Positions 1 to 64,000 of a stretch of 64,000 nucleotides of DNA are shown in pieces. The notes under the pieces were generated by a model, which saw nothing but the letters and a program-made list of their open reading frames with translations, did not search any database and was not told where the DNA came from. The position numbers and the translations under genes are program-made. How positions within the stretch are numbered: the stretch's first letter is position 1; each line of letters opens with the position of its first letter. This DNA is from Nitrospirota bacterium (GTDB taxonomy: Bacteria; Nitrospirota; UBA9217): contig CAVVUN010000002.1 in NCBI GenBank assembly GCA_963751455.1, forward strand, positions 352,001-416,000. The letters are read 5' to 3'.

Positions 1-957
1 CGTGTTCAGCAGGACGCGCTCCTGCCGGATGTGGAACGTGGAAACATAACGCTTATCGGCGCCTCGACGTCGAATCCCTTCTTCGCGATTATCCCTGCCC
101 TTTCATCGCGCTCGCAGATATTCGAATTTAAACCGCTTTCAAAAGAAGACGTCAAAGCGATCATTCTTCGTGCTGTCGCGGACAAGGAGCGCGGGCTCGG
201 CAATCTTGCCGTCACGATCGCGCCCGATGCGCTTGATTTTATCATAGCACGTTCGAGTGGCGACGCCAGGCGCGCCTTGAATGCGCTTGAACTGGGCGTC
301 CTTTCTACTGCACCGGGAGCGGACGGCGTCATCCGGTTCGATCTTCAAATAGCCGAAGAATCGATTCAAAAAAAGGCGCTGGTCTATGATGAAGACGAGC
401 ACTACGATACCATTTCCGCGTTTATCAAGAGCATGCGCGGCAGCGATCCTGACGCGGCCCTCTACTGGATGGCAAAGATGATTTACGGTGGAGAGGACCC
501 GCTCTTTATTGCGCGCAGAATCGTGATTGCGGCAAGCGAAGATGTGGGAAATGCGGACCCGCGGGCGATCATGGTTGCAACAGCCGCCTATCAGGCAGTC
601 GAGCGCATCGGAATGCCGGAGGGAGCGCTTCCCCTGGCTCAAGCGGCGGTGTATGTGGCTTCCGCGCCCAAAAGCAACGCGTCCTACCTCGGAATCAAGG
701 AAGCAATGAAAGACATTCAAGAAGGAACATTTTTACCCGTGCCCGATCACTTGAAAGATGTGCATTACAAGGGAGCGGAGAGACTCGGCAGAGGCAAAGG
801 GTACCGGTATCCGCACGATTATCCGGGTCATTATGTTGCACAGGAATACCTCCCGCAGAAGCGGGAATACTACCGGCCCACGGAGCAGGGCGAAGAGAAG
901 CGAATCAAGGAGCGTCTTGCCGGGCTGAAGAATAGAGCTCAGGAGGAAAAGGAATGA
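1..957 (+). CDS. rarA: Replication-associated recombination protein A (MgsA/RarA AAA+ ATPase), 5'-truncated by the window edge
   Basis: Frame is open from base 1 ([14 protein letters not shown]). Motifs [42 protein letters not shown] and YRYPHDY. Confidence 0.95.
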
Positions 958-2510
958 TCGAGTATGCTGTCATATTAATTGCAGGACTGGCGGGCGGATT
1001 CGGCCTGGGCCTGCTCATCAAGGGAAGGATGGCGGCAGGAAAGATCCGTGACGCCGAAGCAGAAGCTGCCAGAATCATTGCGAATGCCGAGCGTGAAGCG
1101 GAAACCAAGCGCAAAGAGGCGGTCCTTGAAGTAAAGGACAAGCTTTATCAGGCCCGGGCGGATTTCGAAAAAGAAAACCGTGAAAAAAGACAGGAACTCC
1201 AGAACCAGGAACGACGGCTCTCGCAGAAAGAAGAGAACATCGAGAAAAAAGTCGATGGGATCGAAAAAAGGGAATCCGATATCGTGCGCAGGGAACGGGA
1301 ACTGACGGCACGGGAAAAAGTTGCGATCGAAAAGGAGGACCGGTTCGAGAAGGGACTCCGCGAACAGCGCCTTATGCTTGAAAAGATCGCAAACATGACA
1401 GCCGAAGAGGCCAAACGGCAGTTGATGGTGTCCATGGAGGACGAGGCCAAATACGAAGCGGCCAAGTCAATAAAACGGATCGAAGACGAAGCCAAAGAGG
1501 AAGCCGACAAGAAGTCCAAGAACATAATCAGCCTGGCGATCCAACGGTATGCAAGCGATTACGTGGCCGAGGCGACCGTATCGGTGGTAAATCTGCCGAA
1601 CGACGAGATGAAGGGCAGGATCATCGGGCGGGAAGGACGCAATATCAGGGCGCTTGAAGCGGCCACCGGGATCGACCTGATCATCGACGACACGCCGGAG
1701 GCGGTCATCCTGTCATGCTACGATCCGCTGAGGCGCGAGATCGCACGGCTTACCATCGAGCGGCTGATCCTGGACGGACGGATACACCCGGCCCGGATTG
1801 AAGAAATCGCAGAGAAGGTCAAGAAGGACCTCGACATGGCAATGAAGGAAGAAGGCGAGAAGGCGGCCTTTGACCTGGGCATACATAATATGCACCCGGA
1901 AATCATCAAGCTGATCGGCAGGCTGAAGTTCAGGACGAGCTACGGGCAGAATGTGCTCATGCATTCCCGCGAGGTCGCCTATTTTGCCGGCATCATGGCG
2001 GCAGAATGCGGCGTGGACCAGAAACTGGCCCGTCGCGCAGGCCTGCTCCACGATCTCGGAAAAGCCATCGACCATGAAGTAGAGGGCACGCATCCGCAGA
2101 TCGGCGGCGACCTGGCCAAAAAATACGGCGAGTCGGTTAAAGTGATCAACGCCATTCTGACGCACCACGGAGACGGAGAACCGAACTCCGTCGAATCGGT
2201 GCTCGTCGCGGCCTCCGATGCCCTGTCGGCAGGGAGACCCGGGGTAAGGCGTGAAACGCTCGAGAGCTACCTCAAGCGCCTGGAACAGCTCGAGAGCACC
2301 GCCAATTCATTCAAAGGCGTTGAAAAGTCATATGCTATACAGGCAGGCCGTGAGATCCGGATCATTGTTAAACCCGAGGACCTCTCCGATCTGCATTCGG
2401 CCCAGCTTTCGCGCGACATTGCCAAGAAGATAGAGCAGGAGCTTTCCTATCCCGGGCAGATAAAAGTGACCGTCGTGCGCGAGAGCAGGTACGTAGAATA
2501 CGCGAAGTAA
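954..2510 (+). CDS. rny: Ribonuclease Y
   Basis: N-terminal TM helix, coiled coil, KH motif [16 protein letters not shown] motif LLHDLGK, and the C-terminal YPGQIKVTV. Confidence 0.97.
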
Positions 2511-2520
2511 GTACAGACCC

Positions 2521-2609
2521 GATACAGGATGCATGATGCAGGATGTACGGTTGAACGCCGCCCCTATCCGGAGTCCCATCATGAATCATGCATCGTGCAT
2601 CATGCATCA
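2521..2609. repeat. Heptamer tandem arrays in inverted orientation (GATGCAK / CATCRTG)
   Basis: gatacag gatgcat gatgcag gatg faces catcatg aatcatg catcgtg catcatg catc. Confidence 0.8.
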
Positions 2610-2615
2610 GGAGGG

Positions 2616-3398
2616 GTGTTGAGGGTTTTATTCATCGGCGACATTATCGGCGAACCAGGCAGAAAAATGGTGCGGGCGAATATGAGGTCGCTCGTAGAGA
2701 AGCACGCGCCTGACCTGATCATCGCAAACGGAGAAAACGCAGCCGGCGGGTTCGGGATCACGCCGGAGATCGCCGAAGAACTTTTCTCGCTCGGTATCCA
2801 TGTTCTTACATCCGGCAATCACGTATGGGATAAAAAAGAAATAGAGCCCTATCTCGTGAAGCAGGACCGGCTGATCAGGCCGGCGAACTATCCCAATGGA
2901 AGTCCCGGTTACGGCAGCGTGGTTATATCTACGCCCGCCGGCAAGGCGGCTGTCTTGAACCTCGAGGGCAGGGTGTTTATGTCTAATCTGGACGATCCTT
3001 TCCGGGTAGGCGCTCGCGAGGTCGACACGCTCAGGAAAGAAACGCCGGTCGTGATCATCGACTTTCATGCGGAGGCGACATCAGAGAAGAATGCGCTTGC
3101 CTGGCACCTGAACGGCAAAGCGAGCGCGCTCATCGGGACCCATACGCACGTTCAGACATCGGATGAACGCATCCTGACCGAAGGCACGGCATTCATTACC
3201 GATGTGGGCATGACCGGCCCCTCCGATTCAGTAATCGGCGTCAAGAAAGAACAGGCCATTGCCCGTTTTTTATACCAAACCCCCCACCGGTTCGAGATAC
3301 CCAAAGGCCCCGTTCATTTGAACGCCGTTGTCATTGAGGTCGACGAGAAGAGCGGCAAGGCGGTATCCATAGAGAGAATATATATAAAATCGTCGTGA
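2616..3398 (+). CDS. ymdB: YmdB-like metallophosphoesterase (TIGR00282 family)
   Basis: LFIGDIIG, NGENAAGGFG, TSGNHVWD, DFHAEATSEK and GTHTHVQT motifs; follows rny. Start moved to the GTG/TTG after the AGGAGG. Confidence 0.93.
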   Translation: MLRVLFIGDIIGEPGRKMVRANMRSLVEKHAPDLIIANGENAAGGFGITPEIAEELFSLGIHVLTSGNHVWDKKEIEPYLVKQDRLIRPANYPNGSPGYGSVVISTPAGKAAVLNLEGRVFMSNLDDPFRVGAREVDTLRKETPVVIIDFHAEATSEKNALAWHLNGKASALIGTHTHVQTSDERILTEGTAFITDVGMTGPSDSVIGVKKEQAIARFLYQTPHRFEIPKGPVHLNAVVIEVDEKSGKAVSIERIYIKSS

Positions 3399-3666
3399 TT
3401 GCGGATTGCGGAATTCAGCCTTCACTCGCGCGTAAGCACTCGTAGTCGCTGGCCGCAGGCGGATTGCGGAATGTGACTACAGGTATAGCTACTGCGCTCT
3501 CGCTCAAGAGAGCCAAGGGCTGTAAGCAGGAACTTTACGTTCCCCATCCTCTCAATCAGCACATCCGGGCAGTTACCCATAATGGATTCAAATCCGAAAT
3601 TCGCAATCCGCCCGCACCCAGTCGCGTACGAGTGCATAGCGCGAGTGCAGGGTGAAATCCGAAATT
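3397..3666. repeat. Nested long inverted repeat with GATTGCG/CGCAATC heptamers
   Basis: cactcgcgc..gcactcgta..gcggattgcggaat (3423-3472) pairs with attcgcaatccgc..tacgagtgc..gcgcgagtg (about 3599-3648). Confidence 0.75.
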
Positions 3667-4905
3667 ATGAAGACCCACATTCTCACTGTCACTCAGTTAA
3701 CCCATCAAATAAAGAATCTGCTGGAAGGAACCTTTCCCGATGTATGGGTAGAAGGGGAGGTTTCGAACCTTTCCATCGCCGGTTCCGGTCATGCCTATTT
3801 CACACTGAAAGACGCTCAGAGCCAGGTCAGGGGCGTCCTGTTCCGGTCTTCGCTTCGCTTCCTGAAGTTTACGCTCCAGCACGGAATGACGGTGATCTGC
3901 AGGGGACGGGTAAGCGTATACGAGCCGCGCGGAGAATACCAGTTCCTTGCTGAATACGTAGAACCCAAGGGCGTTGGAGCGCTGCAACTCGCCTTTGAAC
4001 AATTGAAGGCGAAGCTTGAACAGGAGGGGCTGTTCGACGCAAAAGGCAAGAAGCCAATTCCGCTTTTGCCGTCGCGGATCGGCATCATTACCTCTCCAGC
4101 CGGCGCCGCGATCCATGACATCCTTCGCGTCATCAGACGCCGCCATCCCAGAATGCGAATCCTGATCTATCCGGTGCCGGTACAGGGTCCTGAGGCGGCG
4201 CCTCGAATTATTGAAGCGATCCGGTATTTCAACAAAGAGCAAAACGCCGATGTCATAATAGCAGGCCGAGGCGGCGGTTCCCTCGAAGACCTCTGGGCCT
4301 TTAACGAGGAAAGCCTGGCGCGGGCCATCTTTGCATCGAAAATACCGGTCATCTCCGCTGTTGGTCACGAAACCGACTACACTATTGCGGATTTTGTCTC
4401 GGATCTCCGCGCACCCACGCCCTCGGCTGCCGCCGAAATGGTCGTGAAAACCGAAGAATCGTTCAGGGACCTGTTCTGTTCGTTGGAATCCGCGGCCGTC
4501 AATGGCATTCGCAGGAAGCTTGATGTGATACGGTCATCCTTGCGCGAATACAACAGCCTGCTCCGCGACCCCCGCAGAGCACTTGAGCAGTATACGCAGC
4601 GGGTCGACGATTTGAACGGCAGACTGACCACGGGAATCAACCACCATCTCAAGCGGGACAGGGCGATAATTGCGTCGCTTGCGTCGGCTCTCGGTCATCT
4701 CAATCCCCTGAGCATCCTGTCCCGAGGCTACAGCGTCACACGAAAAATCCGGACCGATGAAGTTCTGAAAGAGGCTTCAGGCGTGGAAGTAGAAGAGTTG
4801 ATCAGCACCACGCTTTTTCGGGGTGTCGTTTTTTCGCGAGTCGAGAAGATAGAAACTGAAACGGAAAGCAATAACTTCGGGAAACCGCAGTACGACAAAC
4901 TGTAA
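3667..4905 (+). CDS. xseA: Exodeoxyribonuclease VII large subunit
   Basis: VWVEGEVSN, SGHAYFTLKD, RGGGSLEDLWAFNEE, SAVGHETD and TPSAAAE. Confidence 0.97.
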   Translation: MKTHILTVTQLTHQIKNLLEGTFPDVWVEGEVSNLSIAGSGHAYFTLKDAQSQVRGVLFRSSLRFLKFTLQHGMTVICRGRVSVYEPRGEYQFLAEYVEPKGVGALQLAFEQLKAKLEQEGLFDAKGKKPIPLLPSRIGIITSPAGAAIHDILRVIRRRHPRMRILIYPVPVQGPEAAPRIIEAIRYFNKEQNADVIIAGRGGGSLEDLWAFNEESLARAIFASKIPVISAVGHETDYTIADFVSDLRAPTPSAAAEMVVKTEESFRDLFCSLESAAVNGIRRKLDVIRSSLREYNSLLRDPRRALEQYTQRVDDLNGRLTTGINHHLKRDRAIIASLASALGHLNPLSILSRGYSVTRKIRTDEVLKEASGVEVEELISTTLFRGVVFSRVEKIETETESNNFGKPQYDKL

Positions 4906-4965
4906 AGCGGGACGGATGAGCCGGCTATTCCGCTGCGCTTTCCATTCATCCCTGCATACTCTTTT

Positions 4966-4994
4966 TTGACATAGAAACTTTGGTATGCTAATCT
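4966..4994 (+). promoter_or_regulatory. Sigma70-type promoter for the HEAT/HD-GYP pair
   Basis: TTGACA, a 17-nt spacer and TAATCT with an extended -10 TG, just before the ATG at 5004. Confidence 0.55.
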
Positions 4995-5003
4995 CAGGGC
5001 CAA

Positions 5004-7076
5004 ATGCAGACATCTGATAAAAGAGAAGACATACCTGCCCCGCACATCGAGGACCTGATGCGTGTCCTCGTTTCGGCTATCAGGGCAGTTAAGCTTTACC
5101 CCCCTAACAATCCCGTTTACTCCCAGTCTGTGTCGAAATCGTGCCAGGCACTCCAACAATTCCTCGCAGAAACCGGGAAGGAACTGCGGATCAGCGTTCA
5201 AAAAACATTTTTTTCCTACCGGAACCAACCTCTCGGAAAAGACGGACAACTCAACAAAACCATCGCCCAGGATCTATATGCCAAAGGAATGCGTGAAATA
5301 ATTTTCACGAACGGTTTTCAGGAAACCCATTTGCTCGAGTTCCTTACCGCCCTGGCGCTTCCCTCTGAAGAACTGGCGATGAGAAGCGGAATCTCTTCCA
5401 TTCTTTGGCAAAAAGGCGTTTCCCATATCAAGGTGATCGAAGCCGGTCTGGACGACGTTTTAACCACGAAGGCGGAGGGCGATGAGGAGATTGAGGCGAT
5501 TGCGAATGGCGCCCCCCATCAGAAGCAGCACTCAGGCGAAAATACGAACGCGACAGGCCGCACTGTTATGATCGAGGATCTTATGAAAGACCCGGCCGGA
5601 TTCGCCGCCGGTCTCGTCAAAATCGCATCCGAAAATCAAAGTGATACTGAAAGTACGGATGACCGGCTCCTTTCTCTGTACCAGGAAGCAGGCCGGAAGA
5701 TCCAGGAGAAGCATGCGGATCAGAGTGATGTCCTTTTCGAACGTCTGGCAAATTCGGCGCTTTCTCTGGAGCGCGCTCACCGTCAGGGGCTGATTGCCGG
5801 CAAGCTCTATAAAAATATGGATTCCGACATCGTTCGTGAACAAAATCTGGAACTGGAAGAACAGCTGCCCAACAAAGTACAGGAAATTCTGACCGGCCGA
5901 TTTGCGGATTCATGGAATTCCAAGCAGGTTGCAGTTCTTCTGAAAAAAGCCGCTGAAAAGAAGGCCGTGGAGACCGGGCCGATAGTGGCCGATTCTCTCA
6001 AGGTGGAACCCATTCCCCCCGATATCATTGAATCTGTAAAAAATTTTTCCGAATACACTCCGGAAGAAATGGAGACGCTTAAGGCGGTCAGCGAGGCTGG
6101 CATGGAGTCGGATATTATTGAGGCTGCTACGCGCACACTCCTGTTCCTGCTCCCCCTCGTAAAGAGTTCCAGTCAATCAAAGCCGAGCGAAAAGGATATT
6201 CAGCTTTTCTCGAGCGTCGTACGACAGCTTGAAGACATGGTGATCTATCTTCTGCAGAAAAAAGATTATGATCTGGCTACGTTGATCATGCGCGCCCTGC
6301 GCATTCCCGTGGATGCCTCATTTAAGCCGAGAATGACGGAAGCGATGAGGAAGACGGCCTCGAAGACTGCAATTGCCGCCGCCATCGGGGATCTGAAGAA
6401 ATACACAAAGGATTCCGCCAAGTATCATTCGGTACGCTCGTATCTCGTCCTGCTGGAGCGGGAATCAACGGAGTCATTGCTGGAACTTCTTGCCGATGAA
6501 CAGGACCGGATGGCAAGGGATTTTCTGCTCAACGTGTTAAAAGACATCGGCAAAAACCAGATAACGTTCATAGGAGAGCATCTTTCAGACACGCGTTGGT
6601 ATGTGGTGCGAAATATCGTAAGTATCCTGGGTGAGAGCAAGGCAGACCAGGCAGTCGCCTTCCTGAGCAGGGTTGCCGACCATAAGAGCGTGCAGATACG
6701 CCAGGAAGTGATCAAGGGTCTGATCACGATCGGAGGAAAAAAGGCCGCTGCGCTCCTCGTTAAATTTCTGAACGACAAAAATCAGGATATCAGGTTCCAG
6801 GCCGTCCGCGGTTTTACAGAAATATCCGGCATCGGGCCCGAGGACGTAAAGGCTCTTGCGGTATTCTTGATGAACCGGCCGGTCAAAAGAAAAGGACAGG
6901 AACTTACCTTCGAGGCGATCAGGGCGCTCGGCAGAATCGGAAACAGAAGTTCAGCAGAATTTCTTGCCCGTTATGACAGGATACGCTGGTGGAAACCCCG
7001 CAAAATCCAGGTCGATCTGCGGGAGGCGGCTTTACGGGCCAGGGAAGAAATCGAAAGGAGAGAAGCCAATGGCTGA
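5004..7076 (+). CDS. HEAT repeat-containing protein
   Basis: C-terminal HEAT/PBS-lyase-like repeats (RWYVVRNIVSILG, IRQEVIKGL, IRFQAVRGF) and an N-terminal LYPxxNP domain. Confidence 0.85.
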   Translation: MQTSDKREDIPAPHIEDLMRVLVSAIRAVKLYPPNNPVYSQSVSKSCQALQQFLAETGKELRISVQKTFFSYRNQPLGKDGQLNKTIAQDLYAKGMREIIFTNGFQETHLLEFLTALALPSEELAMRSGISSILWQKGVSHIKVIEAGLDDVLTTKAEGDEEIEAIANGAPHQKQHSGENTNATGRTVMIEDLMKDPAGFAAGLVKIASENQSDTESTDDRLLSLYQEAGRKIQEKHADQSDVLFERLANSALSLERAHRQGLIAGKLYKNMDSDIVREQNLELEEQLPNKVQEILTGRFADSWNSKQVAVLLKKAAEKKAVETGPIVADSLKVEPIPPDIIESVKNFSEYTPEEMETLKAVSEAGMESDIIEAATRTLLFLLPLVKSSSQSKPSEKDIQLFSSVVRQLEDMVIYLLQKKDYDLATLIMRALRIPVDASFKPRMTEAMRKTASKTAIAAAIGDLKKYTKDSAKYHSVRSYLVLLERESTESLLELLADEQDRMARDFLLNVLKDIGKNQITFIGEHLSDTRWYVVRNIVSILGESKADQAVAFLSRVADHKSVQIRQEVIKGLITIGGKKAAALLVKFLNDKNQDIRFQAVRGFTEISGIGPEDVKALAVFLMNRPVKRKGQELTFEAIRALGRIGNRSSAEFLARYDRIRWWKPRKIQVDLREAALRAREEIERREANG

Positions 7077-8502
7077 GGAGCGGGCCGACAGCCGGGGTGA
7101 GGCGAGACAATCGTTTTTTGCGAAACAGCAGCTTATCAATTCCGCGAGGAGCGCATTTCAGCAGTTGTCCGCGGTGCTGAAGAACTCGGCACTTTACCCT
7201 GTCGGCCACCCTTATCTGCTTTCAACCGCAGCAAAGTTTGTGGAAACAATCGAGGGGCTGGCCATAGGCCGCAAGGAAGCGGCTTTCTATATCGTTGCCG
7301 GAGAATTGTTTTTCGATACCTATTCCGTACCTATTGATCAAAGCATCTCTGCGCTTATTGAAGAATTTGCGGCCCGGGAACTCGGGGGGGTCATGTTCAA
7401 ACCCGGGCTCACTCCAGGAGAAATCATCTCCTTTTCGGCCCTCCTGCGCAGGGACGCCAGGTCATTCGTTGACCAGGCCGATATTAATAAAGCCATCGCA
7501 GACGAGCACATCGCGCATATTGACGTACACCGGGTTGTTGTGGTTGACAGGAAGGCCGAGGGCGACGTGAAAGAAGAAGGCAGAAAAGCCGCTGAAATAT
7601 TCATGGACGCCGTCGAGGCCGTGAAGGAAATGGCTCTCGCGGTCCGCGGTCACAAGGCAGCGAACCCGCGTAAAATAAATACGGTGGTTCAAACCATGAT
7701 CGACAGTATCCTTGACAACCGGGACGCCTTCCTGGGATTGACCAGCATCAAGATGTATGATGAATATACGTTCGCCCACTCGGTCAATACGTCGATACTG
7801 GCTGTTTCCCTGGGAGTATTTCTGTCCTTTGAGAAACCCCAAATCGCAGCACTCGGGGTTGCAGCGCTTCTGCACGATATAGGAAAGCTGAGCGTTCCTA
7901 TCGATATTATCAATAAACCAGGCGAACTCACCGCTGATGAATGGGAGCTTGTGAAACGACACCCGATCGAGGGCGCCCTGATTCTCTCTGATATCCCGGC
8001 TGTGAGTAAACTGGCGATGATCGCGGCCTTCGAGCATCATCAGCATGGAGACACCAGGGGCTATCCTGTTATAGATGATAGAACTCAGCTTCATCCATAT
8101 TCGGAGATTGTGGCGCTCGCCGACGCATATGAAGCGCTCACCGCAGCCCGGGTCTATTACAGTGCGCAGATGCCGCCGGATCAAGCGATCCGGATACTGA
8201 TCAAGAAACGTGGTACCAAGTTTGAGCCGACGCTCGTGAAGGCCTTTGTGAACATGCTCGGGCTTTTCCCCGTCGGAACCGTTCTCAAAATGGACACGGG
8301 CGAGATAGGGCTTGTCGAGCATCAGACAGGCGACCTTTTGCGTCCCAGAGTTCTTCTCCTGAACAAGTTCGATGGATCGGAAAAAGGGACCGGAATACGG
8401 GTGAGCCTTTTGGAGACTGTGCGTGGACAGTATAAACGCACTCCCGTGGGAACCATCGACCCATATAAAGCACGGATCGACGTTAAAAAATACCTCGCTT
8501 AA
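7069..8502 (+). CDS. HD-GYP domain c-di-GMP phosphodiesterase
   Basis: DEYTFAHSVN, LLHDIGK, HHQHGDTRGYP and ADAYEALT. The ATG at 7069 overlaps the upstream stop. Confidence 0.9.
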   Translation: MAEERADSRGEARQSFFAKQQLINSARSAFQQLSAVLKNSALYPVGHPYLLSTAAKFVETIEGLAIGRKEAAFYIVAGELFFDTYSVPIDQSISALIEEFAARELGGVMFKPGLTPGEIISFSALLRRDARSFVDQADINKAIADEHIAHIDVHRVVVVDRKAEGDVKEEGRKAAEIFMDAVEAVKEMALAVRGHKAANPRKINTVVQTMIDSILDNRDAFLGLTSIKMYDEYTFAHSVNTSILAVSLGVFLSFEKPQIAALGVAALLHDIGKLSVPIDIINKPGELTADEWELVKRHPIEGALILSDIPAVSKLAMIAAFEHHQHGDTRGYPVIDDRTQLHPYSEIVALADAYEALTAARVYYSAQMPPDQAIRILIKKRGTKFEPTLVKAFVNMLGLFPVGTVLKMDTGEIGLVEHQTGDLLRPRVLLLNKFDGSEKGTGIRVSLLETVRGQYKRTPVGTIDPYKARIDVKKYLA

Positions 8503-8556
8503 TTTCCGACAGCGAAAACCTGATTTTGCAGTTATAGACAGCCCTTTTTATAGCCA

Positions 8557-11091
8557 GTGACCCCCTATCCCATTGATACCATTCTTCCCGCGATTCAAGA
8601 AGCCGTACTCCGGAATCCGTCCGTAATTCTGGGCGCGCCTCCGGGGGCCGGAAAAACGACCCGGGTCCCTCTCGCATTGCTCCAAACGATACCTCCCGAA
8701 CGTGGACGTATTGTAATGCTTGAACCCAGAAGGATAGCCGCTGTTTCAGCAGCTCGCTGGATGGCTAAGTCTTTGAACGAGCAGCCGGGAGAAACAATCG
8801 GCTACACAATACGCTTTGACAGCAGAAAGTCAGAAAAGACACGGATCGAGGTCGTAACCGAAGGTGTCCTCACCCGGAGATTCCAATCGGACCCGGGACT
8901 GCAAGGCGTCGCATTGGTGATCTTCGACGAGTTCCACGAGCGCAGCATCCATGCTGACCTGGCTCTGGCGCTCTGTCTCGATGTCAGGAAACAGCTGCGT
9001 GAGGACTTGAAGATCATGGTCATGTCCGCTACCCTGGATCCCGGTGCTCTCATTTCTCTGCTCGGCAATCCAAAAGTGATATCGTCGGCCGGAAAATCGT
9101 TTTCTGTGGAAGAACGCTATATCTCAAACGGAGGGACAGATAGTGCGGGATCGAGGGTCCCCGCAGCGATCAGAACCGCTCTCAGGGATACGAATGGAGA
9201 TATCCTGGCGTTTCTTCCGGGCAGCGGCGAAATCCGGGCCTGCGACAGGGATCTTCGGGCTTCGTTGAATCTGAATGAAGAACGAATCGAGCTCCATCCT
9301 CTTTACGGCGACCTGCCGTTTGAAGAACAGGAGCGCGCACTTACACCATCAAAAGACCGGCGAAAGATCGTACTTGCCACGAACATCGCCGAGACGAGCC
9401 TTACGATCGAAGGCGTACATGTGGTTATCGACTCTGGTTTGACCCGGATGCTTCGATACGACCCGTCTACCGGAATGAACAGGCTGGTTACCGTACCCGT
9501 TTCAAAAGCATCCGCCGAACAGCGAAAGGGCAGAGCAGGCAGGCAGGGGCCCGGCGTTTGCTACCGTCTCTACGGCAGGCATGAATTTCAAGGAATGGCG
9601 TCTTTCGGTCAGCCTGAAATCCTTGTTTCCGATCTTACGTCGCTCGCCCTCGAACTGGCAGTCTGGGGTGTGAAGGAACCGGAGACGCTGTCGTGGCTCG
9701 ATGCGCCGCCGGCCGCGGCCTGGCATTCGGGCAGGAAACTACTCATGGAACTTGGCGCGCTCGATGCAAACGGTTCTGTCAGCCGGATAGGGCGGGAAAT
9801 GGCGGCTTTGCCGCTTCATCCGCGTCTCAGCCGGCTTCTGCTCAAGGCAGCTGAACTTGACTGTGTGGGTATCGGAGCCGATCTTGCTGCGATCCTGAGT
9901 GAACGTGAAATTTTTACGCGGCACGCGAGCAGCGAGTATGGCCGGCCTGAGCCGGACCTTTCCGAAAGAATAGAAATGCTGTGGGGATGGAGAGAGACGA
10001 AACTGAACAATGACAGGTTGGATATTTCTGCGGCAAAAGCCGTGGACCGAACCTCAAAACAGCTTCTCAAAATAATGCCGCGTGCGTCAGTGCGGCGCAA
10101 CGTTTTAAAAGTAGACGATCAAACTTTGGCGCGGCTGGTTCTCTGTGCGTATCCGGACAGGATATGCAAACGGCGGGAAGAAGGCGGCGGGCGTTTTGTA
10201 AGCGGCACGGGAAGGGGCCTTCGCCTTGCCGGGAACAGTCATCTCGCAGCAAGCCCGTATATAATAGCGGTCAAGGTTGATGCGGGAGAGAAGGCGGAAG
10301 GCTTCATTCATATCGCTGCCTCCGTTCCGGAAGAAACGATCCGTATCGAGTGCAGGGACCGCATCCGAACCATCAGGAGAGTAGAGTGGGACCATAAGGA
10401 ACGCAGGATAACGGCCGCAATCGAAGAGCGGCTCGATAGCCTGATCCTGTCTCAAAGGCCGTTTACGCCGTCTGACGAGGAAGCAGCGCCGATTCTGTGC
10501 GAAGTCGTCAGAGCGAATCCGGGCATCATCACCATAACGAAAGAGGTACGTCAGTTTCAGGCCCGCACACTGCTTATGAAGAGAAGCTTTCCCGAGGAAG
10601 ACTGGCTTGATCTTTCCGGCGAAGAGCTTCTCAGGAGACCTGAAGAATGGCTCGTGCCGTGGCTGCAGGCAATCCGTACTGCGGACCGCCTGACTGCGCT
10701 TGACATTCTTCCCGCTGTAAGGGCGCGGTTTTCCCGTAAGCAGATCAGCCTGCTCGATGAACGGCTTCCGCTTTTAGTTCCCGTACCCAGCGGAAATCGC
10801 GCGAAGATCGATTATACCGCCGGAGAACTCCCTGTATTGGCCGTTAAACTGCAGGAAATGTTCGGACTTGCCGATACGCCGGTAATGGCAGGAGGACGAG
10901 TGAAAGTACTGCTTCATCTCCTTTCGCCTGCAGGCAGACCCGTACAGATTACGCATGATCTCAAAAGTTTCTGGAACACCGGCTACCCGCTCGTAAAAAA
11001 AGACCTGAAGGGCCGTTACCCCAGACATCCCTGGCCTGACGATCCCTGGAACGCAGTTCCGACCCGCCGAACCAAACCGCGAGGAAAGTAA
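8557..11091 (+). CDS. hrpB: ATP-dependent RNA helicase HrpB
   Basis: APPGAGKTT, DEFHERS, MSAT, ATNIAETSLTI, QRKGRAGR and the C-terminal LKGRYPRHPWPDDP. Confidence 0.96.
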   Translation: MTPYPIDTILPAIQEAVLRNPSVILGAPPGAGKTTRVPLALLQTIPPERGRIVMLEPRRIAAVSAARWMAKSLNEQPGETIGYTIRFDSRKSEKTRIEVVTEGVLTRRFQSDPGLQGVALVIFDEFHERSIHADLALALCLDVRKQLREDLKIMVMSATLDPGALISLLGNPKVISSAGKSFSVEERYISNGGTDSAGSRVPAAIRTALRDTNGDILAFLPGSGEIRACDRDLRASLNLNEERIELHPLYGDLPFEEQERALTPSKDRRKIVLATNIAETSLTIEGVHVVIDSGLTRMLRYDPSTGMNRLVTVPVSKASAEQRKGRAGRQGPGVCYRLYGRHEFQGMASFGQPEILVSDLTSLALELAVWGVKEPETLSWLDAPPAAAWHSGRKLLMELGALDANGSVSRIGREMAALPLHPRLSRLLLKAAELDCVGIGADLAAILSEREIFTRHASSEYGRPEPDLSERIEMLWGWRETKLNNDRLDISAAKAVDRTSKQLLKIMPRASVRRNVLKVDDQTLARLVLCAYPDRICKRREEGGGRFVSGTGRGLRLAGNSHLAASPYIIAVKVDAGEKAEGFIHIAASVPEETIRIECRDRIRTIRRVEWDHKERRITAAIEERLDSLILSQRPFTPSDEEAAPILCEVVRANPGIITITKEVRQFQARTLLMKRSFPEEDWLDLSGEELLRRPEEWLVPWLQAIRTADRLTALDILPAVRARFSRKQISLLDERLPLLVPVPSGNRAKIDYTAGELPVLAVKLQEMFGLADTPVMAGGRVKVLLHLLSPAGRPVQITHDLKSFWNTGYPLVKKDLKGRYPRHPWPDDPWNAVPTRRTKPRGK

Positions 11092-11256
11092 TTCCGGAGT
11101 GAGTGCATTCCGAGCAGCTTTCAGCTTGTCCAACAATTGCTACGCTAATGGAGTATTATTCGCAAAATTGAATAAATCAGAGCCTGTTTTATCCTTGTTT
11201 CTTCTTAAAAATGTTCTCCCATGGAAAAGGAATGCGGGGCCGTGTGGTCAAGTAGT

Positions 11257-11730
11257 TTACGGCTTATAGCACCAATGAAGATTACAATCGCTCCCACCCC
11301 AGTAAATCCTCACGACCTTTTCGTTAAAGCCGTCTGGGCAAGCAGCAGTATCGCCTTTATAGGGATTTGTTGTGTCTCCGTCGCAGCCATAACCTGTAAA
11401 ATACATTCCGCCAAAGCCATAGGTCGCACCGCTGATTGTTCCGCTGATGTTTGCGTTTCCCACCACAGCCAAATTCGTTTGTGAGCTATTCGTACCAACG
11501 CTAAGTTTACCGTTAACAGTACTGTTGCCGGTTACAGTCTCGCCGTTACTGGTAACTGTGCCGTTGACCTTTAAATTGCCATTGATCTCCGCTCTAGGCG
11601 TGGGGGCAGTACCCGTACCAACTCCGAAATTGCCGTATACAATCAAATCGCCGGGTGCCGCATAAATATTTTCCGTGGTAAGAACCAAAACCGCTAAAAC
11701 GACCATAACCATTAAGACGCTAATCTTCAT
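11257..11730 (-). CDS. Small secreted protein with a beta-helix-like stalk and a Cys-containing tip domain
   Basis: GGAGG RBS and signal peptide, NG-x-V repeats, and the C-terminal FGGMY..C..NPY.G..ACPDGF..C..WCY. Confidence 0.75.
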   Translation of the reverse strand: MKISVLMVMVVLAVLVLTTENIYAAPGDLIVYGNFGVGTGTAPTPRAEINGNLKVNGTVTSNGETVTGNSTVNGKLSVGTNSSQTNLAVVGNANISGTISGATYGFGGMYFTGYGCDGDTTNPYKGDTAACPDGFNEKVVRIYWGGSDCNLHWCYKP

Positions 11731-11808
11731 TGTTCCCTCCTTTTAGAGATTATCCATAAAGTGAGCTGCTGAATTGAAAAATAATTTGCGTTGCCCCGCC
11801 TGCTTTTG

Positions 11809-14064
11809 CTACCGAGCAACTGCCGTGGCGACGGCAGAGCCAGTGGACTCATTTCCTACCGAATCAACGGCGGATACAACATAGTAATACACTGTGCCTG
11901 CAGTAAGCCCGGAATGCGCGTAGTTCGTAACATTGCCAAATGGTATCTTTGTGCCGGTCAAGGGCGAGACATTTGACTGCGTTGACCAATAGAGATTGTA
12001 ATATGAAGCGCCCATAGAGGCTGTCCACGTCACGTTTATCATAGCTGAACCGACAGTTCCCGCCGTTGCAGCTAAACCGGACGGAGCTAAAATCGTTTCT
12101 CCTGCTGAAACAAGCGACTGAACGGGAATACTGCTGTCGGCCGTGCTGTTGTTCCCAAGTTCGCCTGAGTAATTATATCCCCACGCCCAGACCGTGCTGT
12201 CATTTCTGAGCGCTACGGTGTGAAGATGTCCCGCTGCTATTGCCGTTATGCCGGTAAGGTAGGTGCCGCAAGCGCCCGGTGAGGCACCGGCGCTGGCGCA
12301 GACCTTAACGGGAATAGTGCTATCGGTCGTGCTATTGTTCCCAAGCTGGCCAAAGCAGTTAGATCCCCACGCCCAGACCGTGCCGTCGTTCATAAGAGCC
12401 AGAGTGCGGTACAATCTCCCTGCTATTGCCGTTATGCCGGTAAGGTAGGTGCTGCAGGCTCCCGCTGATGCGCCTGCAGTTGCGCAGACCTGAACGGGAA
12501 TAGTGCTAAGAGCCGTGCTATTGTTTCCGAGTTCGCCATTATCATTATCTCCCCACGCCCAGACTGTCCCGTCATTCCTGAGCGCGATGGTGTAGAAATC
12601 TCCGGCTGCCAATGCGGTTATGCCCGTAAGGTACGTGCCGCAGGCGCCCGCTGATGCGCCTGCAGTGGCGCAGACCTGAACGGGAATACCGCTGTCAGTG
12701 GTCGTGCCGTTTCCCAGCTGCCCGTAGTTGTTGTATCCCCATGCCCAGACCGTGCCGTCATCTTTGAGCCCTACGGTGTGACCATATCCCCCAGCTATTG
12801 CCGTTATACCCGTAAGATACGTGCCGCAGGCGCCCGCCGATGCGCCGGCAGTCGCGCAGACCTGAATGGGAATAGCGCTGTTGGCCGTGGTATTGTTCCC
12901 AAGCTGACCATTGTAGTTTCCTCCCCAAGCCCAGAGTGTGCCGTCATTTTTGAGCGCGACAGTATGAAAATTTCCCCCTATTGCCGTTATGCCTGTAAGA
13001 TACGTGCCGCAGACGCCCGGTGAGTCGCCGGCAGTGGCGCAGGCCTGAACGGGAATAGTGCTGTCGTTCGTGCTGTTGTTCCCAAGCTCGCCACCTGAGT
13101 TATATCCCCACGACCAAACCGTGCCGTCATTCTTGAGTGCAACGGTCTGAAGAGCTTCCCCTGATATTGCCGTTATGCCGGTAAGATACGTGCCGCAGGC
13201 GCCCGCCGAGGCGCCGGCAGTGGCGCAGACCTGAACGGGAATAGTGCTATCGGACATACTGTTGTTCCCAAGCTGGCCAATCGAGTTAAATCCCCACATC
13301 CAGACCGCGCTGTCATTCTTGAGCGCGACAGTATAACCAGATCCCCCTGCTATTGCCATTACCACTCCAGGAGTGGCAGAAACGATGCTTGACTCCACAC
13401 TTTCCCCATAAGCGTTCACTGCTGTTACAACGTAGTAATATGTTGTTTTATTGGTAAGGCCTGTCTGCGTGTAGGGGCTTGTCGCGTTCACGATTTTCGT
13501 TCCGGTTGACTTTGTGACAGTGGACTTTGTTGACCAGTAGATGTTGTACGACGTCGCGCCCGTAACAGTGTTCCAGCTTATGATGTTCTGTCCATTGCCG
13601 GCTAATACGGTAAGACCGATCGGGGCAGATGGAAACACTTCTGCTGTTGCGGGCGTTGCGCTCACCTCACTCGACTCTTCGCTCTCCCCATTGCTATTCT
13701 CTGCCGTTACCACATAATAGAAAGTCGTATCGTTTGACAGGCCGGCATGGATGTATGGACTTGTTATATTGGAAATCGTTGTCCCTGCCGTATTTGTAAC
13801 ACCTGATGTTGTTGACCAGTAGATATTGTACGACGTTGCGGCGGTAACACTGTTCCAGCTTATGATATTCTGTTCATTACCCGCGGCTGCGATAACGCCG
13901 GTCGGAGCAGATGGAAGCGTTGTTCCTGAAGACGTTCCGCTGCTATGTCTCCCGCCCTTGCAAGCCGACAACAGCGCCAGGAATAAAACAGCACCAAGAA
14001 GCAGTTTGTAAGAGGCTTTCCCTGTGCATATCACAACGAACCTCCTTCTTATCACATGCACCAT
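11809..14064 (-). CDS. Lipoprotein with FN3 domains and an RCC1/BLIP-II beta-propeller
   Basis: Lipobox LSAC, two N-terminal FN3 domains and one C-terminal FN3 domain (YNIYW..YYYVVTA), and seven GTVWAWG.N..GQLG repeats. Confidence 0.9.
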   Translation of the reverse strand: MVHVIRRRFVVICTGKASYKLLLGAVLFLALLSACKGGRHSSGTSSGTTLPSAPTGVIAAAGNEQNIISWNSVTAATSYNIYWSTTSGVTNTAGTTISNITSPYIHAGLSNDTTFYYVVTAENSNGESEESSEVSATPATAEVFPSAPIGLTVLAGNGQNIISWNTVTGATSYNIYWSTKSTVTKSTGTKIVNATSPYTQTGLTNKTTYYYVVTAVNAYGESVESSIVSATPGVVMAIAGGSGYTVALKNDSAVWMWGFNSIGQLGNNSMSDSTIPVQVCATAGASAGACGTYLTGITAISGEALQTVALKNDGTVWSWGYNSGGELGNNSTNDSTIPVQACATAGDSPGVCGTYLTGITAIGGNFHTVALKNDGTLWAWGGNYNGQLGNNTTANSAIPIQVCATAGASAGACGTYLTGITAIAGGYGHTVGLKDDGTVWAWGYNNYGQLGNGTTTDSGIPVQVCATAGASAGACGTYLTGITALAAGDFYTIALRNDGTVWAWGDNDNGELGNNSTALSTIPVQVCATAGASAGACSTYLTGITAIAGRLYRTLALMNDGTVWAWGSNCFGQLGNNSTTDSTIPVKVCASAGASPGACGTYLTGITAIAAGHLHTVALRNDSTVWAWGYNYSGELGNNSTADSSIPVQSLVSAGETILAPSGLAATAGTVGSAMINVTWTASMGASYYNLYWSTQSNVSPLTGTKIPFGNVTNYAHSGLTAGTVYYYVVSAVDSVGNESTGSAVATAVAR
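12115..13350 (-). repeat. About 190-nt intragenic tandem repeats (seven RCC1 blades)
   Basis: A near-identical 63-64-aa unit containing VCATAGASAGACGTYLTGITAIA is visible at DNA level. Confidence 0.9.
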
Positions 14065-14232
14065 CTCTCGCTTAAGGTCCCTATATATCTATCTTGCACT
14101 TTCTTCTTGTGCGAGGTTCATCTGTTGTAATGCTGCCAAGCGCTGAACGCGTGCAATAAGTTCCTTGAAGACGCAGAGCGATAACGAAATCCCTATACGT
14201 TCATTGTGCAATTTTCTCACCGTTGCCGAAAA

Positions 14233-15213
14233 TTAGAAACGCGCAGCCAGAGTGAAGTTAAATGAGTTTGCGTCTCCAAAACCGAGGTTATTATCGGTCA
14301 GATGGAAACGGCCATAAGCACCGGTCAGAGAAAGCCGGCGAGTAAAAAAATACTCGAAATTCGCCGAATAAGTTCTACCTCCCGGGATAGCTGAATAAGT
14401 TCTACCTCCCGGAATAGCTAGTGACTTGCTTGAACTGTTTTCAAATCCTATTCCCGCACTCATGCGTCGGGTCCAGTAATAAACAAGCGACACCGATTCA
14501 GTAGTGTTTATTGGTTGTGCACTATGTACTGATCTCGTCTGGTTGATTCTTGATTGGAAACTTACGCTCCTGTCGCGGTTCAGTTGACGCACGTATTTTG
14601 AAACAACGCCATAGCCAAGTGTTTCCGAATTTAGAAAAAACATATCTGGATTGACATTAATCATATTTATCGCTTCTGCGTAATTATAGGCAATCTCGAT
14701 ACCTACTAGTAAGGAATTCGTAAGATAATTTCCGATGCTTATTCCTGACTTATACTCCCTAGTTTCCCCCTGGCCAGAGTCATAGAAACGAAGTCTAGAC
14801 TTGTCAAACGATATTGCAATGGCAAGAGGGAACCCAGGCCTTGCATAATTAAGCACGAATTGTTGCTCCGGTCCGGTCCCATGCCGTATTCCAGATCTGA
14901 AGTCCATGTGCTGCCAACTAAAAAAAGCGCTGCCGATATGCTCAAGAAATGCAGCTTCTGCATAAGGATGGTCTACAGTGCTTACGGGAGCAAAGAATAT
15001 TTCTCCTGAAAATCCGTACGAAATCGTCCTGTTATCTGTCGGCTCTTCCGGCATCAAAGAAATGAACGTTGCCCTGCTATCCCGAGAGTCAATCCATTGG
15101 TAAATGGTTGATATCTGCGCCTGGTACTGGTCCTCACCAAATGCTACGTTGATACAAAGCACAAACGAAATCAATGCAACCATGCTGCTCTTTTTTTTCA
15201 TGCGCTTCTCCAT
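14233..15213 (-). CDS. Putative outer-membrane beta-barrel (porin-like)
   Basis: Signal peptide, amphipathic strands, PYAEAAFL motif and a C-terminal Phe (FTLAARF). Confidence 0.7.
   Translation of the reverse strand: MEKRMKKKSSMVALISFVLCINVAFGEDQYQAQISTIYQWIDSRDSRATFISLMPEEPTDNRTISYGFSGEIFFAPVSTVDHPYAEAAFLEHIGSAFFSWQHMDFRSGIRHGTGPEQQFVLNYARPGFPLAIAISFDKSRLRFYDSGQGETREYKSGISIGNYLTNSLLVGIEIAYNYAEAINMINVNPDMFFLNSETLGYGVVSKYVRQLNRDRSVSFQSRINQTRSVHSAQPINTTESVSLVYYWTRRMSAGIGFENSSSKSLAIPGGRTYSAIPGGRTYSANFEYFFTRRLSLTGAYGRFHLTDNNLGFGDANSFNFTLAARF
14366..14419. repeat. 27-bp in-frame tandem duplication (AIPGGRTYS twice)
   Basis: gaataagttctacctcccggRatagct occurs at 14366 and 14393. Confidence 0.9.
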
Positions 15214-15572
15214 GCTCTAGCAGATAGGTTTCATGGATATTCTTTCTTGGATAAGGCTCATCTCTGTGGTAATTGCTGCTAAACACTGCAACGCGTGCAG
15301 GAGGCTTAACTGTTACATCTTATTATTTAAAAAATCGCCTAATCTCGCCTCTCAAATAAATTTGTTGAGGTGGTGTGGCACTCTCGAAAACGATACTATA
15401 TTAAGCAACTATTATCAGCCTTAATTTCTCCAATTTTTGTCAATTCAATTTTTTGATTGAGAACGCCCGTAAAGCCACCTGCCCGCAAATTTTTAATTAC
15501 CTCAGTACGGTCAAATTCTAAATTATTATTTTCACATTCTTTGATGTTTGCATTAGAAAAATTATTAAGTAC

Positions 15573-15603
15573 GTAGGTTGGGCTGAACTACGTGAAGCCC
15601 AAC
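15573..15603 (+). repeat. REP element (GTAG plus hairpin) at the 3' flank of RAYT
   Basis: GTAG gttgggct...agcccaac. Confidence 0.85.
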
Positions 15604-15615
15604 TTCTTCTTCCAC

Positions 15616-16154
15616 TCATTCACGTCCAATCGCGTCGTTAAACACTATATCCTTTGCACCCCAATCAGAATGATATTTACCCTGCTTCACATATCTGTGA
15701 AAACTCGAATATCTCCATTTCAATGGCGCTGTCGTTAAACCATGTTTAACGGGATTGTAATGTATGTATTCGACATGCCGTATATAATCCATATCATCTT
15801 GTGTCTGATGCTCCCAAAACGTCGCTGCCAGATATATTGTTCACGTTTCGCTGTCCTGCTCGCGCGTTGCCTGCTTTCAAACGGATCATGACAGATCCTT
15901 GTAAAATTGCTCTTGATCAGCATCCACCGCTTTGAATATTCATTGTCGCCTGGAGGCAATGTCCAAAGGCAATGAAGGTGATCCGGCAGCAACACGATTG
16001 CATCCACAATCAACGGATACTTCGCTTTGACCGTCTCAAATGCCTGCCTCAGGAGCCTCGGATTCTCACCCAGGCACAATATCTTTTTCCGCTCATACGT
16101 TACGACCGTAAAGAAAAAAGTTGCTCCTGGTGTTTGCGAACGTCTATAGCGCAT
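15616..16154 (-). pseudogene. REP-associated tyrosine transposase (RAYT, IS200/TnpA Y1-like), frameshifted
   Basis: MRYRRSQTPGATFFFTVVT and the HUH motif LPDHLH. One T is missing at about 15816; restoring it gives WQRRFWEH..YIHYNPVKHG..W.YSSFHRY up to a stop at 15616. Confidence 0.9.
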
Positions 16155-16182
16155 CTGTTTTCCATCATCACTCACAATATGT

Positions 16183-16211
16183 GTTGGGCAATAAACCTCT
16201 GCCCAACCTAC
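16183..16211 (-). repeat. REP element (GTAG plus hairpin) at the 5' flank of RAYT
   Basis: The reverse complement reads GTAG gttgggca...tgcccaac, inverted relative to the 15573 copy. Confidence 0.85.
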
Positions 16212-16218
16212 CGGCTGA

Positions 16219-16306
16219 TATTGCCATAACGACTCCAGGGAGTGGCAGAAATGATGCCTGTCCCCGAGCTCTCCCCATAAGCATTCACTGCTGTTACAAC
16301 GTGGTA
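16219..16306 (-). pseudogene. Fragment of an FN3-RCC1 paralog
   Basis: Diverged copy of 13351-13437 (YHVVTAVNAYGES..IISATP/GVVMAI) with a 1-nt indel. Confidence 0.8.
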
Positions 16307-16389
16307 TTTCCCTTGCCGCCATAATAATAATCGTAGCCAATGGACATAAGCCGGTGCTCATAATCAAAGGTATACCTGCTGCCATACTT

Positions 16390-16764
16390 TCAAGGTCCGA
16401 CCCCGCTCCCGCTTTTTTCCGCTTGCTTCTTGTTCTTACTGCCAACGAATGGAAGCCATGCATCTGTATTTCCAATCAGTATCATTTCGGGCTTTGTGCT
16501 TTTCTTCTTCGGCACGACTACTTCAACACCAATTGGAACACGTTTGAAATCCATCGCAATCCATTTGTAACTCTTTAAACCATTCTGACGGCTTTCAATT
16601 ATGGGAGCAGCAAATAATTTACTATCGATTCCATATTCAAAAAAATAATCTTGGTACATTTCATTTGCAATTTCGAACATCTCTTTATCTGAGCGATCAC
16701 TTTGAGTTGTGCAACCTGCAAGCAGAACAATTACTGCACTAATTTCAATAAGTTTATTCATCAT
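16390..16764 (-). CDS. Small lipoprotein, candidate toxin immunity protein
   Basis: Lipobox LAGC, AT-rich, and starts just after a toxin-like remnant. Confidence 0.65.
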   Translation of the reverse strand: MMNKLIEISAVIVLLAGCTTQSDRSDKEMFEIANEMYQDYFFEYGIDSKLFAAPIIESRQNGLKSYKWIAMDFKRVPIGVEVVVPKKKSTKPEMILIGNTDAWLPFVGSKNKKQAEKSGSGVGP

Positions 16765-16773
16765 GACAGCGCC

Positions 16774-16941
16774 CTATTGCCTCGGCCCAAGCGTGGCAGT
16801 CCCTCTAAATTCTATACGATAGGGCGTATCTGGGCCTGCGTAAATTCCACCAATAATCGTTTCGACGTTTCTCGCGAAAGTATTTGCAGACCAAGGCTTT
16901 ATGTCAAAGTTGTTGTAATCAAAACAAATATGCTTATCCAT
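16774..16941 (-). pseudogene. Orphan toxin C-terminal remnant (55 aa)
   Basis: Manual translation MDKHICFDYNNFDIKPWSANTFARNVETIIGGIYAGPDTPYRIEFRGTATLGPRQ*, located in the Rhs orphan array. Confidence 0.5.
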
Positions 16942-17133
16942 TTTATCATGCAAGTTTCCTTACACTAAACGGAGTTCCAGTCCTTCTTGACTGCCTGGCG
17001 TGCAATTCTATCTATGTAATCGCGGACAACCTTAATACAATGATCGCGCGATTCACCATTAGACAAATCGCCTAATGTTCGATAATCTATTTTCCTAAAC
17101 AAGGAGATCGCGTAAGAAAAATAAGGGAATTGG

Positions 17134-17748
17134 TCAAGGTCTCTTCCCGGGAGTGAGAGTCCCTTCCTCACCCGAACCAATAAGATCCGCTGTTGGAATT
17201 AACCTGCAATTCTTTAGCTTATTCTTCTCAATAAACTCTTTCACTCTTTCTGTAACTATTATGAACTTCGGCAATGGCCATATAGTAAAAAAATCAGAGC
17301 CATCCCATTGCGATTCATCTACAAACAAACCTTTTCCAAAGTCTGTATATATTTTGTGACCGCATGCGGTGCACTCGTACTTTAACTTGATTTCTGATTT
17401 CGGATGTGCATTGCCGCCATTACCTATCACAATAAACTCCCACAACGGAGGCACCGCGTATTTGCTCCCTCTTCCAACCTTATCGACGCCAATAGGCTTC
17501 AGCGTGTAGCCGGTAAAACCTGCCTCTTCAAACAGTGTTGCCACTTCTTCCGTGATTATCCAATCACTCAGGAAAGTCGTTATAAAATGAGGTACCTTTG
17601 CAGACTTCAAGTCGATTTTTAAATCCCCGATTCTCGTGCCTGCACGCTGATGTCCTTTGTCGATAGGACATTTTATTCCTTCCCAGTCAGTTCCCTCAGC
17701 GAAATCTGCCCTACTATAATCTTTTATAGACAATTTATAAAAAATCAT
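17134..17748 (-). CDS. Immunity protein, SitI6/double-CXXCG- or Imm11-like
   Basis: CPIDKGH and CTACG motifs, and WDGSDFF..IIVTERVKEFI; lies directly downstream of the DUF2380-like toxin. Confidence 0.7.
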   Translation of the reverse strand: MIFYKLSIKDYSRADFAEGTDWEGIKCPIDKGHQRAGTRIGDLKIDLKSAKVPHFITTFLSDWIITEEVATLFEEAGFTGYTLKPIGVDKVGRGSKYAVPPLWEFIVIGNGGNAHPKSEIKLKYECTACGHKIYTDFGKGLFVDESQWDGSDFFTIWPLPKFIIVTERVKEFIEKNKLKNCRLIPTADLIGSGEEGTLTPGKRP

Positions 17749-17806
17749 TTAAATTCCCGAATTTCTAATGTACTTCCATTGCAAGATCAGCAATTGCTTT
17801 AGATTA

Positions 17807-19074
17807 CTATTTTAACCTTCGCCATGGTATGCCAAATTGTATCACCATTGTGTCAAGGTGTTCTAATATTTGTCTATCATTAGCAGTGGGGTTTTTCTCA
17901 AAAAACTGATACCAAGCTTTATTCCAGTTATTCTGCCCGGTGTGGATACCATATGGCTTAAAGATGTGAGCATCTGTTGCGAGGTTAACAGTGAATTCAT
18001 TTATGTTGAGACCTGCTTTTTCAAAATGTGGAGCAAGTGTTCTTGCCTGTGGTAAAAGATGGTGGACTTGATATCCCGGTATCCTTGCCATCTTCACCGG
18101 CATAAACATCAATGGCATTTCATAGAAAGAATGCGGTAACAGATAATTCGTAGTTTGAATGCCTAACCAATCAATACCAGCAGCTATGTAATTCCCAGCT
18201 TCCCAATTTTCGTCGCATCTACCCTTGATATAATCTCGAAATCCACTGAATAAGCCGCTTGACTCTCCTGTTATATCAGAATTATATCCTACTGTGCTGT
18301 TCCCCCATTCACTTCCCCAACTCAACGATGAATTGCCACTGTTTGAGTCATACGGCACAAAGCTACTTGATGAGTAGGGCGACGATAGCTGGTCATAATA
18401 ATTAAAATAACCATAATCCCTATTATAGGGGTCTGCATAAAAGGTAAGCGAGGTATCATATTCATCATACCCGCTGGGGTCAATATAGCGAAGCGGACTA
18501 TTCAAAACATAGCTGAACCGATTGAGCGCCTGTGGATTGGTAGGATCAGAGACTACTGGATTAGCGCTGATAAACCTTCCAATCGACGGATTATAGAACC
18601 GCGCATTGTAATTGTACAGCCCCGTCTCGGCATCAAACTCCTGTGAGGTGTACTTATGGTTCACGGACAGGAGTCCGTAATCGCTCAGTGTTTCTCCGAA
18701 AGGACGATAGCGGATGGTATACACTTTCTCCTTGGCGTAGCTTCCCGCCATGACCTCGAAATTCCCCATGGTCACGGTGCCCTGGCTGATTATGAGGCTG
18801 TTTACGAGCACGGAATTTTCGATCTGCTTCGTGTAGCCACAGTCGTATCCCCCCTTGATCGTTACGTTGACCGGGCGGTTGAGATTGAGTGGGATTGGCT
18901 CGGAGGTAAAGTTTACTGCGCGCGCCTGGATGATGTCGCCATTGACCGCTACATTATAGGCCACACGAAGCAACGAGTAATAATTATAGACCGATGTTCC
19001 GCGCAATATGCGGACAGGCGGTTTGGAACATGCGCTGTTCTGGATGGCCCCCGTCTGGGTCACGACCTGGGTGC
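17807..19074 (-). CDS. Orphan Rhs module: core fragment plus DUF2380/SitA6-like (HNH/AHH-type) toxin
   Basis: Repeats the main Rhs core up to DPSG. The C-terminal region has HHLLPQ..F..AGLNI..H..IH..WNKAW..F..NP.A. No convincing start or RBS. Confidence 0.85.
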
Positions 19075-20879
19075 GCCACCTTAATAGTTGCTATTCAATT
19101 TTCAAAGAACATCTGTGCACGATATCGTGGAAGTAACATTTGTGCCTATCGAATCCCAACCGCTTTGAGGAACTGGCCCATAATCAACTGAACTGCTAAA
19201 TAAACACATAGACATAAAAAGAAGCAATCATATATAACAATACTAAAACGCTGTTTATATTTCTCTGTTTCAAAGTTTCCATTTTATAATTCTCTTCGAT
19301 GATTTTGTATTTGTCGTGATAGACAAACGAAAAGTAAAGTATAATTGTGACCATGAATAACAGAAATAGCTGGACAACCTTGGGCAAGTGCTGAACATCA
19401 ACATTTATCAGACCTAGTTTTCGTAATAAAAGAACTATCGTAAGCACATTCAAAGACGCGAATATCGACACAATAAACATGGCCTTGTATTCAGGGACGT
19501 CTTCAGCTCCCCATTTTTTTAACTGCCACGTGTAAGTTCGGTAAAAAATATATTTATAAATATTCATCATATATCTCCTGGCACTCCCGGCATATTGTAT
19601 ATGACCGGAATGGGATACACTATTACAGGTGAAGGAGGACCTTCAAACCCACCCATCAAATCTGCGGCCCAGTAACCCACCCCGGCACCCACACCGAATG
19701 GCCCACCGATGAGTCCATAAAATCCAACACCCACATCCAGCGCTGATTTACTCGCTTTATCATAGTCACCCATTTGGTAAGCATTACGATACTGTCCGAC
19801 TGAGAGAAAAGTAGAAGACATAAAAGTCGCGTAGCCGCCCATCCTGAATAATTTTGCGTTTCTCAACGCAATAGAACGAGCGCTGGTCCATTGATTACCG
19901 CCCCAACGGTTAGAATACCATTTCGCGTTTATACCGCGCCAATAACCTTCAAATTCATTACTGTATTCGCCTGCCGCAGCCCCTGTACCTAATAGATTTA
20001 AAACACTCCCGGCAACGAAAGCAGTGTTATTATTCCACCGGCTTTCATTTTCATTACCAGTCGCGTCTGTGTTTGGCCAGGGTGTACTCGTATCATATCC
20101 GAAAGTGTAGGACGGCCAATTATTGCTTGCTAAGCTATGCAAGTCATACGGCACAGAGCTGTTTGATGAGTACGGAGAAGAGATCTGATCATAGTAATTG
20201 TAATAACCAGAACCACCCCAATCAGAATAGCCAATATTGTGCGAGTAAGCATAATAGGAGTCATATTCATCATACCCGCTGGGGTCAACATAGCGAAGCG
20301 GACTATTCAGGACATAGCTGTAACGGTTTAGCGCCTGAGGATTGGTAGGATCAGAGACTACCGGATTAGCGCTGATAAACCTTCCAATCGACGGATTATA
20401 GAGCCGGGCATTGTAGTTGTACAGCTCCGTATCGGCATCAAACTCCTGAGAGGTGTATTTATGGTTCACGGACAAGAGTCCGTAATCGCTCAGGGTTTCT
20501 CCAAAGGGACTGTAGCGGATGGTATACACTTTTTCCTTCGCATAGCTGCCCGCCATGACCTCGAAATTCCCCATTGTCACGGTGCCTTGACTGATTATAA
20601 GGCTGTTTACGAGCACGGAATTATCGATCTGCTGAGTGTAGCCGCAGTCGTATCCGCCCTTGATTGTTACGTTAACGGGGCGGTTAAGATTGAGGGGGAT
20701 TGGCTCGGACGTAAAGTTTACTGCACGGGCCTGGATGATGTCGCCATTGACCGCTACATTATAGGCCACACGAAGCAACGAGTAATAATTATAGACCGAT
20801 GTTCCGCGCAATATGCGGACAGGCGGCTTGGAACATGCGTTGTTCTGGATGGCTCCGGTCTGGGTCACAACCTGGGTGC
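18456..20879. repeat. 619-bp diverged direct repeat of the Rhs core (18456-19074 vs 20261-20879)
   Basis: Offset is 1805 nt at both ends, and the differences inspected are mostly synonymous. Confidence 0.95.
19196..19570 (-). CDS. Membrane immunity protein candidate for the main Rhs toxin
   Basis: About three hydrophobic helices, AT-rich, and the start overlaps the Rhs stop. Confidence 0.75.
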   Translation of the reverse strand: MMNIYKYIFYRTYTWQLKKWGAEDVPEYKAMFIVSIFASLNVLTIVLLLRKLGLINVDVQHLPKVVQLFLLFMVTIILYFSFVYHDKYKIIEENYKMETLKQRNINSVLVLLYMIASFYVYVFI

Positions 20880-23800
20880 TGCCGAGATGGTCGCCGTGGT
20901 AGTAAAGAACATCGGACCCGGTCTTCGTTGCTATGCGCGTGTCTCCGGCGAAGATGGCCTTGGCGCACGTATTCAATACGCACTCGTACAGTTTCCCAAG
21001 ATAGATGTTTTCGCCGCTCGAAGTAGATTTCTTGACCCGCGTACCCGCGCCATCGTACACGAAACTTGTGGTCGCGTTGTTTAGAGTGACGGACTGCGGC
21101 ATGTTGTCATAATCATACGTAATCGATCTGTAAACCGTTGAACCAGTGCTTTCTGTTATCAAATTCCCGTTCAGATCGTAGGAATACGTCATGCCGGTTG
21201 TAATGTTAGATTTAACAGCATGGGGATGGAGACCCGTGCTGTCAGTGTGGTCATAAGTGATGCCTTCTTTATAGCTGATATTACCAGTTTGGGAATAGTT
21301 ATAGAAAAGGTCGCTCACGCCTCCAAAGCTGGCGGCGTTCGGGGTCTGTGCATGCTGAATGCGGCCCAGACCGTCATACTCAAACCACTGAGTCATTGAG
21401 TAATCGACACTGTCGACAATGTTCTTAATATTTCCCCCTGGGTAATAATCATAGGCGAGATTAATGAGCGTCTGGTTCGTAGTCCCGGTGACGATTGATT
21501 GTAGGTCGTAGTTTGACGTGCTATACATGTAATTCGTAATAATGCCGTTGCCGTATGTAATCGTCCCGGGCTGGCCTATTGCATTATACCCGTTGTACGC
21601 CGCGTAATTAACAGCGGTGCCGGTTACAGACGAAAGGACGCCGGCAGTATAGGCATAGCTGACTGTTTCGTTATCAGGATAAGTAAGGCTTGCAGGCCTT
21701 CCGAGCGCATCATAGGTCGTCTTGAACGTATAAGAGGGAGTGACGTTGACGACTGATTTTGTTGTTTGGGATGTTCTGCCCAGCATGTCATAGTAATACT
21801 TTGTGGTGCCCGAGGCGTCGGACATTATTGAGAGTCTACCGACAGGATATGTGGTAGCTGCGTCATCTGGTGCGACATCGTAGGTGTAGTGAACGTCGGT
21901 CATGTTTACCGGTCCGTTTTTCGGATACTCTTTCCAGAGGAGCCTGTTCAATGCATCATAATGGAAGTATATGGGGTTCGTGCCCAAGCTATTAGCGTTA
22001 GCGTCCGTTTGGGAGGTAAGATTGTTGTTGGCGTCAAAGGAGTAGCTCCATTGGCCCATATCCGGATCTTTCATGTAATATTTTCTGCGGAGTGAATCGT
22101 AGCGCATTTCTGTTTGGTTGCCTTCGGCGTCCGTTACATAGCGGAGATTGCCGAGCACATCGTACTGGTATATGGTCGTCGCATAGGGCGCTCCTTGATC
22201 GGTCGTGCAGGAGGTGAATGCTGTACCAGGATTATATTCATCGACCTGTATAAGGCGGCCGAAGACATCTCTTGTTTCGCGCTTCTTATTGCCATCAGGG
22301 TCGATCCACGCCGTAACGCCATTCAGGTAGCAGGACTTTACAATCGTTCCATCAGAATTGGTTTTCTGCGTAACCCGGCCAACGGCATCATACTTTAACA
22401 CCTGTGTAGGATAGCTTGCAAGACCCTCGAAATAGGGGAGAGAAGAGATATAAACAGCGCCTCGAGCATCATAGGTTCTGTCGGTGCTGATCACTTTGTT
22501 GTCGGGTGCTTGGGAAAGGGTCTTGATGGTTCTTCCGAAGCCATCAAAGAAGACTTTTTTCCAGATAGTAGCGCCGGTTGAATAATCGATGGTTGAAGTG
22601 ACGGTTACATGCTGCTGTCCGACCGACCCAAAGCTATTATAAGAATATGACACCGTCCCATTTGAAGATGCAATCCCGTATGGATCAATTACCTTTGTTT
22701 TGCGGCCCAGAGCGTCATATTCGGTAGTGGTAGCGACGAGATTAGGGTCAATTACACTCGCCACCTGGCCATACAGTCCTTTGTCGGTCGATGCATTGAT
22801 CCCATAATATTGAATCGTTGTCCATTGGTCTTTGTCGTTTGTTTTACCTATAGGGTAAGTGTTTGTTGCTGTGTCATAGAAAATACGGGATTTTTTTCCA
22901 TTGCCATCGCGTGTGCAGACGAGGTTGCCGTATCCGTCCGAATCATAGGACATATTAATTTCGGGATCTGTTGCTCCTGTGGGCTTAGAATTGAGCCATC
23001 CGACGATTGTAGTAACATTACCGTGGGTTGGAATCTGGTTCGTGTACCCGGCCGGCATGGAACGTGTTTCACAGTCAGACGGATCATCATAATAGTATGT
23101 AGTAGAAGAGACTAGTTGTCCAGAAGAATCATATATCTTCTCGTACTTGGGCAGCCCGACTATGTAATTTTCGGTACTGTCCGTCGTGAAAGCCCTGGCT
23201 ATAGTCCGGTAAGGCGCTGATGCATTTGCAGAATTATACTCTTGTTCAGATGTTACGTTGCCATAGCCATCGTAGGAATAGTTTGTTTTTTTGTTCTGGC
23301 CGCTTGTGGAATCGTTGCACGTTGTCGTTGTGCTGCCGTCGCAAATATAGGTCTTAGTTGTATCAACTGCATTAAAATATCCGCCATTAGCGTTTATAAA
23401 GGAGTGGTAAATGATTGCCGATTCACTGTATATTGATCCGTTAGCATCAGTTACTCGTGTGTGATATGGCTTACCCTTTAAATCGGGTACTGGGGGATAG
23501 CATGCACATGGTTTGCCGGGTTCTGGTGAGCACGGCGTACAAGGTAAACCGGTAAGCACATTATAGTATTCAATCCCCTGGTGGAACCAAGTCTCAGTTA
23601 TTTTCCGCTCGTCATATGGGTCAGCAGGGCCGGTGACTGTTACATGATTGAAGCCTCGGAAGTCGCGCTCGGTGATGTGGTAGTAGCCACCTTCGTAGCC
23701 ATATTTTGTCTCGGCAAGATTGCCATTGCCGTCATCTCTTATAACAGAGCTGACGGTTTGAACTGAAAAAGGAAGCTGCACATTCGAATATTGTGTAGAT

Positions 23801-25986
23801 GGCGTATAGCTAATTCCCACGCTACCACCGATACTATTGAAAATCTTTATGAGGAGATTGCTCGCTTGGTCCGGATTGTCCGGATTGTCTGCCGGCCCAA
23901 CAGCTGTCGCAACCACCGGAATTCCCTGTGACGAAAACAAGTATCGGCCGCTGAGGAAAACAACATCAGTTCTGCCGTCGCCATTGAAATCGCCGATATG
24001 ATACCGTTTGATATTGTCGTTGCCCCATGTCATTGTGCCCCACGGCGATGAAAAGGTTTTAAAATTGCAACCGGCAGAAAGAGCTACCGAGAGGTTTCCA
24101 GATTGATCTATGAAAAGAATATCGGTCATGCCGTTTCCATCATAATCAGCAAACTTATACCGAGTAATATCGCCATTGCCCATTGAAATGGAAGGCATCG
24201 CAGTGATAAAAGCAGAACCCGTAGAGAATTCCGTTTGTATATTGCCGTTAGAGTCAATATAGATAATATCCGCCTTGCGGTCTCCATTAATATCACCAAC
24301 AGCGTACTGAGCCGGAATATCTCCATGACCCGAAGTTGCCCAGGGGTTTGAACTAACAACAAAACCTATTTCTGAATATGTGGCAACTTGAAGATTCCCA
24401 TCGCTGCCAATATAAAGAACATCTGCCTTTCCATCACCATTGAAGTCCGCAACTCTATACCTCGCCTCTTCACTATTACCCAATTTTGACGCAAACGTAT
24501 CAGAAACAAAACCGGCTGTTGAAGATCCTGTAGACAAATAAACATTCAACGTACCAGTCTGTACAGATAAAATATCAGCCTTTCCATTTCCGTCAAAATC
24601 TGCAACAAAATTCTGTTCAGGATTATATGCATTCACTGTAAGCCATTGTTCAACTGATCCAAAATTGGCGCCCGTAGATAGTGCAACATCAAACACACGC
24701 ACACCACTTATATAATCACGGTAGGATAAAAAAATATCTGCTTTACCATCTCCATCAAAATCTGCTGGATAAATTATCGTGTTGTGGGTATCGCCGATCC
24801 TGCCCCAAAGAGTCGTTATAAAATCAGATCCGGTCGATGAACCAACCGTCGCATATTCATTTCCCTGTGAATTAAGATAATCAATCCTAAGAATATCGCT
24901 GCGTCCATTTCCGTCAAAATCACTAATCTTATAATGACGTGACTCGACAAGATGGCCGAGACTTGATTTCGTACTGACGATAAAACCGGTGCTCTCCGGT
25001 GAGTAATCCATAATTGTTTCAGGCAATGGGCTCGTGCCATCTTTGCCTAATTGCTGGATGCCTCTTAAAAGAGTCCGAAAAGTATTGGCACTCTCTCTAT
25101 AGTTAAATTTATACGATCGAACGAGATTATTATTGGCAGTTATATCTATCCGGTCAAGGCGATACACGGTCTTGACCCCAAAATTCGGCGTGTATATTGT
25201 CACAGCATCCTGGCGTGCGCCGTCATCTCTTACGAACGTTATTCTGTTACTCGACATAATCGACGTGCTAGGCCATGTATAGTCTATATGATCCAGATAA
25301 ATATGTCCTTGATCTTTAAAATAATAATATTTTATATAATTGCCATTCGCGTCCATTTCTTGATCAAGGCACCATTTGAATACTTTACTCGCGTCGGCCG
25401 CAATATTATGGGCCGGATCGTCCGGTTGATCCTGTCTTGACTCGGAACTCTGGCCGAAGAAATAATGCGTGCCTGACTTGTCAATGACTTCCCAGGACGT
25501 AGGTCTTCCTGTTGTACTGTCCGTGGAAACCTTAAATTTTAAAAAACCAGTTTCTATTGTAGCGCGGTATTCGCCGTTTCCGATATTCGTCAGTCCTATA
25601 GTGTTTCCACCGGTTTTGAAAACGTAGCTATTTTTATCATAATTAACGCCGTTCTTTGTGCTACGCTCTATGGAGTCCACTTCAAGCTGCCATCCTAATC
25701 CAAGCCAACTATTTGACTGGTTGTTTTTATAAGTCAGGGTAAGTTTCGGTTCCATTCCGTTGCGTCCTGTGGGGACAAGAATGGGCATCAAATGTTTCAT
25801 CGCTCCCGTAAATAGGTCGGGAGTTGCTCCATCAAATTCTGAGGATGCATTATTGTCTTCGATTATTGATGATTTAAAAGATAGAGATGAATTGTCGTCA
25901 GCATCTTCTTCTCCAAATGCTGGAAAACGGAAGACTGTAGATATGAGAAGGATAAATAGGGAGAAAAGACAAAGCAGCTTCTTCAT
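19567..25986 (-). CDS. Secreted SpvB/FG-GAP/YD-repeat Rhs polymorphic toxin
   Basis: Signal peptide, SpvB-like GRNGMEPKLTLTY..WLGLGW, several DFDGDGKAD repeats, REFRGF-like ERDFRGF, YD repeats, the core YHGDHLGS..YNYNARLYNP.IGRF..NSPLRYVDPSG, and a variable C-terminus. Confidence 0.93.
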   Translation of the reverse strand: MKKLLCLFSLFILLISTVFRFPAFGEEDADDNSSLSFKSSIIEDNNASSEFDGATPDLFTGAMKHLMPILVPTGRNGMEPKLTLTYKNNQSNSWLGLGWQLEVDSIERSTKNGVNYDKNSYVFKTGGNTIGLTNIGNGEYRATIETGFLKFKVSTDSTTGRPTSWEVIDKSGTHYFFGQSSESRQDQPDDPAHNIAADASKVFKWCLDQEMDANGNYIKYYYFKDQGHIYLDHIDYTWPSTSIMSSNRITFVRDDGARQDAVTIYTPNFGVKTVYRLDRIDITANNNLVRSYKFNYRESANTFRTLLRGIQQLGKDGTSPLPETIMDYSPESTGFIVSTKSSLGHLVESRHYKISDFDGNGRSDILRIDYLNSQGNEYATVGSSTGSDFITTLWGRIGDTHNTIIYPADFDGDGKADIFLSYRDYISGVRVFDVALSTGANFGSVEQWLTVNAYNPEQNFVADFDGNGKADILSVQTGTLNVYLSTGSSTAGFVSDTFASKLGNSEEARYRVADFNGDGKADVLYIGSDGNLQVATYSEIGFVVSSNPWATSGHGDIPAQYAVGDINGDRKADIIYIDSNGNIQTEFSTGSAFITAMPSISMGNGDITRYKFADYDGNGMTDILFIDQSGNLSVALSAGCNFKTFSSPWGTMTWGNDNIKRYHIGDFNGDGRTDVVFLSGRYLFSSQGIPVVATAVGPADNPDNPDQASNLLIKIFNSIGGSVGISYTPSTQYSNVQLPFSVQTVSSVIRDDGNGNLAETKYGYEGGYYHITERDFRGFNHVTVTGPADPYDERKITETWFHQGIEYYNVLTGLPCTPCSPEPGKPCACYPPVPDLKGKPYHTRVTDANGSIYSESAIIYHSFINANGGYFNAVDTTKTYICDGSTTTTCNDSTSGQNKKTNYSYDGYGNVTSEQEYNSANASAPYRTIARAFTTDSTENYIVGLPKYEKIYDSSGQLVSSTTYYYDDPSDCETRSMPAGYTNQIPTHGNVTTIVGWLNSKPTGATDPEINMSYDSDGYGNLVCTRDGNGKKSRIFYDTATNTYPIGKTNDKDQWTTIQYYGINASTDKGLYGQVASVIDPNLVATTTEYDALGRKTKVIDPYGIASSNGTVSYSYNSFGSVGQQHVTVTSTIDYSTGATIWKKVFFDGFGRTIKTLSQAPDNKVISTDRTYDARGAVYISSLPYFEGLASYPTQVLKYDAVGRVTQKTNSDGTIVKSCYLNGVTAWIDPDGNKKRETRDVFGRLIQVDEYNPGTAFTSCTTDQGAPYATTIYQYDVLGNLRYVTDAEGNQTEMRYDSLRRKYYMKDPDMGQWSYSFDANNNLTSQTDANANSLGTNPIYFHYDALNRLLWKEYPKNGPVNMTDVHYTYDVAPDDAATTYPVGRLSIMSDASGTTKYYYDMLGRTSQTTKSVVNVTPSYTFKTTYDALGRPASLTYPDNETVSYAYTAGVLSSVTGTAVNYAAYNGYNAIGQPGTITYGNGIITNYMYSTSNYDLQSIVTGTTNQTLINLAYDYYPGGNIKNIVDSVDYSMTQWFEYDGLGRIQHAQTPNAASFGGVSDLFYNYSQTGNISYKEGITYDHTDSTGLHPHAVKSNITTGMTYSYDLNGNLITESTGSTVYRSITYDYDNMPQSVTLNNATTSFVYDGAGTRVKKSTSSGENIYLGKLYECVLNTCAKAIFAGDTRIATKTGSDVLYYHGDHLGSTQVVTQTGAIQNNACSKPPVRILRGTSVYNYYSLLRVAYNVAVNGDIIQARAVNFTSEPIPLNLNRPVNVTIKGGYDCGYTQQIDNSVLVNSLIISQGTVTMGNFEVMAGSYAKEKVYTIRYSPFGETLSDYGLLSVNHKYTSQEFDADTELYNYNARLYNPSIGRFISANPVVSDPTNPQALNRYSYVLNSPLRYVDPSGYDEYDSYYAYSHNIGYSDWGGSGYYNYYDQISSPYSSNSSVPYDLHSLASNNWPSYTFGYDTSTPWPNTDATGNENESRWNNNTAFVAGSVLNLLGTGAAAGEYSNEFEGYWRGINAKWYSNRWGGNQWTSARSIALRNAKLFRMGGYATFMSSTFLSVGQYRNAYQMGDYDKASKSALDVGVGFYGLIGGPFGVGAGVGYWAADLMGGFEGPPSPVIVYPIPVIYNMPGVPGDI

Positions 25987-26102
25987 GATAGACTTCCTCC
26001 TTTAGCACAGGTTATTCTTAAAACAAACTTGACCAAAATATCTAAAGCCTCTATACGGACATTTTCCCGTGATGGCCATCTCAATAGAGATAAAAAAATA
26101 CA

Positions 26103-28499
26103 TTAATTATTTGACTCGTTACCATTCCTGTTCGTGCACTGGCTCCTGCCCGGCTGCAGGTCCCAGTACCCGAGGGAGTAATACTGTTCGTTGATATAGG
26201 ATGCAATTTCATTGGCCTTGGTGAAGTTGCCTTCGAGGAAGAGATCCAGAACAATGTGCAATGCCTCTCCCGGATTGGTGAATTCCGCGGTGTCTGCGGA
26301 GATAGAAGGGTCTGTTCCATCGCTTGTGTAAATCAGGCTGTTGGAATAACTGCTGTTATAGAAGACGTTGCTTTCTTGATAAGCATCGCTTGCGCTGCGT
26401 GAACCGTCGAGTTCAATGCCCACAGAAAACGTGCCGCCGGCGGCCGCTGTGAGGTCCGTAAAAAATCCGTTGCCAAGGCTGACATTGACGTTTGAATTCT
26501 GTGCGAGAAGCGTAGTGTCTGCATAGAGAGCGCCGCTGCCTGCGCCATCGAATATGGTCTGCGCAGAAGCGATTTGCGGATCGTCTTTCAGGGCGTGTAT
26601 CTTGATGAAGAAATCTCCAGTATCCGGGCTGCTGGAGCCCGAGTAGATCACGAGGTCGGCGCTTACGATTGCTGCACCTTGGGGTATCGATTGCAGGTTA
26701 AAGGTGTAAAAGGGGCGGGTTTCGATCAGTCCATGCATGTAATAATTATCCGTATTGCTTTGATAGGTATACTCGTATTTACTCGCATACGAGTATGAGG
26801 TTAAAAATTGATCATAATAGTCCTGCTGGTACTGAACTCCGTTCTCCTGTGTCTCATAGAAATCCCGGTACACGTATCCTCCGGTGGCGTTTATGGTGAC
26901 CGTTTTCCGGGCTCCATCGATTCCGAAATAGGTGAGGTTCAAGGAAGTCGTTATTGCCCCGCTCCCGATATTGCGCGCGAGAGCGCGGATCTGGCGAACT
27001 GCTGCCTGGGAATGTTTATACGAAGCCAGGTCGGTTCCCGTCATATCTTGTTGAACCATTACTGAAACGGGTAAATAAGTTGGACTTGGCTGATAAGTGG
27101 CACTATTTCCGGAAAGTTCGTATATAAGTGTGGGATTAAAAACGTAAACACCAGGTGACGTGTCGCACGATATCGTGATGGCGGCAACGACTGTGACGGT
27201 CCCGCCGGGTTGAACCGATGTGGACGCGGTCCACGGCGCTCCGTAGTTTCCTGCATCGGTAAATTCTCCGCTCCATCCTGCCGGGAGATTTGCTATTTTC
27301 AGTGAACCCGATTTTGTTATATATGCCGTGCTGCTGCCGGTGTTCATAAGCGTTATATAGGCGAGGAACGTGCCGCCGGGGAGCATAGATGTCGGATTAA
27401 CAACGGCGGACGTAATTTCGGCGGACAGCGGCGGGCTGAGCGCTCCTACCAGAAGCTGCGTTACAGCCTGACCAAGGGTGCCGGATATAGCGGAGATGTT
27501 CTGGCCGTCCATTGCATAGACTATGCCTGTCCCTTGCGCACCGATATTCTCCGGGGGTTCCCCGGTCCCGAAGAAAAGAGTGGTGCTGTTCGCAACCATC
27601 GACAAGACTGCGCCGGAACCTGAATCCGCCTGTTCCCACACGAGCGCCATCGCGCCGTTGTCCCATCGGTATAGCTGCTCTTTGTGTCGATTGTCGACCG
27701 TCGTTGCCATGCCGATATACAAGTTGTCACCGTATGTTTGCATTGACCGGATGGTCGAAAAGTCAATTCCCGAAGTTTGTTGAGTAAAATTGATCCCGTC
27801 AGTCATTTGATATATCGAACTATCGAAAGAACCTGCAAAAAGCTTGGTCTGAAATACTTCCATGGCTTGAATGCCGTTTCCGCTCGCGTAGCTCACTTGT
27901 TCAATTCCAGTCCCGTCAAAGCGGGCGATGAAGTCAGTATTTGAGTCGCCGATATAAAGGTAGTCGTTCCATGGATAAAGAGTTTTGAACCCCTGCCATC
28001 CTGATGAAAGTGAACTGGAATCCGCGACTTTGGTCCATTGCATGTCTCCGTCGAATCTGAAAAGCTGTCCGACACCCGCGTTAACGTTTCGAGCGGAGGC
28101 ATAGAGCTGTTCCTTGTATACGGCAAATTTTTCTACTTTAGCATCAAAAGGCGATGAAACGGGACTCCATGAAGTGCCCCCAGCATACCGGTAGATAATG
28201 GAAAGTCCGTCCCACGCATTCTGGGAGGCTGCGGCATAAAGCTGTCCTTGAAAGATTATGATGGCATCTACCGATACACCCAATTCGCCTGAGATAGCTT
28301 CCCATGCAGCCACGATGCTCTCGGCGTTTTCTTGATATCTGTATACTTTACCGGGCTTAGAGGTGGCGGCATAAAGACTGCTCTGCTGAGATGAGGAATC
28401 GCTGATCAGGGTCGGGGAAGAGGTTGTGCAGGAAAGGAGTCCGACAGAAATGAGCACAATGATGAACGTTGCGAGCAGTGTATATTTATTGGTGCGCAT
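26103..28499 (-). CDS. Large lipoprotein with a beta-propeller-like N-terminus and Ig-like domains
   Basis: Lipobox LLSC, repeated F/Y.G.LY.G blades, and FNLQSIPQGAAIVSADL (DNRLRE/CBM96-like, tentative). Lies directly upstream of Rhs. Confidence 0.75.
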   Translation of the reverse strand: MRTNKYTLLATFIIVLISVGLLSCTTSSPTLISDSSSQQSSLYAATSKPGKVYRYQENAESIVAAWEAISGELGVSVDAIIIFQGQLYAAASQNAWDGLSIIYRYAGGTSWSPVSSPFDAKVEKFAVYKEQLYASARNVNAGVGQLFRFDGDMQWTKVADSSSLSSGWQGFKTLYPWNDYLYIGDSNTDFIARFDGTGIEQVSYASGNGIQAMEVFQTKLFAGSFDSSIYQMTDGINFTQQTSGIDFSTIRSMQTYGDNLYIGMATTVDNRHKEQLYRWDNGAMALVWEQADSGSGAVLSMVANSTTLFFGTGEPPENIGAQGTGIVYAMDGQNISAISGTLGQAVTQLLVGALSPPLSAEITSAVVNPTSMLPGGTFLAYITLMNTGSSTAYITKSGSLKIANLPAGWSGEFTDAGNYGAPWTASTSVQPGGTVTVVAAITISCDTSPGVYVFNPTLIYELSGNSATYQPSPTYLPVSVMVQQDMTGTDLASYKHSQAAVRQIRALARNIGSGAITTSLNLTYFGIDGARKTVTINATGGYVYRDFYETQENGVQYQQDYYDQFLTSYSYASKYEYTYQSNTDNYYMHGLIETRPFYTFNLQSIPQGAAIVSADLVIYSGSSSPDTGDFFIKIHALKDDPQIASAQTIFDGAGSGALYADTTLLAQNSNVNVSLGNGFFTDLTAAAGGTFSVGIELDGSRSASDAYQESNVFYNSSYSNSLIYTSDGTDPSISADTAEFTNPGEALHIVLDLFLEGNFTKANEIASYINEQYYSLGYWDLQPGRSQCTNRNGNESNN

Positions 28500-29125
28500 G
28501 GTCCCTCCGATCAAAGCAAGATTGGCACATTATTTTTATCCTTTTTAAAGAATGGGCGGCAAGAAAGGGCAGAATTTTGCCGTTTCTACAAAACTAATAC
28601 TTTTGTTTGAATAAGTATAAGAATAGTTAGAATTAAAAAATTATTCAAGAACTAATTCGGGTTATTTTAAGGGTATTGCACAGTGTTGCGATAAGTTGCT
28701 AATGAAGAATAAAGGATAAACAAATAAGGAGGTTGGACGATTTAAGGTGCTAATTCCGGATCATTCTTGTCCTGTAGTTTATCTAAACTTTGAATTTTAT
28801 GTGTCAAATTTTATGTGAGGGAAACAGGGAACATCTTAGAAGGTCTTTCTCCTCGCACCCAGCCTGCACGTCCCAACCTGGCGAACCACTCCGCGAGGGA
28901 AGTGATTCCAATTCAGATCTAGTTGCCTCCGCAAGCGATCACCGTTTATTCTGCTATATGTTTTAAAACACTTATGCACTTATGCATTTATTTTATCCGT
29001 CAGTTTGTGGCAGGCCCCTCTGTGTTTCGCCGAAGAAGTTTCTCTCGAGGTTTCGAGTCTGTTGAACCGGCGGTATAGCGCCTGCTCAAGCTCCGGAAGC
29101 AGCAACGGCTAAACCCTCTGATGTC

Positions 29126-30370
29126 GTGAAGCCGGAAGCCGAACCGAAGATTACGAAGACCATAAGTGCGGAAACGACAGTAACCCGGGAACAAGCCGAA
29201 AAGATATGGGAGTTTCTGAGGGCCAACGGCAAAGATCAGCGCGAAGAGATAATGGAGACTGTTCAGTTCCAGCTCTCGCAGTTTTTGAAATCGAATTCGG
29301 ATTGGGACTTTTCGGACGAAGCGCTGCTGCTCCTGTCAGACCTCCAGATAAGGCGGGGAGAACATAAAGCCGCAGTTATGACAATCCTCCAGCTTATTTA
29401 TGAATATCCTGACTCGAAGTCTGTTTTTCCGGCGAAGAGGACCCTTGCCGAACTGCTCGATAAAAAAATCGACAAAAAGGTGAAACAAGTGCTTTCCGAA
29501 GCTGCCAGGGGATCCGATGCCAGGGAAAAATCGGAAAGGCTTGCCCACTTGTTGAAGAAACTCTCGGAGCAGACCGGTGATTTGCTGTATGAACCCCTCG
29601 TGGCCGGATTCGACCTGTTCTTTAACCGGTTTCCTTCCTATTCCGGATCGGATGAGTTGAGCCTCTTATTCGGAGATCTTCTGACTAAAAAGGGCAAACA
29701 TCTCTCGGCCTTGACCTACTATCGAAAATTACTGGCGCTCTATCCTGAGAGCGATTTCAGGGCCAGGGCACAGCGATCCATCGGAGACCTTTTTGTCAAC
29801 CATCTGAAAGACGTGAACGAGGCCGTGAACGCGTACCAGGAAGTCATTAACCAGTATCCAAAATCCGAGGAAGCCGGCTATGCTTATGAGCAAACCGCCA
29901 GGCTCGAAGAACAGTTCAAGCATTACGATCTTTCAGTGGAACTGTACGATAAGATCATAGCGCTGTACCCTAATAAAGAAATAGCGATGAGGGCTTTCAA
30001 TAACGAAGCACGGATTTTAAGGGATCTCATGGACAGTTCCGCCGAGGCAATCAAAGCCTACGGTCGGCTTGCCGATATGTTCAAGGGATCCGAAGGGGCA
30101 GCGGAGGCGCTCAAGGCCGCGGCTGCGACAGCGAGGAAAAAGAAGGACTACGATACGGAAGTGTCCATGTACCAGCGCTTTGTCAAGGAATGTTCGACGA
30201 ACAAGGAAGCGCCGGAAGTCCTGTACCAGGCCGCGGAGGTTACCGAGGAGGATCTAGCGCGGCATGACAAGGCGGTGGAGCTGTACGGAGAAGTTGCGGA
30301 GAAATTTCCCGAAAGTAAGTCCGCCAAGAAGGCCAAAAGCCGGATAGAATCGCTTACCAAGAAAAAATGA
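29126..30370 (+). CDS. Tetratricopeptide repeat protein (5' end uncertain)
   Basis: Repeated A..Y..L..YP.S..A..A units. Confidence 0.85.
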   Translation: MKPEAEPKITKTISAETTVTREQAEKIWEFLRANGKDQREEIMETVQFQLSQFLKSNSDWDFSDEALLLLSDLQIRRGEHKAAVMTILQLIYEYPDSKSVFPAKRTLAELLDKKIDKKVKQVLSEAARGSDAREKSERLAHLLKKLSEQTGDLLYEPLVAGFDLFFNRFPSYSGSDELSLLFGDLLTKKGKHLSALTYYRKLLALYPESDFRARAQRSIGDLFVNHLKDVNEAVNAYQEVINQYPKSEEAGYAYEQTARLEEQFKHYDLSVELYDKIIALYPNKEIAMRAFNNEARILRDLMDSSAEAIKAYGRLADMFKGSEGAAEALKAAAATARKKKDYDTEVSMYQRFVKECSTNKEAPEVLYQAAEVTEEDLARHDKAVELYGEVAEKFPESKSAKKAKSRIESLTKKK

Positions 30371-30451
30371 TATTTCGGCATCAAAGAGACAGAAAGCCCG
30401 CTCCCTAAGAAAACCGGCGGCTGTACGTACATCCTAGATTTATACCGAGCA

Positions 30452-30481
30452 GGTCGCGCTCCCCTTCAGGGGGCGCGACCT
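30452..30481 (+). terminator. GC-rich hairpin after the TPR gene
   Basis: aggtcgcgctcccc/ggggcgcgacct stem, with only a weak U tract. Confidence 0.45.
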
Positions 30482-31054
30482 CGTCATTTACGCCCAATAC
30501 ATGCCTTAAATTGCCTTGCTTCTCATCGCCTATCCACAGGTCCTCAACTTTAGCAAAATAGAATTAAATTAAAAGAATGCGACAAATAAATATAGAACTA
30601 AAGAAGACATACACAAAGGAGATTGCTCATACATATGTTTACACGTTTAGTAAGGGCATATGCGAATGCATGAAACTGAACATAATTTCAATGCAGCTAA
30701 CTGTTCATATATTAAAATTTATCTGGTAAAATTATCCTAATTTAGTTGACAAAGCGGATTTAAGAGGTACTGTTATATAAAGACTAAGTATTCTGCATTA
30801 AAGAATTACCTTCTAATTATTTAAGAATATAGTTCTAAATTCTTACAAATCAATGATCCTCCTGTTCTGGTCTTTCCCTGTTTTGAAGATTTATCTTCGC
30901 TTCATTGCTTAATGTGAAGCAGTAAAGTGAAAGAATGTGATTATCTTTACGATATATCTCCAGTTATAGCTTCGGATAGAAATAATCTGTGCAATCATTC
31001 CCGGCGGTAAGAGTCCATATTAAAGGCGATATAGAAATTTCTGCGGAGGACAAA

Positions 31055-31537
31055 GTGAAACATACGCAAAATATAAAAACGCTATTATTCGTCGTTGCTG
31101 CCGCGACACTAATCTCCTTTCCTTGCGTGATGGCATATGCTGCTGAGAATGTCCTTCACTTTTATGATCATCTAAATCGCCTGACAGAGTCTCGATATTC
31201 GGACGGGACGACAGTAACCTATGGTTATGATAAATTAGGTAATCGCATATCAAAGAAAAAATTATACAGCCCTCATGTACTAACGATTCAAAAAACAGGG
31301 TTGGGGACCGGTACAGTTTTAAGCAGCCCATCCCGAATAAATTGCGGACTGGACTGCTCAGATAAGTTTAGTGAAGGGACGGACATATCCCTCACTGCTA
31401 TACCTGATTCGGGATCTTCGTTTAGCCAATGGTCCGGCGGCGGATGCGGTGGAACAAATCCATGTCCGCTCACACTGACAGCGGATACGACAGTTACGGC
31501 TTTATTTTCCTGCCTGGTCCGCAGAATCTATGGATGA
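31055..31537 (+). CDS. Secreted YD-repeat plus divergent InlB B-repeat protein, probably 3'-truncated
   Basis: GGAGGA RBS, signal peptide, YDHLNRL..YGYDKLGNR, and GTGTV.S.P..INCG..C..LTA.PDSGS.F..WSGGGC. Confidence 0.75.
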   Translation: MKHTQNIKTLLFVVAAATLISFPCVMAYAAENVLHFYDHLNRLTESRYSDGTTVTYGYDKLGNRISKKKLYSPHVLTIQKTGLGTGTVLSSPSRINCGLDCSDKFSEGTDISLTAIPDSGSSFSQWSGGGCGGTNPCPLTLTADTTVTALFSCLVRRIYG

Positions 31538-31629
31538 GATAAGAGGATACATGCAATAAGGAGCAAAGCTTTCCAAATCAGTGTAGGATAATTTTCGCGA
31601 AGAGATCACCACACAGAGAAAGGAAAGCA

Positions 31630-31878
31630 ATGCTCATTAAGACGTTACTGAATCGGACAGAGAATGTCAAGCCGTTCATTTTTGGAGTAGCTCGGTTTGA
31701 GGTCGTAGAGGGGCATGACGCATTGGTTGTGGAGGTCGCGTTCCGGAAGAATTCGCGACCGCTCTGTCCCATTTGCGGGCTCAAGTGCACTGTGTATGAT
31801 ACCCAGCGGCCCCTCGAGGTAGCCTCAGGATCTTCCGGCGCTCTTCCGGTGCGCCGCGGCCGATCTGATAGGATTTGA
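31630..31878 (+). mobile_element. ISL3-family transposase N-terminal fragment
   Basis: MLIKTLLN..zinc-finger CPICG..YD, after which the frame degenerates. Confidence 0.65.
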
Positions 31879-31969
31879 GCCGACTCTTGAGGTGGCGCAG
31901 CGTCCCTGCAGTCGGTAGTTGTCGCGCGTTTCTGACTTTGCCTAATTTCAAAAAAGGAGGAAAACTCGG

Positions 31970-32305
31970 ATGTCGCTACACAATGTGCTGCTTATTATAG
32001 CGTTGCTTATGGTGCCTGCGGGTTGTTCATCTGCGCGAACAATCGGCCTTATGTCATTTGGTGATTTAGAAGGCAAGATGATCCCTGAAAAACCCCGGGG
32101 CGACATTAGAGTCGGAAAAAGTTGCGGTAGTGTTTATACACTTTCTGATGCTCTGCGGGATGCGGTCAAGGACACTTCATTTGATACAATCATCGATGCT
32201 GAAGTTATTCACGAAACTGGCGTATTCGTATTTAACAATTGCATCATCATAAAAGGCCTCGCGCTTAACAGCAAGGAAATCAAAAGGGAAGGAGATTTGA
32301 ATTGA
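31970..32305 (+). CDS. Small lipoprotein (TRL-like, tentative)
   Basis: AGGAGG RBS, lipobox PAGC, and G.SCG..DA..D.IIDAEV..NCIIIKG. Confidence 0.7.
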   Translation: MSLHNVLLIIALLMVPAGCSSARTIGLMSFGDLEGKMIPEKPRGDIRVGKSCGSVYTLSDALRDAVKDTSFDTIIDAEVIHETGVFVFNNCIIIKGLALNSKEIKREGDLN

Positions 32306-32306
32306 A

Positions 32307-32645
32307 ATGAAAAGAAACCGCTTACTGCTCATTCTTTTTCTGTTGATTGGCGGCTGCGTGGCCCCCGCCAAGCCTCCCCTTACCTATGTATCCTTGGAGC
32401 GGCCAAGGAATATAATAGTAACTGAAAAACGTGCAGATTTCAAAATCGAGAAGACCCGCTTTGGAATCTTGTATCGTGATCCAGTTCCTGTGACAACATA
32501 CTTAAGCCAAGCTCAGACCAGATTGGGATCCAAAGTTATGAGAAATGTTGATGCCCAATTTCAAGTCCCTTTTTGTCTTATATTATTTTGTTTTGGGACT
32601 GATAGCATCAGTCTAAGTGAAAAGGCAGTCGCATCATCGCAGTAG
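32307..32645 (+). CDS. Small lipoprotein, hypothetical
   Basis: Lipobox IGGC; tightly coupled to the previous gene. Confidence 0.65.
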   Translation: MKRNRLLLILFLLIGGCVAPAKPPLTYVSLERPRNIIVTEKRADFKIEKTRFGILYRDPVPVTTYLSQAQTRLGSKVMRNVDAQFQVPFCLILFCFGTDSISLSEKAVASSQ

Positions 32646-33021
32646 AAACCATCTTTCTTCAAATCGAGGAGATGTAAAGGGCATGTGCAGTCATGCGGTA
32701 TCCGGCGGCTTCGGCGCTGCATCAATGCTGAAAGGAGCGCCTGTTGTGGAGGCATTCGGAGTCTATAGCGCTCATCGGTCCGGCGGAAGCTATTTTACAA
32801 GTGTATTTCAAGGTGGTGTGAGCGGAGCAGCAGTCGCAGGGGCGTTTGGAGGAGTAAATACTTTGACGAAAGGTATGAATACTTTAATTCAGATTGGCAG
32901 TAAGAGATTTGCGGCAAATCCTATTCTGGTCATTTGTGTTTTATCCATGTCAATCAGTGTCATCCGTGGCAAAAAGCTTTCATGTTAGGTATATATCTCC
33001 AAAAGGTGAACAGCGGAACCA

Positions 33022-34062
33022 ATGAGAATAAAATGGATTGATGTCGCACGGGGAATCGCAATTATCCTGGTCATAATCGGCCACAGTTGCAGACCCTCAT
33101 CAACTTTAGCAAAGGCAATATTCTCTTTTCATATGCCTTTCTTTTTTATCATTTCCGGTTATTTTTTTCGTCGTGATAATAATTTTTCGAATCTGGTATC
33201 AGGGAAGGCAAAAAGCCTCTTGTTGCCCTATTTGACCACGGCGCTGATCGTGTATGGATACTGGCTGCTTGTGGTGCGGTATCGATTGCATGATCTCACG
33301 CAGCCTTCGACAATGGCGATTACATTCCTGAAATCCTTTGTCTATGGAGCGGGAAATGTGGTAAAACAATATCCGTCGATTGTCCCGATCGGGCCAATCT
33401 GGTTTTTACTCGCTTTGTTTTCGGCAAACATACTCTTCTTCATTATCTTAAAAATTACCAGACAATCGAAAATGTATATTCAGGCAGTGTTATTCTTACT
33501 TATTTCCATCGCCGGATGCATGATTGGGAAGTATCTTTTTTTACCATGGAGCCTCGACATCGCTCTGGCTTCACAGTTTTTCATGTTCTCCGGATACGTT
33601 ATTTCGACACGGATTCAACAATTAAAAGACATATCCGCTCCGCTGATAGCGCCGATATTTCTGTTCTGGATTTACGACATTTACGCCGGGGGTATAAGTC
33701 TTAATAACAGGGAGTACAATAATATCCTGATATCATTTGCCGGCGCAATTGCAGGAAGTCTGGTTTTATTGTACGCATCGTATCAGCTCTCAAAAATCAA
33801 GTCGATGGAGAAGGCCCTTTCATTTATTGGAATGAGTACTCTTGTTATTCTTTGTTTTCATACGATGGACAACTCCTTCGCTCTGTGGGACCTCAGATGG
33901 GACATGAAATGGATCTATAGTAAATGGTATTATCTCTCGATATTCAGATTGATGTATTGCCTGGCAATCGGTCTTCTCTTGAGTACTCTGGTTCCCTGGA
34001 ATATCTATATCAATAAAAAATGGATGCTCAAAAAATCCCCTTTAAGAATCGAAAGCAACTGA
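33022..34062 (+). CDS. Acyltransferase family 3 (O-acetyltransferase)
   Basis: RIKWIDVARGIAIILVIIGH, FHMPFFFIISGY, WFL and multiple TM helices. Confidence 0.9.
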   Translation: MRIKWIDVARGIAIILVIIGHSCRPSSTLAKAIFSFHMPFFFIISGYFFRRDNNFSNLVSGKAKSLLLPYLTTALIVYGYWLLVVRYRLHDLTQPSTMAITFLKSFVYGAGNVVKQYPSIVPIGPIWFLLALFSANILFFIILKITRQSKMYIQAVLFLLISIAGCMIGKYLFLPWSLDIALASQFFMFSGYVISTRIQQLKDISAPLIAPIFLFWIYDIYAGGISLNNREYNNILISFAGAIAGSLVLLYASYQLSKIKSMEKALSFIGMSTLVILCFHTMDNSFALWDLRWDMKWIYSKWYYLSIFRLMYCLAIGLLLSTLVPWNIYINKKWMLKKSPLRIESN

Positions 34063-34182
34063 TATTGCTGTCTGAGTTAAACGTGAATCGTCAAGTTGAT
34101 GCAATAAATAACCCTCAAGAGGCTCACAACAAACGGGAATGAACCGGCTGGTCAACCTGGCATGTTATAAAAGCAATATCTT

Positions 34183-35103
34183 TTATCTCATGTAGGTCTT
34201 GCCGAGGAGGTAGGTAACGATCCCCATTGCGGCAAAGAGCAGAAAGAAGAAACCTGAAAAGTACTTCCGGGACTTCAGTTCCCGGAATAACTGATCGACT
34301 TTTTTCTGCAACATATCAAGCTGCGACAAGAAGCCGTCAGTCTTCTGCTTGACGAGAGAGACATCCACAGTATGGAATAGCGTCCGGAATTCAGCATGAG
34401 TCCGGAAGAGGGCCTTGGTTTCCTCCTCCGTATAGATTCCCTGGCCCGATAAATTAGCCAAGTCCTTATCGATATCGTGGATTCTCTTTTCAGTAGAGGA
34501 CAGGGCCTGCTTTATTTTTCCTGCTCGATCAAACGAGTGGCATTGGGTGCAGCGCTGCTCGTTGATAATATCAATGCTCGCCTTTTGCACCGCATGAGAT
34601 CCGTGGCAAGTAACGCAGTTTGGCCCGCTGCCGGAGCTCTTCAGCGCTTTCCCGTGCCCGCTTTCCAGGTAGTTCTTCAATATTCCTATGTGGCACTTGC
34701 CGCAGAATTCAGGTACATCCTTATGCCCGGGCTTACCCACGAACCCGCGCTCGGGAGACATGGCCAATGCAGCGTCTACAGGGTCCCCGCCGTGGCAATC
34801 GTGGCAGGCGACACCGTTCTGGTAATGCCAGCTTTGACGCCACTCTCCCGGAATCTTCCGAAGCCCGGGTTTCATCATGTCCGAATCATGGCACTGAATG
34901 CATACGGGTTCCTGGGCTGCCACTACTGACGCCGGGGCCGCGAAGGAGAGAACAAGCAGTAATGAAAAACATATGAGGTATTTTAGTGGACAATGGGGGA
35001 TGAAAATCCCCCTCGTTCCCCCTTTTTCAAAGGGGGATGAATTGACGCCCCCCTTTAGCAAAGGGGGGGTGGAGGGATTTTCGGAGGACAACATGGACCT
35101 CAT
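34183..35103 (-). CDS. Membrane-anchored pentaheme cytochrome c
   Basis: Five CxxCH motifs (CIQCH, CHDCH, CGKCH, CVTCH, CTQCH), a signal peptide and a C-terminal TM helix. ATGA overlap with the cytochrome b stop. Confidence 0.9.
   Translation of the reverse strand: MRSMLSSENPSTPPLLKGGVNSSPFEKGGTRGIFIPHCPLKYLICFSLLLVLSFAAPASVVAAQEPVCIQCHDSDMMKPGLRKIPGEWRQSWHYQNGVACHDCHGGDPVDAALAMSPERGFVGKPGHKDVPEFCGKCHIGILKNYLESGHGKALKSSGSGPNCVTCHGSHAVQKASIDIINEQRCTQCHSFDRAGKIKQALSSTEKRIHDIDKDLANLSGQGIYTEEETKALFRTHAEFRTLFHTVDVSLVKQKTDGFLSQLDMLQKKVDQLFRELKSRKYFSGFFFLLFAAMGIVTYLLGKTYMR
35002..35083. repeat. Palindromic CCCCCTTT..AAAGGGGG element
   Basis: gaaaatccccct..ccccctttttcaaaggggg..ccccctttagcaaagggggg..agggattttc. 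Confidence 0.8.
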
Positions 35104-36194
35104 GAATATTTTCCCCATAGTATAAGAACCACCAAACATGCTAAAGCTGCCACGGAGACCGCGAGCAGCGTCTTTCTTTTTAATATGTTGTCCTCTTCTT
35201 TTACATCAAAAAACGGCCAGAACAGGAAACCAAGAACGATGACGATCTGAAGCGTGATGCCCATAATCTTGCTCGGAACGATCTTCAGCATCTGATACGG
35301 AGCCAGGAAATACCACTCAGGCTTTATGTGGGCCGGTGTTCTGAAGGGATCAGCGGGTATGGCGGCATCTTCAGGCAGAAAGAGCGCGGGAGCGAACGTG
35401 ATGATCAGGAACATGAGCGCAAAGAAGGCCATGACCATGTAGGTTTCTTGAAGCACAAAATGCGGAAAGAACGGATAACCGCCGGGATGGTCTTCATGCC
35501 TGAATGCAGTCCACGGCTGTTTTCCTCCGGCTGCTCTTCCGAAGGGTGAAGATGAAATGCCGATCCTCCTGATGAGAAAGAGGTGAATGGCCAACAACGC
35601 AAGAAGGACCGCGGGAAGGATCCCTACATGAAGGGCGAAGAACCTTCCGAGCGTCGCTCCGGTTACATTCCGGCCTCCGCGGGACATCTCGACCGCGAAG
35701 TCCCCGGCGAACGGGAGCGCTGAGGGAATGCTCGTTACGATCGTTGTGGCCCAGTAGCTCAACTGGCTCCACGGCATAAGATAGCCGCTCAGGCAAAACG
35801 CCAGGGTAATGAGCAGCATGCTTGCGCCGGAGACCCAGGTAAGCTCTCGCGGCTTCTTGTAGCTGTTCATGAAAAAAACCGACAGCATGTGCAATCCTAT
35901 TGCGGCCACAATCAGGTTGCTTCCGATTGTATGCATCAGCCTGAAAAGCCACCCGTACGGCACGTTCATCATGATTTCCCGTACGCTGTTAAAGGCATGG
36001 TCAGGATGGGGCACGTAAAAGATGAGCAGGAAAAAACCGGTAATCACCTGGACAATGAACCCGAAGAGCGCCACGAAGCCCAGGGTGTAAAAAATATTGA
36101 TGTTCCTGGGCACGAAATACGCGGTCAGCTGCGACTTGATCAGCTCATCGATGCCTATCCGTACTTCCAGCCATCTTTTCACGGAATTTGCCAT
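35100..36194 (-). CDS. Cytochrome b of a Rieske/cytochrome b complex
   Basis: GWLFRLMH, YKKPRELTW, SGYLMPWSQLSYWA, RFFALH and KPEWYF. Confidence 0.95.
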   Translation of the reverse strand: MANSVKRWLEVRIGIDELIKSQLTAYFVPRNINIFYTLGFVALFGFIVQVITGFFLLIFYVPHPDHAFNSVREIMMNVPYGWLFRLMHTIGSNLIVAAIGLHMLSVFFMNSYKKPRELTWVSGASMLLITLAFCLSGYLMPWSQLSYWATTIVTSIPSALPFAGDFAVEMSRGGRNVTGATLGRFFALHVGILPAVLLALLAIHLFLIRRIGISSSPFGRAAGGKQPWTAFRHEDHPGGYPFFPHFVLQETYMVMAFFALMFLIITFAPALFLPEDAAIPADPFRTPAHIKPEWYFLAPYQMLKIVPSKIMGITLQIVIVLGFLFWPFFDVKEEDNILKRKTLLAVSVAALACLVVLILWGKYS

Positions 36195-36197
36195 AGG

Positions 36198-36611
36198 TTA
36201 CCCGATAATGATCGACTCTCCCTCAAGCCTCAAGGGAAATTGAGGCAGCGGCTTCGGCGGAGGTCCCGATAATACGTTGCCTGCCAGATCGTAGACCCCG
36301 GCATGACAGGGACAGAGAAGCCTAGCCTTATCCTTTTGATATTCGACCAGGCACCCCAGATGCGTGCAGACCCGGGAAAGCGCGATAAAGCCCTTGTTCG
36401 GCCTGTTGATCACGAAACAGGGAGTGTTGTGAAAGAGAATCTCCTTCGCGTTTCCCGCGGGAATATCCTTCCTGCTGAGAACGAGCCGTTTTAGCTGCAT
36501 CTCTTCACGTCGAGGAGAAAGATATTTAAAAACGGGGTACAGGAATGAAGCCAGGGTCGTTAAACCCAGGACTGACAGTACCATCTTTAGAAATCGGCGT
36601 CTATTTGTCAT
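36198..36611 (-). CDS. Rieske iron-sulfur subunit
   Basis: Tat signal NRRRFLK, CTHLGC, CPCHAGVY and SGPPPKPL. Confidence 0.95.
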   Translation of the reverse strand: MTNRRRFLKMVLSVLGLTTLASFLYPVFKYLSPRREEMQLKRLVLSRKDIPAGNAKEILFHNTPCFVINRPNKGFIALSRVCTHLGCLVEYQKDKARLLCPCHAGVYDLAGNVLSGPPPKPLPQFPLRLEGESIIIG

Positions 36612-36848
36612 AAAGTCGAGGTTGGAAATATAGTAAGCACGGTCAATAAAGAAACTTATGAGATAGCGGCTTAAAACCAAACATCATTGGCATGACAATA
36701 CGCGATAGGAGCGCGATGAATCTTAACGAAGTAAATATAACAGCGGTAATTCCGTTTGTCAACGAAGGAAGAGACTATTTAAGATGGGAGAATATGCTTG
36801 CGAATCATGAAATCAGCGGTTATACTATCCCGTGCTTTCAGCATAACT

Positions 36849-37370
36849 ATGAAGCGTTTGTTCTCCATAAATCTCTATTTGAGCCTCGTTGCCGGCATTC
36901 AGCTCTTTGCTCCCGTTTCATTCGCAGGGCCGCCCCACATACAAGAAAGAGCGCCGGAATTTCAATTGCCTGACCTGCTTGGCTCCGAACACAAACTCGC
37001 CGATTATCGGGGAAAAGTAGTGGTACTGAATTTCTGGGCCTCGTGGTGCCCTGATTGCGTCCTTGAGATTCCTTCCCTGAACAAGCTGCATGGCCTGATG
37101 AAAAACGAAGACGTCGCGATCATCGGCGTTTCCATTGATAGAAAGCGGAAGGACATCGAGAGCATGCCGAACCCGATACTTTACCCGGTCCTGATCGATG
37201 AAAGAGGAGATGTTTTCGTAAAGAAATACACCATAACCCGTCTGCCGGTTACTGTCATTATCAACCGGGAAGGTGTCATTGTAGAGAAACTGGCAGGGAG
37301 GCACGATTTCGGGTCCGCGGAGTTCGTTGCCAAAATTAAAAAACTGCTGGCAGAAAAGGCGTTGCAATGA
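36849..37370 (+). CDS. TlpA/ResA-like thiol-disulfide reductase
   Basis: GKVVVLNFWASWCPDC. Confidence 0.9.
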   Translation: MKRLFSINLYLSLVAGIQLFAPVSFAGPPHIQERAPEFQLPDLLGSEHKLADYRGKVVVLNFWASWCPDCVLEIPSLNKLHGLMKNEDVAIIGVSIDRKRKDIESMPNPILYPVLIDERGDVFVKKYTITRLPVTVIINREGVIVEKLAGRHDFGSAEFVAKIKKLLAEKALQ

Positions 37371-37714
37371 TGCGCGTTCAGCGGCTTTTCGCTTTGATCC
37401 TGTGTGCAATTTTTGCTGCCGGCTGCAGTCCGGCAACCTTCCTGATTTCTAAAGACGGCGAGAGTGCTTTTTTCGGCCGGGAACGTTCCTCTTTTTACCG
37501 GCTGCTGTGCACCGGGGAGGAACTGAAGACGATTCTTGCGGACGCAGATCTTTCTTCAGACGTGAAAAACGACTTATATCACTATACCTGCTCTGACCAG
37601 CGATCCTACGACAAGGTTGTTTCACTGTATGTTTTTCTGACTCCCGACGAAAAGAAAAAACTAAAAAGCGCCTTCATAAAACACGGGTACGAAGTCAATT
37701 ACCTTAATTGCTGA
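37367..37714 (+). CDS. Hypothetical lipoprotein
   Basis: Lipobox AAGC; overlaps the TlpA stop. Confidence 0.7.
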   Translation: MMRVQRLFALILCAIFAAGCSPATFLISKDGESAFFGRERSSFYRLLCTGEELKTILADADLSSDVKNDLYHYTCSDQRSYDKVVSLYVFLTPDEKKKLKSAFIKHGYEVNYLNC

Positions 37715-37823
37715 TGATTGTATCGGTCCCCGGTCGGGGATTGGGAAAAAACGCTGAAACGGCAGAGCGCATAGGGTATAGCGTTAAGAATTTGTGTTTG
37801 GAGATTTCAACGGGGAGGAATTG

Positions 37824-38282
37824 ATGCTCGTAGCAAATCTTGATCATATCGAGCGCCGGGCGGCAATGAGCCCAGGGTTAAAAAAAGCAGTCAGTTTTTT
37901 GAAAAGCAACGGCGTCAGGAATATGGCCGACGGCAGGGTCGATATCGCGGGGGACCGGGTTTTTGCGATTGTACAGCGGTATGAGACGCTGAAACAAGAG
38001 AGCCCGAAGTTCGAATATCACGAAAAGTACATCGATCTTCAGTGCATTATATCCGGCGAGGAGGTCATCGGCTGGGCGCCGACAGCGCTGATGACTGTCA
38101 CGGAAAGCTATAACGACGAGAAGGACATCGCGTTTGGAACGATTGTGCAGGCGAATTGGACGCCTGTGAAGCTGCGGGCCGGTCAAATTGCGATGCTTTG
38201 GCCCGAGGACGCTCACGCACCGAAACTCGCGGCGGGCAACCCTGCTCCAGTAATGAAGATCGTGATAAAGATCGCGGTCTGA
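37824..38282 (+). CDS. YhcH/YjgK/YiaL family protein
   Basis: FEYHEKYIDLQ..GEE.IG, D.DIAF, WPEDAHAP and KIVIKI. Confidence 0.9.
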   Translation: MLVANLDHIERRAAMSPGLKKAVSFLKSNGVRNMADGRVDIAGDRVFAIVQRYETLKQESPKFEYHEKYIDLQCIISGEEVIGWAPTALMTVTESYNDEKDIAFGTIVQANWTPVKLRAGQIAMLWPEDAHAPKLAAGNPAPVMKIVIKIAV

Positions 38283-38413
38283 TAGTTTCATTCCGGCATT
38301 TGCAATACAAACCTATCTTTGTCTCGCGCAAAGCCGCAAAGACGCGAAGCGGTACAAGTCGAATCGGATTCCAATTCGCAATCAAAGCGGCAGGATCGAG
38401 CATCTCGTCGAAT

Positions 38414-38441
38414 AAAAAAGCCCCTTTTAAAGGGGCCTTTT
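38414..38441. terminator. Bidirectional intrinsic terminator
   Basis: aaaaaagcccctt ttaa aggggcctttt between convergent genes. Confidence 0.7.
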
Positions 38442-38491
38442 ATCTGTGTACTCTGTGGTTAATGCGTTGATTTTATAAAGTCAAATTTCAG

Positions 38492-39700
38492 TCATATCTT
38501 CTCCAGCGCCTGCTTCAGGTCCGCGATCAAATCATTCACATCTTCCAAGCCGAGCGCCAGCCTTACCAGGTTGTCAGACATGCCGATCTTCTTCCGGTAG
38601 TCCTCGGGATAGTCGAAGAATGACATCATCCACATCTGCGTGACCAGGCTTTCGCTTCCGCCGAGGCTGGGCGTGATGAGAAAAAGTTCGAGGTTGTCGA
38701 TGAACTTCCGGGTCGTCGCATCGTCTCCTTTTACCAGGAAGGTCACGATGCTGCCGAAGCCCTTCATCTGCTCCTTCGCGATCTTGAAGTCCGGGTGCGA
38801 TTCCAGACCGGGATACCATACCTTTTCGATCTTGGGATGCGCCTCGAGCATTTTGGCAACGGCCATTCCGGCCTTGTTGTGGTGCTCCATCCGCAAGCCG
38901 AAGGTTTTCAGTCCCCGCTCGAGAAGAAAGCAGGTGAGCGGACCGGGCGTTGCACCGATCATGCGCTGCATGCGGTAAACATCGTTCATCAGCTGATCGC
39001 TTCCCAGAGTCACTCCCGCCAGCAGGTCGTTATGTCCGCCCAGATACTTTGTTGCCGAATGAATGACCACGTCCACGCCCATGTCAAGCGGCCGGACGTT
39101 ATAGCAGGTGGCAAGCGTGGCATCGATGATGGTCCGCACCTTATGCTGTTTCGCAACCTTCACGATGGCAGGCAAATCGAGGCAGCGAAGATAAGGGTTG
39201 GTCGGTGATTCGGTGAAGATGATGTTCGTATTCGGCCGTATCGCCTTTGCGATCGCCTCGGCAGTCGGGTCGACCAGCGAGACCTGGATGCCGAATTCGG
39301 CGAGCAGGTTCGCTGCAAAGTCGCGAGTCTGGCGATAACAGTCGCTTGTAAAGATGATGTGGCCGTCGCGCCGCATGAAGGTCATGATCGTCAGGATAAC
39401 AGCCGCCATGCCGGTGGAGAACAGGACAGCGCGCTGCGCTCCCTCCACTGCCGCGAGTTTCCGCTCGCACTCTTGCTGGGTCGGGTTGCCGTAGCGGCCG
39501 TACTCGTGCTCGCGGATGACCTTTCCCTCGCTCTTCGCTTTCATGAAGTCGTATACTTCCTGCGTATTGTTGAAATAGTAGTTCGAGGTATGGGCTATCG
39601 GCGTGGACACCGCGAAATTGGCATGCTCCACGCGGTCCAGGCCGTGTATCGCCAGGGTGGCGGGGTTCCAATTCTTCGGTTCGGACGGTTTCTTAGACAT
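38492..39700 (-). CDS. metB: Cystathionine gamma-synthase (plant-like)
   Basis: [28 protein letters not shown] (PLP Lys) and SLGGSESL. Confidence 0.85.
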
Positions 39701-41039
39701 GCAGGACGCTCCTTTTCTTTAAAGCATGGTTCAACGCTTCCTTCACGGCCTCCACAGTGGGCGGAAGCTCGATAGGTTTGTTGGCGTATTTCACGGGGAA
39801 GTCCAGCTTACCTTCATGGTACTGTACTTTGAAATCCGTAAATTTGAGCCCATGGGCCGTGGATATGACCACTACTTTCTCCGTTTTATCGATCTTGCCG
39901 GATTTGAGCAGCTTGATCAGCGCTGCCAGGGCCACGCCGGTATGCGGGCAGTTGAACATGCCTGTCATATCGCCCAGCATGGCGGCATCGGACAGTTCCT
40001 GCTCGGTAGCATCCATGACGATACCGTCGAATTTTTTGAGCGTCCGAATTGCTTTATCCACACTTACGGGATTGCCGATCTGGATGGCGCTCGCAAGCGT
40101 TTTCTGCGCCTGGATCGGCTCAAAGCTTGAGAAGTTCTTGAGGTATGAGCGGTAGAGGGGATTGGCCCGCTCTGCCTGTGCTACGACTATCCTGGGCAGC
40201 TTCGTAATAAGACCGAGCTCGCGCATCATTAAAAGTCCGCTTCCCAGGGCCGACACGTTGCCCAGGTTCCCACCCGGAATGATGATAACATCAGGCACTT
40301 CCCAGTCGAACTGCTGGACGATCTCGATGCCAACGGTTTTTTGTCCCTCTATCCGGAGCGAGTTCATGGAATTTGCAAGGTAGATGGTCTCATCTTTGGT
40401 GATCTCCTGCACCACGCGCATACACCCGTCGAAGTCCGTGTCGAGCGACAGAACGAGCGCTCCGTTTGCAATAGGCTGAACGAGTTGCGCGATTGAGATC
40501 TTGCCTTTGGGCAGGAGTACTATGGCCTGGATGCCGGCGGCGGCACAGTACGTTGCCAGCGCGGCCGAAGTGTCCCCGGTCGAAGCGCAGGCAACCGCCT
40601 TGATCGGCGCGCCTTCGCTGATCATCTGTTTCACCTGAGAAACGAGTACGGTCATGCCGAGGTCCTTGAACGACCCGCTGTGCGAATTGCCGCAGAGTTT
40701 GATCCAGAGGCTGTCGAGACCGATCAGGCGGCCGAGGCGCTCGGCCCAGAACAGGTTCGTTGCACCTTCGTACAGCGAGACTACGTTGTCATTGTGTATG
40801 TTGGGAAGGACCCATTCCTTTTTGCCCCAGATTCCGGAGCCGTAGGGCCATTCCGTGGATTTGTAGCGCTCCTCGAAAAGCTTCATCCAGGCCGTGGCGC
40901 TTCGGTGCGCGAGGACCTGCATGTCATGCCGCACCTCGAGGAGAGAGTTGCAGGTCTTGCAGCGGTAAATAACTGTATTGAGCGGATACCGTTCATTGCA
41001 CTGCTCGTTGATGCATTGAAACCAGGCTTTATAGGGCAT
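39693..41039 (-). CDS. thrC: Threonine synthase (plant-like subfamily)
   Basis: [36 protein letters not shown] and PGGNLGN. Confidence 0.93.
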
Positions 41040-41287
41040 AGATACCACCTCTGCTGCTTCTTGCCGCCGGTTCGCGCCCGTCGGCTTGGAAAATTATTAC
41101 AAAATTACTTTGAGAACATCGGAAAATATAGCATACCAGAGTCTCAATAATCAATGCAAATGTTGCGAAGAGCGGTTGAAGCGAAGGCGGGCTTCTGCAG
41201 GTGCGGTTCGGGTCAAAATTGACTTTTTGCTCATGCGGAGAGATACTTAGCCAAAAAACGGTTTCTCACATCGAGGAGGGATCATCC

Positions 41288-41695
41288 ATGAAACGAAACC
41301 CGGCAACAAGGTTGTCCACACTGGCGGCAGTACTGATTTTGAATGTTTTGTTCGTATCCTGCGGGGGCGGGGGAGATAATGACAGTGCAAGCGGCGCGGT
41401 ATCCACGGTCCAGACCGTGACGTGTCCGGCGAGCGGTACAGTGGATGTATCTATCCAGGACTTCTTGTTTAGTCCCTCAACGCTGTCAACTCCGGTAAAC
41501 TCGATTTTAAAATGGACGAATAACGGCATCTCCGTCCACACTGTCACGAGTACCGCTGTACCCGCAAATGGCTCGTTTGATTCTGCCGGCATCGGCCCGG
41601 GCAATTCGATCTGTTTCAGATTTACGGCAGCCGGCATTTTCAATTACTTCTGTTCAATTCATCCCCAAATGACGGGGACTGTGACGATTGAATAG
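41288..41695 (+). CDS. Cupredoxin (plastocyanin/amicyanin-like) lipoprotein
   Basis: Lipobox FVSC, HTVT, and YFCSIHPQMTG type-1 copper ligands. Confidence 0.88.
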   Translation: MKRNPATRLSTLAAVLILNVLFVSCGGGGDNDSASGAVSTVQTVTCPASGTVDVSIQDFLFSPSTLSTPVNSILKWTNNGISVHTVTSTAVPANGSFDSAGIGPGNSICFRFTAAGIFNYFCSIHPQMTGTVTIE

Positions 41696-41744
41696 GATGC
41701 TTAAAGGCCAGAGGCGCATAGAGCATAGCGCAAAGGGCAGGCCA

Positions 41745-43121
41745 CTACGACATCATTTCCTTGATGTTTTTGATCAGGTCGTTGACAGCCTGCTGTGCGC
41801 TCCCATAGAGCATCCGGGTATTGTCAGCATAAAAGAGGGCGTTCTCGATGCCTGAATAGCCCGCGCCTTTTCCGCGCTTGATCACGATCGTGTTGTGCGA
41901 ACGGTCCGCATTCAGGATCGGCATCCCGTAAATCGGGCTCGCTTTGTCGGTCCTGGCAGCGGGATTGACAACGTCGTTTGCGCCTATTACGAGCGCAACG
42001 TTCGCCTGGGAAAACTCTTCGTTTATTTCCTCCAGGTCGAAGATCCTGTCGTAGGAAACTCCGGCTTCTGCGAGCAGAACGTTCATGTGCCCCGGCATCC
42101 TGCCTGCCACAGGGTGGATGGCGAATTTAACATGGACCCCGGCTTCCTCCAGCAGGACGCTCATTTCCTTGACCTTGTGCTGGGCCTGCCCTACAGCCAT
42201 CCCATAGCCCGGTACGATGATTACGTTACGGGCAAAGCGAAGAAGCGACGCTGCGTCCAGAGGAGAAATTTCCTTCAGAGCGCCCGTAATGCCCGTACCC
42301 GGAATCCGGGCCTCGCCGGTTATGGGCTTGAACAGGATATTCGTTAGCGGCCGGTTCATTGCCCTGGCCATTAACTGGGTAAGCAGGGTGCCTGCGGATC
42401 CCACAACGATTCCGGCGATGATCAGGGCCGGATTGTTCAGAACATAGCCTTCGAAGCCGACCGCGAGCCCGGTCAAGGCATTAAAGAGCGAGATTACGAC
42501 AGGCATGTCCGCTCCGCCAATCGGCAGCGTGATGACGACGCCGAGGACGAGCGCGAGGACGAAAAAGATGATGATCTGAAGAGGGCTCGCGGCGCCTGCG
42601 ATAAGATTCACAGCTGCAGCAAGGGTCACGGCAGCGAGTATGATATTAACGGCATTTTGCGCGGGGAGCCGGAACGTTTTCTTCATTATGCCCTGCAGCT
42701 TGGCAAAGGCGACGAGAGAGCCGGAGAACGAAATCGCGCCTATCAGCGCGCCGAGGGTCGCAAGCCCGGTAACGAACAGTCCGTCCGGTTCTCCCTTGGA
42801 AAGCTCGATTGCCGCTATTGCCGCTGCCGCCCCGCCGCCCATGCCGTTGTACAGAGCGACCATCTGCGGCATGTCCGTCATCTTGACCACCCTGCCGGAC
42901 CACCAGGAGAGAGAGCCGCCGATAAAAAGCGCCACGATCATCAGCGCGTAATTCTTCATATCGGGCCAGGCGAACGTGACAAGCGTCGCAAGCAGCATGC
43001 CTGCTCCGGCCCAGAGTATGCCTCTCCGGGCTGTTATTGGCGAGGACATGCCCTTCAGGCCGAGAATGAACAGGATCGCCACGACGAAGTAGCTGGCATT
43101 GATGAGGAGTTTCGCAGTCAT
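41745..43121 (-). CDS. pntB: NAD(P) transhydrogenase subunit beta
   Basis: MPQMVALYNG, GGADMPVVIS, HPVAGRMPGHMNV and GANDVVNPAA. Confidence 0.97.
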   Translation of the reverse strand: MTAKLLINASYFVVAILFILGLKGMSSPITARRGILWAGAGMLLATLVTFAWPDMKNYALMIVALFIGGSLSWWSGRVVKMTDMPQMVALYNGMGGGAAAAIAAIELSKGEPDGLFVTGLATLGALIGAISFSGSLVAFAKLQGIMKKTFRLPAQNAVNIILAAVTLAAAVNLIAGAASPLQIIIFFVLALVLGVVITLPIGGADMPVVISLFNALTGLAVGFEGYVLNNPALIIAGIVVGSAGTLLTQLMARAMNRPLTNILFKPITGEARIPGTGITGALKEISPLDAASLLRFARNVIIVPGYGMAVGQAQHKVKEMSVLLEEAGVHVKFAIHPVAGRMPGHMNVLLAEAGVSYDRIFDLEEINEEFSQANVALVIGANDVVNPAARTDKASPIYGMPILNADRSHNTIVIKRGKGAGYSGIENALFYADNTRMLYGSAQQAVNDLIKNIKEMMS

Positions 43122-43158
43122 AGTTTTGAATACAACTTTCAAAAAACCAAGAGCAGTT

Positions 43159-43285
43159 GGGACGCAGAAAAATCGGATAAACGCAGATTTAAAAAATGTC
43201 TGGGCTGAAGGGCCTCGGAATCACGGTACCGCAGGAATCTTAAGATTTTCTGTTTATCCGCGAAAATCCGCTTTTATCTGCGTCC
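43159..43285. repeat. Inverted short-period (ACGCAGAT-type) intergenic element
   Basis: ggacgcagaaaaatcggataaacgcagat pairs with tttatccgc..atccgcttttatctgcgtcc. Confidence 0.7.
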
Positions 43286-43308
43286 AGATGCTGTTTCCTG
43301 GGTGGTTG

Positions 43309-43602
43309 TTATTTGGGTTTTCCCCCTTCGCCTTTCTTGAACATCGCGAGCATGCGTTCCGTCACTACGTAGCCTCCGGCCGCGTTGGCGGCGCCCAGCA
43401 GTACGGCGACAAAGCCGATCGCCTGCTCAAGCGGGGTCCGCGCTTCGCCGAGCGCAACCATGGCGCCCACCAGCACCACACCGTGGACGAAATTGGAGCC
43501 GGACATCAACGGAGTGTGCAGGATAACGGGTACGCGCGAAATGACTTCGTAGCCGGTGAATGCCGCGAGCATGAAGATATAAAGCGCAGCGAATATTTCC
43601 AT
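43309..43602 (-). CDS. pntAB: NAD(P) transhydrogenase subunit alpha part 2
   Basis: LHTPLMSGSN and GGYVVTERMLAMF. Confidence 0.95.
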   Translation of the reverse strand: MEIFAALYIFMLAAFTGYEVISRVPVILHTPLMSGSNFVHGVVLVGAMVALGEARTPLEQAIGFVAVLLGAANAAGGYVVTERMLAMFKKGEGGKPK

Positions 43603-43616
43603 GGAAATCTCCGAAA

Positions 43617-43784
43617 GAGTGTCAAAGTATCAAAGTGTCACAGTGTCAAAGCAGTGTCGCATCACAGCAGTGTCAAAGCATCACAGTCAAAGTTCTTGGA
43701 CACTCCGATGCTCTGACTCGATGACACTGCTTCAAAGCAAGTTCTTCTCTGATACTCTAATACTCTGACTCTATGACACTGCTT
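43617..43784. repeat. Octamer-like GTCAAAGT/ACTCTGAT inverted arrays
   Basis: gtgtcaaa gtatcaaa gtgtcaca gtgtcaaa faces ctctgata ctctaata ctctga..tgacactgcttt. Confidence 0.8.
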
Positions 43785-44913
43785 TACCGACCCCCTCCAG
43801 CACCTTCCTTACTCCCTCGTGCCGTATCGCACCCTCGTGTGTAAAAACGCTTCCGGCCAGGATTTCGTCGTTCCAGTCGAGAACGAGCTCGCCGTCTTTT
43901 ATGAAGGGCGAAAGAAAGTTGAACAGGTTCCTGGCATACATTTCGGAAGCGTGGACCGGCATGCGGGAGGCCAGATTTGACGTGCCGACAATGCTGATAC
44001 CGTCCTTGACCACTGTTTCACCCGGAAGGCTGCCTGCAACGTTGCCGCCGCTGTCAGCCGCCATGTCGACGATGATCGCTCCCTTTTTCATGCGCATGAC
44101 CATGTCTTCGGTAATTATAAGAGGACTTTTTTTGCCGGGAACCGCCGCGGTTGTAATGAGAACATCAGCCTGCGCCACGGCCTTTGAAAGTTTTTCCTTC
44201 TGGGACTTTTTCTCATCAGCAGTCAGCTCGCGGGCGTAACCCCCGGCCCCGACAGCGGCCACACCGGTGTCCACGAAGCGGGCCCCGAGGGATTCAACCT
44301 GCTCCCTGGTCTCGGGCCTCACATCGTAGGCTTCGACAATCGCACCGAGCCTGTGAGCGGTAGCGATTGCCTGCAGCCCTGCGACCCCTGCACCGATGAC
44401 CAGGACGCGGGAGGGACGAAGCGTTCCGGCTGCGTACGTGAGCATAGGAAAAAATTTCGGTGTTATGACGCCGGCGATCAGGGCGCACTGGTAGCCGGCT
44501 ACTGTGGCCTGTGAGGACAGAGCGTCCATGCTCTGGGCGCGCGATATGCGGGGGATGAGCTCCACAGCGAAGCTTGTAATGTTTCTCTCGCAGAACAGCC
44601 TGGCCCTGTCCCCATCAGCGAATGGATGGAGAAAGCCGATCAAAACGGTGCCGGGTTTCATCATGCGTATCTCGTCGAGGTCCGGAGGCTGCACCCTGAG
44701 GATGACCCGCGCCCGTTCTAAAACCTGACGCGAGTCGGACACGATGCCCTGTACGCCGAACTCCTCGTCAAGGATGAAGCTGCCTGCGCCTGCATCGCGT
44801 TCGATGCAGAAATCCGCGCCGAGAGCCTTGAATTTTTTTACCACATCGGGTACGACTGCCACACGCCGCTCGCTCTGCGTAGTTTCCTTTGTCACCCCTA
44901 TTATCAGAGGCAT
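43771..44913 (-). CDS. pntAA: NAD(P) transhydrogenase subunit alpha part 1
   Basis: ERRVA, PRISRAQSMDALSSQ, GAGVAGLQAIATA and GGYARE. Confidence 0.96.
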   Translation of the reverse strand: MPLIIGVTKETTQSERRVAVVPDVVKKFKALGADFCIERDAGAGSFILDEEFGVQGIVSDSRQVLERARVILRVQPPDLDEIRMMKPGTVLIGFLHPFADGDRARLFCERNITSFAVELIPRISRAQSMDALSSQATVAGYQCALIAGVITPKFFPMLTYAAGTLRPSRVLVIGAGVAGLQAIATAHRLGAIVEAYDVRPETREQVESLGARFVDTGVAAVGAGGYARELTADEKKSQKEKLSKAVAQADVLITTAAVPGKKSPLIITEDMVMRMKKGAIIVDMAADSGGNVAGSLPGETVVKDGISIVGTSNLASRMPVHASEMYARNLFNFLSPFIKDGELVLDWNDEILAGSVFTHEGAIRHEGVRKVLEGVGKAVS

Positions 44914-45100
44914 AAAAGTCCTCCCAAGCCGGGGCTGTGAAAGCTGTTTTCAATTCATAGCTACTATTAGTATATCATTGTTCACATCAGCCGGAAGTGT
45001 TCAAACAGTTGGTCGTGATTGCCCGGGATCAAGAGAGAGTTACACCGCGAATAGGACACGTGTTTCGCCGGTACTTGAAGCTAGTTATACATCGTGGACA

Positions 45101-45136
45101 AATGTTATCCAATTTGTTATAATGTTATAACATAAT
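45101..45136 (+). promoter_or_regulatory. Probable vapBC promoter/operator
   Basis: TGTTAT three times, a perfect palindrome ATGTTATAACAT (45122-45133) and an overlapping TATAAT. Confidence 0.55.
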
Positions 45137-45155
45137 GCGAAGGAGGTATACCACC

Positions 45156-45392
45156 ATGACCATTTCCAAGACTACTGTTAAGGGCCAGGTAATTATCCCC
45201 GCCCCGCTGAGAAAGAAATATAACATCAAAAAAGGCACCCGCGTCGCCATATCTGAAGGGGAAGGGAACGTGATCGTGATAAAGCCGCTCCCTGATGACC
45301 CGATCGAGGCATCCAGGGGGATGTTGAAAGGCAAAACGTCGTTGATGAAGGCATTGCTCAAGGACCGCAACGAGGAGGCGAAGCGTGGATAG
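45156..45392 (+). CDS. AbrB/MazE/SpoVT-family antitoxin
   Basis: TVKGQVIIPAPLRKKYNIK.G; AGGAGG RBS. Confidence 0.9.
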   Translation: MTISKTTVKGQVIIPAPLRKKYNIKKGTRVAISEGEGNVIVIKPLPDDPIEASRGMLKGKTSLMKALLKDRNEEAKRG

Positions 45393-45789
45393 CTCCTATG
45401 TCCTTGACAGCTATGCACTGCTTGCCCATTTTGAAGATGAAGCAGGCGGAGAACAAGTCAGAAAGATTCTCAGGGCTGCCCAGACAGGAAAAACAAAGCT
45501 TTTTCTTTCGGTTATTAACTTCGGAGAGCTTTATTACAATACGCTTCGCGAGCGCGGCCGCGAGAAAGCGGAGGAAGTGAGATTTATTACGGTACAGCTG
45601 CCGGTCACGATCGTCAATGCCGATATGGACATTACCTTGGAAGCGGCGCGGCTCAAGGGGAAGCACCCGCTGGCGTATGCGGACTGCTTTGCTGCCGCCC
45701 TCGGCATCCGTAAAAAGGTAAAGGTGGTAACAGGCGATCCTGAATTTAAAAAATTCGGAGAGCTGGTGGCAGTCGAGTGGATCAAATGA
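45385..45789 (+). CDS. vapC: VapC-family PIN toxin
   Basis: YVLDSYALL, N.GEL.Y, LAYADCFAAA and VTGDPEF; overlaps the antitoxin gene. Confidence 0.92.
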   Translation: MDSSYVLDSYALLAHFEDEAGGEQVRKILRAAQTGKTKLFLSVINFGELYYNTLRERGREKAEEVRFITVQLPVTIVNADMDITLEAARLKGKHPLAYADCFAAALGIRKKVKVVTGDPEFKKFGELVAVEWIK

Positions 45790-45904
45790 AAATCTTGCTG
45801 CCGGTGTCTTAGTCCCTCGCCTGCGGAATGACCTCAGTAGCAGTTACCCCACCCTTGCTTTTTCCTGTTTCCTGGATTATGTTTGACTTAGAAGGAAGTT
45901 TGTC

Positions 45905-48900
45905 ATGTCGGTATCCAGCCTTTCATTCTTTCACCCCCTCATTCAGAAATGGTTTCGGCAAAAAGTCGGCGCCCCGACCGATATCCAGGAAAAATCATGG
46001 CCCGAGATCGCTGCAGGGAGGCACGTGCTCGTGACCGCACCGACCGGATGCGGCAAAACGCTGGCAGCTTTTTTGTGGGCCTTGAACCAGCTGATTACCG
46101 GCTCCTGGCCCCGCGGAAACATCCGGGTTCTCTACGTTTCTCCGCTCAAAGCGCTCAATAACGATGTCCGCCGGAACCTGCTCAAGCCGCTTGCGGAACT
46201 CAAGGAGGTGTTTGCAGGCGCGGGATCTCCATTTCCGGACATCTCCGTGCTCACCCGGAGCGGGGATACGCCGGCTGAAGAACGAAGAAAAATGGTCCGC
46301 AACCCTCCTGAAATACTAATCACCACGCCCGAGTCCCTGAATCTCCTGCTCACATCCGTGAGCGGCCGCAACATGCTTCGCGGCATCCAGACGGTCATTC
46401 TCGACGAAATCCATGCTGTGGCGGCGACCAAGAGGGGGACACACCTTATTACCGGTGTTGAGCGGCTTGTCCTGCTTTCGGGCGAATTCCAGCGCATTGC
46501 ACTCTCCGCTACGGTGAATCCTGTTGAACGCATAGCGGAATTCGCAGGCGGTTATCGCAGGTTCGGAAAGGGAAAGGACAGTCGTTATGAAAAACGGCCG
46601 GTCTCAATCATCCGGTCCATCCAGGCGAAGACGTTCGAGGTCAGGGTTTCTTTTCCCCGCGACGCACGCGAGAATATGGTTGACGGTTCATGGTGGCCGC
46701 CCCTGGTAGCTGCTTTCAAGAACCTGATCGCCGAGCACCGGTCGTCGCTTCTCTTTGCGAACAGCCGGAGAACCGCGGAAAAAGTGACGCGCATGCTGAA
46801 TGAAGGGGAGCAGGAAGAACTGGTTTATGCGCACCACGGGTCTCTTTCACGCGAGATCCGTCTGGCAGTGGAACAGAAGCTGAAAAATGGGGAACTCAGG
46901 GCGATCGTAGCAACCAGTTCCCTTGAGCTCGGCATCGATATCGGCAGCCTCGACCAGGTGATCCTTGTGCAGACTCCGCGTTCGGTTTCCTCCGCTATTC
47001 AGCGTGTAGGCAGGTCAGGCCATGACGTGGGCGAGAAAAGCCGGGGCGTAATCTTCCCGACGCACGGACGCGACTTCATCGATGCCGCGGTGACTGCGCG
47101 CGCAATCCTGGAGCAGGACATCGAAGAAGTCCGGCCGGTCCAGGCCCCGCTGGATATTCTTGCGCAAGTCATCCTTTCCATGACAGCAGCCGAGCGCTGG
47201 GACATTGACGATTTATACGGGTTCCTAAAAGCAACCTACCCATACCGCGACCTGCCCCGAAGGCACTTCGATCTCGTGATCGAGATGATGGCCGGCAGGT
47301 ATGCGGACACGCGCTTGCGGCAGCTGAAGGCCCGTGTCTCTCTCGATCGCATCGACAACACTATCCAGGCCCACAGTGAGGTCCGGTACCTGATTTATAC
47401 ATCGGGCGGGACCATTCCCGAAAGGGGGTATTTCGATCTCAGGCTCAAAGACACACACACTAAGATAGGGGAACTCGACGAAGAATTCGTCTGGGAGCGT
47501 TCCATCGGCGAAACATTCACCCTGGGCACCCAGCTCTGGCGCATAGAGAATTTTACCCATAACGACGTTGAAGTGACGCCGGTCCGTTCCGCGCCGGCGA
47601 TTGTCCCTTTCTGGAAAGCCGAGGAGCAGGACCGGGACTTCCACCTGTCTGAACGAATCGGGCTTTTTCTTGAAAATGCGGAAATGAAAGTGCATTCGGC
47701 GGATTTCAAGCAGGAGTTGATGGGGGCAAACGCCATGGAAGATACGGCAGCCGGCGAGCTGATCGGGTTCCTGAAGCTGCAGAAGGAGGCAACAGGCAGC
47801 AGCCTCCCGCACCGGCATCATCTCCTGATTGAACATATCGAGGAGGGCGCCGGACAAGGCGATCTGAAGCAGGTGGCGCTGCATACGTTCTGGGGCGGCA
47901 GGGTGAACCGGCCGTTCGCGCTTGCCCTTTCGCAGGCCTGGGAAGAGCAGGAGCGAACGCCGCTTGAATTCATAGAGACTGACGATGCTGTTCTGCTCAT
48001 GCTCCCGCGGTCCATCGGGTCCAGGGAACTTTTCAGTCTTCTGTCTCCGGAAAATGTGGAGGCCTTCCTGAGGAAAAAGCTGGAGCAGACGGGCTTTTTC
48101 GGCGCCCGGTTCCGTGAGAACGCGGAGCGGGCGCTCCTGCTTCCAAAACCGGGTTTCAGGCGCCGGATGCCCCTGTGGCTGATCCGGCTCCGGGCCAAGG
48201 AACTGATGGCCGCGGTCCGTTCCTACGAAGACTTCCCGATCCTTCTCGAAACCTGGCGCACCTGTCTCAGCGATGAATTCGACCTCGAGAACCTGAAACG
48301 CGTCCTCGAGGAGGTCCGCGTCGGCCGCATACGGGTGACCGAAACCGTGACGCGATCAGCATCTCCTTTTACCGGGCAACTGGTATGGAAGCGTACGAAC
48401 CGCTACATGTATGAAGACGATACGCCGCTCTCAGCCGGGCAGTCTGCGCTTCGGCCCGATCTCATTCGGGAAATCCTGTTTTCGCCCCATCTGCGTCCCA
48501 AAATTCCTGCTGACCTGATTCGCGTTCTCGATGAAAAGCTCAAGCGTACTGCAGCAGGATACGCGCCGGGCTCAGGTCCGGAGCTGCTTGACTGGATAAA
48601 AGAGCGGCTGCTGGTTCCGCTGCCGGAGTGGAAGGAGCTTGCGGCCGCAATACGCCGCGATTATGACGCTGATGCCGTTGCCCGGCTCGCTGAGAACCGG
48701 ACAAAGCTTGCGTGGGTGTCATGGCCCGGAACCTCCCATCCTCTTTTAACAGCGGTTGAAACGCTCCCGAAGGCGCTTGTTGCCTTCCGGATGCTGTTCG
48801 ATGATGTTACGGTCAAGCCTGTGACGGAAGATGAAACCGTCGAATCCTTGAGAGGCAGGATCAGGCATTATCTCCGGGATGTTCCCGAACCGGTCGTCCC

Positions 48901-50380
48901 GCGGGAGGACTATGACCTCAGCAGTTTCCTATCCGGCTGGCTTTCGTATTACGGCCCGATCGAAAAAGAGGTTGTTACGCGCCTCCTCGGCATCCCGTCC
49001 GAGCGGTTTGACGAGGCAATCGTTCCTCTTCTGGAAGCGCAAAGCCTGATCTGGGACCAGTTCGGGGAAGAAAGCCGAAAGCCCGAAATCTGCGACAGTG
49101 AAAATTTCGAGACCCTTCTTCGCATGGCTCGACGGTATCGACAGCCGTCGTTCGAGCCCCTTCCCGCACGGCAGCTTCCGCTTTTTCTTGCGCTGTTTCA
49201 GGGCGTGGCGCGGCCCGGTGAAACCACCGAAGATCTGCAGCAACGGCTCGAACAGCTCTTCGGGTGGCCAGACCGCGCGACTGCCTGGGAAGAATATCTC
49301 CTGCCTGCCCGTATGCGGCAGTACAGCACTCACCGGCTCGATACCCTGATGGATTCCACTGAATTGATCTGGTTCGGCTGCGGCAATAAAAGGATCAGCC
49401 TGGCATTCTCCGAGGACCTTGAACTGTATAAACAGCCGGCGCGTTCAGACCATGACGGCGACCCGGCGGAACTCGAGCATTTGATACCTGACCGCCGCGG
49501 CAGGTACAGTTTTTTCGATATTGCCGAGTTTTCTCATCTTGATACAGTAGCGGCGGCGGAGCGCCTCTGGAAACAGGCCTGGAAAGGGAACGTTACGACG
49601 GATACCTTCAGGACGATCAGAAAGGGAGCGATAACGAGGTTCAAGCCTCAGCCGTTTGCCGCAGAGACGGCGCGGCTGGCATCCCGAAGGTCCGGTTTCG
49701 ACCGCTGGAAGGTGTCGCGGCCTTTGGAAGGACACTGGCTGCGGATCGACCGAACGGACGGCGAGGCGGACATCCTGGCCGGTGAAGAACTCGTGAAGGA
49801 CAGGGCCAGACAGCTGCTGAAGCGCTACGGCATTCTTTTTCGGGACCTCGTGGCTAACGAACTTCCTCCGCTGCAGTGGCGCGCGGTGTTCAGGTCCTTG
49901 CGTCTCATGGAATTCTCCGGAGAGATCGTATCAGGCTATTTTTTCAAAGGCGTTTCCGGCGTGCAATTCGCATCCCAGGAGGCGTTTCGGCTTCTTCAGG
50001 ACCCTTTGCCTGAGGACTCAGTTTTCTGGATCAACGCCGCGGATACTGCTTCGCTTTGCGGCATTGCCGCGGGAAACGTACAGGGCCTGCCGCCCCGCGT
50101 TCCCTCCACGTACCTGGTCTATCACGGCAGCCGGATGGTCATGATCGCGAAGCGCCAGGGAAAAGTACTCGATATTTTCGTTCCAGCCGACGATCCGCGG
50201 CTTCCGGATTATTTCAACCTCTTCAAACACCTGCTCGGCCGGGAGTTCAACCCTGCGCCCAGGATCTCAATAGAGATGGTAAACAACGAGCCCGCTATGG
50301 GGAGCGCATATGCGGAGCCGCTGAAGCGGTTCGGGTTCCGTACATCAAGGACTGCGTTGGAGCTTTGGAGGGAATATTGA
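45905..50380 (+). CDS. lhr: Lhr-family large DEAD/DEAH helicase
   Basis: APTGCGKT, SPLKALNND, TTPESL, DEIH, HHGSLS, LELGIDIG, QRVGRSGH, GGTIP and GELDEEFV, plus a long C-terminal domain (LLKRYGI). Confidence 0.93.
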   Translation: MSVSSLSFFHPLIQKWFRQKVGAPTDIQEKSWPEIAAGRHVLVTAPTGCGKTLAAFLWALNQLITGSWPRGNIRVLYVSPLKALNNDVRRNLLKPLAELKEVFAGAGSPFPDISVLTRSGDTPAEERRKMVRNPPEILITTPESLNLLLTSVSGRNMLRGIQTVILDEIHAVAATKRGTHLITGVERLVLLSGEFQRIALSATVNPVERIAEFAGGYRRFGKGKDSRYEKRPVSIIRSIQAKTFEVRVSFPRDARENMVDGSWWPPLVAAFKNLIAEHRSSLLFANSRRTAEKVTRMLNEGEQEELVYAHHGSLSREIRLAVEQKLKNGELRAIVATSSLELGIDIGSLDQVILVQTPRSVSSAIQRVGRSGHDVGEKSRGVIFPTHGRDFIDAAVTARAILEQDIEEVRPVQAPLDILAQVILSMTAAERWDIDDLYGFLKATYPYRDLPRRHFDLVIEMMAGRYADTRLRQLKARVSLDRIDNTIQAHSEVRYLIYTSGGTIPERGYFDLRLKDTHTKIGELDEEFVWERSIGETFTLGTQLWRIENFTHNDVEVTPVRSAPAIVPFWKAEEQDRDFHLSERIGLFLENAEMKVHSADFKQELMGANAMEDTAAGELIGFLKLQKEATGSSLPHRHHLLIEHIEEGAGQGDLKQVALHTFWGGRVNRPFALALSQAWEEQERTPLEFIETDDAVLLMLPRSIGSRELFSLLSPENVEAFLRKKLEQTGFFGARFRENAERALLLPKPGFRRRMPLWLIRLRAKELMAAVRSYEDFPILLETWRTCLSDEFDLENLKRVLEEVRVGRIRVTETVTRSASPFTGQLVWKRTNRYMYEDDTPLSAGQSALRPDLIREILFSPHLRPKIPADLIRVLDEKLKRTAAGYAPGSGPELLDWIKERLLVPLPEWKELAAAIRRDYDADAVARLAENRTKLAWVSWPGTSHPLLTAVETLPKALVAFRMLFDDVTVKPVTEDETVESLRGRIRHYLRDVPEPVVPREDYDLSSFLSGWLSYYGPIEKEVVTRLLGIPSERFDEAIVPLLEAQSLIWDQFGEESRKPEICDSENFETLLRMARRYRQPSFEPLPARQLPLFLALFQGVARPGETTEDLQQRLEQLFGWPDRATAWEEYLLPARMRQYSTHRLDTLMDSTELIWFGCGNKRISLAFSEDLELYKQPARSDHDGDPAELEHLIPDRRGRYSFFDIAEFSHLDTVAAAERLWKQAWKGNVTTDTFRTIRKGAITRFKPQPFAAETARLASRRSGFDRWKVSRPLEGHWLRIDRTDGEADILAGEELVKDRARQLLKRYGILFRDLVANELPPLQWRAVFRSLRLMEFSGEIVSGYFFKGVSGVQFASQEAFRLLQDPLPEDSVFWINAADTASLCGIAAGNVQGLPPRVPSTYLVYHGSRMVMIAKRQGKVLDIFVPADDPRLPDYFNLFKHLLGREFNPAPRISIEMVNNEPAMGSAYAEPLKRFGFRTSRTALELWREY

Positions 50381-50390
50381 TCTCGAATCA

Positions 50391-50496
50391 GCATAGCGCA
50401 TGGCGCAAAGCGCATGGAAATTCGGATGGAACATAGGACATGGTGCATTGTGAATCCGATCGCTTTTCGCTATGCTCTATGCGCTCTGCCCTATGC
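50391..50496. repeat. Heptamer GCATAGC/GCTATGC inverted arrays (related copies at 60687-60744; half copies at 37761-37783 and 41714-41739)
   Basis: gcatagcgcatggcgcaaagcg..cgctatgcYctatgcgctctgcYctatgc is shared by the two full copies. Confidence 0.85.
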
Positions 50497-50579
50497 GGGA
50501 ATTTCCAGCATTTTTCTTGATTTAACGCTGCGTTTCCGTATATAATGACCGAATCTCTCGGTATTGGGGCGCAGAATTC

Positions 50580-50810
50580 ATGGCGGAAAAAAAATTTGAA
50601 GCCGCGCTCGGGCGGCTTCAGGAAATAGTGAAAGAGCTTGAAACAGGGGAACTGCCCCTCGAACAGTCGCTGAAGCTCTTTGAAGAAGGGATCAAGCTTT
50701 CCCGCATATGCAACAAGCGTCTTGAGGAGGCCGAGCGCCGGGTGGAAATCCTTCTCAAGGACAAGGCAGGCAACATTGTGGCAAAACCATTTGAGGAAGA
50801 CGAAGGTTGA
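50580..50810 (+). CDS. xseB: Exodeoxyribonuclease VII small subunit
   Basis: FEAAL.RL.EIV..LE.G.LPLE.SL.LFEEG. Upstream TTGATT..TATAAT promoter-like sequence at 50517-50546. Confidence 0.96.
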   Translation: MAEKKFEAALGRLQEIVKELETGELPLEQSLKLFEEGIKLSRICNKRLEEAERRVEILLKDKAGNIVAKPFEEDEG

Positions 50811-50893
50811 ATAGTTGATTTGTTGAGTGGTAAGGGTGGAGTAACACGACTGAGCAACGTAACGACTTTACAACTCAACAGCATTTCAAAGAC

Positions 50894-51784
50894 ATGGACA
50901 TCAAAGTCTATCTCGAAAGAAAAAAGGCAGCTGTCGACAAGACCCTCGAAAAGCTTGTGCCGAATCAAAAAACGTTTCCGCCTGCGGTCTATGAGGCAAT
51001 GCGCTATAGCCTGTTCGCGGGCGGCAAGAGGGTGCGGCCCATCCTGGCAGTTGCTGCTGCCGAGGCGCTCGGTGTAAAGACCGCGGAGCTGCTGCCTGCT
51101 GCCTGCTCGCTGGAGTTGATTCACACCTACTCGCTGATTCACGACGACCTTCCGGCAATGGACGATGATGACTTCCGCCGGGGGAAGCCGACCTGCCATA
51201 AGGTTTACGGCGAAGCGATCGCCATCCTTGCCGGGGACGGCCTGCTGAACATGGCCTTCGAGGTGCTTTCCGACCCGGGCAGGACCAAGGAAATTCCCGC
51301 GAACCGGATGATCGCAATCATCAAAGAGATTGCGACGGCATCCGGAGTGCTGGGTATGGTGGGCGGGCAGGTGGTGGACATCCAATCGGAGGGCGTGGAA
51401 ATCGACTTCCCGACTCTTGAGTACATTCACACTCACAAAACTGGCGCATTGATCCGCTCGTCGGTAAGGGTAGGAGCGCTCTATGCGAAAGCGGGAAAAA
51501 GGGAGTTCTCGGCGTTGACGAGATATGGAGAGATGGCGGGACTTGCGTTTCAGATCGCCGACGATATTCTCGACATTACCGGCAAGCAGGAGGATATCGG
51601 AAAAGACGTGGGCAGCGACCTGAAAAAAGGGAAAAAGACGTTTCCCGGTTTCTATGGTCTCGAAGAATCGCGCCGCCGCGCTCACGAGGTCGTTGATCAT
51701 GCCCTGCTGGCCTTGAAGGATTTTGATCGTAAGGCAGATCCGCTCCGGGAGCTGGCGAAGTACATAATAACGAGGGTCAATTAG
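50894..51784 (+). CDS. ispA: Farnesyl diphosphate synthase
   Basis: GGKRVRP, HDDLPAMDDDDFRRG and FQIADDILD. Confidence 0.95.
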   Translation: MDIKVYLERKKAAVDKTLEKLVPNQKTFPPAVYEAMRYSLFAGGKRVRPILAVAAAEALGVKTAELLPAACSLELIHTYSLIHDDLPAMDDDDFRRGKPTCHKVYGEAIAILAGDGLLNMAFEVLSDPGRTKEIPANRMIAIIKEIATASGVLGMVGGQVVDIQSEGVEIDFPTLEYIHTHKTGALIRSSVRVGALYAKAGKREFSALTRYGEMAGLAFQIADDILDITGKQEDIGKDVGSDLKKGKKTFPGFYGLEESRRRAHEVVDHALLALKDFDRKADPLRELAKYIITRVN

Positions 51785-51809
51785 AACAAATCTGAATACG
51801 AAGTGTATT

Positions 51810-51897
51810 TATCCGCAGATTACGCGGATGGGCGCAGATTTTTAAACCATAAATTCGGCTTTGGCTTAATCTGTGAAATCTGCGGAATCTGCGAATG
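51810..51897. repeat. Nonamer CGCAGATTW/AATCTGCG inverted element
   Basis: Same core as 59075-59151. Confidence 0.8.
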
Positions 51898-51942
51898 AAA
51901 AAGACGTGAAGTTTTAACTTAGAATTTAACGAAGAGGTTTCC

Positions 51943-53862
51943 ATGCTACTGGACAAGATCAACAGCGCGCGTGACCTGAGATCCTTGCCGCAGGCGGAGT
52001 TGCCTGCTCTCGCGGGGGAACTCCGCGAGGAGATCATCGATGTCGTGTCAGAGACCGGCGGTCACCTGGCTTCGAGCCTCGGAGTCGTCGACCTGACGAT
52101 CGCTCTTCACTATGCTTTCGACACCCCGAAAGACCGGATCGTCTGGGACGTGGGACACCAGGCGTATGCCCACAAGATCCTGACGGGGAGGCGCGGCCAG
52201 TTCCCGACGCTCAGGCAGCACGGCGGCATCAGCGGGTTCCCCAAACGGGAAGAAAGCGATTGTGATCACTTCGACGTCGGCCACGCCAGCACCTCGATTT
52301 CGGCGGCACTCGGCATGGTCGCGGCGCGCGATATCAAAGGCGATGACTACCGGGTGATCGCTGTAATCGGGGACGGCTCCATGTCGGCGGGGCTGGCGTT
52401 TGAGGGGTTGAACCAGGCCGGACATTTGAAGAAGAACCTGATCGTGGTCCTGAACGACAATGAGATGTCCATTTCGCCCAATGTCGGCGCGCTTTCGTCC
52501 TACCTCAGCAGGCTCATGACCGGGAACTTCTACACGAAACTCCGGCAGGAAACCAAGAATTTTCTTCAGGGTATTCCCCGGGTCGGCGAGGCCATGTTCA
52601 ATCTCGCGAAAAAGACCGAGGACTCCATCAAGGGACTTATGGTGCCCGGCATGCTGTTCGAGGACCTCGGCTTTCAGTACGTCGGCCCGATAGACGGACA
52701 TAATATCGAGCACCTGCTTCAGACGTTCAACAATATAAAAGGTTTTACGTGGCCGGTGCTTGTTCATATTGTAACGAAGAAGGGCAAAGGTTTCGCGTTC
52801 GCGGAACACAATCCTTCTCAGTTTCACGGCACGCCGCCGTTTGACCGCGAAACGGGCAAGACGAACAGAAAATCTTCGGTGCTGAGCTATACCGAAGTTT
52901 TCGGTCAGACGCTGATCAAACTTGCAGAAGAAAACGACAAGATCGTCGCTATCTCCGCCGCCATGTCGGAAGGGACCGGACTGGACAGGTTTTCCGAACG
53001 GTATCCCGACCGTTTCTTCGATGTGGGGATCGCAGAATCTCACGGAATAACCTTTGCCTGCGGACTTGCCGTCGAGGGCCTCCATCCCGTGGCCGCTATA
53101 TATTCCACGTTCACCCAGCGGGCCTATGACCAGGTGGTCCACGATCTCTGCCTCCAGAACCTGCCGGTAACCCTTGCGCTGGACCGGGCAGGGCTTGTCG
53201 GCGAGGACGGTCCCACCCACCACGGCGTGTTCGATATCGCGTATCTCCGCCACATTCCGAATATGATCATAATGGCCCCCAAGGACGAGAACGAGCTGCA
53301 GCATATGATCAGGACCGCAGTGGAACACCACGGTCCGTCAGCTGTGCGTTATCCCCGCGGCGCCGGATACGGCATACCGATGGACCAGGAGATCAGGAAA
53401 ATCGAGATTGGAAAGGCCGAGTTGCTTCTTGACGGGCACGATGTCGCCATCCTGGCGCTCGGGAACATGGTATATCCCTCGATGGAGGCAGCTAAGCGGC
53501 TTATGGATGAAGGCATTTCAGCCGCGGTTGTGAATGCCCGCTTCGTGAAACCGCTCGATCAGGATTTTATCATACAGATCGCCAAGATGACGGGGAAGTT
53601 GGTGACCGTGGAAGAGCACGCTCTGGCCGGAGGTTTCGGAAGCGCAGTGCTGGAGTGCCTGGATGAGCGGCATGTCACCGGTATTAAATCCCTCCGCATA
53701 GGAATTCCGGACAACTATATCGAACACGGTTCGCAAAAACTTCTCCGGAAGAAATACGGACTTGATACGGACGGCATTTATTCGAAGGTGAAGGAGTTTA
53801 TCAGGAGATCTCCGGTCAAGACGCCGTCATCGGCAGCCGGCTTGAAGGCAAAGGATGCTTGA
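51943..53862 (+). CDS. dxs: 1-deoxy-D-xylulose-5-phosphate synthase
   Basis: [29 protein letters not shown] and [15 protein letters not shown]. Confidence 0.98.
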
Positions 53863-54057
53863 AGAAAACGGCAGACCACGTCCGCATAACCGTACTACCC
53901 GGGGCACTAAAAATAATTTAGTGCCTTTTTTGTTTCTCCATACGTCCTCTTCCAGCCCCTCGCTGTTCCATATCCGTTTACGCAGCTGAAATTTTCTGTT
54001 ATAATCCGTCAATGTTCCGGTTTTTTTAGAACGTATCTTCACTGTTTGGAGGCGCTC

Positions 54058-56061
54058 ATGCCGAGAAAAATCGCTGAATTATTATCCTGCCCCTTTGCAG
54101 AAACAGTCACCGGAGCGTTCATGGCCTTCGCAGTGTTAGCCGGCAGCGCCGGAGCAGCCGACGCAGGACTGATCGCGGGGGACCTTAAGAAGCTCAGCCT
54201 GGAAGAGCTTATGAATATCGAGGTGCAGACGGTTTACTCGGCATCGAAATATGAACAGAAGATAACGGAGGCGCCCTCCTCGGTCACGATCATTACATCG
54301 GCGGACATCAGGAAATACGGCTATCGTACACTCGCGGACATTCTGCGCAGCGTCAGAAGCTTCTTTATCACGTATGACCGCAACTATACCTATGTCGGAG
54401 TACGCGGGTTCGGGCGGCCGGGGGACTATAACGGCCGTATTCTGCTGCTGATCGACGGTCACCGCACCAATGACAACATATACGATCAGGCTTTTGTCGG
54501 GACTGAAGGGATTATCGATGTCGATCTCATTGACCGGGTTGAGGTGGTACACGGGCCGGGTTCGTCCCTTTACGGAAACAATGCATTCTTCGCCGTAGTC
54601 AACATCGTTACCAAGCAAGGGCAGGATTTCCAGGGGACGCAACTGTCCGTGGAGGCCGCCCGGTATGATACCTATAAAGGGCGAATCAGTTATGGCAATC
54701 AATTCTCAAATGGCTTCGAAGCGATCGTGTCAGGCACGGGTTACGACAGCAAGGGACAACAATTGTTTTTTGAGGAGCTGGGCGCCGTCGCCAATCAGAC
54801 CGATTATGACCGATATCAGAGCTTCTTTACGAAGACATCTCTCAGGGATTTTGTCTTCGAAGGCGCGTATAATGCGAGAACAAAAGGCATTCCCACGGGC
54901 GCTTTCGAGACCGACTTTAACGACCCGGGCAACAAAACGATCGACGGACACGCATATGGCGATTTAAAATACAGCGTCAACCTCGGCGGTGAGACGAATC
55001 TTACGGCAAGGGTCTATTACGACTATTACTGGTACGAGGGGGATTATATTGCCGGCGGAGTAACACAAAAAGACCTTGGATACGGCAACTGGTGGGGCAG
55101 CGAGGTGAAAATGTCATCCAGGCTTTTCGATACCCACCGTGTTATTATGGGCGTAGAATTAACGGATAATGTGCGCCAAGATCAGAAAAATTTCGATGTG
55201 GCGCCTTATTCACTCAATCTTGATGACCGGAGGAGATCAAGGATTTGGGCCGCTTATCTTCAGGATGAGTTTGAGATCGGAAGAAATATTATCATGAATG
55301 CCGGCGTACGATATGACCGCTACAGTAATTTTGGAGGCACTACGAATCCCCGCCTGGCGCTAATCCACAATCCGACGGAGCGAAGCACCGTCAAGCTGCT
55401 CTATGGAAGCGCTTTCCGTACTCCGAACGTGTTTGAGCTCTATTACTCGACTCCACCCGTGAATGTGCCGAACCCGGACCTCAAACCGGAAAAGATAAAG
55501 ACTTATGAACTGGCATATGAGTACCATCCCGGCAAAGGATTCCGCGTCGGCGCTTCGGGGTTCTATTACCGTATAAAAGACTTGATCAATCAGGTTGATA
55601 CCGCGGCTGGCACCACGTTTGAAAATGTGGACCAGGTGGTTGCACGGGGCGCGGAATTGTCGCTGGCAGGCAGGCGGCAGAACGGGACTGAAGGCAGGTT
55701 CAGCTACACAATCCAGCATACTGAAGACAAACTGACCGGGGAACCGCTCACGAATTCCCCGAGACACCTGGTAAAAGTAAATATTTCCGCGCCTATAGTA
55801 AAAGAAAACGTGTACGGAAGCGTCGAAGAGCAGTACACGAACACGAGGCGGACCGAGGCCGGCCAATCCACGCAGGGTTTTTACTTGACCAACGTGACAC
55901 TGCTGGCCCGGAATTACATCGATCGGCTTGAAGTGTCCGCCAGTATTTATAATCTTCTCGACACCGAATACCGCGATCCCGTTTCTGCCGACCTGCAGCC
56001 GCTTGACACCGTAAGGCAGGACGGACGCACGTACCGGTTGAAAGTAAGTTATTCTTTCTAG
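54058..56061 (+). CDS. TonB-dependent receptor
   Basis: LSLEELMNIEV, the plug IDRVEVVHGPGSSLYG, and a C-terminal GRTY..SYSF. Confidence 0.93.
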   Translation: MPRKIAELLSCPFAETVTGAFMAFAVLAGSAGAADAGLIAGDLKKLSLEELMNIEVQTVYSASKYEQKITEAPSSVTIITSADIRKYGYRTLADILRSVRSFFITYDRNYTYVGVRGFGRPGDYNGRILLLIDGHRTNDNIYDQAFVGTEGIIDVDLIDRVEVVHGPGSSLYGNNAFFAVVNIVTKQGQDFQGTQLSVEAARYDTYKGRISYGNQFSNGFEAIVSGTGYDSKGQQLFFEELGAVANQTDYDRYQSFFTKTSLRDFVFEGAYNARTKGIPTGAFETDFNDPGNKTIDGHAYGDLKYSVNLGGETNLTARVYYDYYWYEGDYIAGGVTQKDLGYGNWWGSEVKMSSRLFDTHRVIMGVELTDNVRQDQKNFDVAPYSLNLDDRRRSRIWAAYLQDEFEIGRNIIMNAGVRYDRYSNFGGTTNPRLALIHNPTERSTVKLLYGSAFRTPNVFELYYSTPPVNVPNPDLKPEKIKTYELAYEYHPGKGFRVGASGFYYRIKDLINQVDTAAGTTFENVDQVVARGAELSLAGRRQNGTEGRFSYTIQHTEDKLTGEPLTNSPRHLVKVNISAPIVKENVYGSVEEQYTNTRRTEAGQSTQGFYLTNVTLLARNYIDRLEVSASIYNLLDTEYRDPVSADLQPLDTVRQDGRTYRLKVSYSF

Positions 56062-56153
56062 CGAAGATCGAAGCCCCCGGAGCCAGAGCACGGAACCCTG
56101 ATTTCGCCCGTCTCCGGCCGGGATGGAAAAGTGGCAGTGCTCAACAAAAAATC

Positions 56154-56714
56154 ATGAAAGTGTTTATCCGCATCGCCGCATATCTTGTTTTTGCAGCCGC
56201 CCTTGCAACAACAGCGCGACCGGCTTGCGCACAGTCGCAGCCGGGCGAATATGAGGTGAAGGCCGCATTCCTGTACAATTTTTTGCCCTTCGTCGAATGG
56301 CCCGCTTCCCCCGGGCGCTTAGTACGGTCACTTCGGGTATGCATTCTCGGAGTGAGCCTCGAAGAGGGCCCGTTCGAGGAGTTGGACGGCCAGGAGGTGA
56401 TGGGCAGAAAACTCGAGATCGTTCAACTGGCATCGCTGGCGGATCTCGGCCGCTGCGATGTTCTCTTCATAGGCGCCTCGGAACAAAACAACCTTCCCCG
56501 GATACTTAAAGCCCTTCAGGGGACCAGCATACTCTCCATCGGTGATACCGCCGGCCTTGCCCGCCAGGGCGTCATTATTAATTTTTATGTCGAGCAGAAG
56601 AAGATACGCTTCGAGATCAATGCGGCGGCGGCGCGAAGGGCCGGTCTTACGATCAGTTCCAAGCTCTTGAAACTCGCGGGTTCTGTCTATGGCGCATCGG
56701 GAGCAGGAGAGTAA
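56154..56714 (+). CDS. YfiR/DUF4154 family periplasmic protein
   Basis: EYEVKAAFLYNF..FVEWP and FEIN..AA.RAGL.ISSKLLKLA. Confidence 0.92.
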   Translation: MKVFIRIAAYLVFAAALATTARPACAQSQPGEYEVKAAFLYNFLPFVEWPASPGRLVRSLRVCILGVSLEEGPFEELDGQEVMGRKLEIVQLASLADLGRCDVLFIGASEQNNLPRILKALQGTSILSIGDTAGLARQGVIINFYVEQKKIRFEINAAAARRAGLTISSKLLKLAGSVYGASGAGE

Positions 56715-56715
56715 A

Positions 56716-58209
56716 ATGTCCCGGTTCCACAATCTGTTGCTCAGGCAAAAGCTCATTCTCAGCGGACTGCTCACGGCAGGCATCACCGTTCTGCTGGCCG
56801 GCACAGTCATGTTAGGGACCGAGATCGCGGTTCACCGCGACGAGATGGTAAAGGATCTGACCGTTAAGGCGGAGATCATCGGCAATCAATGCACCGCGGC
56901 GCTGCTGTTCAATGTTCCGAAGGATGCCGAGGAAACGCTGGGCGCTCTTCGGGCCGATCCCGATATAAAGTATGCGGCTGTCTACACCAGGGACGGTACA
57001 TTGTTTGCTTTATACAGCCGTGCGGGAAAAACGGATGCGTGGTTCCCGCAGCGGCCGCTGACCGAGGGGCATCACTTCGGAGTCGATCATATCTCGCTCT
57101 ACCGAGGGATCAAAGTGCGTGACAAGCACATCGGCACGGTCCTCATCTGGGCCGACCTGCGGAAATTTCATTCCCTGCTGTTCATCTACATGGGTGTGGC
57201 CTGTGTTGTCGTTGTTGTTTCGCTCGTCGTAGCCTATATTCTGGTGTCCCGCCTTCAGCGATCCATTACCCGGCCGGTCACAGACCTGGTGGAGATGATG
57301 GGCGACGTATCACGGGACAGGGATTTTTCAGTCCGGGCGCCAGGGACCGGAGAAGATGAACTCGGGTCTCTTGCCCGGGGCTTCAATGAAATGCTTTCCA
57401 CGATCCAGGACCGCGACCGGGAACTCGAAGCCCATCGGCGTAATCTCGAGCGTACCGTCTCCAATTTGGAACGGTCAACGACCGAACTTCAGGAAGCGAA
57501 CAAAAAGCTCCAGGCGCTGGACAGGCTGAAATCGGATTTCATAACCGTGGTGTCCCACGAACTTCGGACGCCGCTCACGGCCATCAAGGCCTTTGTGGAA
57601 ATCATCCTGATTAAGCCGCACATGGCTAATGACCGGAAAACGAAGTTTCTGAACACCATTAACACGGAAAGCGACCGGCTTGCACGTTTGATCAATGATC
57701 TTCTTGATCTTTCGCGGATCGAATCCGGCGAGACGGTCCGTCGTCACGAAAAAGTCAGCCTGAACGATATAATCCGGAATTCCGTCGCGTGCATTGTGCC
57801 GCTCGCGGAAAACAAACAGCACAGCGTTGTCACGGAGATTGAACCGGAGCTTCCCCCCATATGGGGAGACCGGGACGGTCTCGTTCAGGTTATGACGAAC
57901 ATCCTTTCAAATGCCGTGAAATTTACCCCGAACGGCGGCAGCATTCATGTCTCTGTCCGTCGGGATAACGGGCACATCGCAGTTTCCGTTACTGATAACG
58001 GCGCCGGCATTCCTGAAGAGGATATCGAAGTCATTTTCGACAAGTTCCAGCGATCGGGTGACCAACTGACGAGCACGGTCGAAGGTTCAGGGCTCGGTCT
58101 TTCCATCGCCAAAAAAATCATAGAGCTGCATGGCGGGGCAATCTGGGCGCAGAGCAAGTACGGCGCAGGGAGCACGTTCACGTTCAAACTGCCGCTTTTG
58201 GGGGCCTGA
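56716..58209 (+). CDS. Sensor histidine kinase (CHASE8-like, HAMP, HisKA, HATPase)
   Basis: DELGSLARGFNEML, SHELRTPL, NAVKFT, DNGAGI and GSGLGLSI. Confidence 0.94.
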   Translation: MSRFHNLLLRQKLILSGLLTAGITVLLAGTVMLGTEIAVHRDEMVKDLTVKAEIIGNQCTAALLFNVPKDAEETLGALRADPDIKYAAVYTRDGTLFALYSRAGKTDAWFPQRPLTEGHHFGVDHISLYRGIKVRDKHIGTVLIWADLRKFHSLLFIYMGVACVVVVVSLVVAYILVSRLQRSITRPVTDLVEMMGDVSRDRDFSVRAPGTGEDELGSLARGFNEMLSTIQDRDRELEAHRRNLERTVSNLERSTTELQEANKKLQALDRLKSDFITVVSHELRTPLTAIKAFVEIILIKPHMANDRKTKFLNTINTESDRLARLINDLLDLSRIESGETVRRHEKVSLNDIIRNSVACIVPLAENKQHSVVTEIEPELPPIWGDRDGLVQVMTNILSNAVKFTPNGGSIHVSVRRDNGHIAVSVTDNGAGIPEEDIEVIFDKFQRSGDQLTSTVEGSGLGLSIAKKIIELHGGAIWAQSKYGAGSTFTFKLPLLGA

Positions 58210-58304
58210 AAAGGCTAGTCAGGGAATTTTGTGATGGCTATCGAAACTTAGAATCAAAACGCTTAATTCAGGCCGAGGACACAGAAAATCATTTTGGCGA
58301 CGTT

Positions 58305-59051
58305 ATGGAAAAGAAAAAGATAAAAAAGCGGCTTGACGTGCTGCTGTTAGAGCGCGGGCTTGCGGAAAGCAGGGAGAGGGCCCAGGCAATAATCTTTACG
58401 GGAAATGTCCTCGTAAATGGCCAAAAAAGGGATAAGGCCGGTGTGCTGGTTCCTGAAGATTCCGAAATCCGTCTGCTCGCCGAGGCACTGCCATATGTGA
58501 GCAGGGGAGGGCTCAAGCTTGAAGCGGCATTAAAAGATTTCCGCATTTCAGTGCACGGTAAAAAAGCGCTCGATGTGGGAGCGTCAACCGGAGGGTTCAC
58601 CGACTGTCTGCTGCAGCACGGCGCGGAAAAAGTGTATGCAATCGATGTTGGTTACGGCCAGCTGGCATGGAAACTCAGGCAGGACCCGCGGGTTGTTGCG
58701 ATCGAACGCGCCAACATCCGGGACCTGCCCCAGACCCTCGTGCCTGAGCCGATAGATATTGCTGTAATCGATGTCTCGTTCATTTCGCTCCAAAAGGTTC
58801 TACCCCCCGTGCTCAAATTCCTGAAGCCCGCTTGCGACGTCATCGCGCTCATTAAACCGCAGTTCGAAGTAGGGAAGGAACGTGTAGGCAAGGGCGGGAT
58901 AGTGCGGGATGAAGCTGCAAGGACTGAGGCGGTTGACACTATCGTCGCCTTTGCAGCCGTCCAAGGGCTTCTCATAAAAGGCGTTATCCCTTCACCGATA
59001 ACCGGCCAGGATGGGAATGTAGAATTCCTCATGTATGCGGTAAGGCAATAA
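58305..59051 (+). CDS. tlyA: TlyA family rRNA methyltransferase
   Basis: RLDVLL, YVSRGGLKL, DVGASTGGFTD, DVSFISL and KPQFE. Confidence 0.96.
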   Translation: MEKKKIKKRLDVLLLERGLAESRERAQAIIFTGNVLVNGQKRDKAGVLVPEDSEIRLLAEALPYVSRGGLKLEAALKDFRISVHGKKALDVGASTGGFTDCLLQHGAEKVYAIDVGYGQLAWKLRQDPRVVAIERANIRDLPQTLVPEPIDIAVIDVSFISLQKVLPPVLKFLKPACDVIALIKPQFEVGKERVGKGGIVRDEAARTEAVDTIVAFAAVQGLLIKGVIPSPITGQDGNVEFLMYAVRQ

Positions 59052-59052
59052 C

Positions 59053-59209
59053 GTAACTACTCAGGTCATTTTTTTATCCGCAGATTACGCAGATTTCGCA
59101 GATAAAAACAAAACCAGAATTCCGGTTTTAGAATCTGCGAAATCTGCGGATAGAAGGGCTTTTTCTTAGATTTGTCTTATGCTGTTCTGAAAAGAAGCTG
59201 AATAGTTAC
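59053..59209. mobile_element. 157-bp MITE with 12-bp TIRs and an 8-bp target site duplication
   Basis: GTAACTACTCAG..CTGAATAGTTAC is flanked by GCAATAAC at 59045-59052 and 59210-59217. Confidence 0.85.
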
Positions 59210-59428
59210 GCAATAACAACTGATCGAAGAATATTTATCAGTGAACTGCGAATGGAAAGACTTAAGCTTACATTGGTTTGAAAACCGAGATTCTTCAGGG
59301 CTGCGCCCTTCAGAATGACAATTTACTATTGTCAACGCGCTGCTCCTGCCGATCCCGCCCCGTGCTTACATCCCGTGCTATATTAAGATCAAATCACCGG
59401 TAAATCACTTCATAAGGATTGGAAAACC

Positions 59429-60683
59429 ATGCGTGCACGATCATCCAGGACACGGCTTGCCATACTGCGTTCAACAATGGTATTAGCAGGCGCTTTGGTA
59501 ATGCTGGCTTTTGCCCGCTGCGGTGATAATACTACAGGCTCTCCGGTATCAACAGACACGCCGCCGGGTCCCGATACAACAGTGCCGGACACAACAGGAA
59601 CGGCGGACATACCTCAAATCTCCTTTGTCAAAATTGCGGGGGGCTTCAGTTCGCCGACGGCGATAGCCAGTGCCGGTGACGGCAGCAACCGTCTTTTTAT
59701 CGTCGAGCAGCGGGGGACCATCAAAATCATCAAGAACGGCGTTGTTCTGCAGTCTCCCTTCCTTGACATATCATCGCGAGTACTGTCCGGCGGAGAGCGG
59801 GGGCTCTTCATCATCGTTTTCCCGAACGGGTACCCGGCTCAGAAAAAATATTTCTATGTGAATTATACCGGCAATCAGGGCGACGGCGATACGTTCATAG
59901 CGCGGTATCAGACAACTGCCGATCCCGACGTCGCTGACGCCGCAAGCGAACAGCAGCTTCTGAGGGTAGACCAGCCGTTCGCGAACCACAACGGTGGGCA
60001 AATGACGTTCGGTCCTGACGGATTTCTCTATATCGGAATGGGCGACGGCGGATCAGCCGGGCGATCCCTTCAACAATGCTCAAAATCCCGGCGTTCTGCT
60101 CGGGAAGATGCTCAGAATCGATGTGGAATCGCAGACGGAAGGGTATGCAATTCCTCCTGATAATCCCTTTGTAGGCAAAGCCGGAAATCGTCCCGAAATA
60201 TGGGCATTGGGCCTCCGTAATCCCTGGCGGTTTTCCTTTGATCGCGAGACCCGTGACCTGTATATCGCGGACGTGGGACAGGACAAGTATGAGGAGGTCA
60301 ATTTCCAGCCTGCTTCGAGCAAGGGAGGCGAGAATTACGGATGGGATGTCATGGAAGGTCTGCATTGCTACACCTCGGAATCCTGCAATAAAACAGGACT
60401 CACGCTCCCGATCCTCGAATATTCCCTGACGCAGGGCAACTGCGCGGCTACCGGAGGTTTTGTATATCGAGGAGCGGAATTCCCCTCGCTTCAGGGAGTG
60501 TACATCTATGGCGATTACTGCAGCGGGAGGATCTGGGGCTTAAGAAAAAAGGGAGACACCTGGGAAAATAAACTGATACTGGACACCGATCTCGGGATAT
60601 CCACATTCGGCCAAGATGAAGCCGGGAATATTTATGTTGCAGACCACAGCCGCGGAGATATTTATAAAATCGTTGTGCCGTGA
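59429..60683 (+). pseudogene. PQQ-dependent sugar dehydrogenase (GSDH family), frameshifted
   Basis: NHNGG..FGPDG.LYIG.GDGGSAG, then an extra G at about 60060; the other frame continues DPFNNAQN..LLGKMLRID and GLRNPWRFSFD. Confidence 0.88.
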
Positions 60684-60724
60684 AATGCATAGCGCATGGC
60701 GCAAAGCGTAAGATTCGCTATGCC

Positions 60725-61534
60725 CTATGCGCTCTGCTCTATGCAGCGTTCTACCAACCTCGCCGCAAACTCCTCTCCCAGCACAACCATCGATTCGATA
60801 TCGAGATACCGGGGGGCGGTCCTGTCAAGCAAAAGCTTGCACTGCGCGGGGAAGTTCTCCTCGGGCGCGGCATCGTAAAACAGAAGCAGGACGGGGTAGT
60901 GCGGAAAAAAACGGAATTCGTATCCAGCGTCGTGATTTCCGACTATCAAGGCCGGAATCCCGCCTAAACGTTCGCAAGCGCTCTTGAGTGCTGCTACGTT
61001 CCCGCTGAAATGCCTCGCAATTTCCTCCTCGACGTGGCCTGCCCATGCCTTGTCCTTGGCGTGAGATGCCGGCACTGAGCTGAACGTTATCCATTCTCCG
61101 GCCGGCTCCGGGGGATCAGGCATGCAGAGGTGATTATAGATAAGGATAGAAATCCATGGCCGCGGTTCGTTGCCCTTTGCGTCCGTAATACCGAGCTTTG
61201 TGACCTTGTAAGAGTCACGCAAAAAATGTATTCCAAGGGTGTCGTGATCCAGGAGCTTTAAGCCGAAGAGCGCGGCTGTTTTCTTAAGATTCAAAGCCTG
61301 AATTTTCGGCCGGAGCGATTCGAGAACCTGATCATATACCGTGCCTGATGAAGCAGGATTTCTCTCGTTTAAAGAGGCAAGTTCTGCCCTTGCTGTGCCG
61401 GTCATTTCAGGACAATCTTCTGCGGAAGCCTGGTTCGATGCGAGCTTTGCCGCGAACCCGAAGCAGCTTGACAGGCCGCACTTGCCGCAGTTCGTTTTTG
61501 GAAGGAGTTTGTATATGTCGACCGCAGTTGCCAT
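60725..61534 (-). CDS. Fe-S-binding plus DUF3786 protein
   Basis: LPKTNCGKCG.SSC..FA..CP, and a C-terminal FPAQCKLLLD..YLDIES. Confidence 0.82.
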   Translation of the reverse strand: MATAVDIYKLLPKTNCGKCGLSSCFGFAAKLASNQASAEDCPEMTGTARAELASLNERNPASSGTVYDQVLESLRPKIQALNLKKTAALFGLKLLDHDTLGIHFLRDSYKVTKLGITDAKGNEPRPWISILIYNHLCMPDPPEPAGEWITFSSVPASHAKDKAWAGHVEEEIARHFSGNVAALKSACERLGGIPALIVGNHDAGYEFRFFPHYPVLLLFYDAAPEENFPAQCKLLLDRTAPRYLDIESMVVLGEEFAARLVERCIEQSA

Positions 61535-61647
61535 TGCATTAACGTTAACCCTTTTTCTGAATCGAGTCAACCCAATCTGTAAATATCATACTGCATCAAA
61601 GGTTCCATTAAACGCGCCAAGGGCTATTTCAGGTAATGAGATAGTTC

Positions 61648-61676
61648 TTGACAGGTGAACAAATGTTCACTATAAT
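61648..61676 (+). promoter_or_regulatory. dinB promoter with a candidate SOS box
   Basis: TTGACA-17 nt-TATAAT, with the palindrome GTGAACaaatGTTCAC (61655-61670) in the spacer. Confidence 0.85.
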
Positions 61677-61691
61677 GGGCTTAAGGTTGAA

Positions 61692-62909
61692 ATGGGACAT
61701 ATACTTCATATCGATATGAACGCTTTTTTCGCCTCTGTTGAGCAGCGGGCAGATCCGTCGCTACGGGACAGGCCCATTGCCGTAGTCGGATCCAAACACC
61801 GCGGCGTTGTCCTTTCTCCTTCATACGAGGCACGGGCCTTCGGGGTAAAGACCGGTATGACGTACGGTGAGGCGAAAAAGGCGTGCCCCGGGATCGTTAT
61901 GGTAACTGCGGATTCCTCAAAATATTCCGAAGCGTGCGGGCAACTGATTAAACTCTGGAGCCAGTTTACTCCGGACGTTGAGCTTTTTTCGATAGACGAA
62001 GCCTTTCTCGATGTGACCGGCTGCGAATCGCTTTTTGGAGATCCGGTCCGGATTGCCGTCCTCATCAAGGAGAGGATCTGGGAAGAAATGGGGCTGACGT
62101 GCTCCATCGGGATCGGCCCCAATAAACTCCTTGCCAAACTGGGGAGCGACATGCAGAAGCCGGACGGGCTGGTGCTCATATCGCCGGACGACGTCGGACA
62201 AGTGCTCGAAAACCTGCCTGTCAAGGAAATCTGCGGCATCGGTCCGAGCCTTACGAGGCAGCTGGCATCTATGGGGGTCAGAACATGCGGCGAACTAGCC
62301 CAGATACCGCTGCGCGAGTTGACGGCCCGGTTCGGCGTGCTCGGGGAACGCCTTCAGGACATGGCACGCGGCATTGATAACGACCCTGTCGCCTCTCCCA
62401 GCGAGCAGGAAGGGGACGCAAGCAAGTCAATGGGCCACAGCATGACGCTCGACGAAGATTGCTCCGACGGAGAGATGATAGAGCGGCATATCCTCCAACT
62501 GTCCGAGAAAGTGGCACAGAGGCTCAGGCGCGGCCAGTACACGGGAAGGACCGTAACCCTTACGCTCCGCTATGCTGATTTCCATACCTTTACCAGGCAG
62601 CGCCGGCTTCAGCATACCGTGAATCATGGGCTCGACATTCATGCTGCCGCTGCAGCTATTCTGCGGGAAACACCGCTGGAGCAGGCAGTACGGCTCGTGG
62701 GAGTCAGCGTATCGGCGCTGGAGCGGAACGTGGTGCAGATGCCGCTTTTTGCGTTTGAACGGAAACGGAAATTTCTTGCGGAAGCGATGGACGATATAAA
62801 CGACCGTTACGGCTCATTCACGGTCACCTGGGGAACGCTGGCGGAGCGTTATCGTCATGAACGGATCATCTCGCCTGCCTGGCGCCCGACAGGGGACAGA
62901 CAGTATTAG
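61692..62909 (+). CDS. dinB: DNA polymerase IV
   Basis: HIDMNAFFASVEQ, SYEARAFGV, SIDEAFLD and KPDG. Confidence 0.96.
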   Translation: MGHILHIDMNAFFASVEQRADPSLRDRPIAVVGSKHRGVVLSPSYEARAFGVKTGMTYGEAKKACPGIVMVTADSSKYSEACGQLIKLWSQFTPDVELFSIDEAFLDVTGCESLFGDPVRIAVLIKERIWEEMGLTCSIGIGPNKLLAKLGSDMQKPDGLVLISPDDVGQVLENLPVKEICGIGPSLTRQLASMGVRTCGELAQIPLRELTARFGVLGERLQDMARGIDNDPVASPSEQEGDASKSMGHSMTLDEDCSDGEMIERHILQLSEKVAQRLRRGQYTGRTVTLTLRYADFHTFTRQRRLQHTVNHGLDIHAAAAAILRETPLEQAVRLVGVSVSALERNVVQMPLFAFERKRKFLAEAMDDINDRYGSFTVTWGTLAERYRHERIISPAWRPTGDRQY

Positions 62910-63012
62910 AATTGCGGATTGCGACTAAAACCTAATGAGCAATGCCTTGACCTACACCGCTGATTCAAAGGCGTCTCGCGTACCCTGCACTCTCGTAAAC
63001 GCGGGCATAAAC

Positions 63013-63089
63013 AAAGCCGCAAAGGCGCAGAGAGAATCAAAAATAACAATGTCTTCTTTCTTTTCTTTGCGGCTTGGCGTCTTTGCGCG
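63013..63089. repeat. Octamer CGCAAAGN/CTTTGCG inverted element (half copy at 38326-38350)
   Basis: aaagccgcaaaggcgcagag pairs with ctttgcggcttggcgtctttgcgcg. Confidence 0.75.
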
Positions 63090-63180
63090 AAAATTGATTT
63101 TAGGTTTGATTCAAGTATTTGACTCAAATTCCAAGACGTGACGAAGTAAAGGTACTATAAAGTGAAATCGGGGTAGTGAT

Positions 63181-63798
63181 TTGAAATCCAAAATAGATCT
63201 AACCGAACGTCAACAGGAGATTTATGAATATATCCGGTACGAGATCGACACGAATGGCATTCCGCCGACCATGCGCGAGATAGGGCTGCGGTTCCGCATC
63301 AAGTCCACGAACGGCGTGAACAGGCATCTTCTGGCCCTCGAACGAAACGGATTGCTCAGACGCGAGCCGGGAAAATCCCACGGAATCCGGCTGCAGTCCG
63401 AAGAACGGCCGGTCGGGTCCATACCGCTTCTCGGAAGAGTTGCCGCGGGAACCCCGGTGTTGTCGCCTGAGAACCGGGAAGGAGAGATCAAGGTAGATCT
63501 TTCGTTATTCAAGCTCAAATCACCGCAAGGCCTGTTTGCCCTGACAGTTCGGGGAGACAGCATGGTGGATGCTCATATCCTGGAAGGGGACTCGATTCTG
63601 GTGCGGACCCAGACGCACGTGAAGGACGGTGAAATCGTTGTGGCCATGGTTGACGGAGAAACAACGGTAAAACGGATATACCTCGAGAAAGACCGCGTCC
63701 GTCTTCAACCCGAAAACAGGACAATGCAGCCGATTTATGTAGACCGCGGAGAACTACGGGTGCTGGGCAAGGTAGTGGGAGTGTTTCGAAAGGTGTAG
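63181..63798 (+). CDS. lexA: LexA repressor
   Basis: LTERQ, PPTMREI, the cleavage site VAAG, the catalytic GDSM and TVKR. Confidence 0.95.
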   Translation: MKSKIDLTERQQEIYEYIRYEIDTNGIPPTMREIGLRFRIKSTNGVNRHLLALERNGLLRREPGKSHGIRLQSEERPVGSIPLLGRVAAGTPVLSPENREGEIKVDLSLFKLKSPQGLFALTVRGDSMVDAHILEGDSILVRTQTHVKDGEIVVAMVDGETTVKRIYLEKDRVRLQPENRTMQPIYVDRGELRVLGKVVGVFRKV

Positions 63799-63855
63799 TA
63801 CTGGGACCCCGCATTCCGGCCCTCTGTCGCAGCCCCGGTCCGCAATTTCAAAACG

Positions 63856-63925
63856 CGCACCCTAAAGGGTGCGGCTACCAATTCATCAATGCATTATAAT
63901 TGGTAGCCGCAGGCTGTAGCCTGCG
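63856..63925. repeat. Inverted pair of GTAG-type REP hairpins (REPIN-like)
   Basis: cgcaccctaaagggtgcggCTACcaatt..aattgGTAGccgcaggctgtagcctgcg. Confidence 0.8.
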
Positions 63926-64000
63926 TAATTAATAGTTTTCTGGTGAACGCTCGCCGCGCATTTATTCGTCTTCACTCGCAGTTTCTTGACTTCACTCATA

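Follow-up and report, generated by a model that had tools for sequence, protein, structure and literature searches.

It is not yet understood how Rhs and YD-repeat shells that carry a signal peptide reach their targets when neither a T6SS nor TcA serves them, a question raised by a Rhs toxin locus in the window, i.e., the whole 64,000-nucleotide stretch of Nitrospirota DNA that was analyzed. In this 100%-complete genome, PAAR, VgrG/GPD, and TssC had no match while positive controls matched, so the absence of PAAR and VgrG reported by the first-pass annotation extends genome-wide, and the combination typical of T6SS-delivered Rhs proteins (PAAR or VgrG plus T6SS genes) was not found. TcA (PF03538 and PF18276) and TpsB (PF03865, ShlB) likewise gave no match, although their control sequences gave none either. 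The genome contains five secretins, and among 40 related Rhs loci, 7 include pseudopilin-like genes. The features that bear on the question are the following.

19567..25986, minus strand: signal-peptide TcdB/TcaC-type Rhs toxin, 2139 aa
20554..20832, minus strand: β-helix stub, 93 aa (Rhs aa 1719-1811), inserted in a hairpin of the Rhs core; predicted fiber-docking domain
19196..19570, minus strand: three-helix membrane immunity protein, Bfi1-like (NF053699, E 2e-15, 56.9 bits against a cutoff of 100; three hydrophobic segments)
17807..19063, minus strand: orphan Rhs module of stub, Rhs core, and DUF2380/SitA6-like toxin tail (tail above the Pfam cutoff)
18749..19024, minus strand: second stub copy, within the orphan
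17134..17748, minus strand: double-CXXCG protein resembling an immunity factor for the orphan toxin (weakly SitI6-like, TIGR02264, E 0.02)
16390..16764, minus strand: small lipoprotein, probable orphan immunity gene
11809..14064, minus strand: FN3-FN3-RCC1-FN3 lipoprotein (Pfam), without a stub
11257..11730, minus strand: secreted fiber with signal peptide, docking strand, β-helix stalk, and Cys-rich tip
30989..31537, plus strand: YD-cap adaptor gene with signal, YD hairpin, and InlB-B repeat, truncated before the stub

The large gene had been described as a signal-peptide TcB-TcC-like Rhs protein, and this description was borne out. Pfam matches included SpvB (PF03534, E 4e-22), FG-GAP (PF13517, E 5e-26), TcdB_midN (PF12256, E 2e-24), and RHS, the Rhs core was also recognized in an NCBIfam scan, and a signal peptide was called from the hydropathy of the N-terminal segment (Kyte-Doolittle, 2.04). 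An AF2 model reached a TM score of 0.60 to 0.64 to TcdB2-TccC3. With its signal peptide, SpvB domain, integrin-like FG-GAP propeller, YD shell with RHS and core regions, variable tail, immunity gene, and orphan cassette, the protein is a TcdB/TcaC-type polymorphic toxin of an already known kind. The toxic tail had no family match in Pfam/NCBIfam-type searches. The orphan shares 91% DNA identity with the main gene over 300 nucleotides, and a gene 64% identical to the double-CXXCG gene follows a Rhs gene in another locus (L100). The small lipoprotein, which also had no family match in Pfam/NCBIfam-type searches, is probably an orphan immunity gene, as judged from position and low GC. The presence of an immunity gene indicates bacterial targets.

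What is new at this locus is a 93-aa domain that has no Pfam model, is inserted in the Rhs core, and is paired with fiber genes elsewhere. Alignment against relatives identified the stub as an insertion. Its model (pLDDT, 94) folds like the start of a right-handed β-helix and ends after about three coils, with the capping helix and first coils of pectin lyase-like proteins present and their long solenoid with substrate groove absent. Comparison with residues 1 to 100 of a pectin methylesterase (1xg2_A) gave a VIA Z score of 6.3 (rmsd, 2.5 over 73 residues), a middling value with many β-helices scoring below it. A Foldseek search retrieved nothing at E ≤ 0.001, Pfam, NCBIfam, and PHROGs yielded nothing significant, and no resemblance to PDB sequences was found (best E, 0.04). 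The same Rhs-core hairpin holds a stub in eight other 50%-identity clusters, three of which are full length with signal-like N termini. Stubs also form the C-terminal end of RHS-repeat proteins (L101 and L109), of YD-cap proteins (L041, L057, L077, L100, L102, L106, L119, L126-L128, and L133), and of subtilases and Lcl proteins. The proteins that end in a stub are secreted, many being small YD-capped ones of the 30989..31537 type. A profile of the junction retrieved 2,668 representatives at E ≤ 0.001, perhaps including matches to the Rhs core only.

The candidate partner is the gene at 11257..11730, previously noted as a small secreted tip protein. The gene is real, and its product is phage-tail-fiber-like by both profile and motif, with a match to a PHROG tail fiber (E 9e-4). 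The mature protein (133 aa) opens with the docking strand A-P-G-D-L-I-V-Y-G (nucleotides ∼11632-11658). Within the corresponding GDxxVxG motif, G, D, V, and G are unvarying in 31/31 aligned fibers, all of which were selected by this same motif. Family members range from 116 to 670 aa and carry phage-fiber modules (S74 chaperone, tail collar, and F5/8 domain). Atlas-based leads for the fiber (PilV, 0.80) fell below the reliability mark of that tool.

Stub and fiber genes tend to lie together. Among the 22 new fiber starts in the phylum, i.e., those left out of profile building, the nearest stub lay within 60 bp in 11, within 3.5 kb in 16, and within 11 kb in 17. A GTDB-wide scan found the two genes adjoining in 12 of 13 informative new loci, with a Rhs match within 9 kb in 8/13; these loci include Nitrospirota, Syntrophaceae, Smithellaceae, Desulfarculales, and Omnitrophota. 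All three fiber loci of the source genome have a stub close by. These linkage counts include related genomes and are not independent. The pairing recurs across several bacterial phyla. For Rhs proteins with an inserted stub, usable context beyond the window comes from G011 alone, where the sole stub match lies within the Rhs gene and the sole fiber match 1.7 kb away; in L141, the contig ends 1.5 kb downstream with no fiber seen.

Several observations count against a fiber-tipped particle. Fiber genes were present in at least 6 of 40 related Rhs loci, i.e., the module is optional. This is a lower bound because ∼7 kb was read per side and the window fiber itself lies 7.8 kb from the Rhs gene. 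Two C15 paralogues carry neither stub nor fiber, stubs without an adjoining fiber occur at 10 metagenome loci and at three of five inspected genome loci, and a search of five stub-rich genomes for the fiber found no match in three.

In complex predictions, the stub with three fiber chains scored 0.87 in three runs, and the best of three controls scored 0.00. Of 157 solved pairs, 116 attained the score mark, as did 2 of 215 mismatched ones, a calibration that is rough for the present case (own alignments, trimer). The runs share ≥94% of contacts, with partner pLDDT of ≥94, and the interface sets the conserved fiber motif against stub residues 74 to 93. Fiber residues 1 to 9 of each chain are predicted to pair with one of three short strands in the last coil of the stub; thus, a monomer would cap a triple β-helix. 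In the AF2 model of the whole Rhs protein, the stub linkers and core have pLDDT of <50, so the last coil can be considered only putatively exposed in the full shell.

Taken together, we consider it fairly probable that the Rhs shell with its inserted stub binds the fiber trimer and that the two are probably released together, as a single particle in which the variable fiber tip would pick the target cell. Both proteins would be exported by Sec, fold in the periplasm, and probably pass the outer membrane through a type II-like secretin. The stub of the Rhs core is predicted to clamp the N-terminal face of the fiber trimer. Elsewhere, a YD-cap adaptor or fusion at the C terminus may connect the stub to the shell; in the window, it is built into the toxin, and the truncated YD-cap gene would therefore be redundant. 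The fiber would then bind a surface receptor of a competitor, after which the packaged tail would be released, with the Bfi1-like membrane protein presumably conferring immunity. The model extends as far as this release, short of tail entry into the target cell. The stub-fiber pair likely gives toxins a swappable homing device without an injection machine. There is an even chance, in our estimate, that the stub is a universal socket (inserted, fused, or attached via a YD-cap) for interchangeable fiber trimers on secreted Rhs and other large toxins of Nitrospirota, Desulfobacterota, and Omnitrophota, injection-free and comparable to umbrella toxins.

Alternatively, stub and fiber may bind each other but serve as a general device for folding, co-export, or display, with no part in choosing the victim cell. 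In variants of this reading, the stub templates fiber trimerization or carries the fiber through the secretin, or the fiber tethers cargo to the producer surface or matrix. Many stub-fiber pairs do adjoin non-Rhs secreted proteins and some stand alone, the ends of subtilases and Lcl proteins are consistent with a general role, and most related Rhs loci lack the pair. However, fiber tips vary widely and have phage receptor-binding features, many fibers bring their own S74 chaperone and would have less need of an external template, and neither partner in the window has a lipid anchor. On balance, we regard a general device as unlikely.

It is less probable still that the module is genuine in relatives while the window copy is a decaying cassette that yields no working particle. 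The first position of the two-Asp autoprotease motif, which we take to be catalytic in autoproteolysis, is Asn in both the window Rhs and the orphan, whereas 37 of the 39 cores matched have Asp there; likewise, both have Asn at a position of the stub where 31/32 have Gly. As judged from these substitutions, the window copy may be inactive. The truncated YD-cap gene, the frameshifted transposase and TPR genes, and an FN3 remnant also fit decay. Against this, the Rhs, immunity, and fiber reading frames are full length, the complex prediction succeeds with the pair from the window itself, and an orphan with the same stub has been retained, as tail swapping would predict.

The fiber-targeted particle that we favor concerns only part of the region that the first-pass annotation treated as a single island (11257-32988). 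The remaining features are as follows.

11056..11095, plus strand: 3′ end of hrpB, left member of the ∼40-bp repeat pair that bounds the cassette
14233..15213, minus strand: porin-like β-barrel, passenger (Porin_7, E 3e-4, below cutoff)
∼15616..16151, minus strand: REP-associated tyrosine transposase, frameshifted, with a split reading frame (NF047646, 123.5 bits, cutoff 80)
16239-16306: FN3 remnant
26103..28499, minus strand: lipoprotein, propeller-like, Ig-like, and DNRLRE/CBM96-like; lineage-specific Rhs companion
28870..28909, plus strand: degenerate hrpB-end repeat, right copy (80% over 40 bp, E 0.002)
29126..30370, plus strand: TPR protein with an apparently frameshifted start, outside the system

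The co-oriented minus-strand run of lipoprotein, signal-peptide Rhs, immunity/orphan array, barrel, FN3-RCC1, and small secreted genes was confirmed in the sequence. The region as a whole is not one island. The hrpB-end repeat, present in four copies genome-wide that each flank a Rhs-plus-propeller cassette, brackets the minus-strand run alone, which leaves the genes for TPR, YD, and small lipoproteins outside. GC is 0.40 to 0.50 across most of the run (higher in the RCC1 gene) and 0.51 to 0.57 to its left. The divergent TPR and YD genes are both present, but the TPR frame was found to have no in-frame signal peptide, and the YD gene is cut off before the domain found in its homologue, the YD-cap protein of L053 (58% identity over 146 aa), which runs on into a partial stub. 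A search past the YD-cap stop codon found no stub remnant. An interval at 31630-31878, considered as an ISL3 remnant on the basis of a motif, had no match in Pfam, NCBIfam, or a plasmid search and is left without an assignment.

The proposal that some neighbors form a display or delivery system thus survives in part. It is supported for the fiber gene, for the YD-cap gene type, and for RCC1 as a cargo that recurs. In L100, L056, and L078, RCC1 forms one protein with a YD-cap and/or a stub; the RCC1 lipoprotein of the window is a possible accessory adhesin. What connects them is the stub domain, which the first-pass annotation had overlooked along with the transposase and the FN3 remnant. By contrast, the porin, TPR, and small lipoprotein genes were found at 0/40 related Rhs loci, and the propeller lipoprotein was beside none of them nor in a JGI metagenome scan. 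The porin has three paralogues elsewhere in the genome (neither of two inspected loci has an adjacent Rhs gene), and the one TPR homologue among 63 family genomes sits on a 3.4-kb contig amid housekeeping genes; both were rejected as system parts. The propeller, assigned by eye in a protein with no family match (CBM96 lead, 0.89), flanks all three intact Rhs paralogues of the source genome and those of this genome only. Two copies are 95% identical over 3.6 kb, so the three share one recent history. It was rejected as a conserved partner: a search of 40 relative genomes gave one weak partial match and nothing full length, and two full-length homologues are known outside the source genome overall.

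It is accordingly very improbable that the entire block is a single dedicated machine for secretion and display to which porin, TPR, and propeller lipoprotein all belong, the widest form of the first-pass reading. Co-orientation and the propeller's presence at 3/3 paralogues speak for it, yet the absence of these genes from related loci largely refutes it for porin and TPR, the TPR gene lies beyond the repeat-bounded cassette, and the propeller copies share their recent history. That all neighbors are unrelated passengers at an integration hotspot, as the repeat-bounded cassette, transposase, and gene remnants might suggest, is scarcely credible given that stub-fiber adjacency recurs at differing chromosomal sites in several phyla and that conserved residues make up the predicted interface.

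If the fiber-targeted particle is correct, a widespread domain without a Pfam model gains a function, and the two-protein handle (93-aa socket and 9-residue fiber strand) is small, nontoxic, and testable by pulldown. A PAAR monomer with three strands caps the triple β-helix of VgrG or gp5 and links a toxin to it. The stub-fiber junction is similar in placing a three-stranded, toxin-attached monomer on a triple β-helix, but there is no homology to PAAR, the stub is a truncated right-handed β-helix at the N-terminal end of the fiber, and no contractile machine takes part.

TcdB/TcaC-export toxins, as outlined in passages of Zhang et al. 2012 (PMC3482391), have the same architecture as the window Rhs: a signal peptide, SpvB, an integrin-like propeller, and RHS lead to a variable tail, with an immunity gene and an orphan cassette alongside. 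Neither an inserted stub nor an adaptor of the YD-cap type nor a secreted fiber encoded by its own gene is listed in those passages; Table 1 has "tail-fiber" among the class repeats, which may mean fused fiber repeats. Our literature searches, which covered open-access articles apart from their supplements, did not find the combination of Rhs, stub, and fiber. The Tc BC shell and bacterial teneurin-like proteins, in the portion of PMC13018210 drawn on here, package a toxic tail in a YD shell as the window Rhs would; the source genome gave no TcA match (controls were silent too), and the immunity gene of the window points to bacterial targets. For teneurin-like proteins, delivery without obvious machinery is stated there to be unexplained.

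Streptomyces umbrella toxins, in the sections of PMC11062931 considered, are secreted repeat polymorphic toxin scaffolds with separately encoded, diversified binding subunits, as proposed here. The parts are unrelated, a Rhs shell with a triple β-helix fiber in diderms versus, in Actinobacteria, a ring from which five lectin spokes extend, and neither the ALF-repeat ring nor UmbA/UmbB was among the Pfam/NCBIfam scan matches. A parallel to the fiber is found in the Bdellovibrio MATs, which, in the excerpted account of PMC10769870, are secreted, trimeric, and phage-fiber-like, with S74 and non-S74 forms and variable tips, and share the loop motif V-G-x-x-x-x-P-x-x-x-L with the window family. The family profile matched Bd2133 (8ond) at E 1.9e-9, and the window fiber has a signal peptide and a trimeric β-helix stalk motif. 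MATs are ∼1,000 aa long, their N-terminal domain accounting for ∼130 aa, and their surface partner is described in that account as not identified (PMC10769870). In contrast, window-type fibers are shorter, begin directly at GDxxVxG, and have a toxin-linked candidate partner; from its mature length and GDL start, we judge that the window fiber lacks the ∼130-aa β-rich domain after the signal peptide. If true, the stub-fiber pair would be a new monomer-to-trimer β-helix junction and a parallel for the unknown anchor of the Bdellovibrio MATs.

Two genes of the minus strand are central to this analysis:

19567-25986, minus strand, Rhs toxin with a hydrophobic N-terminus, SpvB, FG-GAP repeats, TcdB_midN, YD repeats, and an Rhs core
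11257-11730, minus strand, small secreted protein resembling a phage tail fiber (the fiber), assigned to its family by a mature N-terminal motif

Within the Rhs toxin, a 93-residue beta-helix domain (the stub, residues 1719-1811) is inserted in the hairpin following HLGS. The hairpin loop spans 23 residues in most relatives versus 123 in L037, a related locus that shares the insert with the window Rhs. The stub had no match in Pfam, NCBIfam, PHROG, or PDB sequences; its model (pLDDT 94) is similar to the start of a right-handed beta-helix (capping helix plus first coils), with a middling best Z score of 6.3. When 1.84 billion representatives were searched with a profile, eight other clusters had a stub at the same Rhs site (three full length, 40-48% identity). 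The source genome holds six copies, three at the extreme C-terminus of secreted proteins. A frequent carrier is a protein with a signal peptide, a YD hairpin, and an Ig-like part. Window gene 30989-31537 (the YD-cap) belongs to this family; it shares 58% identity with the L053 member and ends before the stub. As the stub appears attachable by insertion, fusion, or YD-cap, the window YD-cap would be free to decay. Directly after this truncated gene lies an 82-residue open reading frame (ORF) with CxxC and no family match (31630-31878).

The mature end of the fiber family reads (A-x-)G-D-L-x-V-x-G, with four residues invariant in 31/31 aligned members, themselves chosen by the same GDL motif. 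Members bear S74 chaperones, a tail collar, or an F5/8 domain, and the family profile matches the Bdellovibrio MAT fiber Bd2133 (E value, 1.9e-9). Two variant fibers starting A-D-K-L, directly 3' of stub genes (L152:4196-5038 and L153:2409-3332), escape the GDL profile. Internal GDL matches also occur in fiber-like genes of contractile-injection-like clusters (L136:8305-10755 and L138:1460-2743), hinting at a common stalk origin.

Modeling of three mature window fibers with the window stub gave a complex score of 0.87 (0.87, 0.87, and 0.88), compared with 0.00 for the best of three controls; the mark for this score, attained by 116/157 solved and 2/215 mismatched pairs, is only a rough guide for a stub-fiber job. 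Runs agreed in at least 94% of contacts, with partner pLDDT of at least 94. In the predicted interface, residues 1-9 of each fiber chain touch stub positions 74-93, with a separate short stub strand (78-80, 84-87, and 90-92) for each chain, a geometry reminiscent of PAAR on VgrG. The score is a prediction rather than a measured value, and the confidence may be owed partly to known folds, as fiber stalks, unlike the stub sequence, have solved relatives. On balance, we consider binding between stub and fiber quite probable.

Gene linkage was surveyed in 401 genomes of the phylum, with just 13 to 16 candidates scored per genome; 34 genomes gave a stub match and 24 a fiber start. With the source genome and six seed genomes set aside, 12 genomes contained both, 5 only a fiber, 15 only a stub, and 362 neither, kin not being independent in this tally. 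A stub lay within 60 bp of 11/22 non-seed fiber starts, within 3.5 kb of 16/22, and within 11 kb of 17/22. The five misses include L115, which looks like an outer-membrane protein and lacks the motif, one start adjoining a weak stub-like match (E value, 4e-4), and two upstream of large secreted proteins in which no stub was detected. A GTDB genome scan yielded 22 loci (4 known, 2 internal matches in unrelated fibers, 3 at contig starts, and 13 others). Among these 13 informative loci, a stub gene was adjacent in 12 and an Rhs match lay within 9 kb in 8 (two from one genome). The nearest analogue, L100, carries an Rhs, an immunity gene with 64% identity to window 17134-17748, a YD-cap-RCC1-stub protein, and then a fiber. 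In a relative's genome (G011), the sole stub found is within an Rhs and the sole fiber found lies 1.7 kb downstream. Stubs frequently lack an adjacent fiber, yet 2/5 inspected stub loci have an A-D-K-L variant directly downstream. The pair also accompanies non-Rhs proteins.

Several other arrangements were observed. The most complete module in the source genome is L077 (C15:1230224-1246136), with a papain-domain Rhs, immunity gene, lipoprotein, intact YD-cap-stub gene, and three consecutive fiber genes, two with S74. On contig C9, L078:4345-13292 carries an IS-split fiber gene and then a protein with N-terminal stub and RCC1; the secreted gene pair that follows may be another toxin system. L105/L157 and L110 are arranged similarly, with no stub detected. 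In L109:8810-17505 and L101:438-6434, the Rhs is naturally split, the shell stopping just before the core and running into Ig domains and two stubs; the separate core-and-tail genes of L109 carry their own signal peptides. The neighbors of fiber or Rhs genes at L059:4926-6765, L069:13347-14384, and L105:11012 onward are secreted proteins that begin T-W-x-G...N-W; no stub was detected there, and these proteins are possibly an alternative docking partner.

The first-pass annotation described 11257-32988 as an island, some of whose genes may form a dedicated display/delivery system for the toxin. Its genes are present as listed. The region does not hold together as a single block. The genome carries four copies of a ~40-bp segment from the 3' end of hrpB (window 11056-11095 and 28870-28909, and two on C15), each bordering a cassette of Rhs and propeller lipoprotein (26103-28499 in the window). 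Therefore, the minus-strand run is likely an inserted 17.8-kb cassette, with the TPR, YD, and small lipoprotein genes outside. The N-terminal part of the Rhs had 55 non-self matches in the 401 genomes, and co-occurrence was examined at 40 of them (at most 20 kb each, several shortened by contig ends). By tblastn, the propeller, porin, TPR, and small lipoprotein genes were absent from all 40 and RCC1 was present in one. A fiber was seen at 6/40 of these loci (a lower bound) and at neither of the two C15 paralogues; the stub-fiber module is thus optional for related Rhs proteins. The propeller adjoins 3/3 intact Rhs paralogues of the source genome, with only two full-length homologues elsewhere among 7,993 candidates scored and none in the metagenome scan.

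A second Rhs-propeller cassette lies between hrpB-end repeats at C15:1093045-1111256 (L082 and beyond), with a copy of window 28423-28800 (94% identical) upstream. This suggests a tandem array at hrpB, later split, or else an assembly or strain artifact. In the window, the TPR ORF is preceded at 28950-29126 by a signal-peptide-like stretch in a different frame, which marks a frameshift or sequencing error. The Gly-rich ORF at 32617-32988 matches, over 20 residues (13 identical), an orphan-like ORF located 3' of the Rhs in L038 and is probably a toxin-tail remnant. An FN3 remnant (16239-16306; 85% identity to 13370-13437) is in frame with a broken transposase ORF, and the GSDH dehydrogenase gene (59429-60683) is broken into two overlapping ORFs.

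After the Rhs come an immunity gene for a Bfi1-like membrane protein, an orphan core (17807-19063) whose tail resembles DUF2380/SitA6, and a CXXCG immunity-like gene. An AlphaFold2 model of Rhs 1150-1905 (mean pLDDT 78) reached TM scores of 0.60-0.64 to TcdB2-TccC3, with the stub position unreliable. Judging from sequence, the window copy may be unable to self-cleave, because it and the orphan carry Asn at a core position that is Asp in 37/39 matched cores; Asp is kept in 8/8 other inserted-stub clusters.

The absence of PAAR and VgrG noted at first pass extends to the whole source genome (5.72 Mb, 100% complete, 5.4% contamination), where PAAR, VgrG, and TssC had no match while search controls responded. 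TcA and TpsB searches were empty and uninformative, their controls being silent too. Rhs and fiber would enter the periplasm via Sec, where the fiber is predicted to trimerize and then be held by the stub. The particle would leave probably through a type II-like secretin, as pseudopilin-like genes at related loci and five secretins in the source genome suggest. The variable fiber tip would then contact a competitor and the shell let the tail go. We favor this targeting model as a whole, with less assurance than stub-fiber binding itself.

The window Rhs and its gene train agree with the "TcdB/TcaC" class as described in the accessible part of Zhang et al. (PMC3482391). That toxin class and MAT-like fibers are already known, as is the principle of a toxin particle that bears its binding subunits as separate parts, exemplified by umbrella toxins in the accessible part of PMC11062931. 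Within the accessible literature (subscription papers and supplements aside), we found no description of the stub domain, of its placement within Rhs proteins, or of its pairing with fibers, and these features appear to be new.

What the first reader, a model, noticed from the sequence alone, without database searches (positions are those of the whole stretch)
20554..20835. A ~94-aa domain inserted inside the Rhs-associated core, possibly a relocated secretion or sorting domain
Seen: in typical Rhs cores DHLGS..VT and YxPFGE are about 10 residues apart. Here they are separated by CSKPPVRI..Y..L..AYNVAVNGDIIQARAVNF..NRPVNVTIKGGYDCGY..LIISQGTVT. The insert is intact in the diverged orphan copy (18749-19030), so it is retained. 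From recollection (not verified), this motif usually forms the extreme C-terminus of extracellular Geobacter/Nitrospirota proteins. Inference: it may be an export or surface-sorting tag placed in an internal loop because the C-terminus must carry the swappable toxin. That would define an undescribed delivery route for Rhs toxins.
Basis: partly seen in the sequence, partly recalled or inferred. Interest (0 to 1): 0.85.

Follow-up and report, generated by a model that had tools for sequence, protein, structure and literature searches.

The report
Docking tag inside an Rhs toxin
A predicted secreted bacterial toxin carries, within its conserved core region, a 94-residue domain that usually forms the very end of predicted exported proteins in Geobacter-like and Nitrospirota bacteria; it likely works as a docking tag that would attach the toxin to a tail-fibre-like protein encoded alongside it, an arrangement my literature searches did not find described.

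Summary
Confirmed. The 2139-aa SpvB/FG-GAP/Rhs protein has 121 residues between DHLGS and YSPFGE, against 16 in 6 of 6 other measurable Rhs of the genome. The orphan copy keeps the insert (16 synonymous, 2 non-synonymous changes). Eight other Rhs proteins carry it at the same site. It matches no Pfam or NCBIfam family; the model resembles the cap and first rungs of a right-handed beta-helix. It ends 122 of 137 top homologs, occurs 24-47 times in three Geobacter-type genomes, and alternates with a dockerin-like tail. The Rhs copies group with internal copies, not terminal ones. In the window's family it occurs in exactly the same 10 of 64 genomes as a signal-peptide tail-fibre-like protein, and Rhs loci supply it inside the toxin, on an adjacent YD-hairpin protein, or on a split shell. 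Best reading: a docking tag that likely couples the toxin to the fibre (0.45); rival: an export signal (0.3). Binding, export and whether the insert faces outward are untested. Close Rhs relatives lack it, so it is not obligatory. The scan's earlier notes held nothing on it.

The parts
19567..25986 (-). Rhs polymorphic toxin gene, 2139 aa: signal-peptide-like start, SpvB, FG-GAP repeats, TcdB_toxin_midN, YD repeats, insert, Rhs-associated core, variable tip
   Evidence: signal peptide judged from the sequence only
20878..20892 (-). DHLGS motif (aa 1699-1703) before the insert
20554..20835 (-). Inserted 94-aa domain (aa 1718-1811); predicted truncated beta-helix cap; Cys1 and Cys64 kept in 6 of 6 Rhs copies aligned
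20275..20514 (-). Rhs-associated core (TIGR03696, aa 1825-1904) ending in PLRYVDPSG
19570..20274 (-). Variable C-terminal tip (about 235 aa), presumed toxin; no family match
19196..19570 (-). Probable immunity gene; Bfi1-like (56.9 bits, under the cut-off of 100)
17807..19063 (-). Orphan Rhs module: starts just after DHLGS, carries the insert, core and a DUF2380/SitA6-like tip
18749..19030 (-). Second copy of the insert, in the orphan; 16 synonymous and 2 non-synonymous changes
17134..17748 (-). Probable immunity gene of the orphan; weak SitI6-like match (E 0.02); a homolog follows the Rhs in L011
11809..14064 (-). RCC1/FN3 lipoprotein-like gene in the same-strand cluster; no copy of the domain
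11257..11730 (-). Signal-peptide 'GDL.V.G' tail-fibre-like gene (157 aa), the proposed partner; the fibre label is from recalled repeat patterns, the only Pfam hit is weak Bactofilin (E 0.00095)
30989..31537 (+). Signal peptide + YD hairpin + InlB-B-repeat gene that stops beside a transposase-like remnant; same start as the adaptor proteins that end in the domain elsewhere, but no copy remains

Best explanation
The insert is a copy of an unannotated 90-residue domain, predicted to be a truncated beta-helix, that likely serves as a protein docking tag and here would attach the toxin shell to the tail-fibre-like protein encoded in the same gene cluster. Shown: the domain, its conserved site in nine Rhs loci, its usual C-terminal place, its swap with a dockerin-like tail, and its co-occurrence with the fibre gene. 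Inferred: the toxin and the fibre cross the inner membrane by their signal peptides. The shell folds round the toxic tip. The domain sits at a hairpin turn just before the core and points outward. Its open last rung pairs with a partner, likely the fibre's conserved GDL.V.G start. The complex leaves through the type II secretion system of the genome, and the fibre recognises target cells. Other Rhs of these bacteria would get the same tag from an adjacent YD-hairpin adaptor, or from the C-terminus of a split shell. In Geobacter-type genomes the same tag would dock many enzymes and adhesins on another, unidentified partner.
For: Same 10 of 64 family genomes hold the domain and the fibre start; 0 of the other 54 hold either. 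Seven of the 10 seeded the fibre profile; G151, G158 and G166 did not, and each has the fibre match 1-11 kb from the domain. Phylum sample: the 8 of 151 genomes with the domain all have the full fibre start (all 8 seeded it); 2 others have only partial matches. The fibre is the next gene after the domain-bearing gene in L006-L013 (8 loci). All 3 insert loci with flanks (window, L076, L077) have a fibre gene and no intact adaptor with the domain. Five Rhs loci without a seen insert (own C15, L010 with its core cut, L011, L013, L080 broken) have an adjacent YD-hairpin protein ending in the domain plus a fibre. L007 has a split Rhs whose shell ends in two copies. In 120 multicopper oxidase homologs the end is this domain in 15 and a dockerin-like tail in 27. 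Model pLDDT 94.9; best fold match is pectin methylesterase residues 10-100 (Z 6.5, rmsd 2.2, 72 aligned). Internal copies, including the Rhs ones, form their own group (SH-aLRT 96), so a free C-terminus does not seem needed.
Against: Five Geobacter-type genomes with 24 or more copies have no match to the fibre's first residues, and most of the 45 host genes in G182 are not followed by a fibre. No GDL fibre was found in 7 of 7 further loci screened (L017-L022, L029; some end near a contig edge), nor next to the genome's C1 and C3 hosts. Co-occurrence can come from one cassette moving as a unit. Two paralogs in the genome (40-41% identical) and L083, L084, L085 have no insert, domain or fibre in the stretch fetched. 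Four of the 10 family genomes with this close Rhs subfamily lack the domain. Z 6.5 is a middling score.
Confidence: 0.45

Rival explanations
1. The domain is an export or surface-sorting signal read by the cell's own machinery, most likely the type II secretion system. The fibre merely travels in the same cassette or hitch-hikes.
For: In G182, 42 of 47 copies end at the last residue, and 44 of 45 host proteins end in it or within 19 residues. 47 of 49 non-Rhs hits and 122 of 137 top representatives have a terminal copy. One copy on each of many unrelated passengers (subtilase, Lcl, multicopper oxidase, PKD adhesins) is the pattern of known sorting domains. All 10 domain-positive family genomes have the TPR-secretin-cohesin type II secretin, and in genus g3 only G015 has both. 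No T6SS sheath gene was found in the genome (control rang). A multicopper protein of Geobacter sulfurreducens is reported as secreted by an atypical type II system (title of Mehta 2006, seen only in the reference list of PMC5566968).
Against: The secretin is in 52 of 64 genomes, so 10 of 10 has a chance of about 0.10. Close Rhs relatives with signal peptides lack the domain. Internal and N-terminal copies exist, some on proteins that end in a dockerin-like tail (P0197, P0213, P0236). Whether OmpB itself carries the domain was not established.
Confidence: 0.3
2. The domain binds a surface polysaccharide (own envelope, biofilm matrix or target cell) directly, and tethers the toxin and other passengers without a protein partner.
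For: The closest folds are polysaccharide-acting beta-helices. Tyr25 and Tyr62 are well conserved. Multiple copies per protein (18 of 49) would add avidity.
Against: The model holds only the cap and first rungs, not the long groove of those enzymes. It does not explain the exact ending at the last residue or the fibre linkage.
Confidence: 0.15
3. The insert is a tolerated passenger from one recombination event with a neighbouring modular gene and has no role in the toxin.
For: The six Rhs copies tested form one group (SH-aLRT 84), consistent with one origin. Insert-free relatives are common.
Against: It is kept at the same site in nine loci down to 44% overall identity, with both cysteines. 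Main against orphan shows 16 synonymous to 2 non-synonymous changes, against 20 to 6 in the core itself.
Confidence: 0.07

Closest known systems
TcdB/TcaC-type polymorphic toxins (Zhang et al. 2012, PMC3482391; passages seen)
   Same: Signal peptide, SpvB, integrin-like propeller, RHS repeats, variable tip; that paper's table also lists tail-fibre repeats for this class.
   Different: A folded domain is inserted before the core. The fibre is a separate signal-peptide protein. No TcA was found (uncontrolled search). The passages read mention no such insert.
T6SS Rhs effectors and Tc BC shells (RhsA, PMC8765631; passages seen)
   Same: YD shell, C-terminal conserved region that spirals in and seals the cocoon, PxxxxDPxG motif.
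   Different: No PAAR-type start; signal peptide instead; no T6SS sheath gene in the genome; an extra 105 residues at a hairpin turn.
Type IX secretion C-terminal domain (TIGR04183/PF18962; features recalled)
   Same: About 80-90 residues, one per passenger at the extreme C-terminus, tens per genome; one oxidase homolog (P0193) has it in the same slot.
   Different: No family match, predicted beta-helix cap rather than Ig sandwich, internal and N-terminal copies, SprA not found.
Dockerin-cohesin docking pairs (features recalled)
   Same: A small, mostly terminal module that swaps onto many secreted passengers; a dockerin-like tail fills the same slot in 27 of 120 oxidase homologs.
   Different: Unrelated sequence and predicted fold; partner not shown.
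N-terminal cap of right-handed parallel beta-helices (pectin methylesterase, Pel9A, DUF1565, NosD)
   Same: Predicted fold (Z 6.5) and weak sequence hits to the starts of such proteins.
   Different: Stops after the first rungs and is used as a stand-alone, mostly C-terminal module.

Membership tests
Rhs polymorphic toxin | YD/RHS repeats | tested here: met
   PF05593 and TIGR01643 over cut-off
Rhs polymorphic toxin | Rhs-associated core with PxxxxDPxG | tested here: met
   TIGR03696 68.5 bits; PLRYVDPSG
Rhs polymorphic toxin | Variable tip with orphan module and small downstream genes | tested here: met
   Orphan shares the core and diverges after it; immunity-like matches are under cut-off
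Rhs polymorphic toxin | Autocleavage, toxicity and immunity | not testable with these tools
   needs bench work
TcdB/TcaC-type class | Signal peptide + SpvB + integrin-like propeller | tested here: met
   PF03534, PF13517, PF12256; signal peptide by eye; definition
Tc (ABC) toxin complex | TcA translocation subunit in the genome | tested here: inconclusive
   PF18276 not found, but no control genome rang
T6SS Rhs effector | T6SS machinery in the genome | tested here: not met
   PF05943 not found; control rang in E. coli
Type IX secretion CTD | Match to the CTD family and Ig-sandwich fold | tested here: not met
   No Pfam or NCBIfam match; model has a helix cap and beta-helix-like strands
Type IX secretion CTD | SprA translocon in the genome | tested here: inconclusive
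   TIGR04189 not found, no control rang
PEP-CTERM / GlyGly-CTERM / MYXO-CTERM tails | Motif + membrane helix + basic cluster | tested here: not met
   Copies end in a beta-strand with no membrane helix
Two-partner secretion (TPS) domain | N-terminal position | tested here: not met
   Mostly C-terminal
Two-partner secretion (TPS) domain | TpsB partner in the genome | tested here: inconclusive
   PF03865 not found, no control rang
Dockerin | Match to dockerin family | tested here: not met
   No Pfam match; it only alternates with a dockerin-like tail
Right-handed beta-helix superfamily | Cap helix and first rungs | tested here: met
   Z 6.5, rmsd 2.2, 72 aligned to 1xg2_A 10-100, with many other beta-helix starts below; weak profile hits to PF13229/DUF1565/NosD proteins; the Z is middling
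Right-handed beta-helix superfamily | Long solenoid with substrate groove | tested here: not met
   Domain is about 90 residues and usually ends the protein

The most novel reading that the evidence does not exclude
An undescribed docking system of Geobacter-type and Nitrospirota bacteria: a truncated beta-helix tag on thousands of secreted proteins pairs rung-to-rung with partners. In Nitrospirota it assembles a free 'toxin cocoon plus tail fibre' particle, exported by type II secretion without T6SS or TcA, with the tag supplied inside the Rhs core, on a YD-hairpin adaptor, or on a split shell.
Probability: 0.3. Interest if true: 0.9.

Novelty: new variant of a known kind. Interest (0 to 1): 0.74.

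Why it matters
Signal-peptide SpvB/Rhs toxins are widespread, and how those without a T6SS or TcA leave the cell and find a target is, to my knowledge, open. This locus names testable parts: a tag, a fibre and an adaptor. Separately, the tag is a large unannotated family (3,889 clusters at 50% identity with E up to 1e-10, some of them true beta-helix proteins). It ends dozens of predicted exported proteins per genome in Geobacter-type bacteria, including OmpB/MofA-like multicopper oxidases, so it could explain how these metal reducers sort or anchor surface proteins.

Tried and rejected
Complex prediction of the domain with the fibre trimer was not available, so binding is untested. AlphaFold of aa 1259-1905 gave pLDDT under 50 over most of the insert and the core, so inside or outside is untested; no fold search was run on it. 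Foldseek against PDB: nothing at E up to 0.001. PDB sequence search with the domain profile: nothing meaningful. Profile comparison of the domain with the fibre start: probability 3%, no homology. Plasmid collection: no match. ESM Atlas: only unnamed clusters and a weak DUF1565 row. A named G. sulfurreducens OmpB did not appear among the 120 listed homologs. No transporter gene recurred next to the domain. G130's hit is a full beta-helix protein and was dropped. Thirteen giant repeat proteins of the top 150 representatives had no full copy and were dropped before the 122 of 137 count. The careful tree did not finish; the quick tree on 89 columns is used, without a clade test. Literature searches listed no paper that describes this domain or insert, judged from titles and abstract starts; most subscription journals are not covered. 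Supplements of Zhang 2012 were not opened and could hold such architectures. Two earlier scan notes on other Nitrospirota tails concern different motifs.

Full report
Observation. The minus-strand ORF 19567-25986 encodes 2139 aa. It has a signal-peptide-like start (by eye), SpvB, FG-GAP repeats, TcdB_toxin_midN, YD repeats and an Rhs-associated core. DHLGS (aa 1699) and YSPFGE (aa 1825) are 121 residues apart. The spacer is 16 in 6 of 6 other measurable cores of the genome and 16-17 in six relatives. The 94-aa domain lies at 20835-20554. The orphan at 17807-19063 starts just after DHLGS and keeps it, with 16 synonymous and 2 non-synonymous changes, against 20 and 6 in the following core. The domain matches nothing in Pfam or NCBIfam.

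The insert recurs. Eight other Rhs proteins carry the domain at the same hairpin: P0005, L075 and L076, L077, and P0251, P0273, P0296, P0330. L076, P0296 and P0330 are full length and 44-48% identical to the window protein. Cys1 and Cys64 are kept in all 6 Rhs copies aligned; a disulfide is inferred.

What the domain is elsewhere. The genome has four more copies: at the C-terminus of a subtilase-like, an Lcl/Ig and a YD/PKD protein, and at the N-terminus of an RCC1/Ig protein. Of 49 non-Rhs hits with a copy of 50 bits or more, 47 have one within 8 residues of the end and 18 have several. The deep search found 8,423 clusters at E up to 0.001 and 3,889 at 1e-10, including true beta-helix proteins. 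Of the best 150, 137 have a full copy: 122 terminal, 6 Rhs inserts, 9 others. Named records are Nitrospirota, Geobacteraceae, Pelobacter and Deltaproteobacteria. It is in 8 of 151 phylum genomes, 10 of 64 family genomes, and 71 of 151 genomes of the order of a Geobacter-labelled genome. G181, G182 and G183 have 36, 47 and 24 matches. In G182, 42 of 47 end at the last residue, 2 are followed by a 19-residue repeat, 2 are the first of a terminal tandem pair, and 1 is N-terminal. In 120 listed multicopper oxidase homologs, 16 have the domain (15 at the end), 27 end in a dockerin-like tail, and one in a type IX-like tail.

Structure. The AlphaFold model (pLDDT 94.9) is a hairpin, a helix and short strands. 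Its best match among 48,161 chains is pectin methylesterase residues 10-100 (Z 6.5, rmsd 2.2, 72 aligned), with other beta-helix starts below; Foldseek gave nothing significant. The weak tail of the profile search is the start of beta-helix proteins. So it is most likely a beta-helix cap cut after the first rungs, which would leave an open edge (inference). Internal copies are often followed by Gly/Pro/Thr-rich linkers, which would let the chain turn away from that edge (inference). The model of the shell end was unreliable over the insert and core, so outward projection is inferred only. It rests on the site being a hairpin turn before the region that seals the cocoon (PMC8765631, passages).

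Origin. In a quick tree of 141 copies (106 terminal, 24 internal, 6 Rhs, 5 N-terminal; 89 columns), the six Rhs copies form one group (SH-aLRT 84). That group lies inside a group of 21 (SH-aLRT 96) with no terminal copy. One insertion from an already internal lineage is the simplest reading; no clade test was run.

Neighbours. No transporter recurred. A signal-peptide protein starting A(A/N)GDL.V.G with fibre-like repeats did. It is the next gene after the domain-bearing gene in L006-L013. Its profile hits exactly the 10 of 64 family genomes that have the domain. Seven of these seeded the profile; G151, G158 and G166 did not. In the phylum sample it gives full-start matches in the same 8 genomes and partial matches in 2 others. 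Rhs loci supply the domain in three ways. Inside the core: window, L076 and L077, each with a fibre gene and no intact adaptor. On an adjacent signal-peptide YD-hairpin protein: own C15, L010, L011, L013 and the broken L080. At the end of a split shell: L007. SpvB-type Rhs occur in 8 of 10 domain-positive and 7 of 54 negative genomes; kin are not independent.

Against. Two paralogs in the genome (40-41% identical) and L083, L084, L085 have no insert, domain or fibre in the stretch fetched. Four of 10 genomes with the close subfamily lack the domain. Five Geobacter-type genomes rich in the domain lack the fibre start, and 7 further loci showed no fibre. The partner there must differ, or the shared role is export. 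The two profiles are not homologous. The complex could not be predicted.

Export route. The genome has the TPR-secretin-cohesin type II system (68% to the L076 secretin) and no T6SS sheath gene (control rang). SprA, TcA and TpsB were not found, but those searches had no ringing control. The secretin is in 52 of 64 family genomes, including all 10 with the domain (chance about 0.10). A reference title says a Geobacter multicopper protein is secreted by an atypical type II system (PMC5566968, passages and reference list). L023's oxidase ends in the domain, but OmpB itself was not checked.

Comparison. The host fits the TcdB/TcaC class of Zhang 2012 (PMC3482391, passages). [quoted passage not shown] PMC7861908 (term search only) gave nothing relevant. 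Seven literature searches listed no description of this domain or insert. Three look-ups of earlier scan notes gave none on it.

Verdict. The insert is real, conserved and apparently selected. It belongs to a large unannotated, mostly C-terminal domain family that behaves like an attachment tag. Best mechanism: a docking tag that likely couples the toxin shell to a co-encoded fibre (0.45). Rivals: export signal (0.3), glycan binding (0.15), inert (0.07). Novelty: new variant of a known toxin class, with a 0.3 chance of a new docking and delivery system. Interest 0.74.

Noticed in passing
L076:15710-18070 (-); own genome C1:690143-695853: The type II secretin ends in a cohesin domain, and 27 of 120 multicopper oxidase homologs end in a dockerin-like tail: a possible dockerin-cohesin docking of substrates on the secretin. 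One literature search listed nothing on it.
   Followed up: partly
L007:10813-18046 (-): Split Rhs: a signal-peptide shell gene that stops before the core and continues into FN3/PKD and two copies of the domain, plus a separate signal-peptide gene with the core start and an NlpC/P60-like tip.
   Followed up: partly
L006, L010, L011, L013, L080, L085; window 30989-31537: Family of signal-peptide proteins that start with a single YD hairpin followed by Ig/PKD/RCC1 modules, often next to Rhs genes; 15 of the 137 top representatives start this way. They may dock on the shell edge. L085's has no copy of the domain and ends in a Cys-rich tip.
   Followed up: partly
L071, L074: Two G182 copies are followed by a 19-residue repeat of the last rung, in line with a beta-helix that can be extended.
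   Followed up: no
window 14233-15213 (-): Porin_7-like outer-membrane barrel gene (weak, E 0.0003) inside the Rhs cluster; not seen in other loci.
   Followed up: partly
window 15735-16475 (-) and 31630-31878 (+): Two transposase-like remnants (labels recalled from sequence, not tested) in and near the cluster.
   Followed up: no
window 26103-28514 (-): 803-aa lipoprotein-like ORF directly upstream of the Rhs, with only weak NEW3 and DNRLRE matches.
   Followed up: no
own genome C9:222329-229505: Fibre gene(s) interrupted by a transposase-like gene, next to an RCC1/Ig protein with the domain at its N-terminus.
   Followed up: partly
L077 (G151): The insert-bearing Rhs gene is in two frames (969 and 1114 aa); real frameshift or assembly error not determined.
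   Followed up: no

Follow-up and report, generated by a model that had tools for sequence, protein, structure and literature searches.

Toxins of the Rhs and TcC type carry an aspartyl autoprotease with two catalytic aspartates, and the consequences of replacing the first of them have been described for several members. In the available portions of the respective reports, cleavage and killing are blocked in RhsA by the D1324N change (PMC8765631) and abolished in Tse5 by D1141A (PMC10684867), a double Asn mutant of Tse15 stays uncut (PMC11461821), and residues D643, N653 and N654 of TccC2 are described as not critical for cleavage (PMC7861908). Animal teneurins, as far as the accessible part of the source goes, are uncleaved and hold their tail outside the shell. 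No report of natural variants lacking the first aspartate was found in searches of an open-access library, and the accessible part of one recent preprint (bioRxiv 10.1101/2025.05.08.652813) contains nothing on catalytic residues.

The 64,000-nt stretch of DNA analyzed here (the window; contig CAVVUN010000002.1 of the Nitrospirota bacterium assembly GCA_963751455.1, positions 352,001 to 416,000) encodes two copies of an Rhs core, both of which carry asparagine in place of the first aspartate. All coordinates refer to the window unless a contig is named, and the two toxin genes, their immunity genes, the upstream lipoprotein gene and the features within them lie on the reverse strand.

Organization of the locus

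The main gene (19567–25986) encodes an Rhs polymorphic toxin of 2139 aa, in which a hydrophobic N-terminus, likely a Sec signal peptide, is followed by SpvB, FG-GAP repeats, TcdB_toxin_midN, RHS repeats (PF05593, E 2.3e-22), an Rhs core (TIGR03696, scoring 68.5 bits where 32.5 is the cut-off) and a C-terminal toxin, as delineated with Pfam and NCBIfam. A structural model of residues 1460–1915 matches the shells of Rhs, TcB-TcC and teneurin proteins; its pLDDT falls below 50 at model residues 418–428 and 433–456, which makes the active-site geometry unusable. The C-terminal part (19570–20274, 235 aa) comprises a Ser/Tyr-rich linker of ~75 aa and a toxin domain without a named family: the tail gave no Pfam or NCBIfam match, and its nearest clusters, at 0.92–0.94, are unnamed clusters from Bacteroidota. 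Since the adjacent immunity gene (19196–19570) is of the Bfi1 family (NF053699, E 2e-15, 56.9 bits, under the cut-off of 100), the toxin domain is likely Bfe1-like.

Downstream lies an orphan module (17807–19063, 418 aa) composed of insert, core, linker and a SitA6/DUF2380-like toxin, with a likely SitI6-like double-CXXCG immunity gene for this toxin (17134–17748) assigned from a weak TIGR02264 match (E 0.02) and from its position. The layout of polymorphic toxins is present, with two unrelated tails on one core, immunity-like genes behind both, each scoring under its curated cut-off, and the orphan module. The immunity genes behind the tails indicate bacterial targets, and from its sequence features the main protein is likely secreted and likely antibacterial.

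Upstream of the main gene is a likely lipoprotein of 803 aa (26103–28514). Its paralogues, ~50% identical (C15:124485-126707 and 1093740-1095962), adjoin the two further loci that this Rhs subfamily has in the genome, both Asp-bearing, and lie there on the opposite strand; the lipoprotein is likely an accessory gene. The suggestion made in the original prediction, that the altered core may need a partner, gains no support from this neighborhood: no neighbor is annotated as a protease, the upstream lipoprotein has counterparts beside Asp-bearing paralogues as well, and no Asn-specific partner was seen among the neighbors scanned with Pfam and NCBIfam. After the orphan immunity gene, the window contains a REP-associated tyrosine transposase and a likely lipoprotein of 124 aa without a family (15735–16764) and, farther downstream and in the same orientation, an RCC1-repeat/fn3 protein together with a porin-like gene (11809–15213).

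Within the core, a domain of 109 aa (20527–20853) is inserted after the HLGS motif, as seen from the sequence, the alignment of relatives and fold comparison. According to its model, the insert likely represents the first rungs of a parallel beta-helix: its best fold match is a pectin methylesterase (Z 7.0, a middling value; rmsd 2.6; 80 aligned residues), with many beta-helix entries ranked below, and its Atlas lead is DUF1565, at 0.86. No Foldseek match with E below 0.001 and no Pfam or NCBIfam family was obtained for it. Elsewhere in this genome, the inserted domain stands at the end of two proteins and at the start of a third (C3:85530-87896, C1:18920-20155 and C9:225957-229505), and it occurs in two or three copies within unrelated large proteins.

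Asparagine at the first catalytic position

In the main copy, the codon at 20365–20367 reads AAT and encodes Asn1874; in the orphan copy, the equivalent AAT codon at 18560–18562 encodes Asn168. Both lie within the motif GRFISANP, and an intact DPSG (20275–20286 in the main copy) follows 27 residues downstream in each, so that the second catalytic aspartate, Asp1901, and Gly1904 of the DxxG signature are kept. In the alignment, Asn1874 stands opposite Asp663 of YenC2 and Arg1861 opposite Arg650, the two YenC2 residues that we take to be catalytic. Arg1861 (20404–20406), the essential and conserved arginine of the catalytic pocket, is intact; it precedes Asn1874 by 13 residues, is a different residue from the arginine of GRF, and occupies a column holding Arg in 490 of the 510 related cores described below, with 16 gaps. 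An equal spacing of 13 residues separates R2103 and D2116 of BiTLP in the accessible part of its description (PMC13018210).

Codon reading and alignment agree, as originally predicted, that both copies have Asn at the first autoprotease aspartate and retain DPSG. Judged from the alignment, it is the asparagine itself, and no other aspartate, that occupies the catalytic position. The asparagine is known from one residue in one assembly, and the claim is limited accordingly.

Rarity and origin of the asparagine

A set of 510 distinct related cores was picked by likeness to the query, from the best 120 of 251 and the best 120 of 418 protein matches, the best 150 of 105,158 representatives, 71 of 651 metagenome loci and 29 loci of relatives. 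At the first site, these cores hold Asp in 495 rows, a gap in 13 and Asn in two, one of the latter being a misaligned row that truly has Asp and the other a decayed fragment. This genome encodes 11 Rhs cores, nine of them with Asp and only the two described here with Asn; one Asp-bearing paralogue lies at C15:1096271-1102708. Scanning 185,579 genomes for the Asn-Pro pattern, in which Pro was required to follow Asn, yielded 19 stretches (seven in short or stopped frames, six in long intact genes and six ambiguous), and with Asp in the pattern, 401 genomes from this phylum contained 20 matches, which puts the Asn-Pro frequency at roughly 0.2% as a ratio taken across two different genome sets. 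The possibility that SANP is common in Rhs cores, against which the original prediction had asked to be checked, is ruled out by the core set, the genome-wide scans and the other cores of this genome alike.

The nearest relatives, 55–61% identical, all have Asp, and the metagenome scan returned no close relative (best identity 65%; 71 loci kept of 651). In a quick tree of 66 rows (P0100 dropped; P0351 and P0356 unlabelled, though both carry Asn), the main protein falls within an Asp-bearing, insert-bearing clade (SH-aLRT 100 and 96), and on this topology the asparagine of the locus has one origin inside that clade. A co-occurrence of the asparagine with the inserted domain, also proposed for checking, is ruled out: all nine relatives with the insert (9/9) keep Asp.

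The orthologue in the nearest relative (L228–L229; G011:C10:52422-58782) keeps Asp and is split between two frames, of 969 and 1114 aa; behind it, too, lies a homologue of the window gene at 11257–11730. In one Actinomycetes MAG, a pair of paralogous Rhs cores (L032 and L048) has Asn at this site in an identical six-base context, which may reflect either a parallel case or a methylation effect. A Pseudomonadota MAG contains a long intact Rhs gene with Asn at the site (L036), its motif resembling that of the actinobacterial clade described next.

A separate clade with asparagine in Actinobacteria

Five of the six intact long Asn genes of the pattern scan come from Kribbella or Actinokineospora, and a homology search started from one of them gave an actinobacterial SpvB/FG-GAP/RHS clade (P0349–P0356; loci L039, L042, L044, L046 and L047) with Asn in 8/8 members, SH-aLRT support of 96 and Asp-bearing sisters. 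The tail of these proteins is a C39 peptidase, and Asp is kept in five C39-bearing relatives. Core dN is lower than dS in 10/10 pairs, and no obvious immunity gene was seen at the loci inspected. A shared origin with the asparagine of this locus is ruled out by the quick tree, in which the starred branches force two separate changes. The domain order is identical to that of the main protein and Asn-Pro is found at the first site in all eight members; unlike this locus, the clade has a separate origin and a fixed C39 peptidase tail, and it is without the insert and without an obvious immunity gene. The presence of Asn in 8/8 members across genera means that an Asn core can persist. The clade is a parallel and not a proof, because it is non-polymorphic and lacks an obvious immunity gene; as a lead, it is sturdier than this locus.

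Divergence and constraint of the two copies

The segment shared by the two copies (20270–20879, 92% identical to 18465–19074) aligns gap-free along 610 nt, of which 48 differ; the 197 codons compared show 38 synonymous and nine non-synonymous changes (dS 0.345, dN 0.020). The dN/dS ratio between the copies is 0.058 overall, 0.092 in the core and 0.037 in the insert, and the core alone shows six non-synonymous changes over 194 sites against 16 synonymous changes over 58 sites. A dS of 0.345 combined with these ratios (overall and core) rules out a core that is old and dead. General decay of the main gene is ruled out as well: its 6.4 kb contain no stop or frameshift, and it deviates at 7/121 conserved columns (rank 49 of 60), which makes it no outlier. 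Strong constraint since the split means that the asparagine is either old and tolerated or recent and spread by conversion.

A run of 98 identical nt (20729–20826, equal to 18924–19021; 32 codons in the insert; p ~0.003) is a likely conversion tract and suggests that gene conversion between the copies does occur. The Asn codon lies inside a 40-nt stretch identical in both copies, the second-longest identical run; with 12 codons (p 0.17), this run is unremarkable. The codon after Asn differs between the copies, so that a conversion tract would end ≤5 nt from the site. Weighing these sequence patterns, an older origin of the asparagine is clearly, if not overwhelmingly, favoured over recent conversion. 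The two copies are non-independent witnesses of the change because of their shared descent and because the codon sits in the identical 40-nt stretch.

Predicted loss of self-cleavage and competing readings

Self-cleavage is probably lost in this protein, because the first-site mutants of RhsA and Tse5 fail to cleave. The published single mutants, the rarity of Asn and the alignment all favor the original prediction that the toxin may not self-cleave, as a prediction for this protein. In the reading that we place first, at somewhat under even confidence, the asparagine arose before the copies split and is tolerated. With Asn at the first site, no cut would be made after DPSG and the toxin domain would stay tied to the shell. 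Since the asparagine would predate the split, the core would have stayed useful with it, while two different toxin-immunity pairs were kept. The tail would act tethered, displayed on the Ser/Tyr-rich linker of ~75 residues behind DPSG, or would be released through a cut made in this linker by an outside protease. The weakest step is that the toxin would work without autoprocessing: blocked cleavage removes killing in RhsA and Tse5, which leaves a working tethered toxin without a tested bacterial precedent. The linker is also present in the Asp-bearing relatives P0002, P0003 and P0005; it therefore did not arise with the asparagine and would be permissive at most. Counting against an old and tolerated asparagine are the conversion-like run, the decayed Asn cores (7/19) and the absence of a close relative with Asn.

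A wider proposal, which we hold only tentatively, is that Rhs cocoons switched off their autoprotease at least twice by an Asp-to-Asn change and stayed functional, as a polymorphic toxin with a tethered or externally cut tail here and with a fixed C39 peptidase in actinobacteria. If true, toxin release by self-cleavage would not be universal, and these proteins would either mark a bacterial stage on the way to the teneurins, which stay uncleaved, or rely on Asn-Pro cleavage. Whether an Rhs shell can work uncleaved would be readily testable on a natural core that is under constraint yet lacks the first Asp, and the actinobacterial clade gives named species for such a test. Should the asparagine prove recent or artefactual, the locus would amount to a commonplace disarmed toxin or to a mistake in the assembly, of little importance.

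The strongest competitor, though rather unlikely, is a recent knock-out, in which the asparagine arose lately in one copy and spread by gene conversion, the toxin being disarmed and the low dN/dS reflecting the past. In its favor, the shared segment does contain the conversion-like 98-nt run, and the identical stretch of 40 nt that holds the Asn codon ranks second in length. Asp is present in every near relative, decay is frequent among Asn cores, and with nine Asp cores the genome could dispense with the locus. However, the tract would need to be ≤40 nt long and to end ≤5 nt from the site, the length of the run is explicable without conversion (p 0.17), and the main gene shows neither a stop or frameshift in its 6.4 kb nor an outlying load of deviations.

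Less probable again is that the tail is still released by another chemistry: a slow cut through Asp1901 and Arg1861, the use of Asp1879 (20350–20352) of the SDP motif as a stand-in, or breakage of the Asn-Pro bond as at the NPTH site of FlhB and SpaS, where self-cleavage proceeds by an asparagine mechanism. Asp1879 lies 22 residues before Asp1901, which equals the spacing of D1324 and D1346 in RhsA, and is kept in the five proteins compared; yet its column is variable, Asp filling just 191 of the 495 rows that have a residue there, which makes it a weak stand-in. It further falls in a loop of low confidence (pLDDT below 50 at model residues 418–428), and D643 of TccC2, which we infer to be equivalent in placement, is dispensable for cleavage in the available part of that report. 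The role originally offered to the SDP aspartate is thus poorly sustained. A role for the Ser that stands for the second Asn of NNP was set aside as well, N653 and N654 of TccC2 being not critical in that report. Pro follows Asn here and in all eight actinobacterial members, although this Pro was a requirement of the pattern scan that found the clade. Autocleavage at NPTH does exist, as described in the accessible part of its report (PMC4620466), and the continued pairing of toxin and immunity suggests toxin release. On the other side, the tested first-site mutants retain the second Asp and the Arg and are nevertheless uncut in the available portions of the reports, and the model fails to place these side chains.

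An artefact, in which one context-dependent sequencing or polishing error struck the shared 40-nt context in both copies, is improbable. Uncorrected indels mean that single-base findings in this genome need care: frame changes occur in 13/231 orthologues over about 262 kb, including fusA (C15:~994,650) and rplA (C15:~982,150). The Asn site is a would-be GATC word, and in the accessible part of one preprint nanopore G-to-A artefacts cluster at methylation motifs, GATC accounting for 9/28 false calls (bioRxiv 10.64898/2026.01.14.699587). Methyltransferase domains encoded in the genome comprise one of the C5 type and several of the N6/N4 type; for the Dam family, only a partial match of 68 residues was found. 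No sequencing run is listed for the assembly, which weighs neither for nor against an artefact. The uncorrected indels are mostly 1-base insertions (11/14), unlike nanopore errors. In the 231 orthologues shared with the relative G011, Asp-to-Asn differences are no commoner in this context (5/214) than elsewhere (51/2276), none occurs in the closer context (0/41), and no motif among 906 tested survived correction. Genome-wide, the 10-base context is present 30 times in its Asp form, and the main gene retains 14 in-frame Asp codons in GATC words. The original argument that two copies speak against sequencing error holds only in part, since context errors or conversion can strike both copies and the assembly has indels; even so, the direct tests showed no such bias. 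Restoration of Asp in the product by A-to-I editing or by deamidation would be unlikely, as the context is not the TadA motif and Asn-Pro resists deamidation.

Very unlikely, finally, are internal promoters that would make the tails as toxin-antitoxin modules for which autocleavage no longer matters, as in Salmonella, where rhs tails are expressed from a core promoter with a CTG start (PMC7043789, in its accessible part): both copies have a TGTACA-17-TATAAT site shortly before the Asn codon (20423–20395 and 18618–18590) and an in-frame CTG (main) or TTG (orphan) follows 19 codons after it, but such sites are not enriched (31 found against 29.5 expected), TATAAT is a by-product of Tyr-Asn codons that is found in 6/11 other such cores, a ribosome-binding site is not evident, the constraint on the insert (dN/dS 0.037) is left unexplained, and Bfe1 kills when sent to the periplasm, according to the available portion of its report (PMC6692515).

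Comparison with known systems

The main protein resembles the TcB-TcC cocoon (TccC3, YenC2) in combining SpvB, FG-GAP, TcdB_toxin_midN, RHS repeats and the core in one chain and in the fold of its shell. It differs in that its immunity genes suggest bacterial targets and that the first Asp is lost; a search of the genome for a TcA partner with PF18276 gave no match, the control genomes likewise giving none. With teneurins and the bacterial TLP it shares the YD shell. Unlike teneurins, it showed no FN-plug or NHL domain in Pfam and NCBIfam searches and has SpvB, FG-GAP and TcdB_toxin_midN instead; the bacterial TLP, as described in the accessible part of its report (PMC13018210), keeps both aspartates and cleaves, whereas here one residue is lost.

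The closest likeness is to the Rhs/YD toxins (RhsA, Tse5, Tse15 and RhsP), with which the locus shares an Rhs core scoring over the TIGR03696 cut-off, the arginine, the second Asp in DPxG, a variable tail, a downstream immunity gene and an orphan module. Unlike in these toxins, the N-terminal half is TcB-like and carries a likely Sec signal in place of PAAR/VgrG export, a 109-aa insert is present in the core, and the first Asp is naturally Asn, the very change used in the laboratory to block cleavage. Judged by its sequence, the protein is an Rhs polymorphic toxin, yet one in which the aspartyl autoprotease is not intact, the first catalytic Asp being Asn in both copies.
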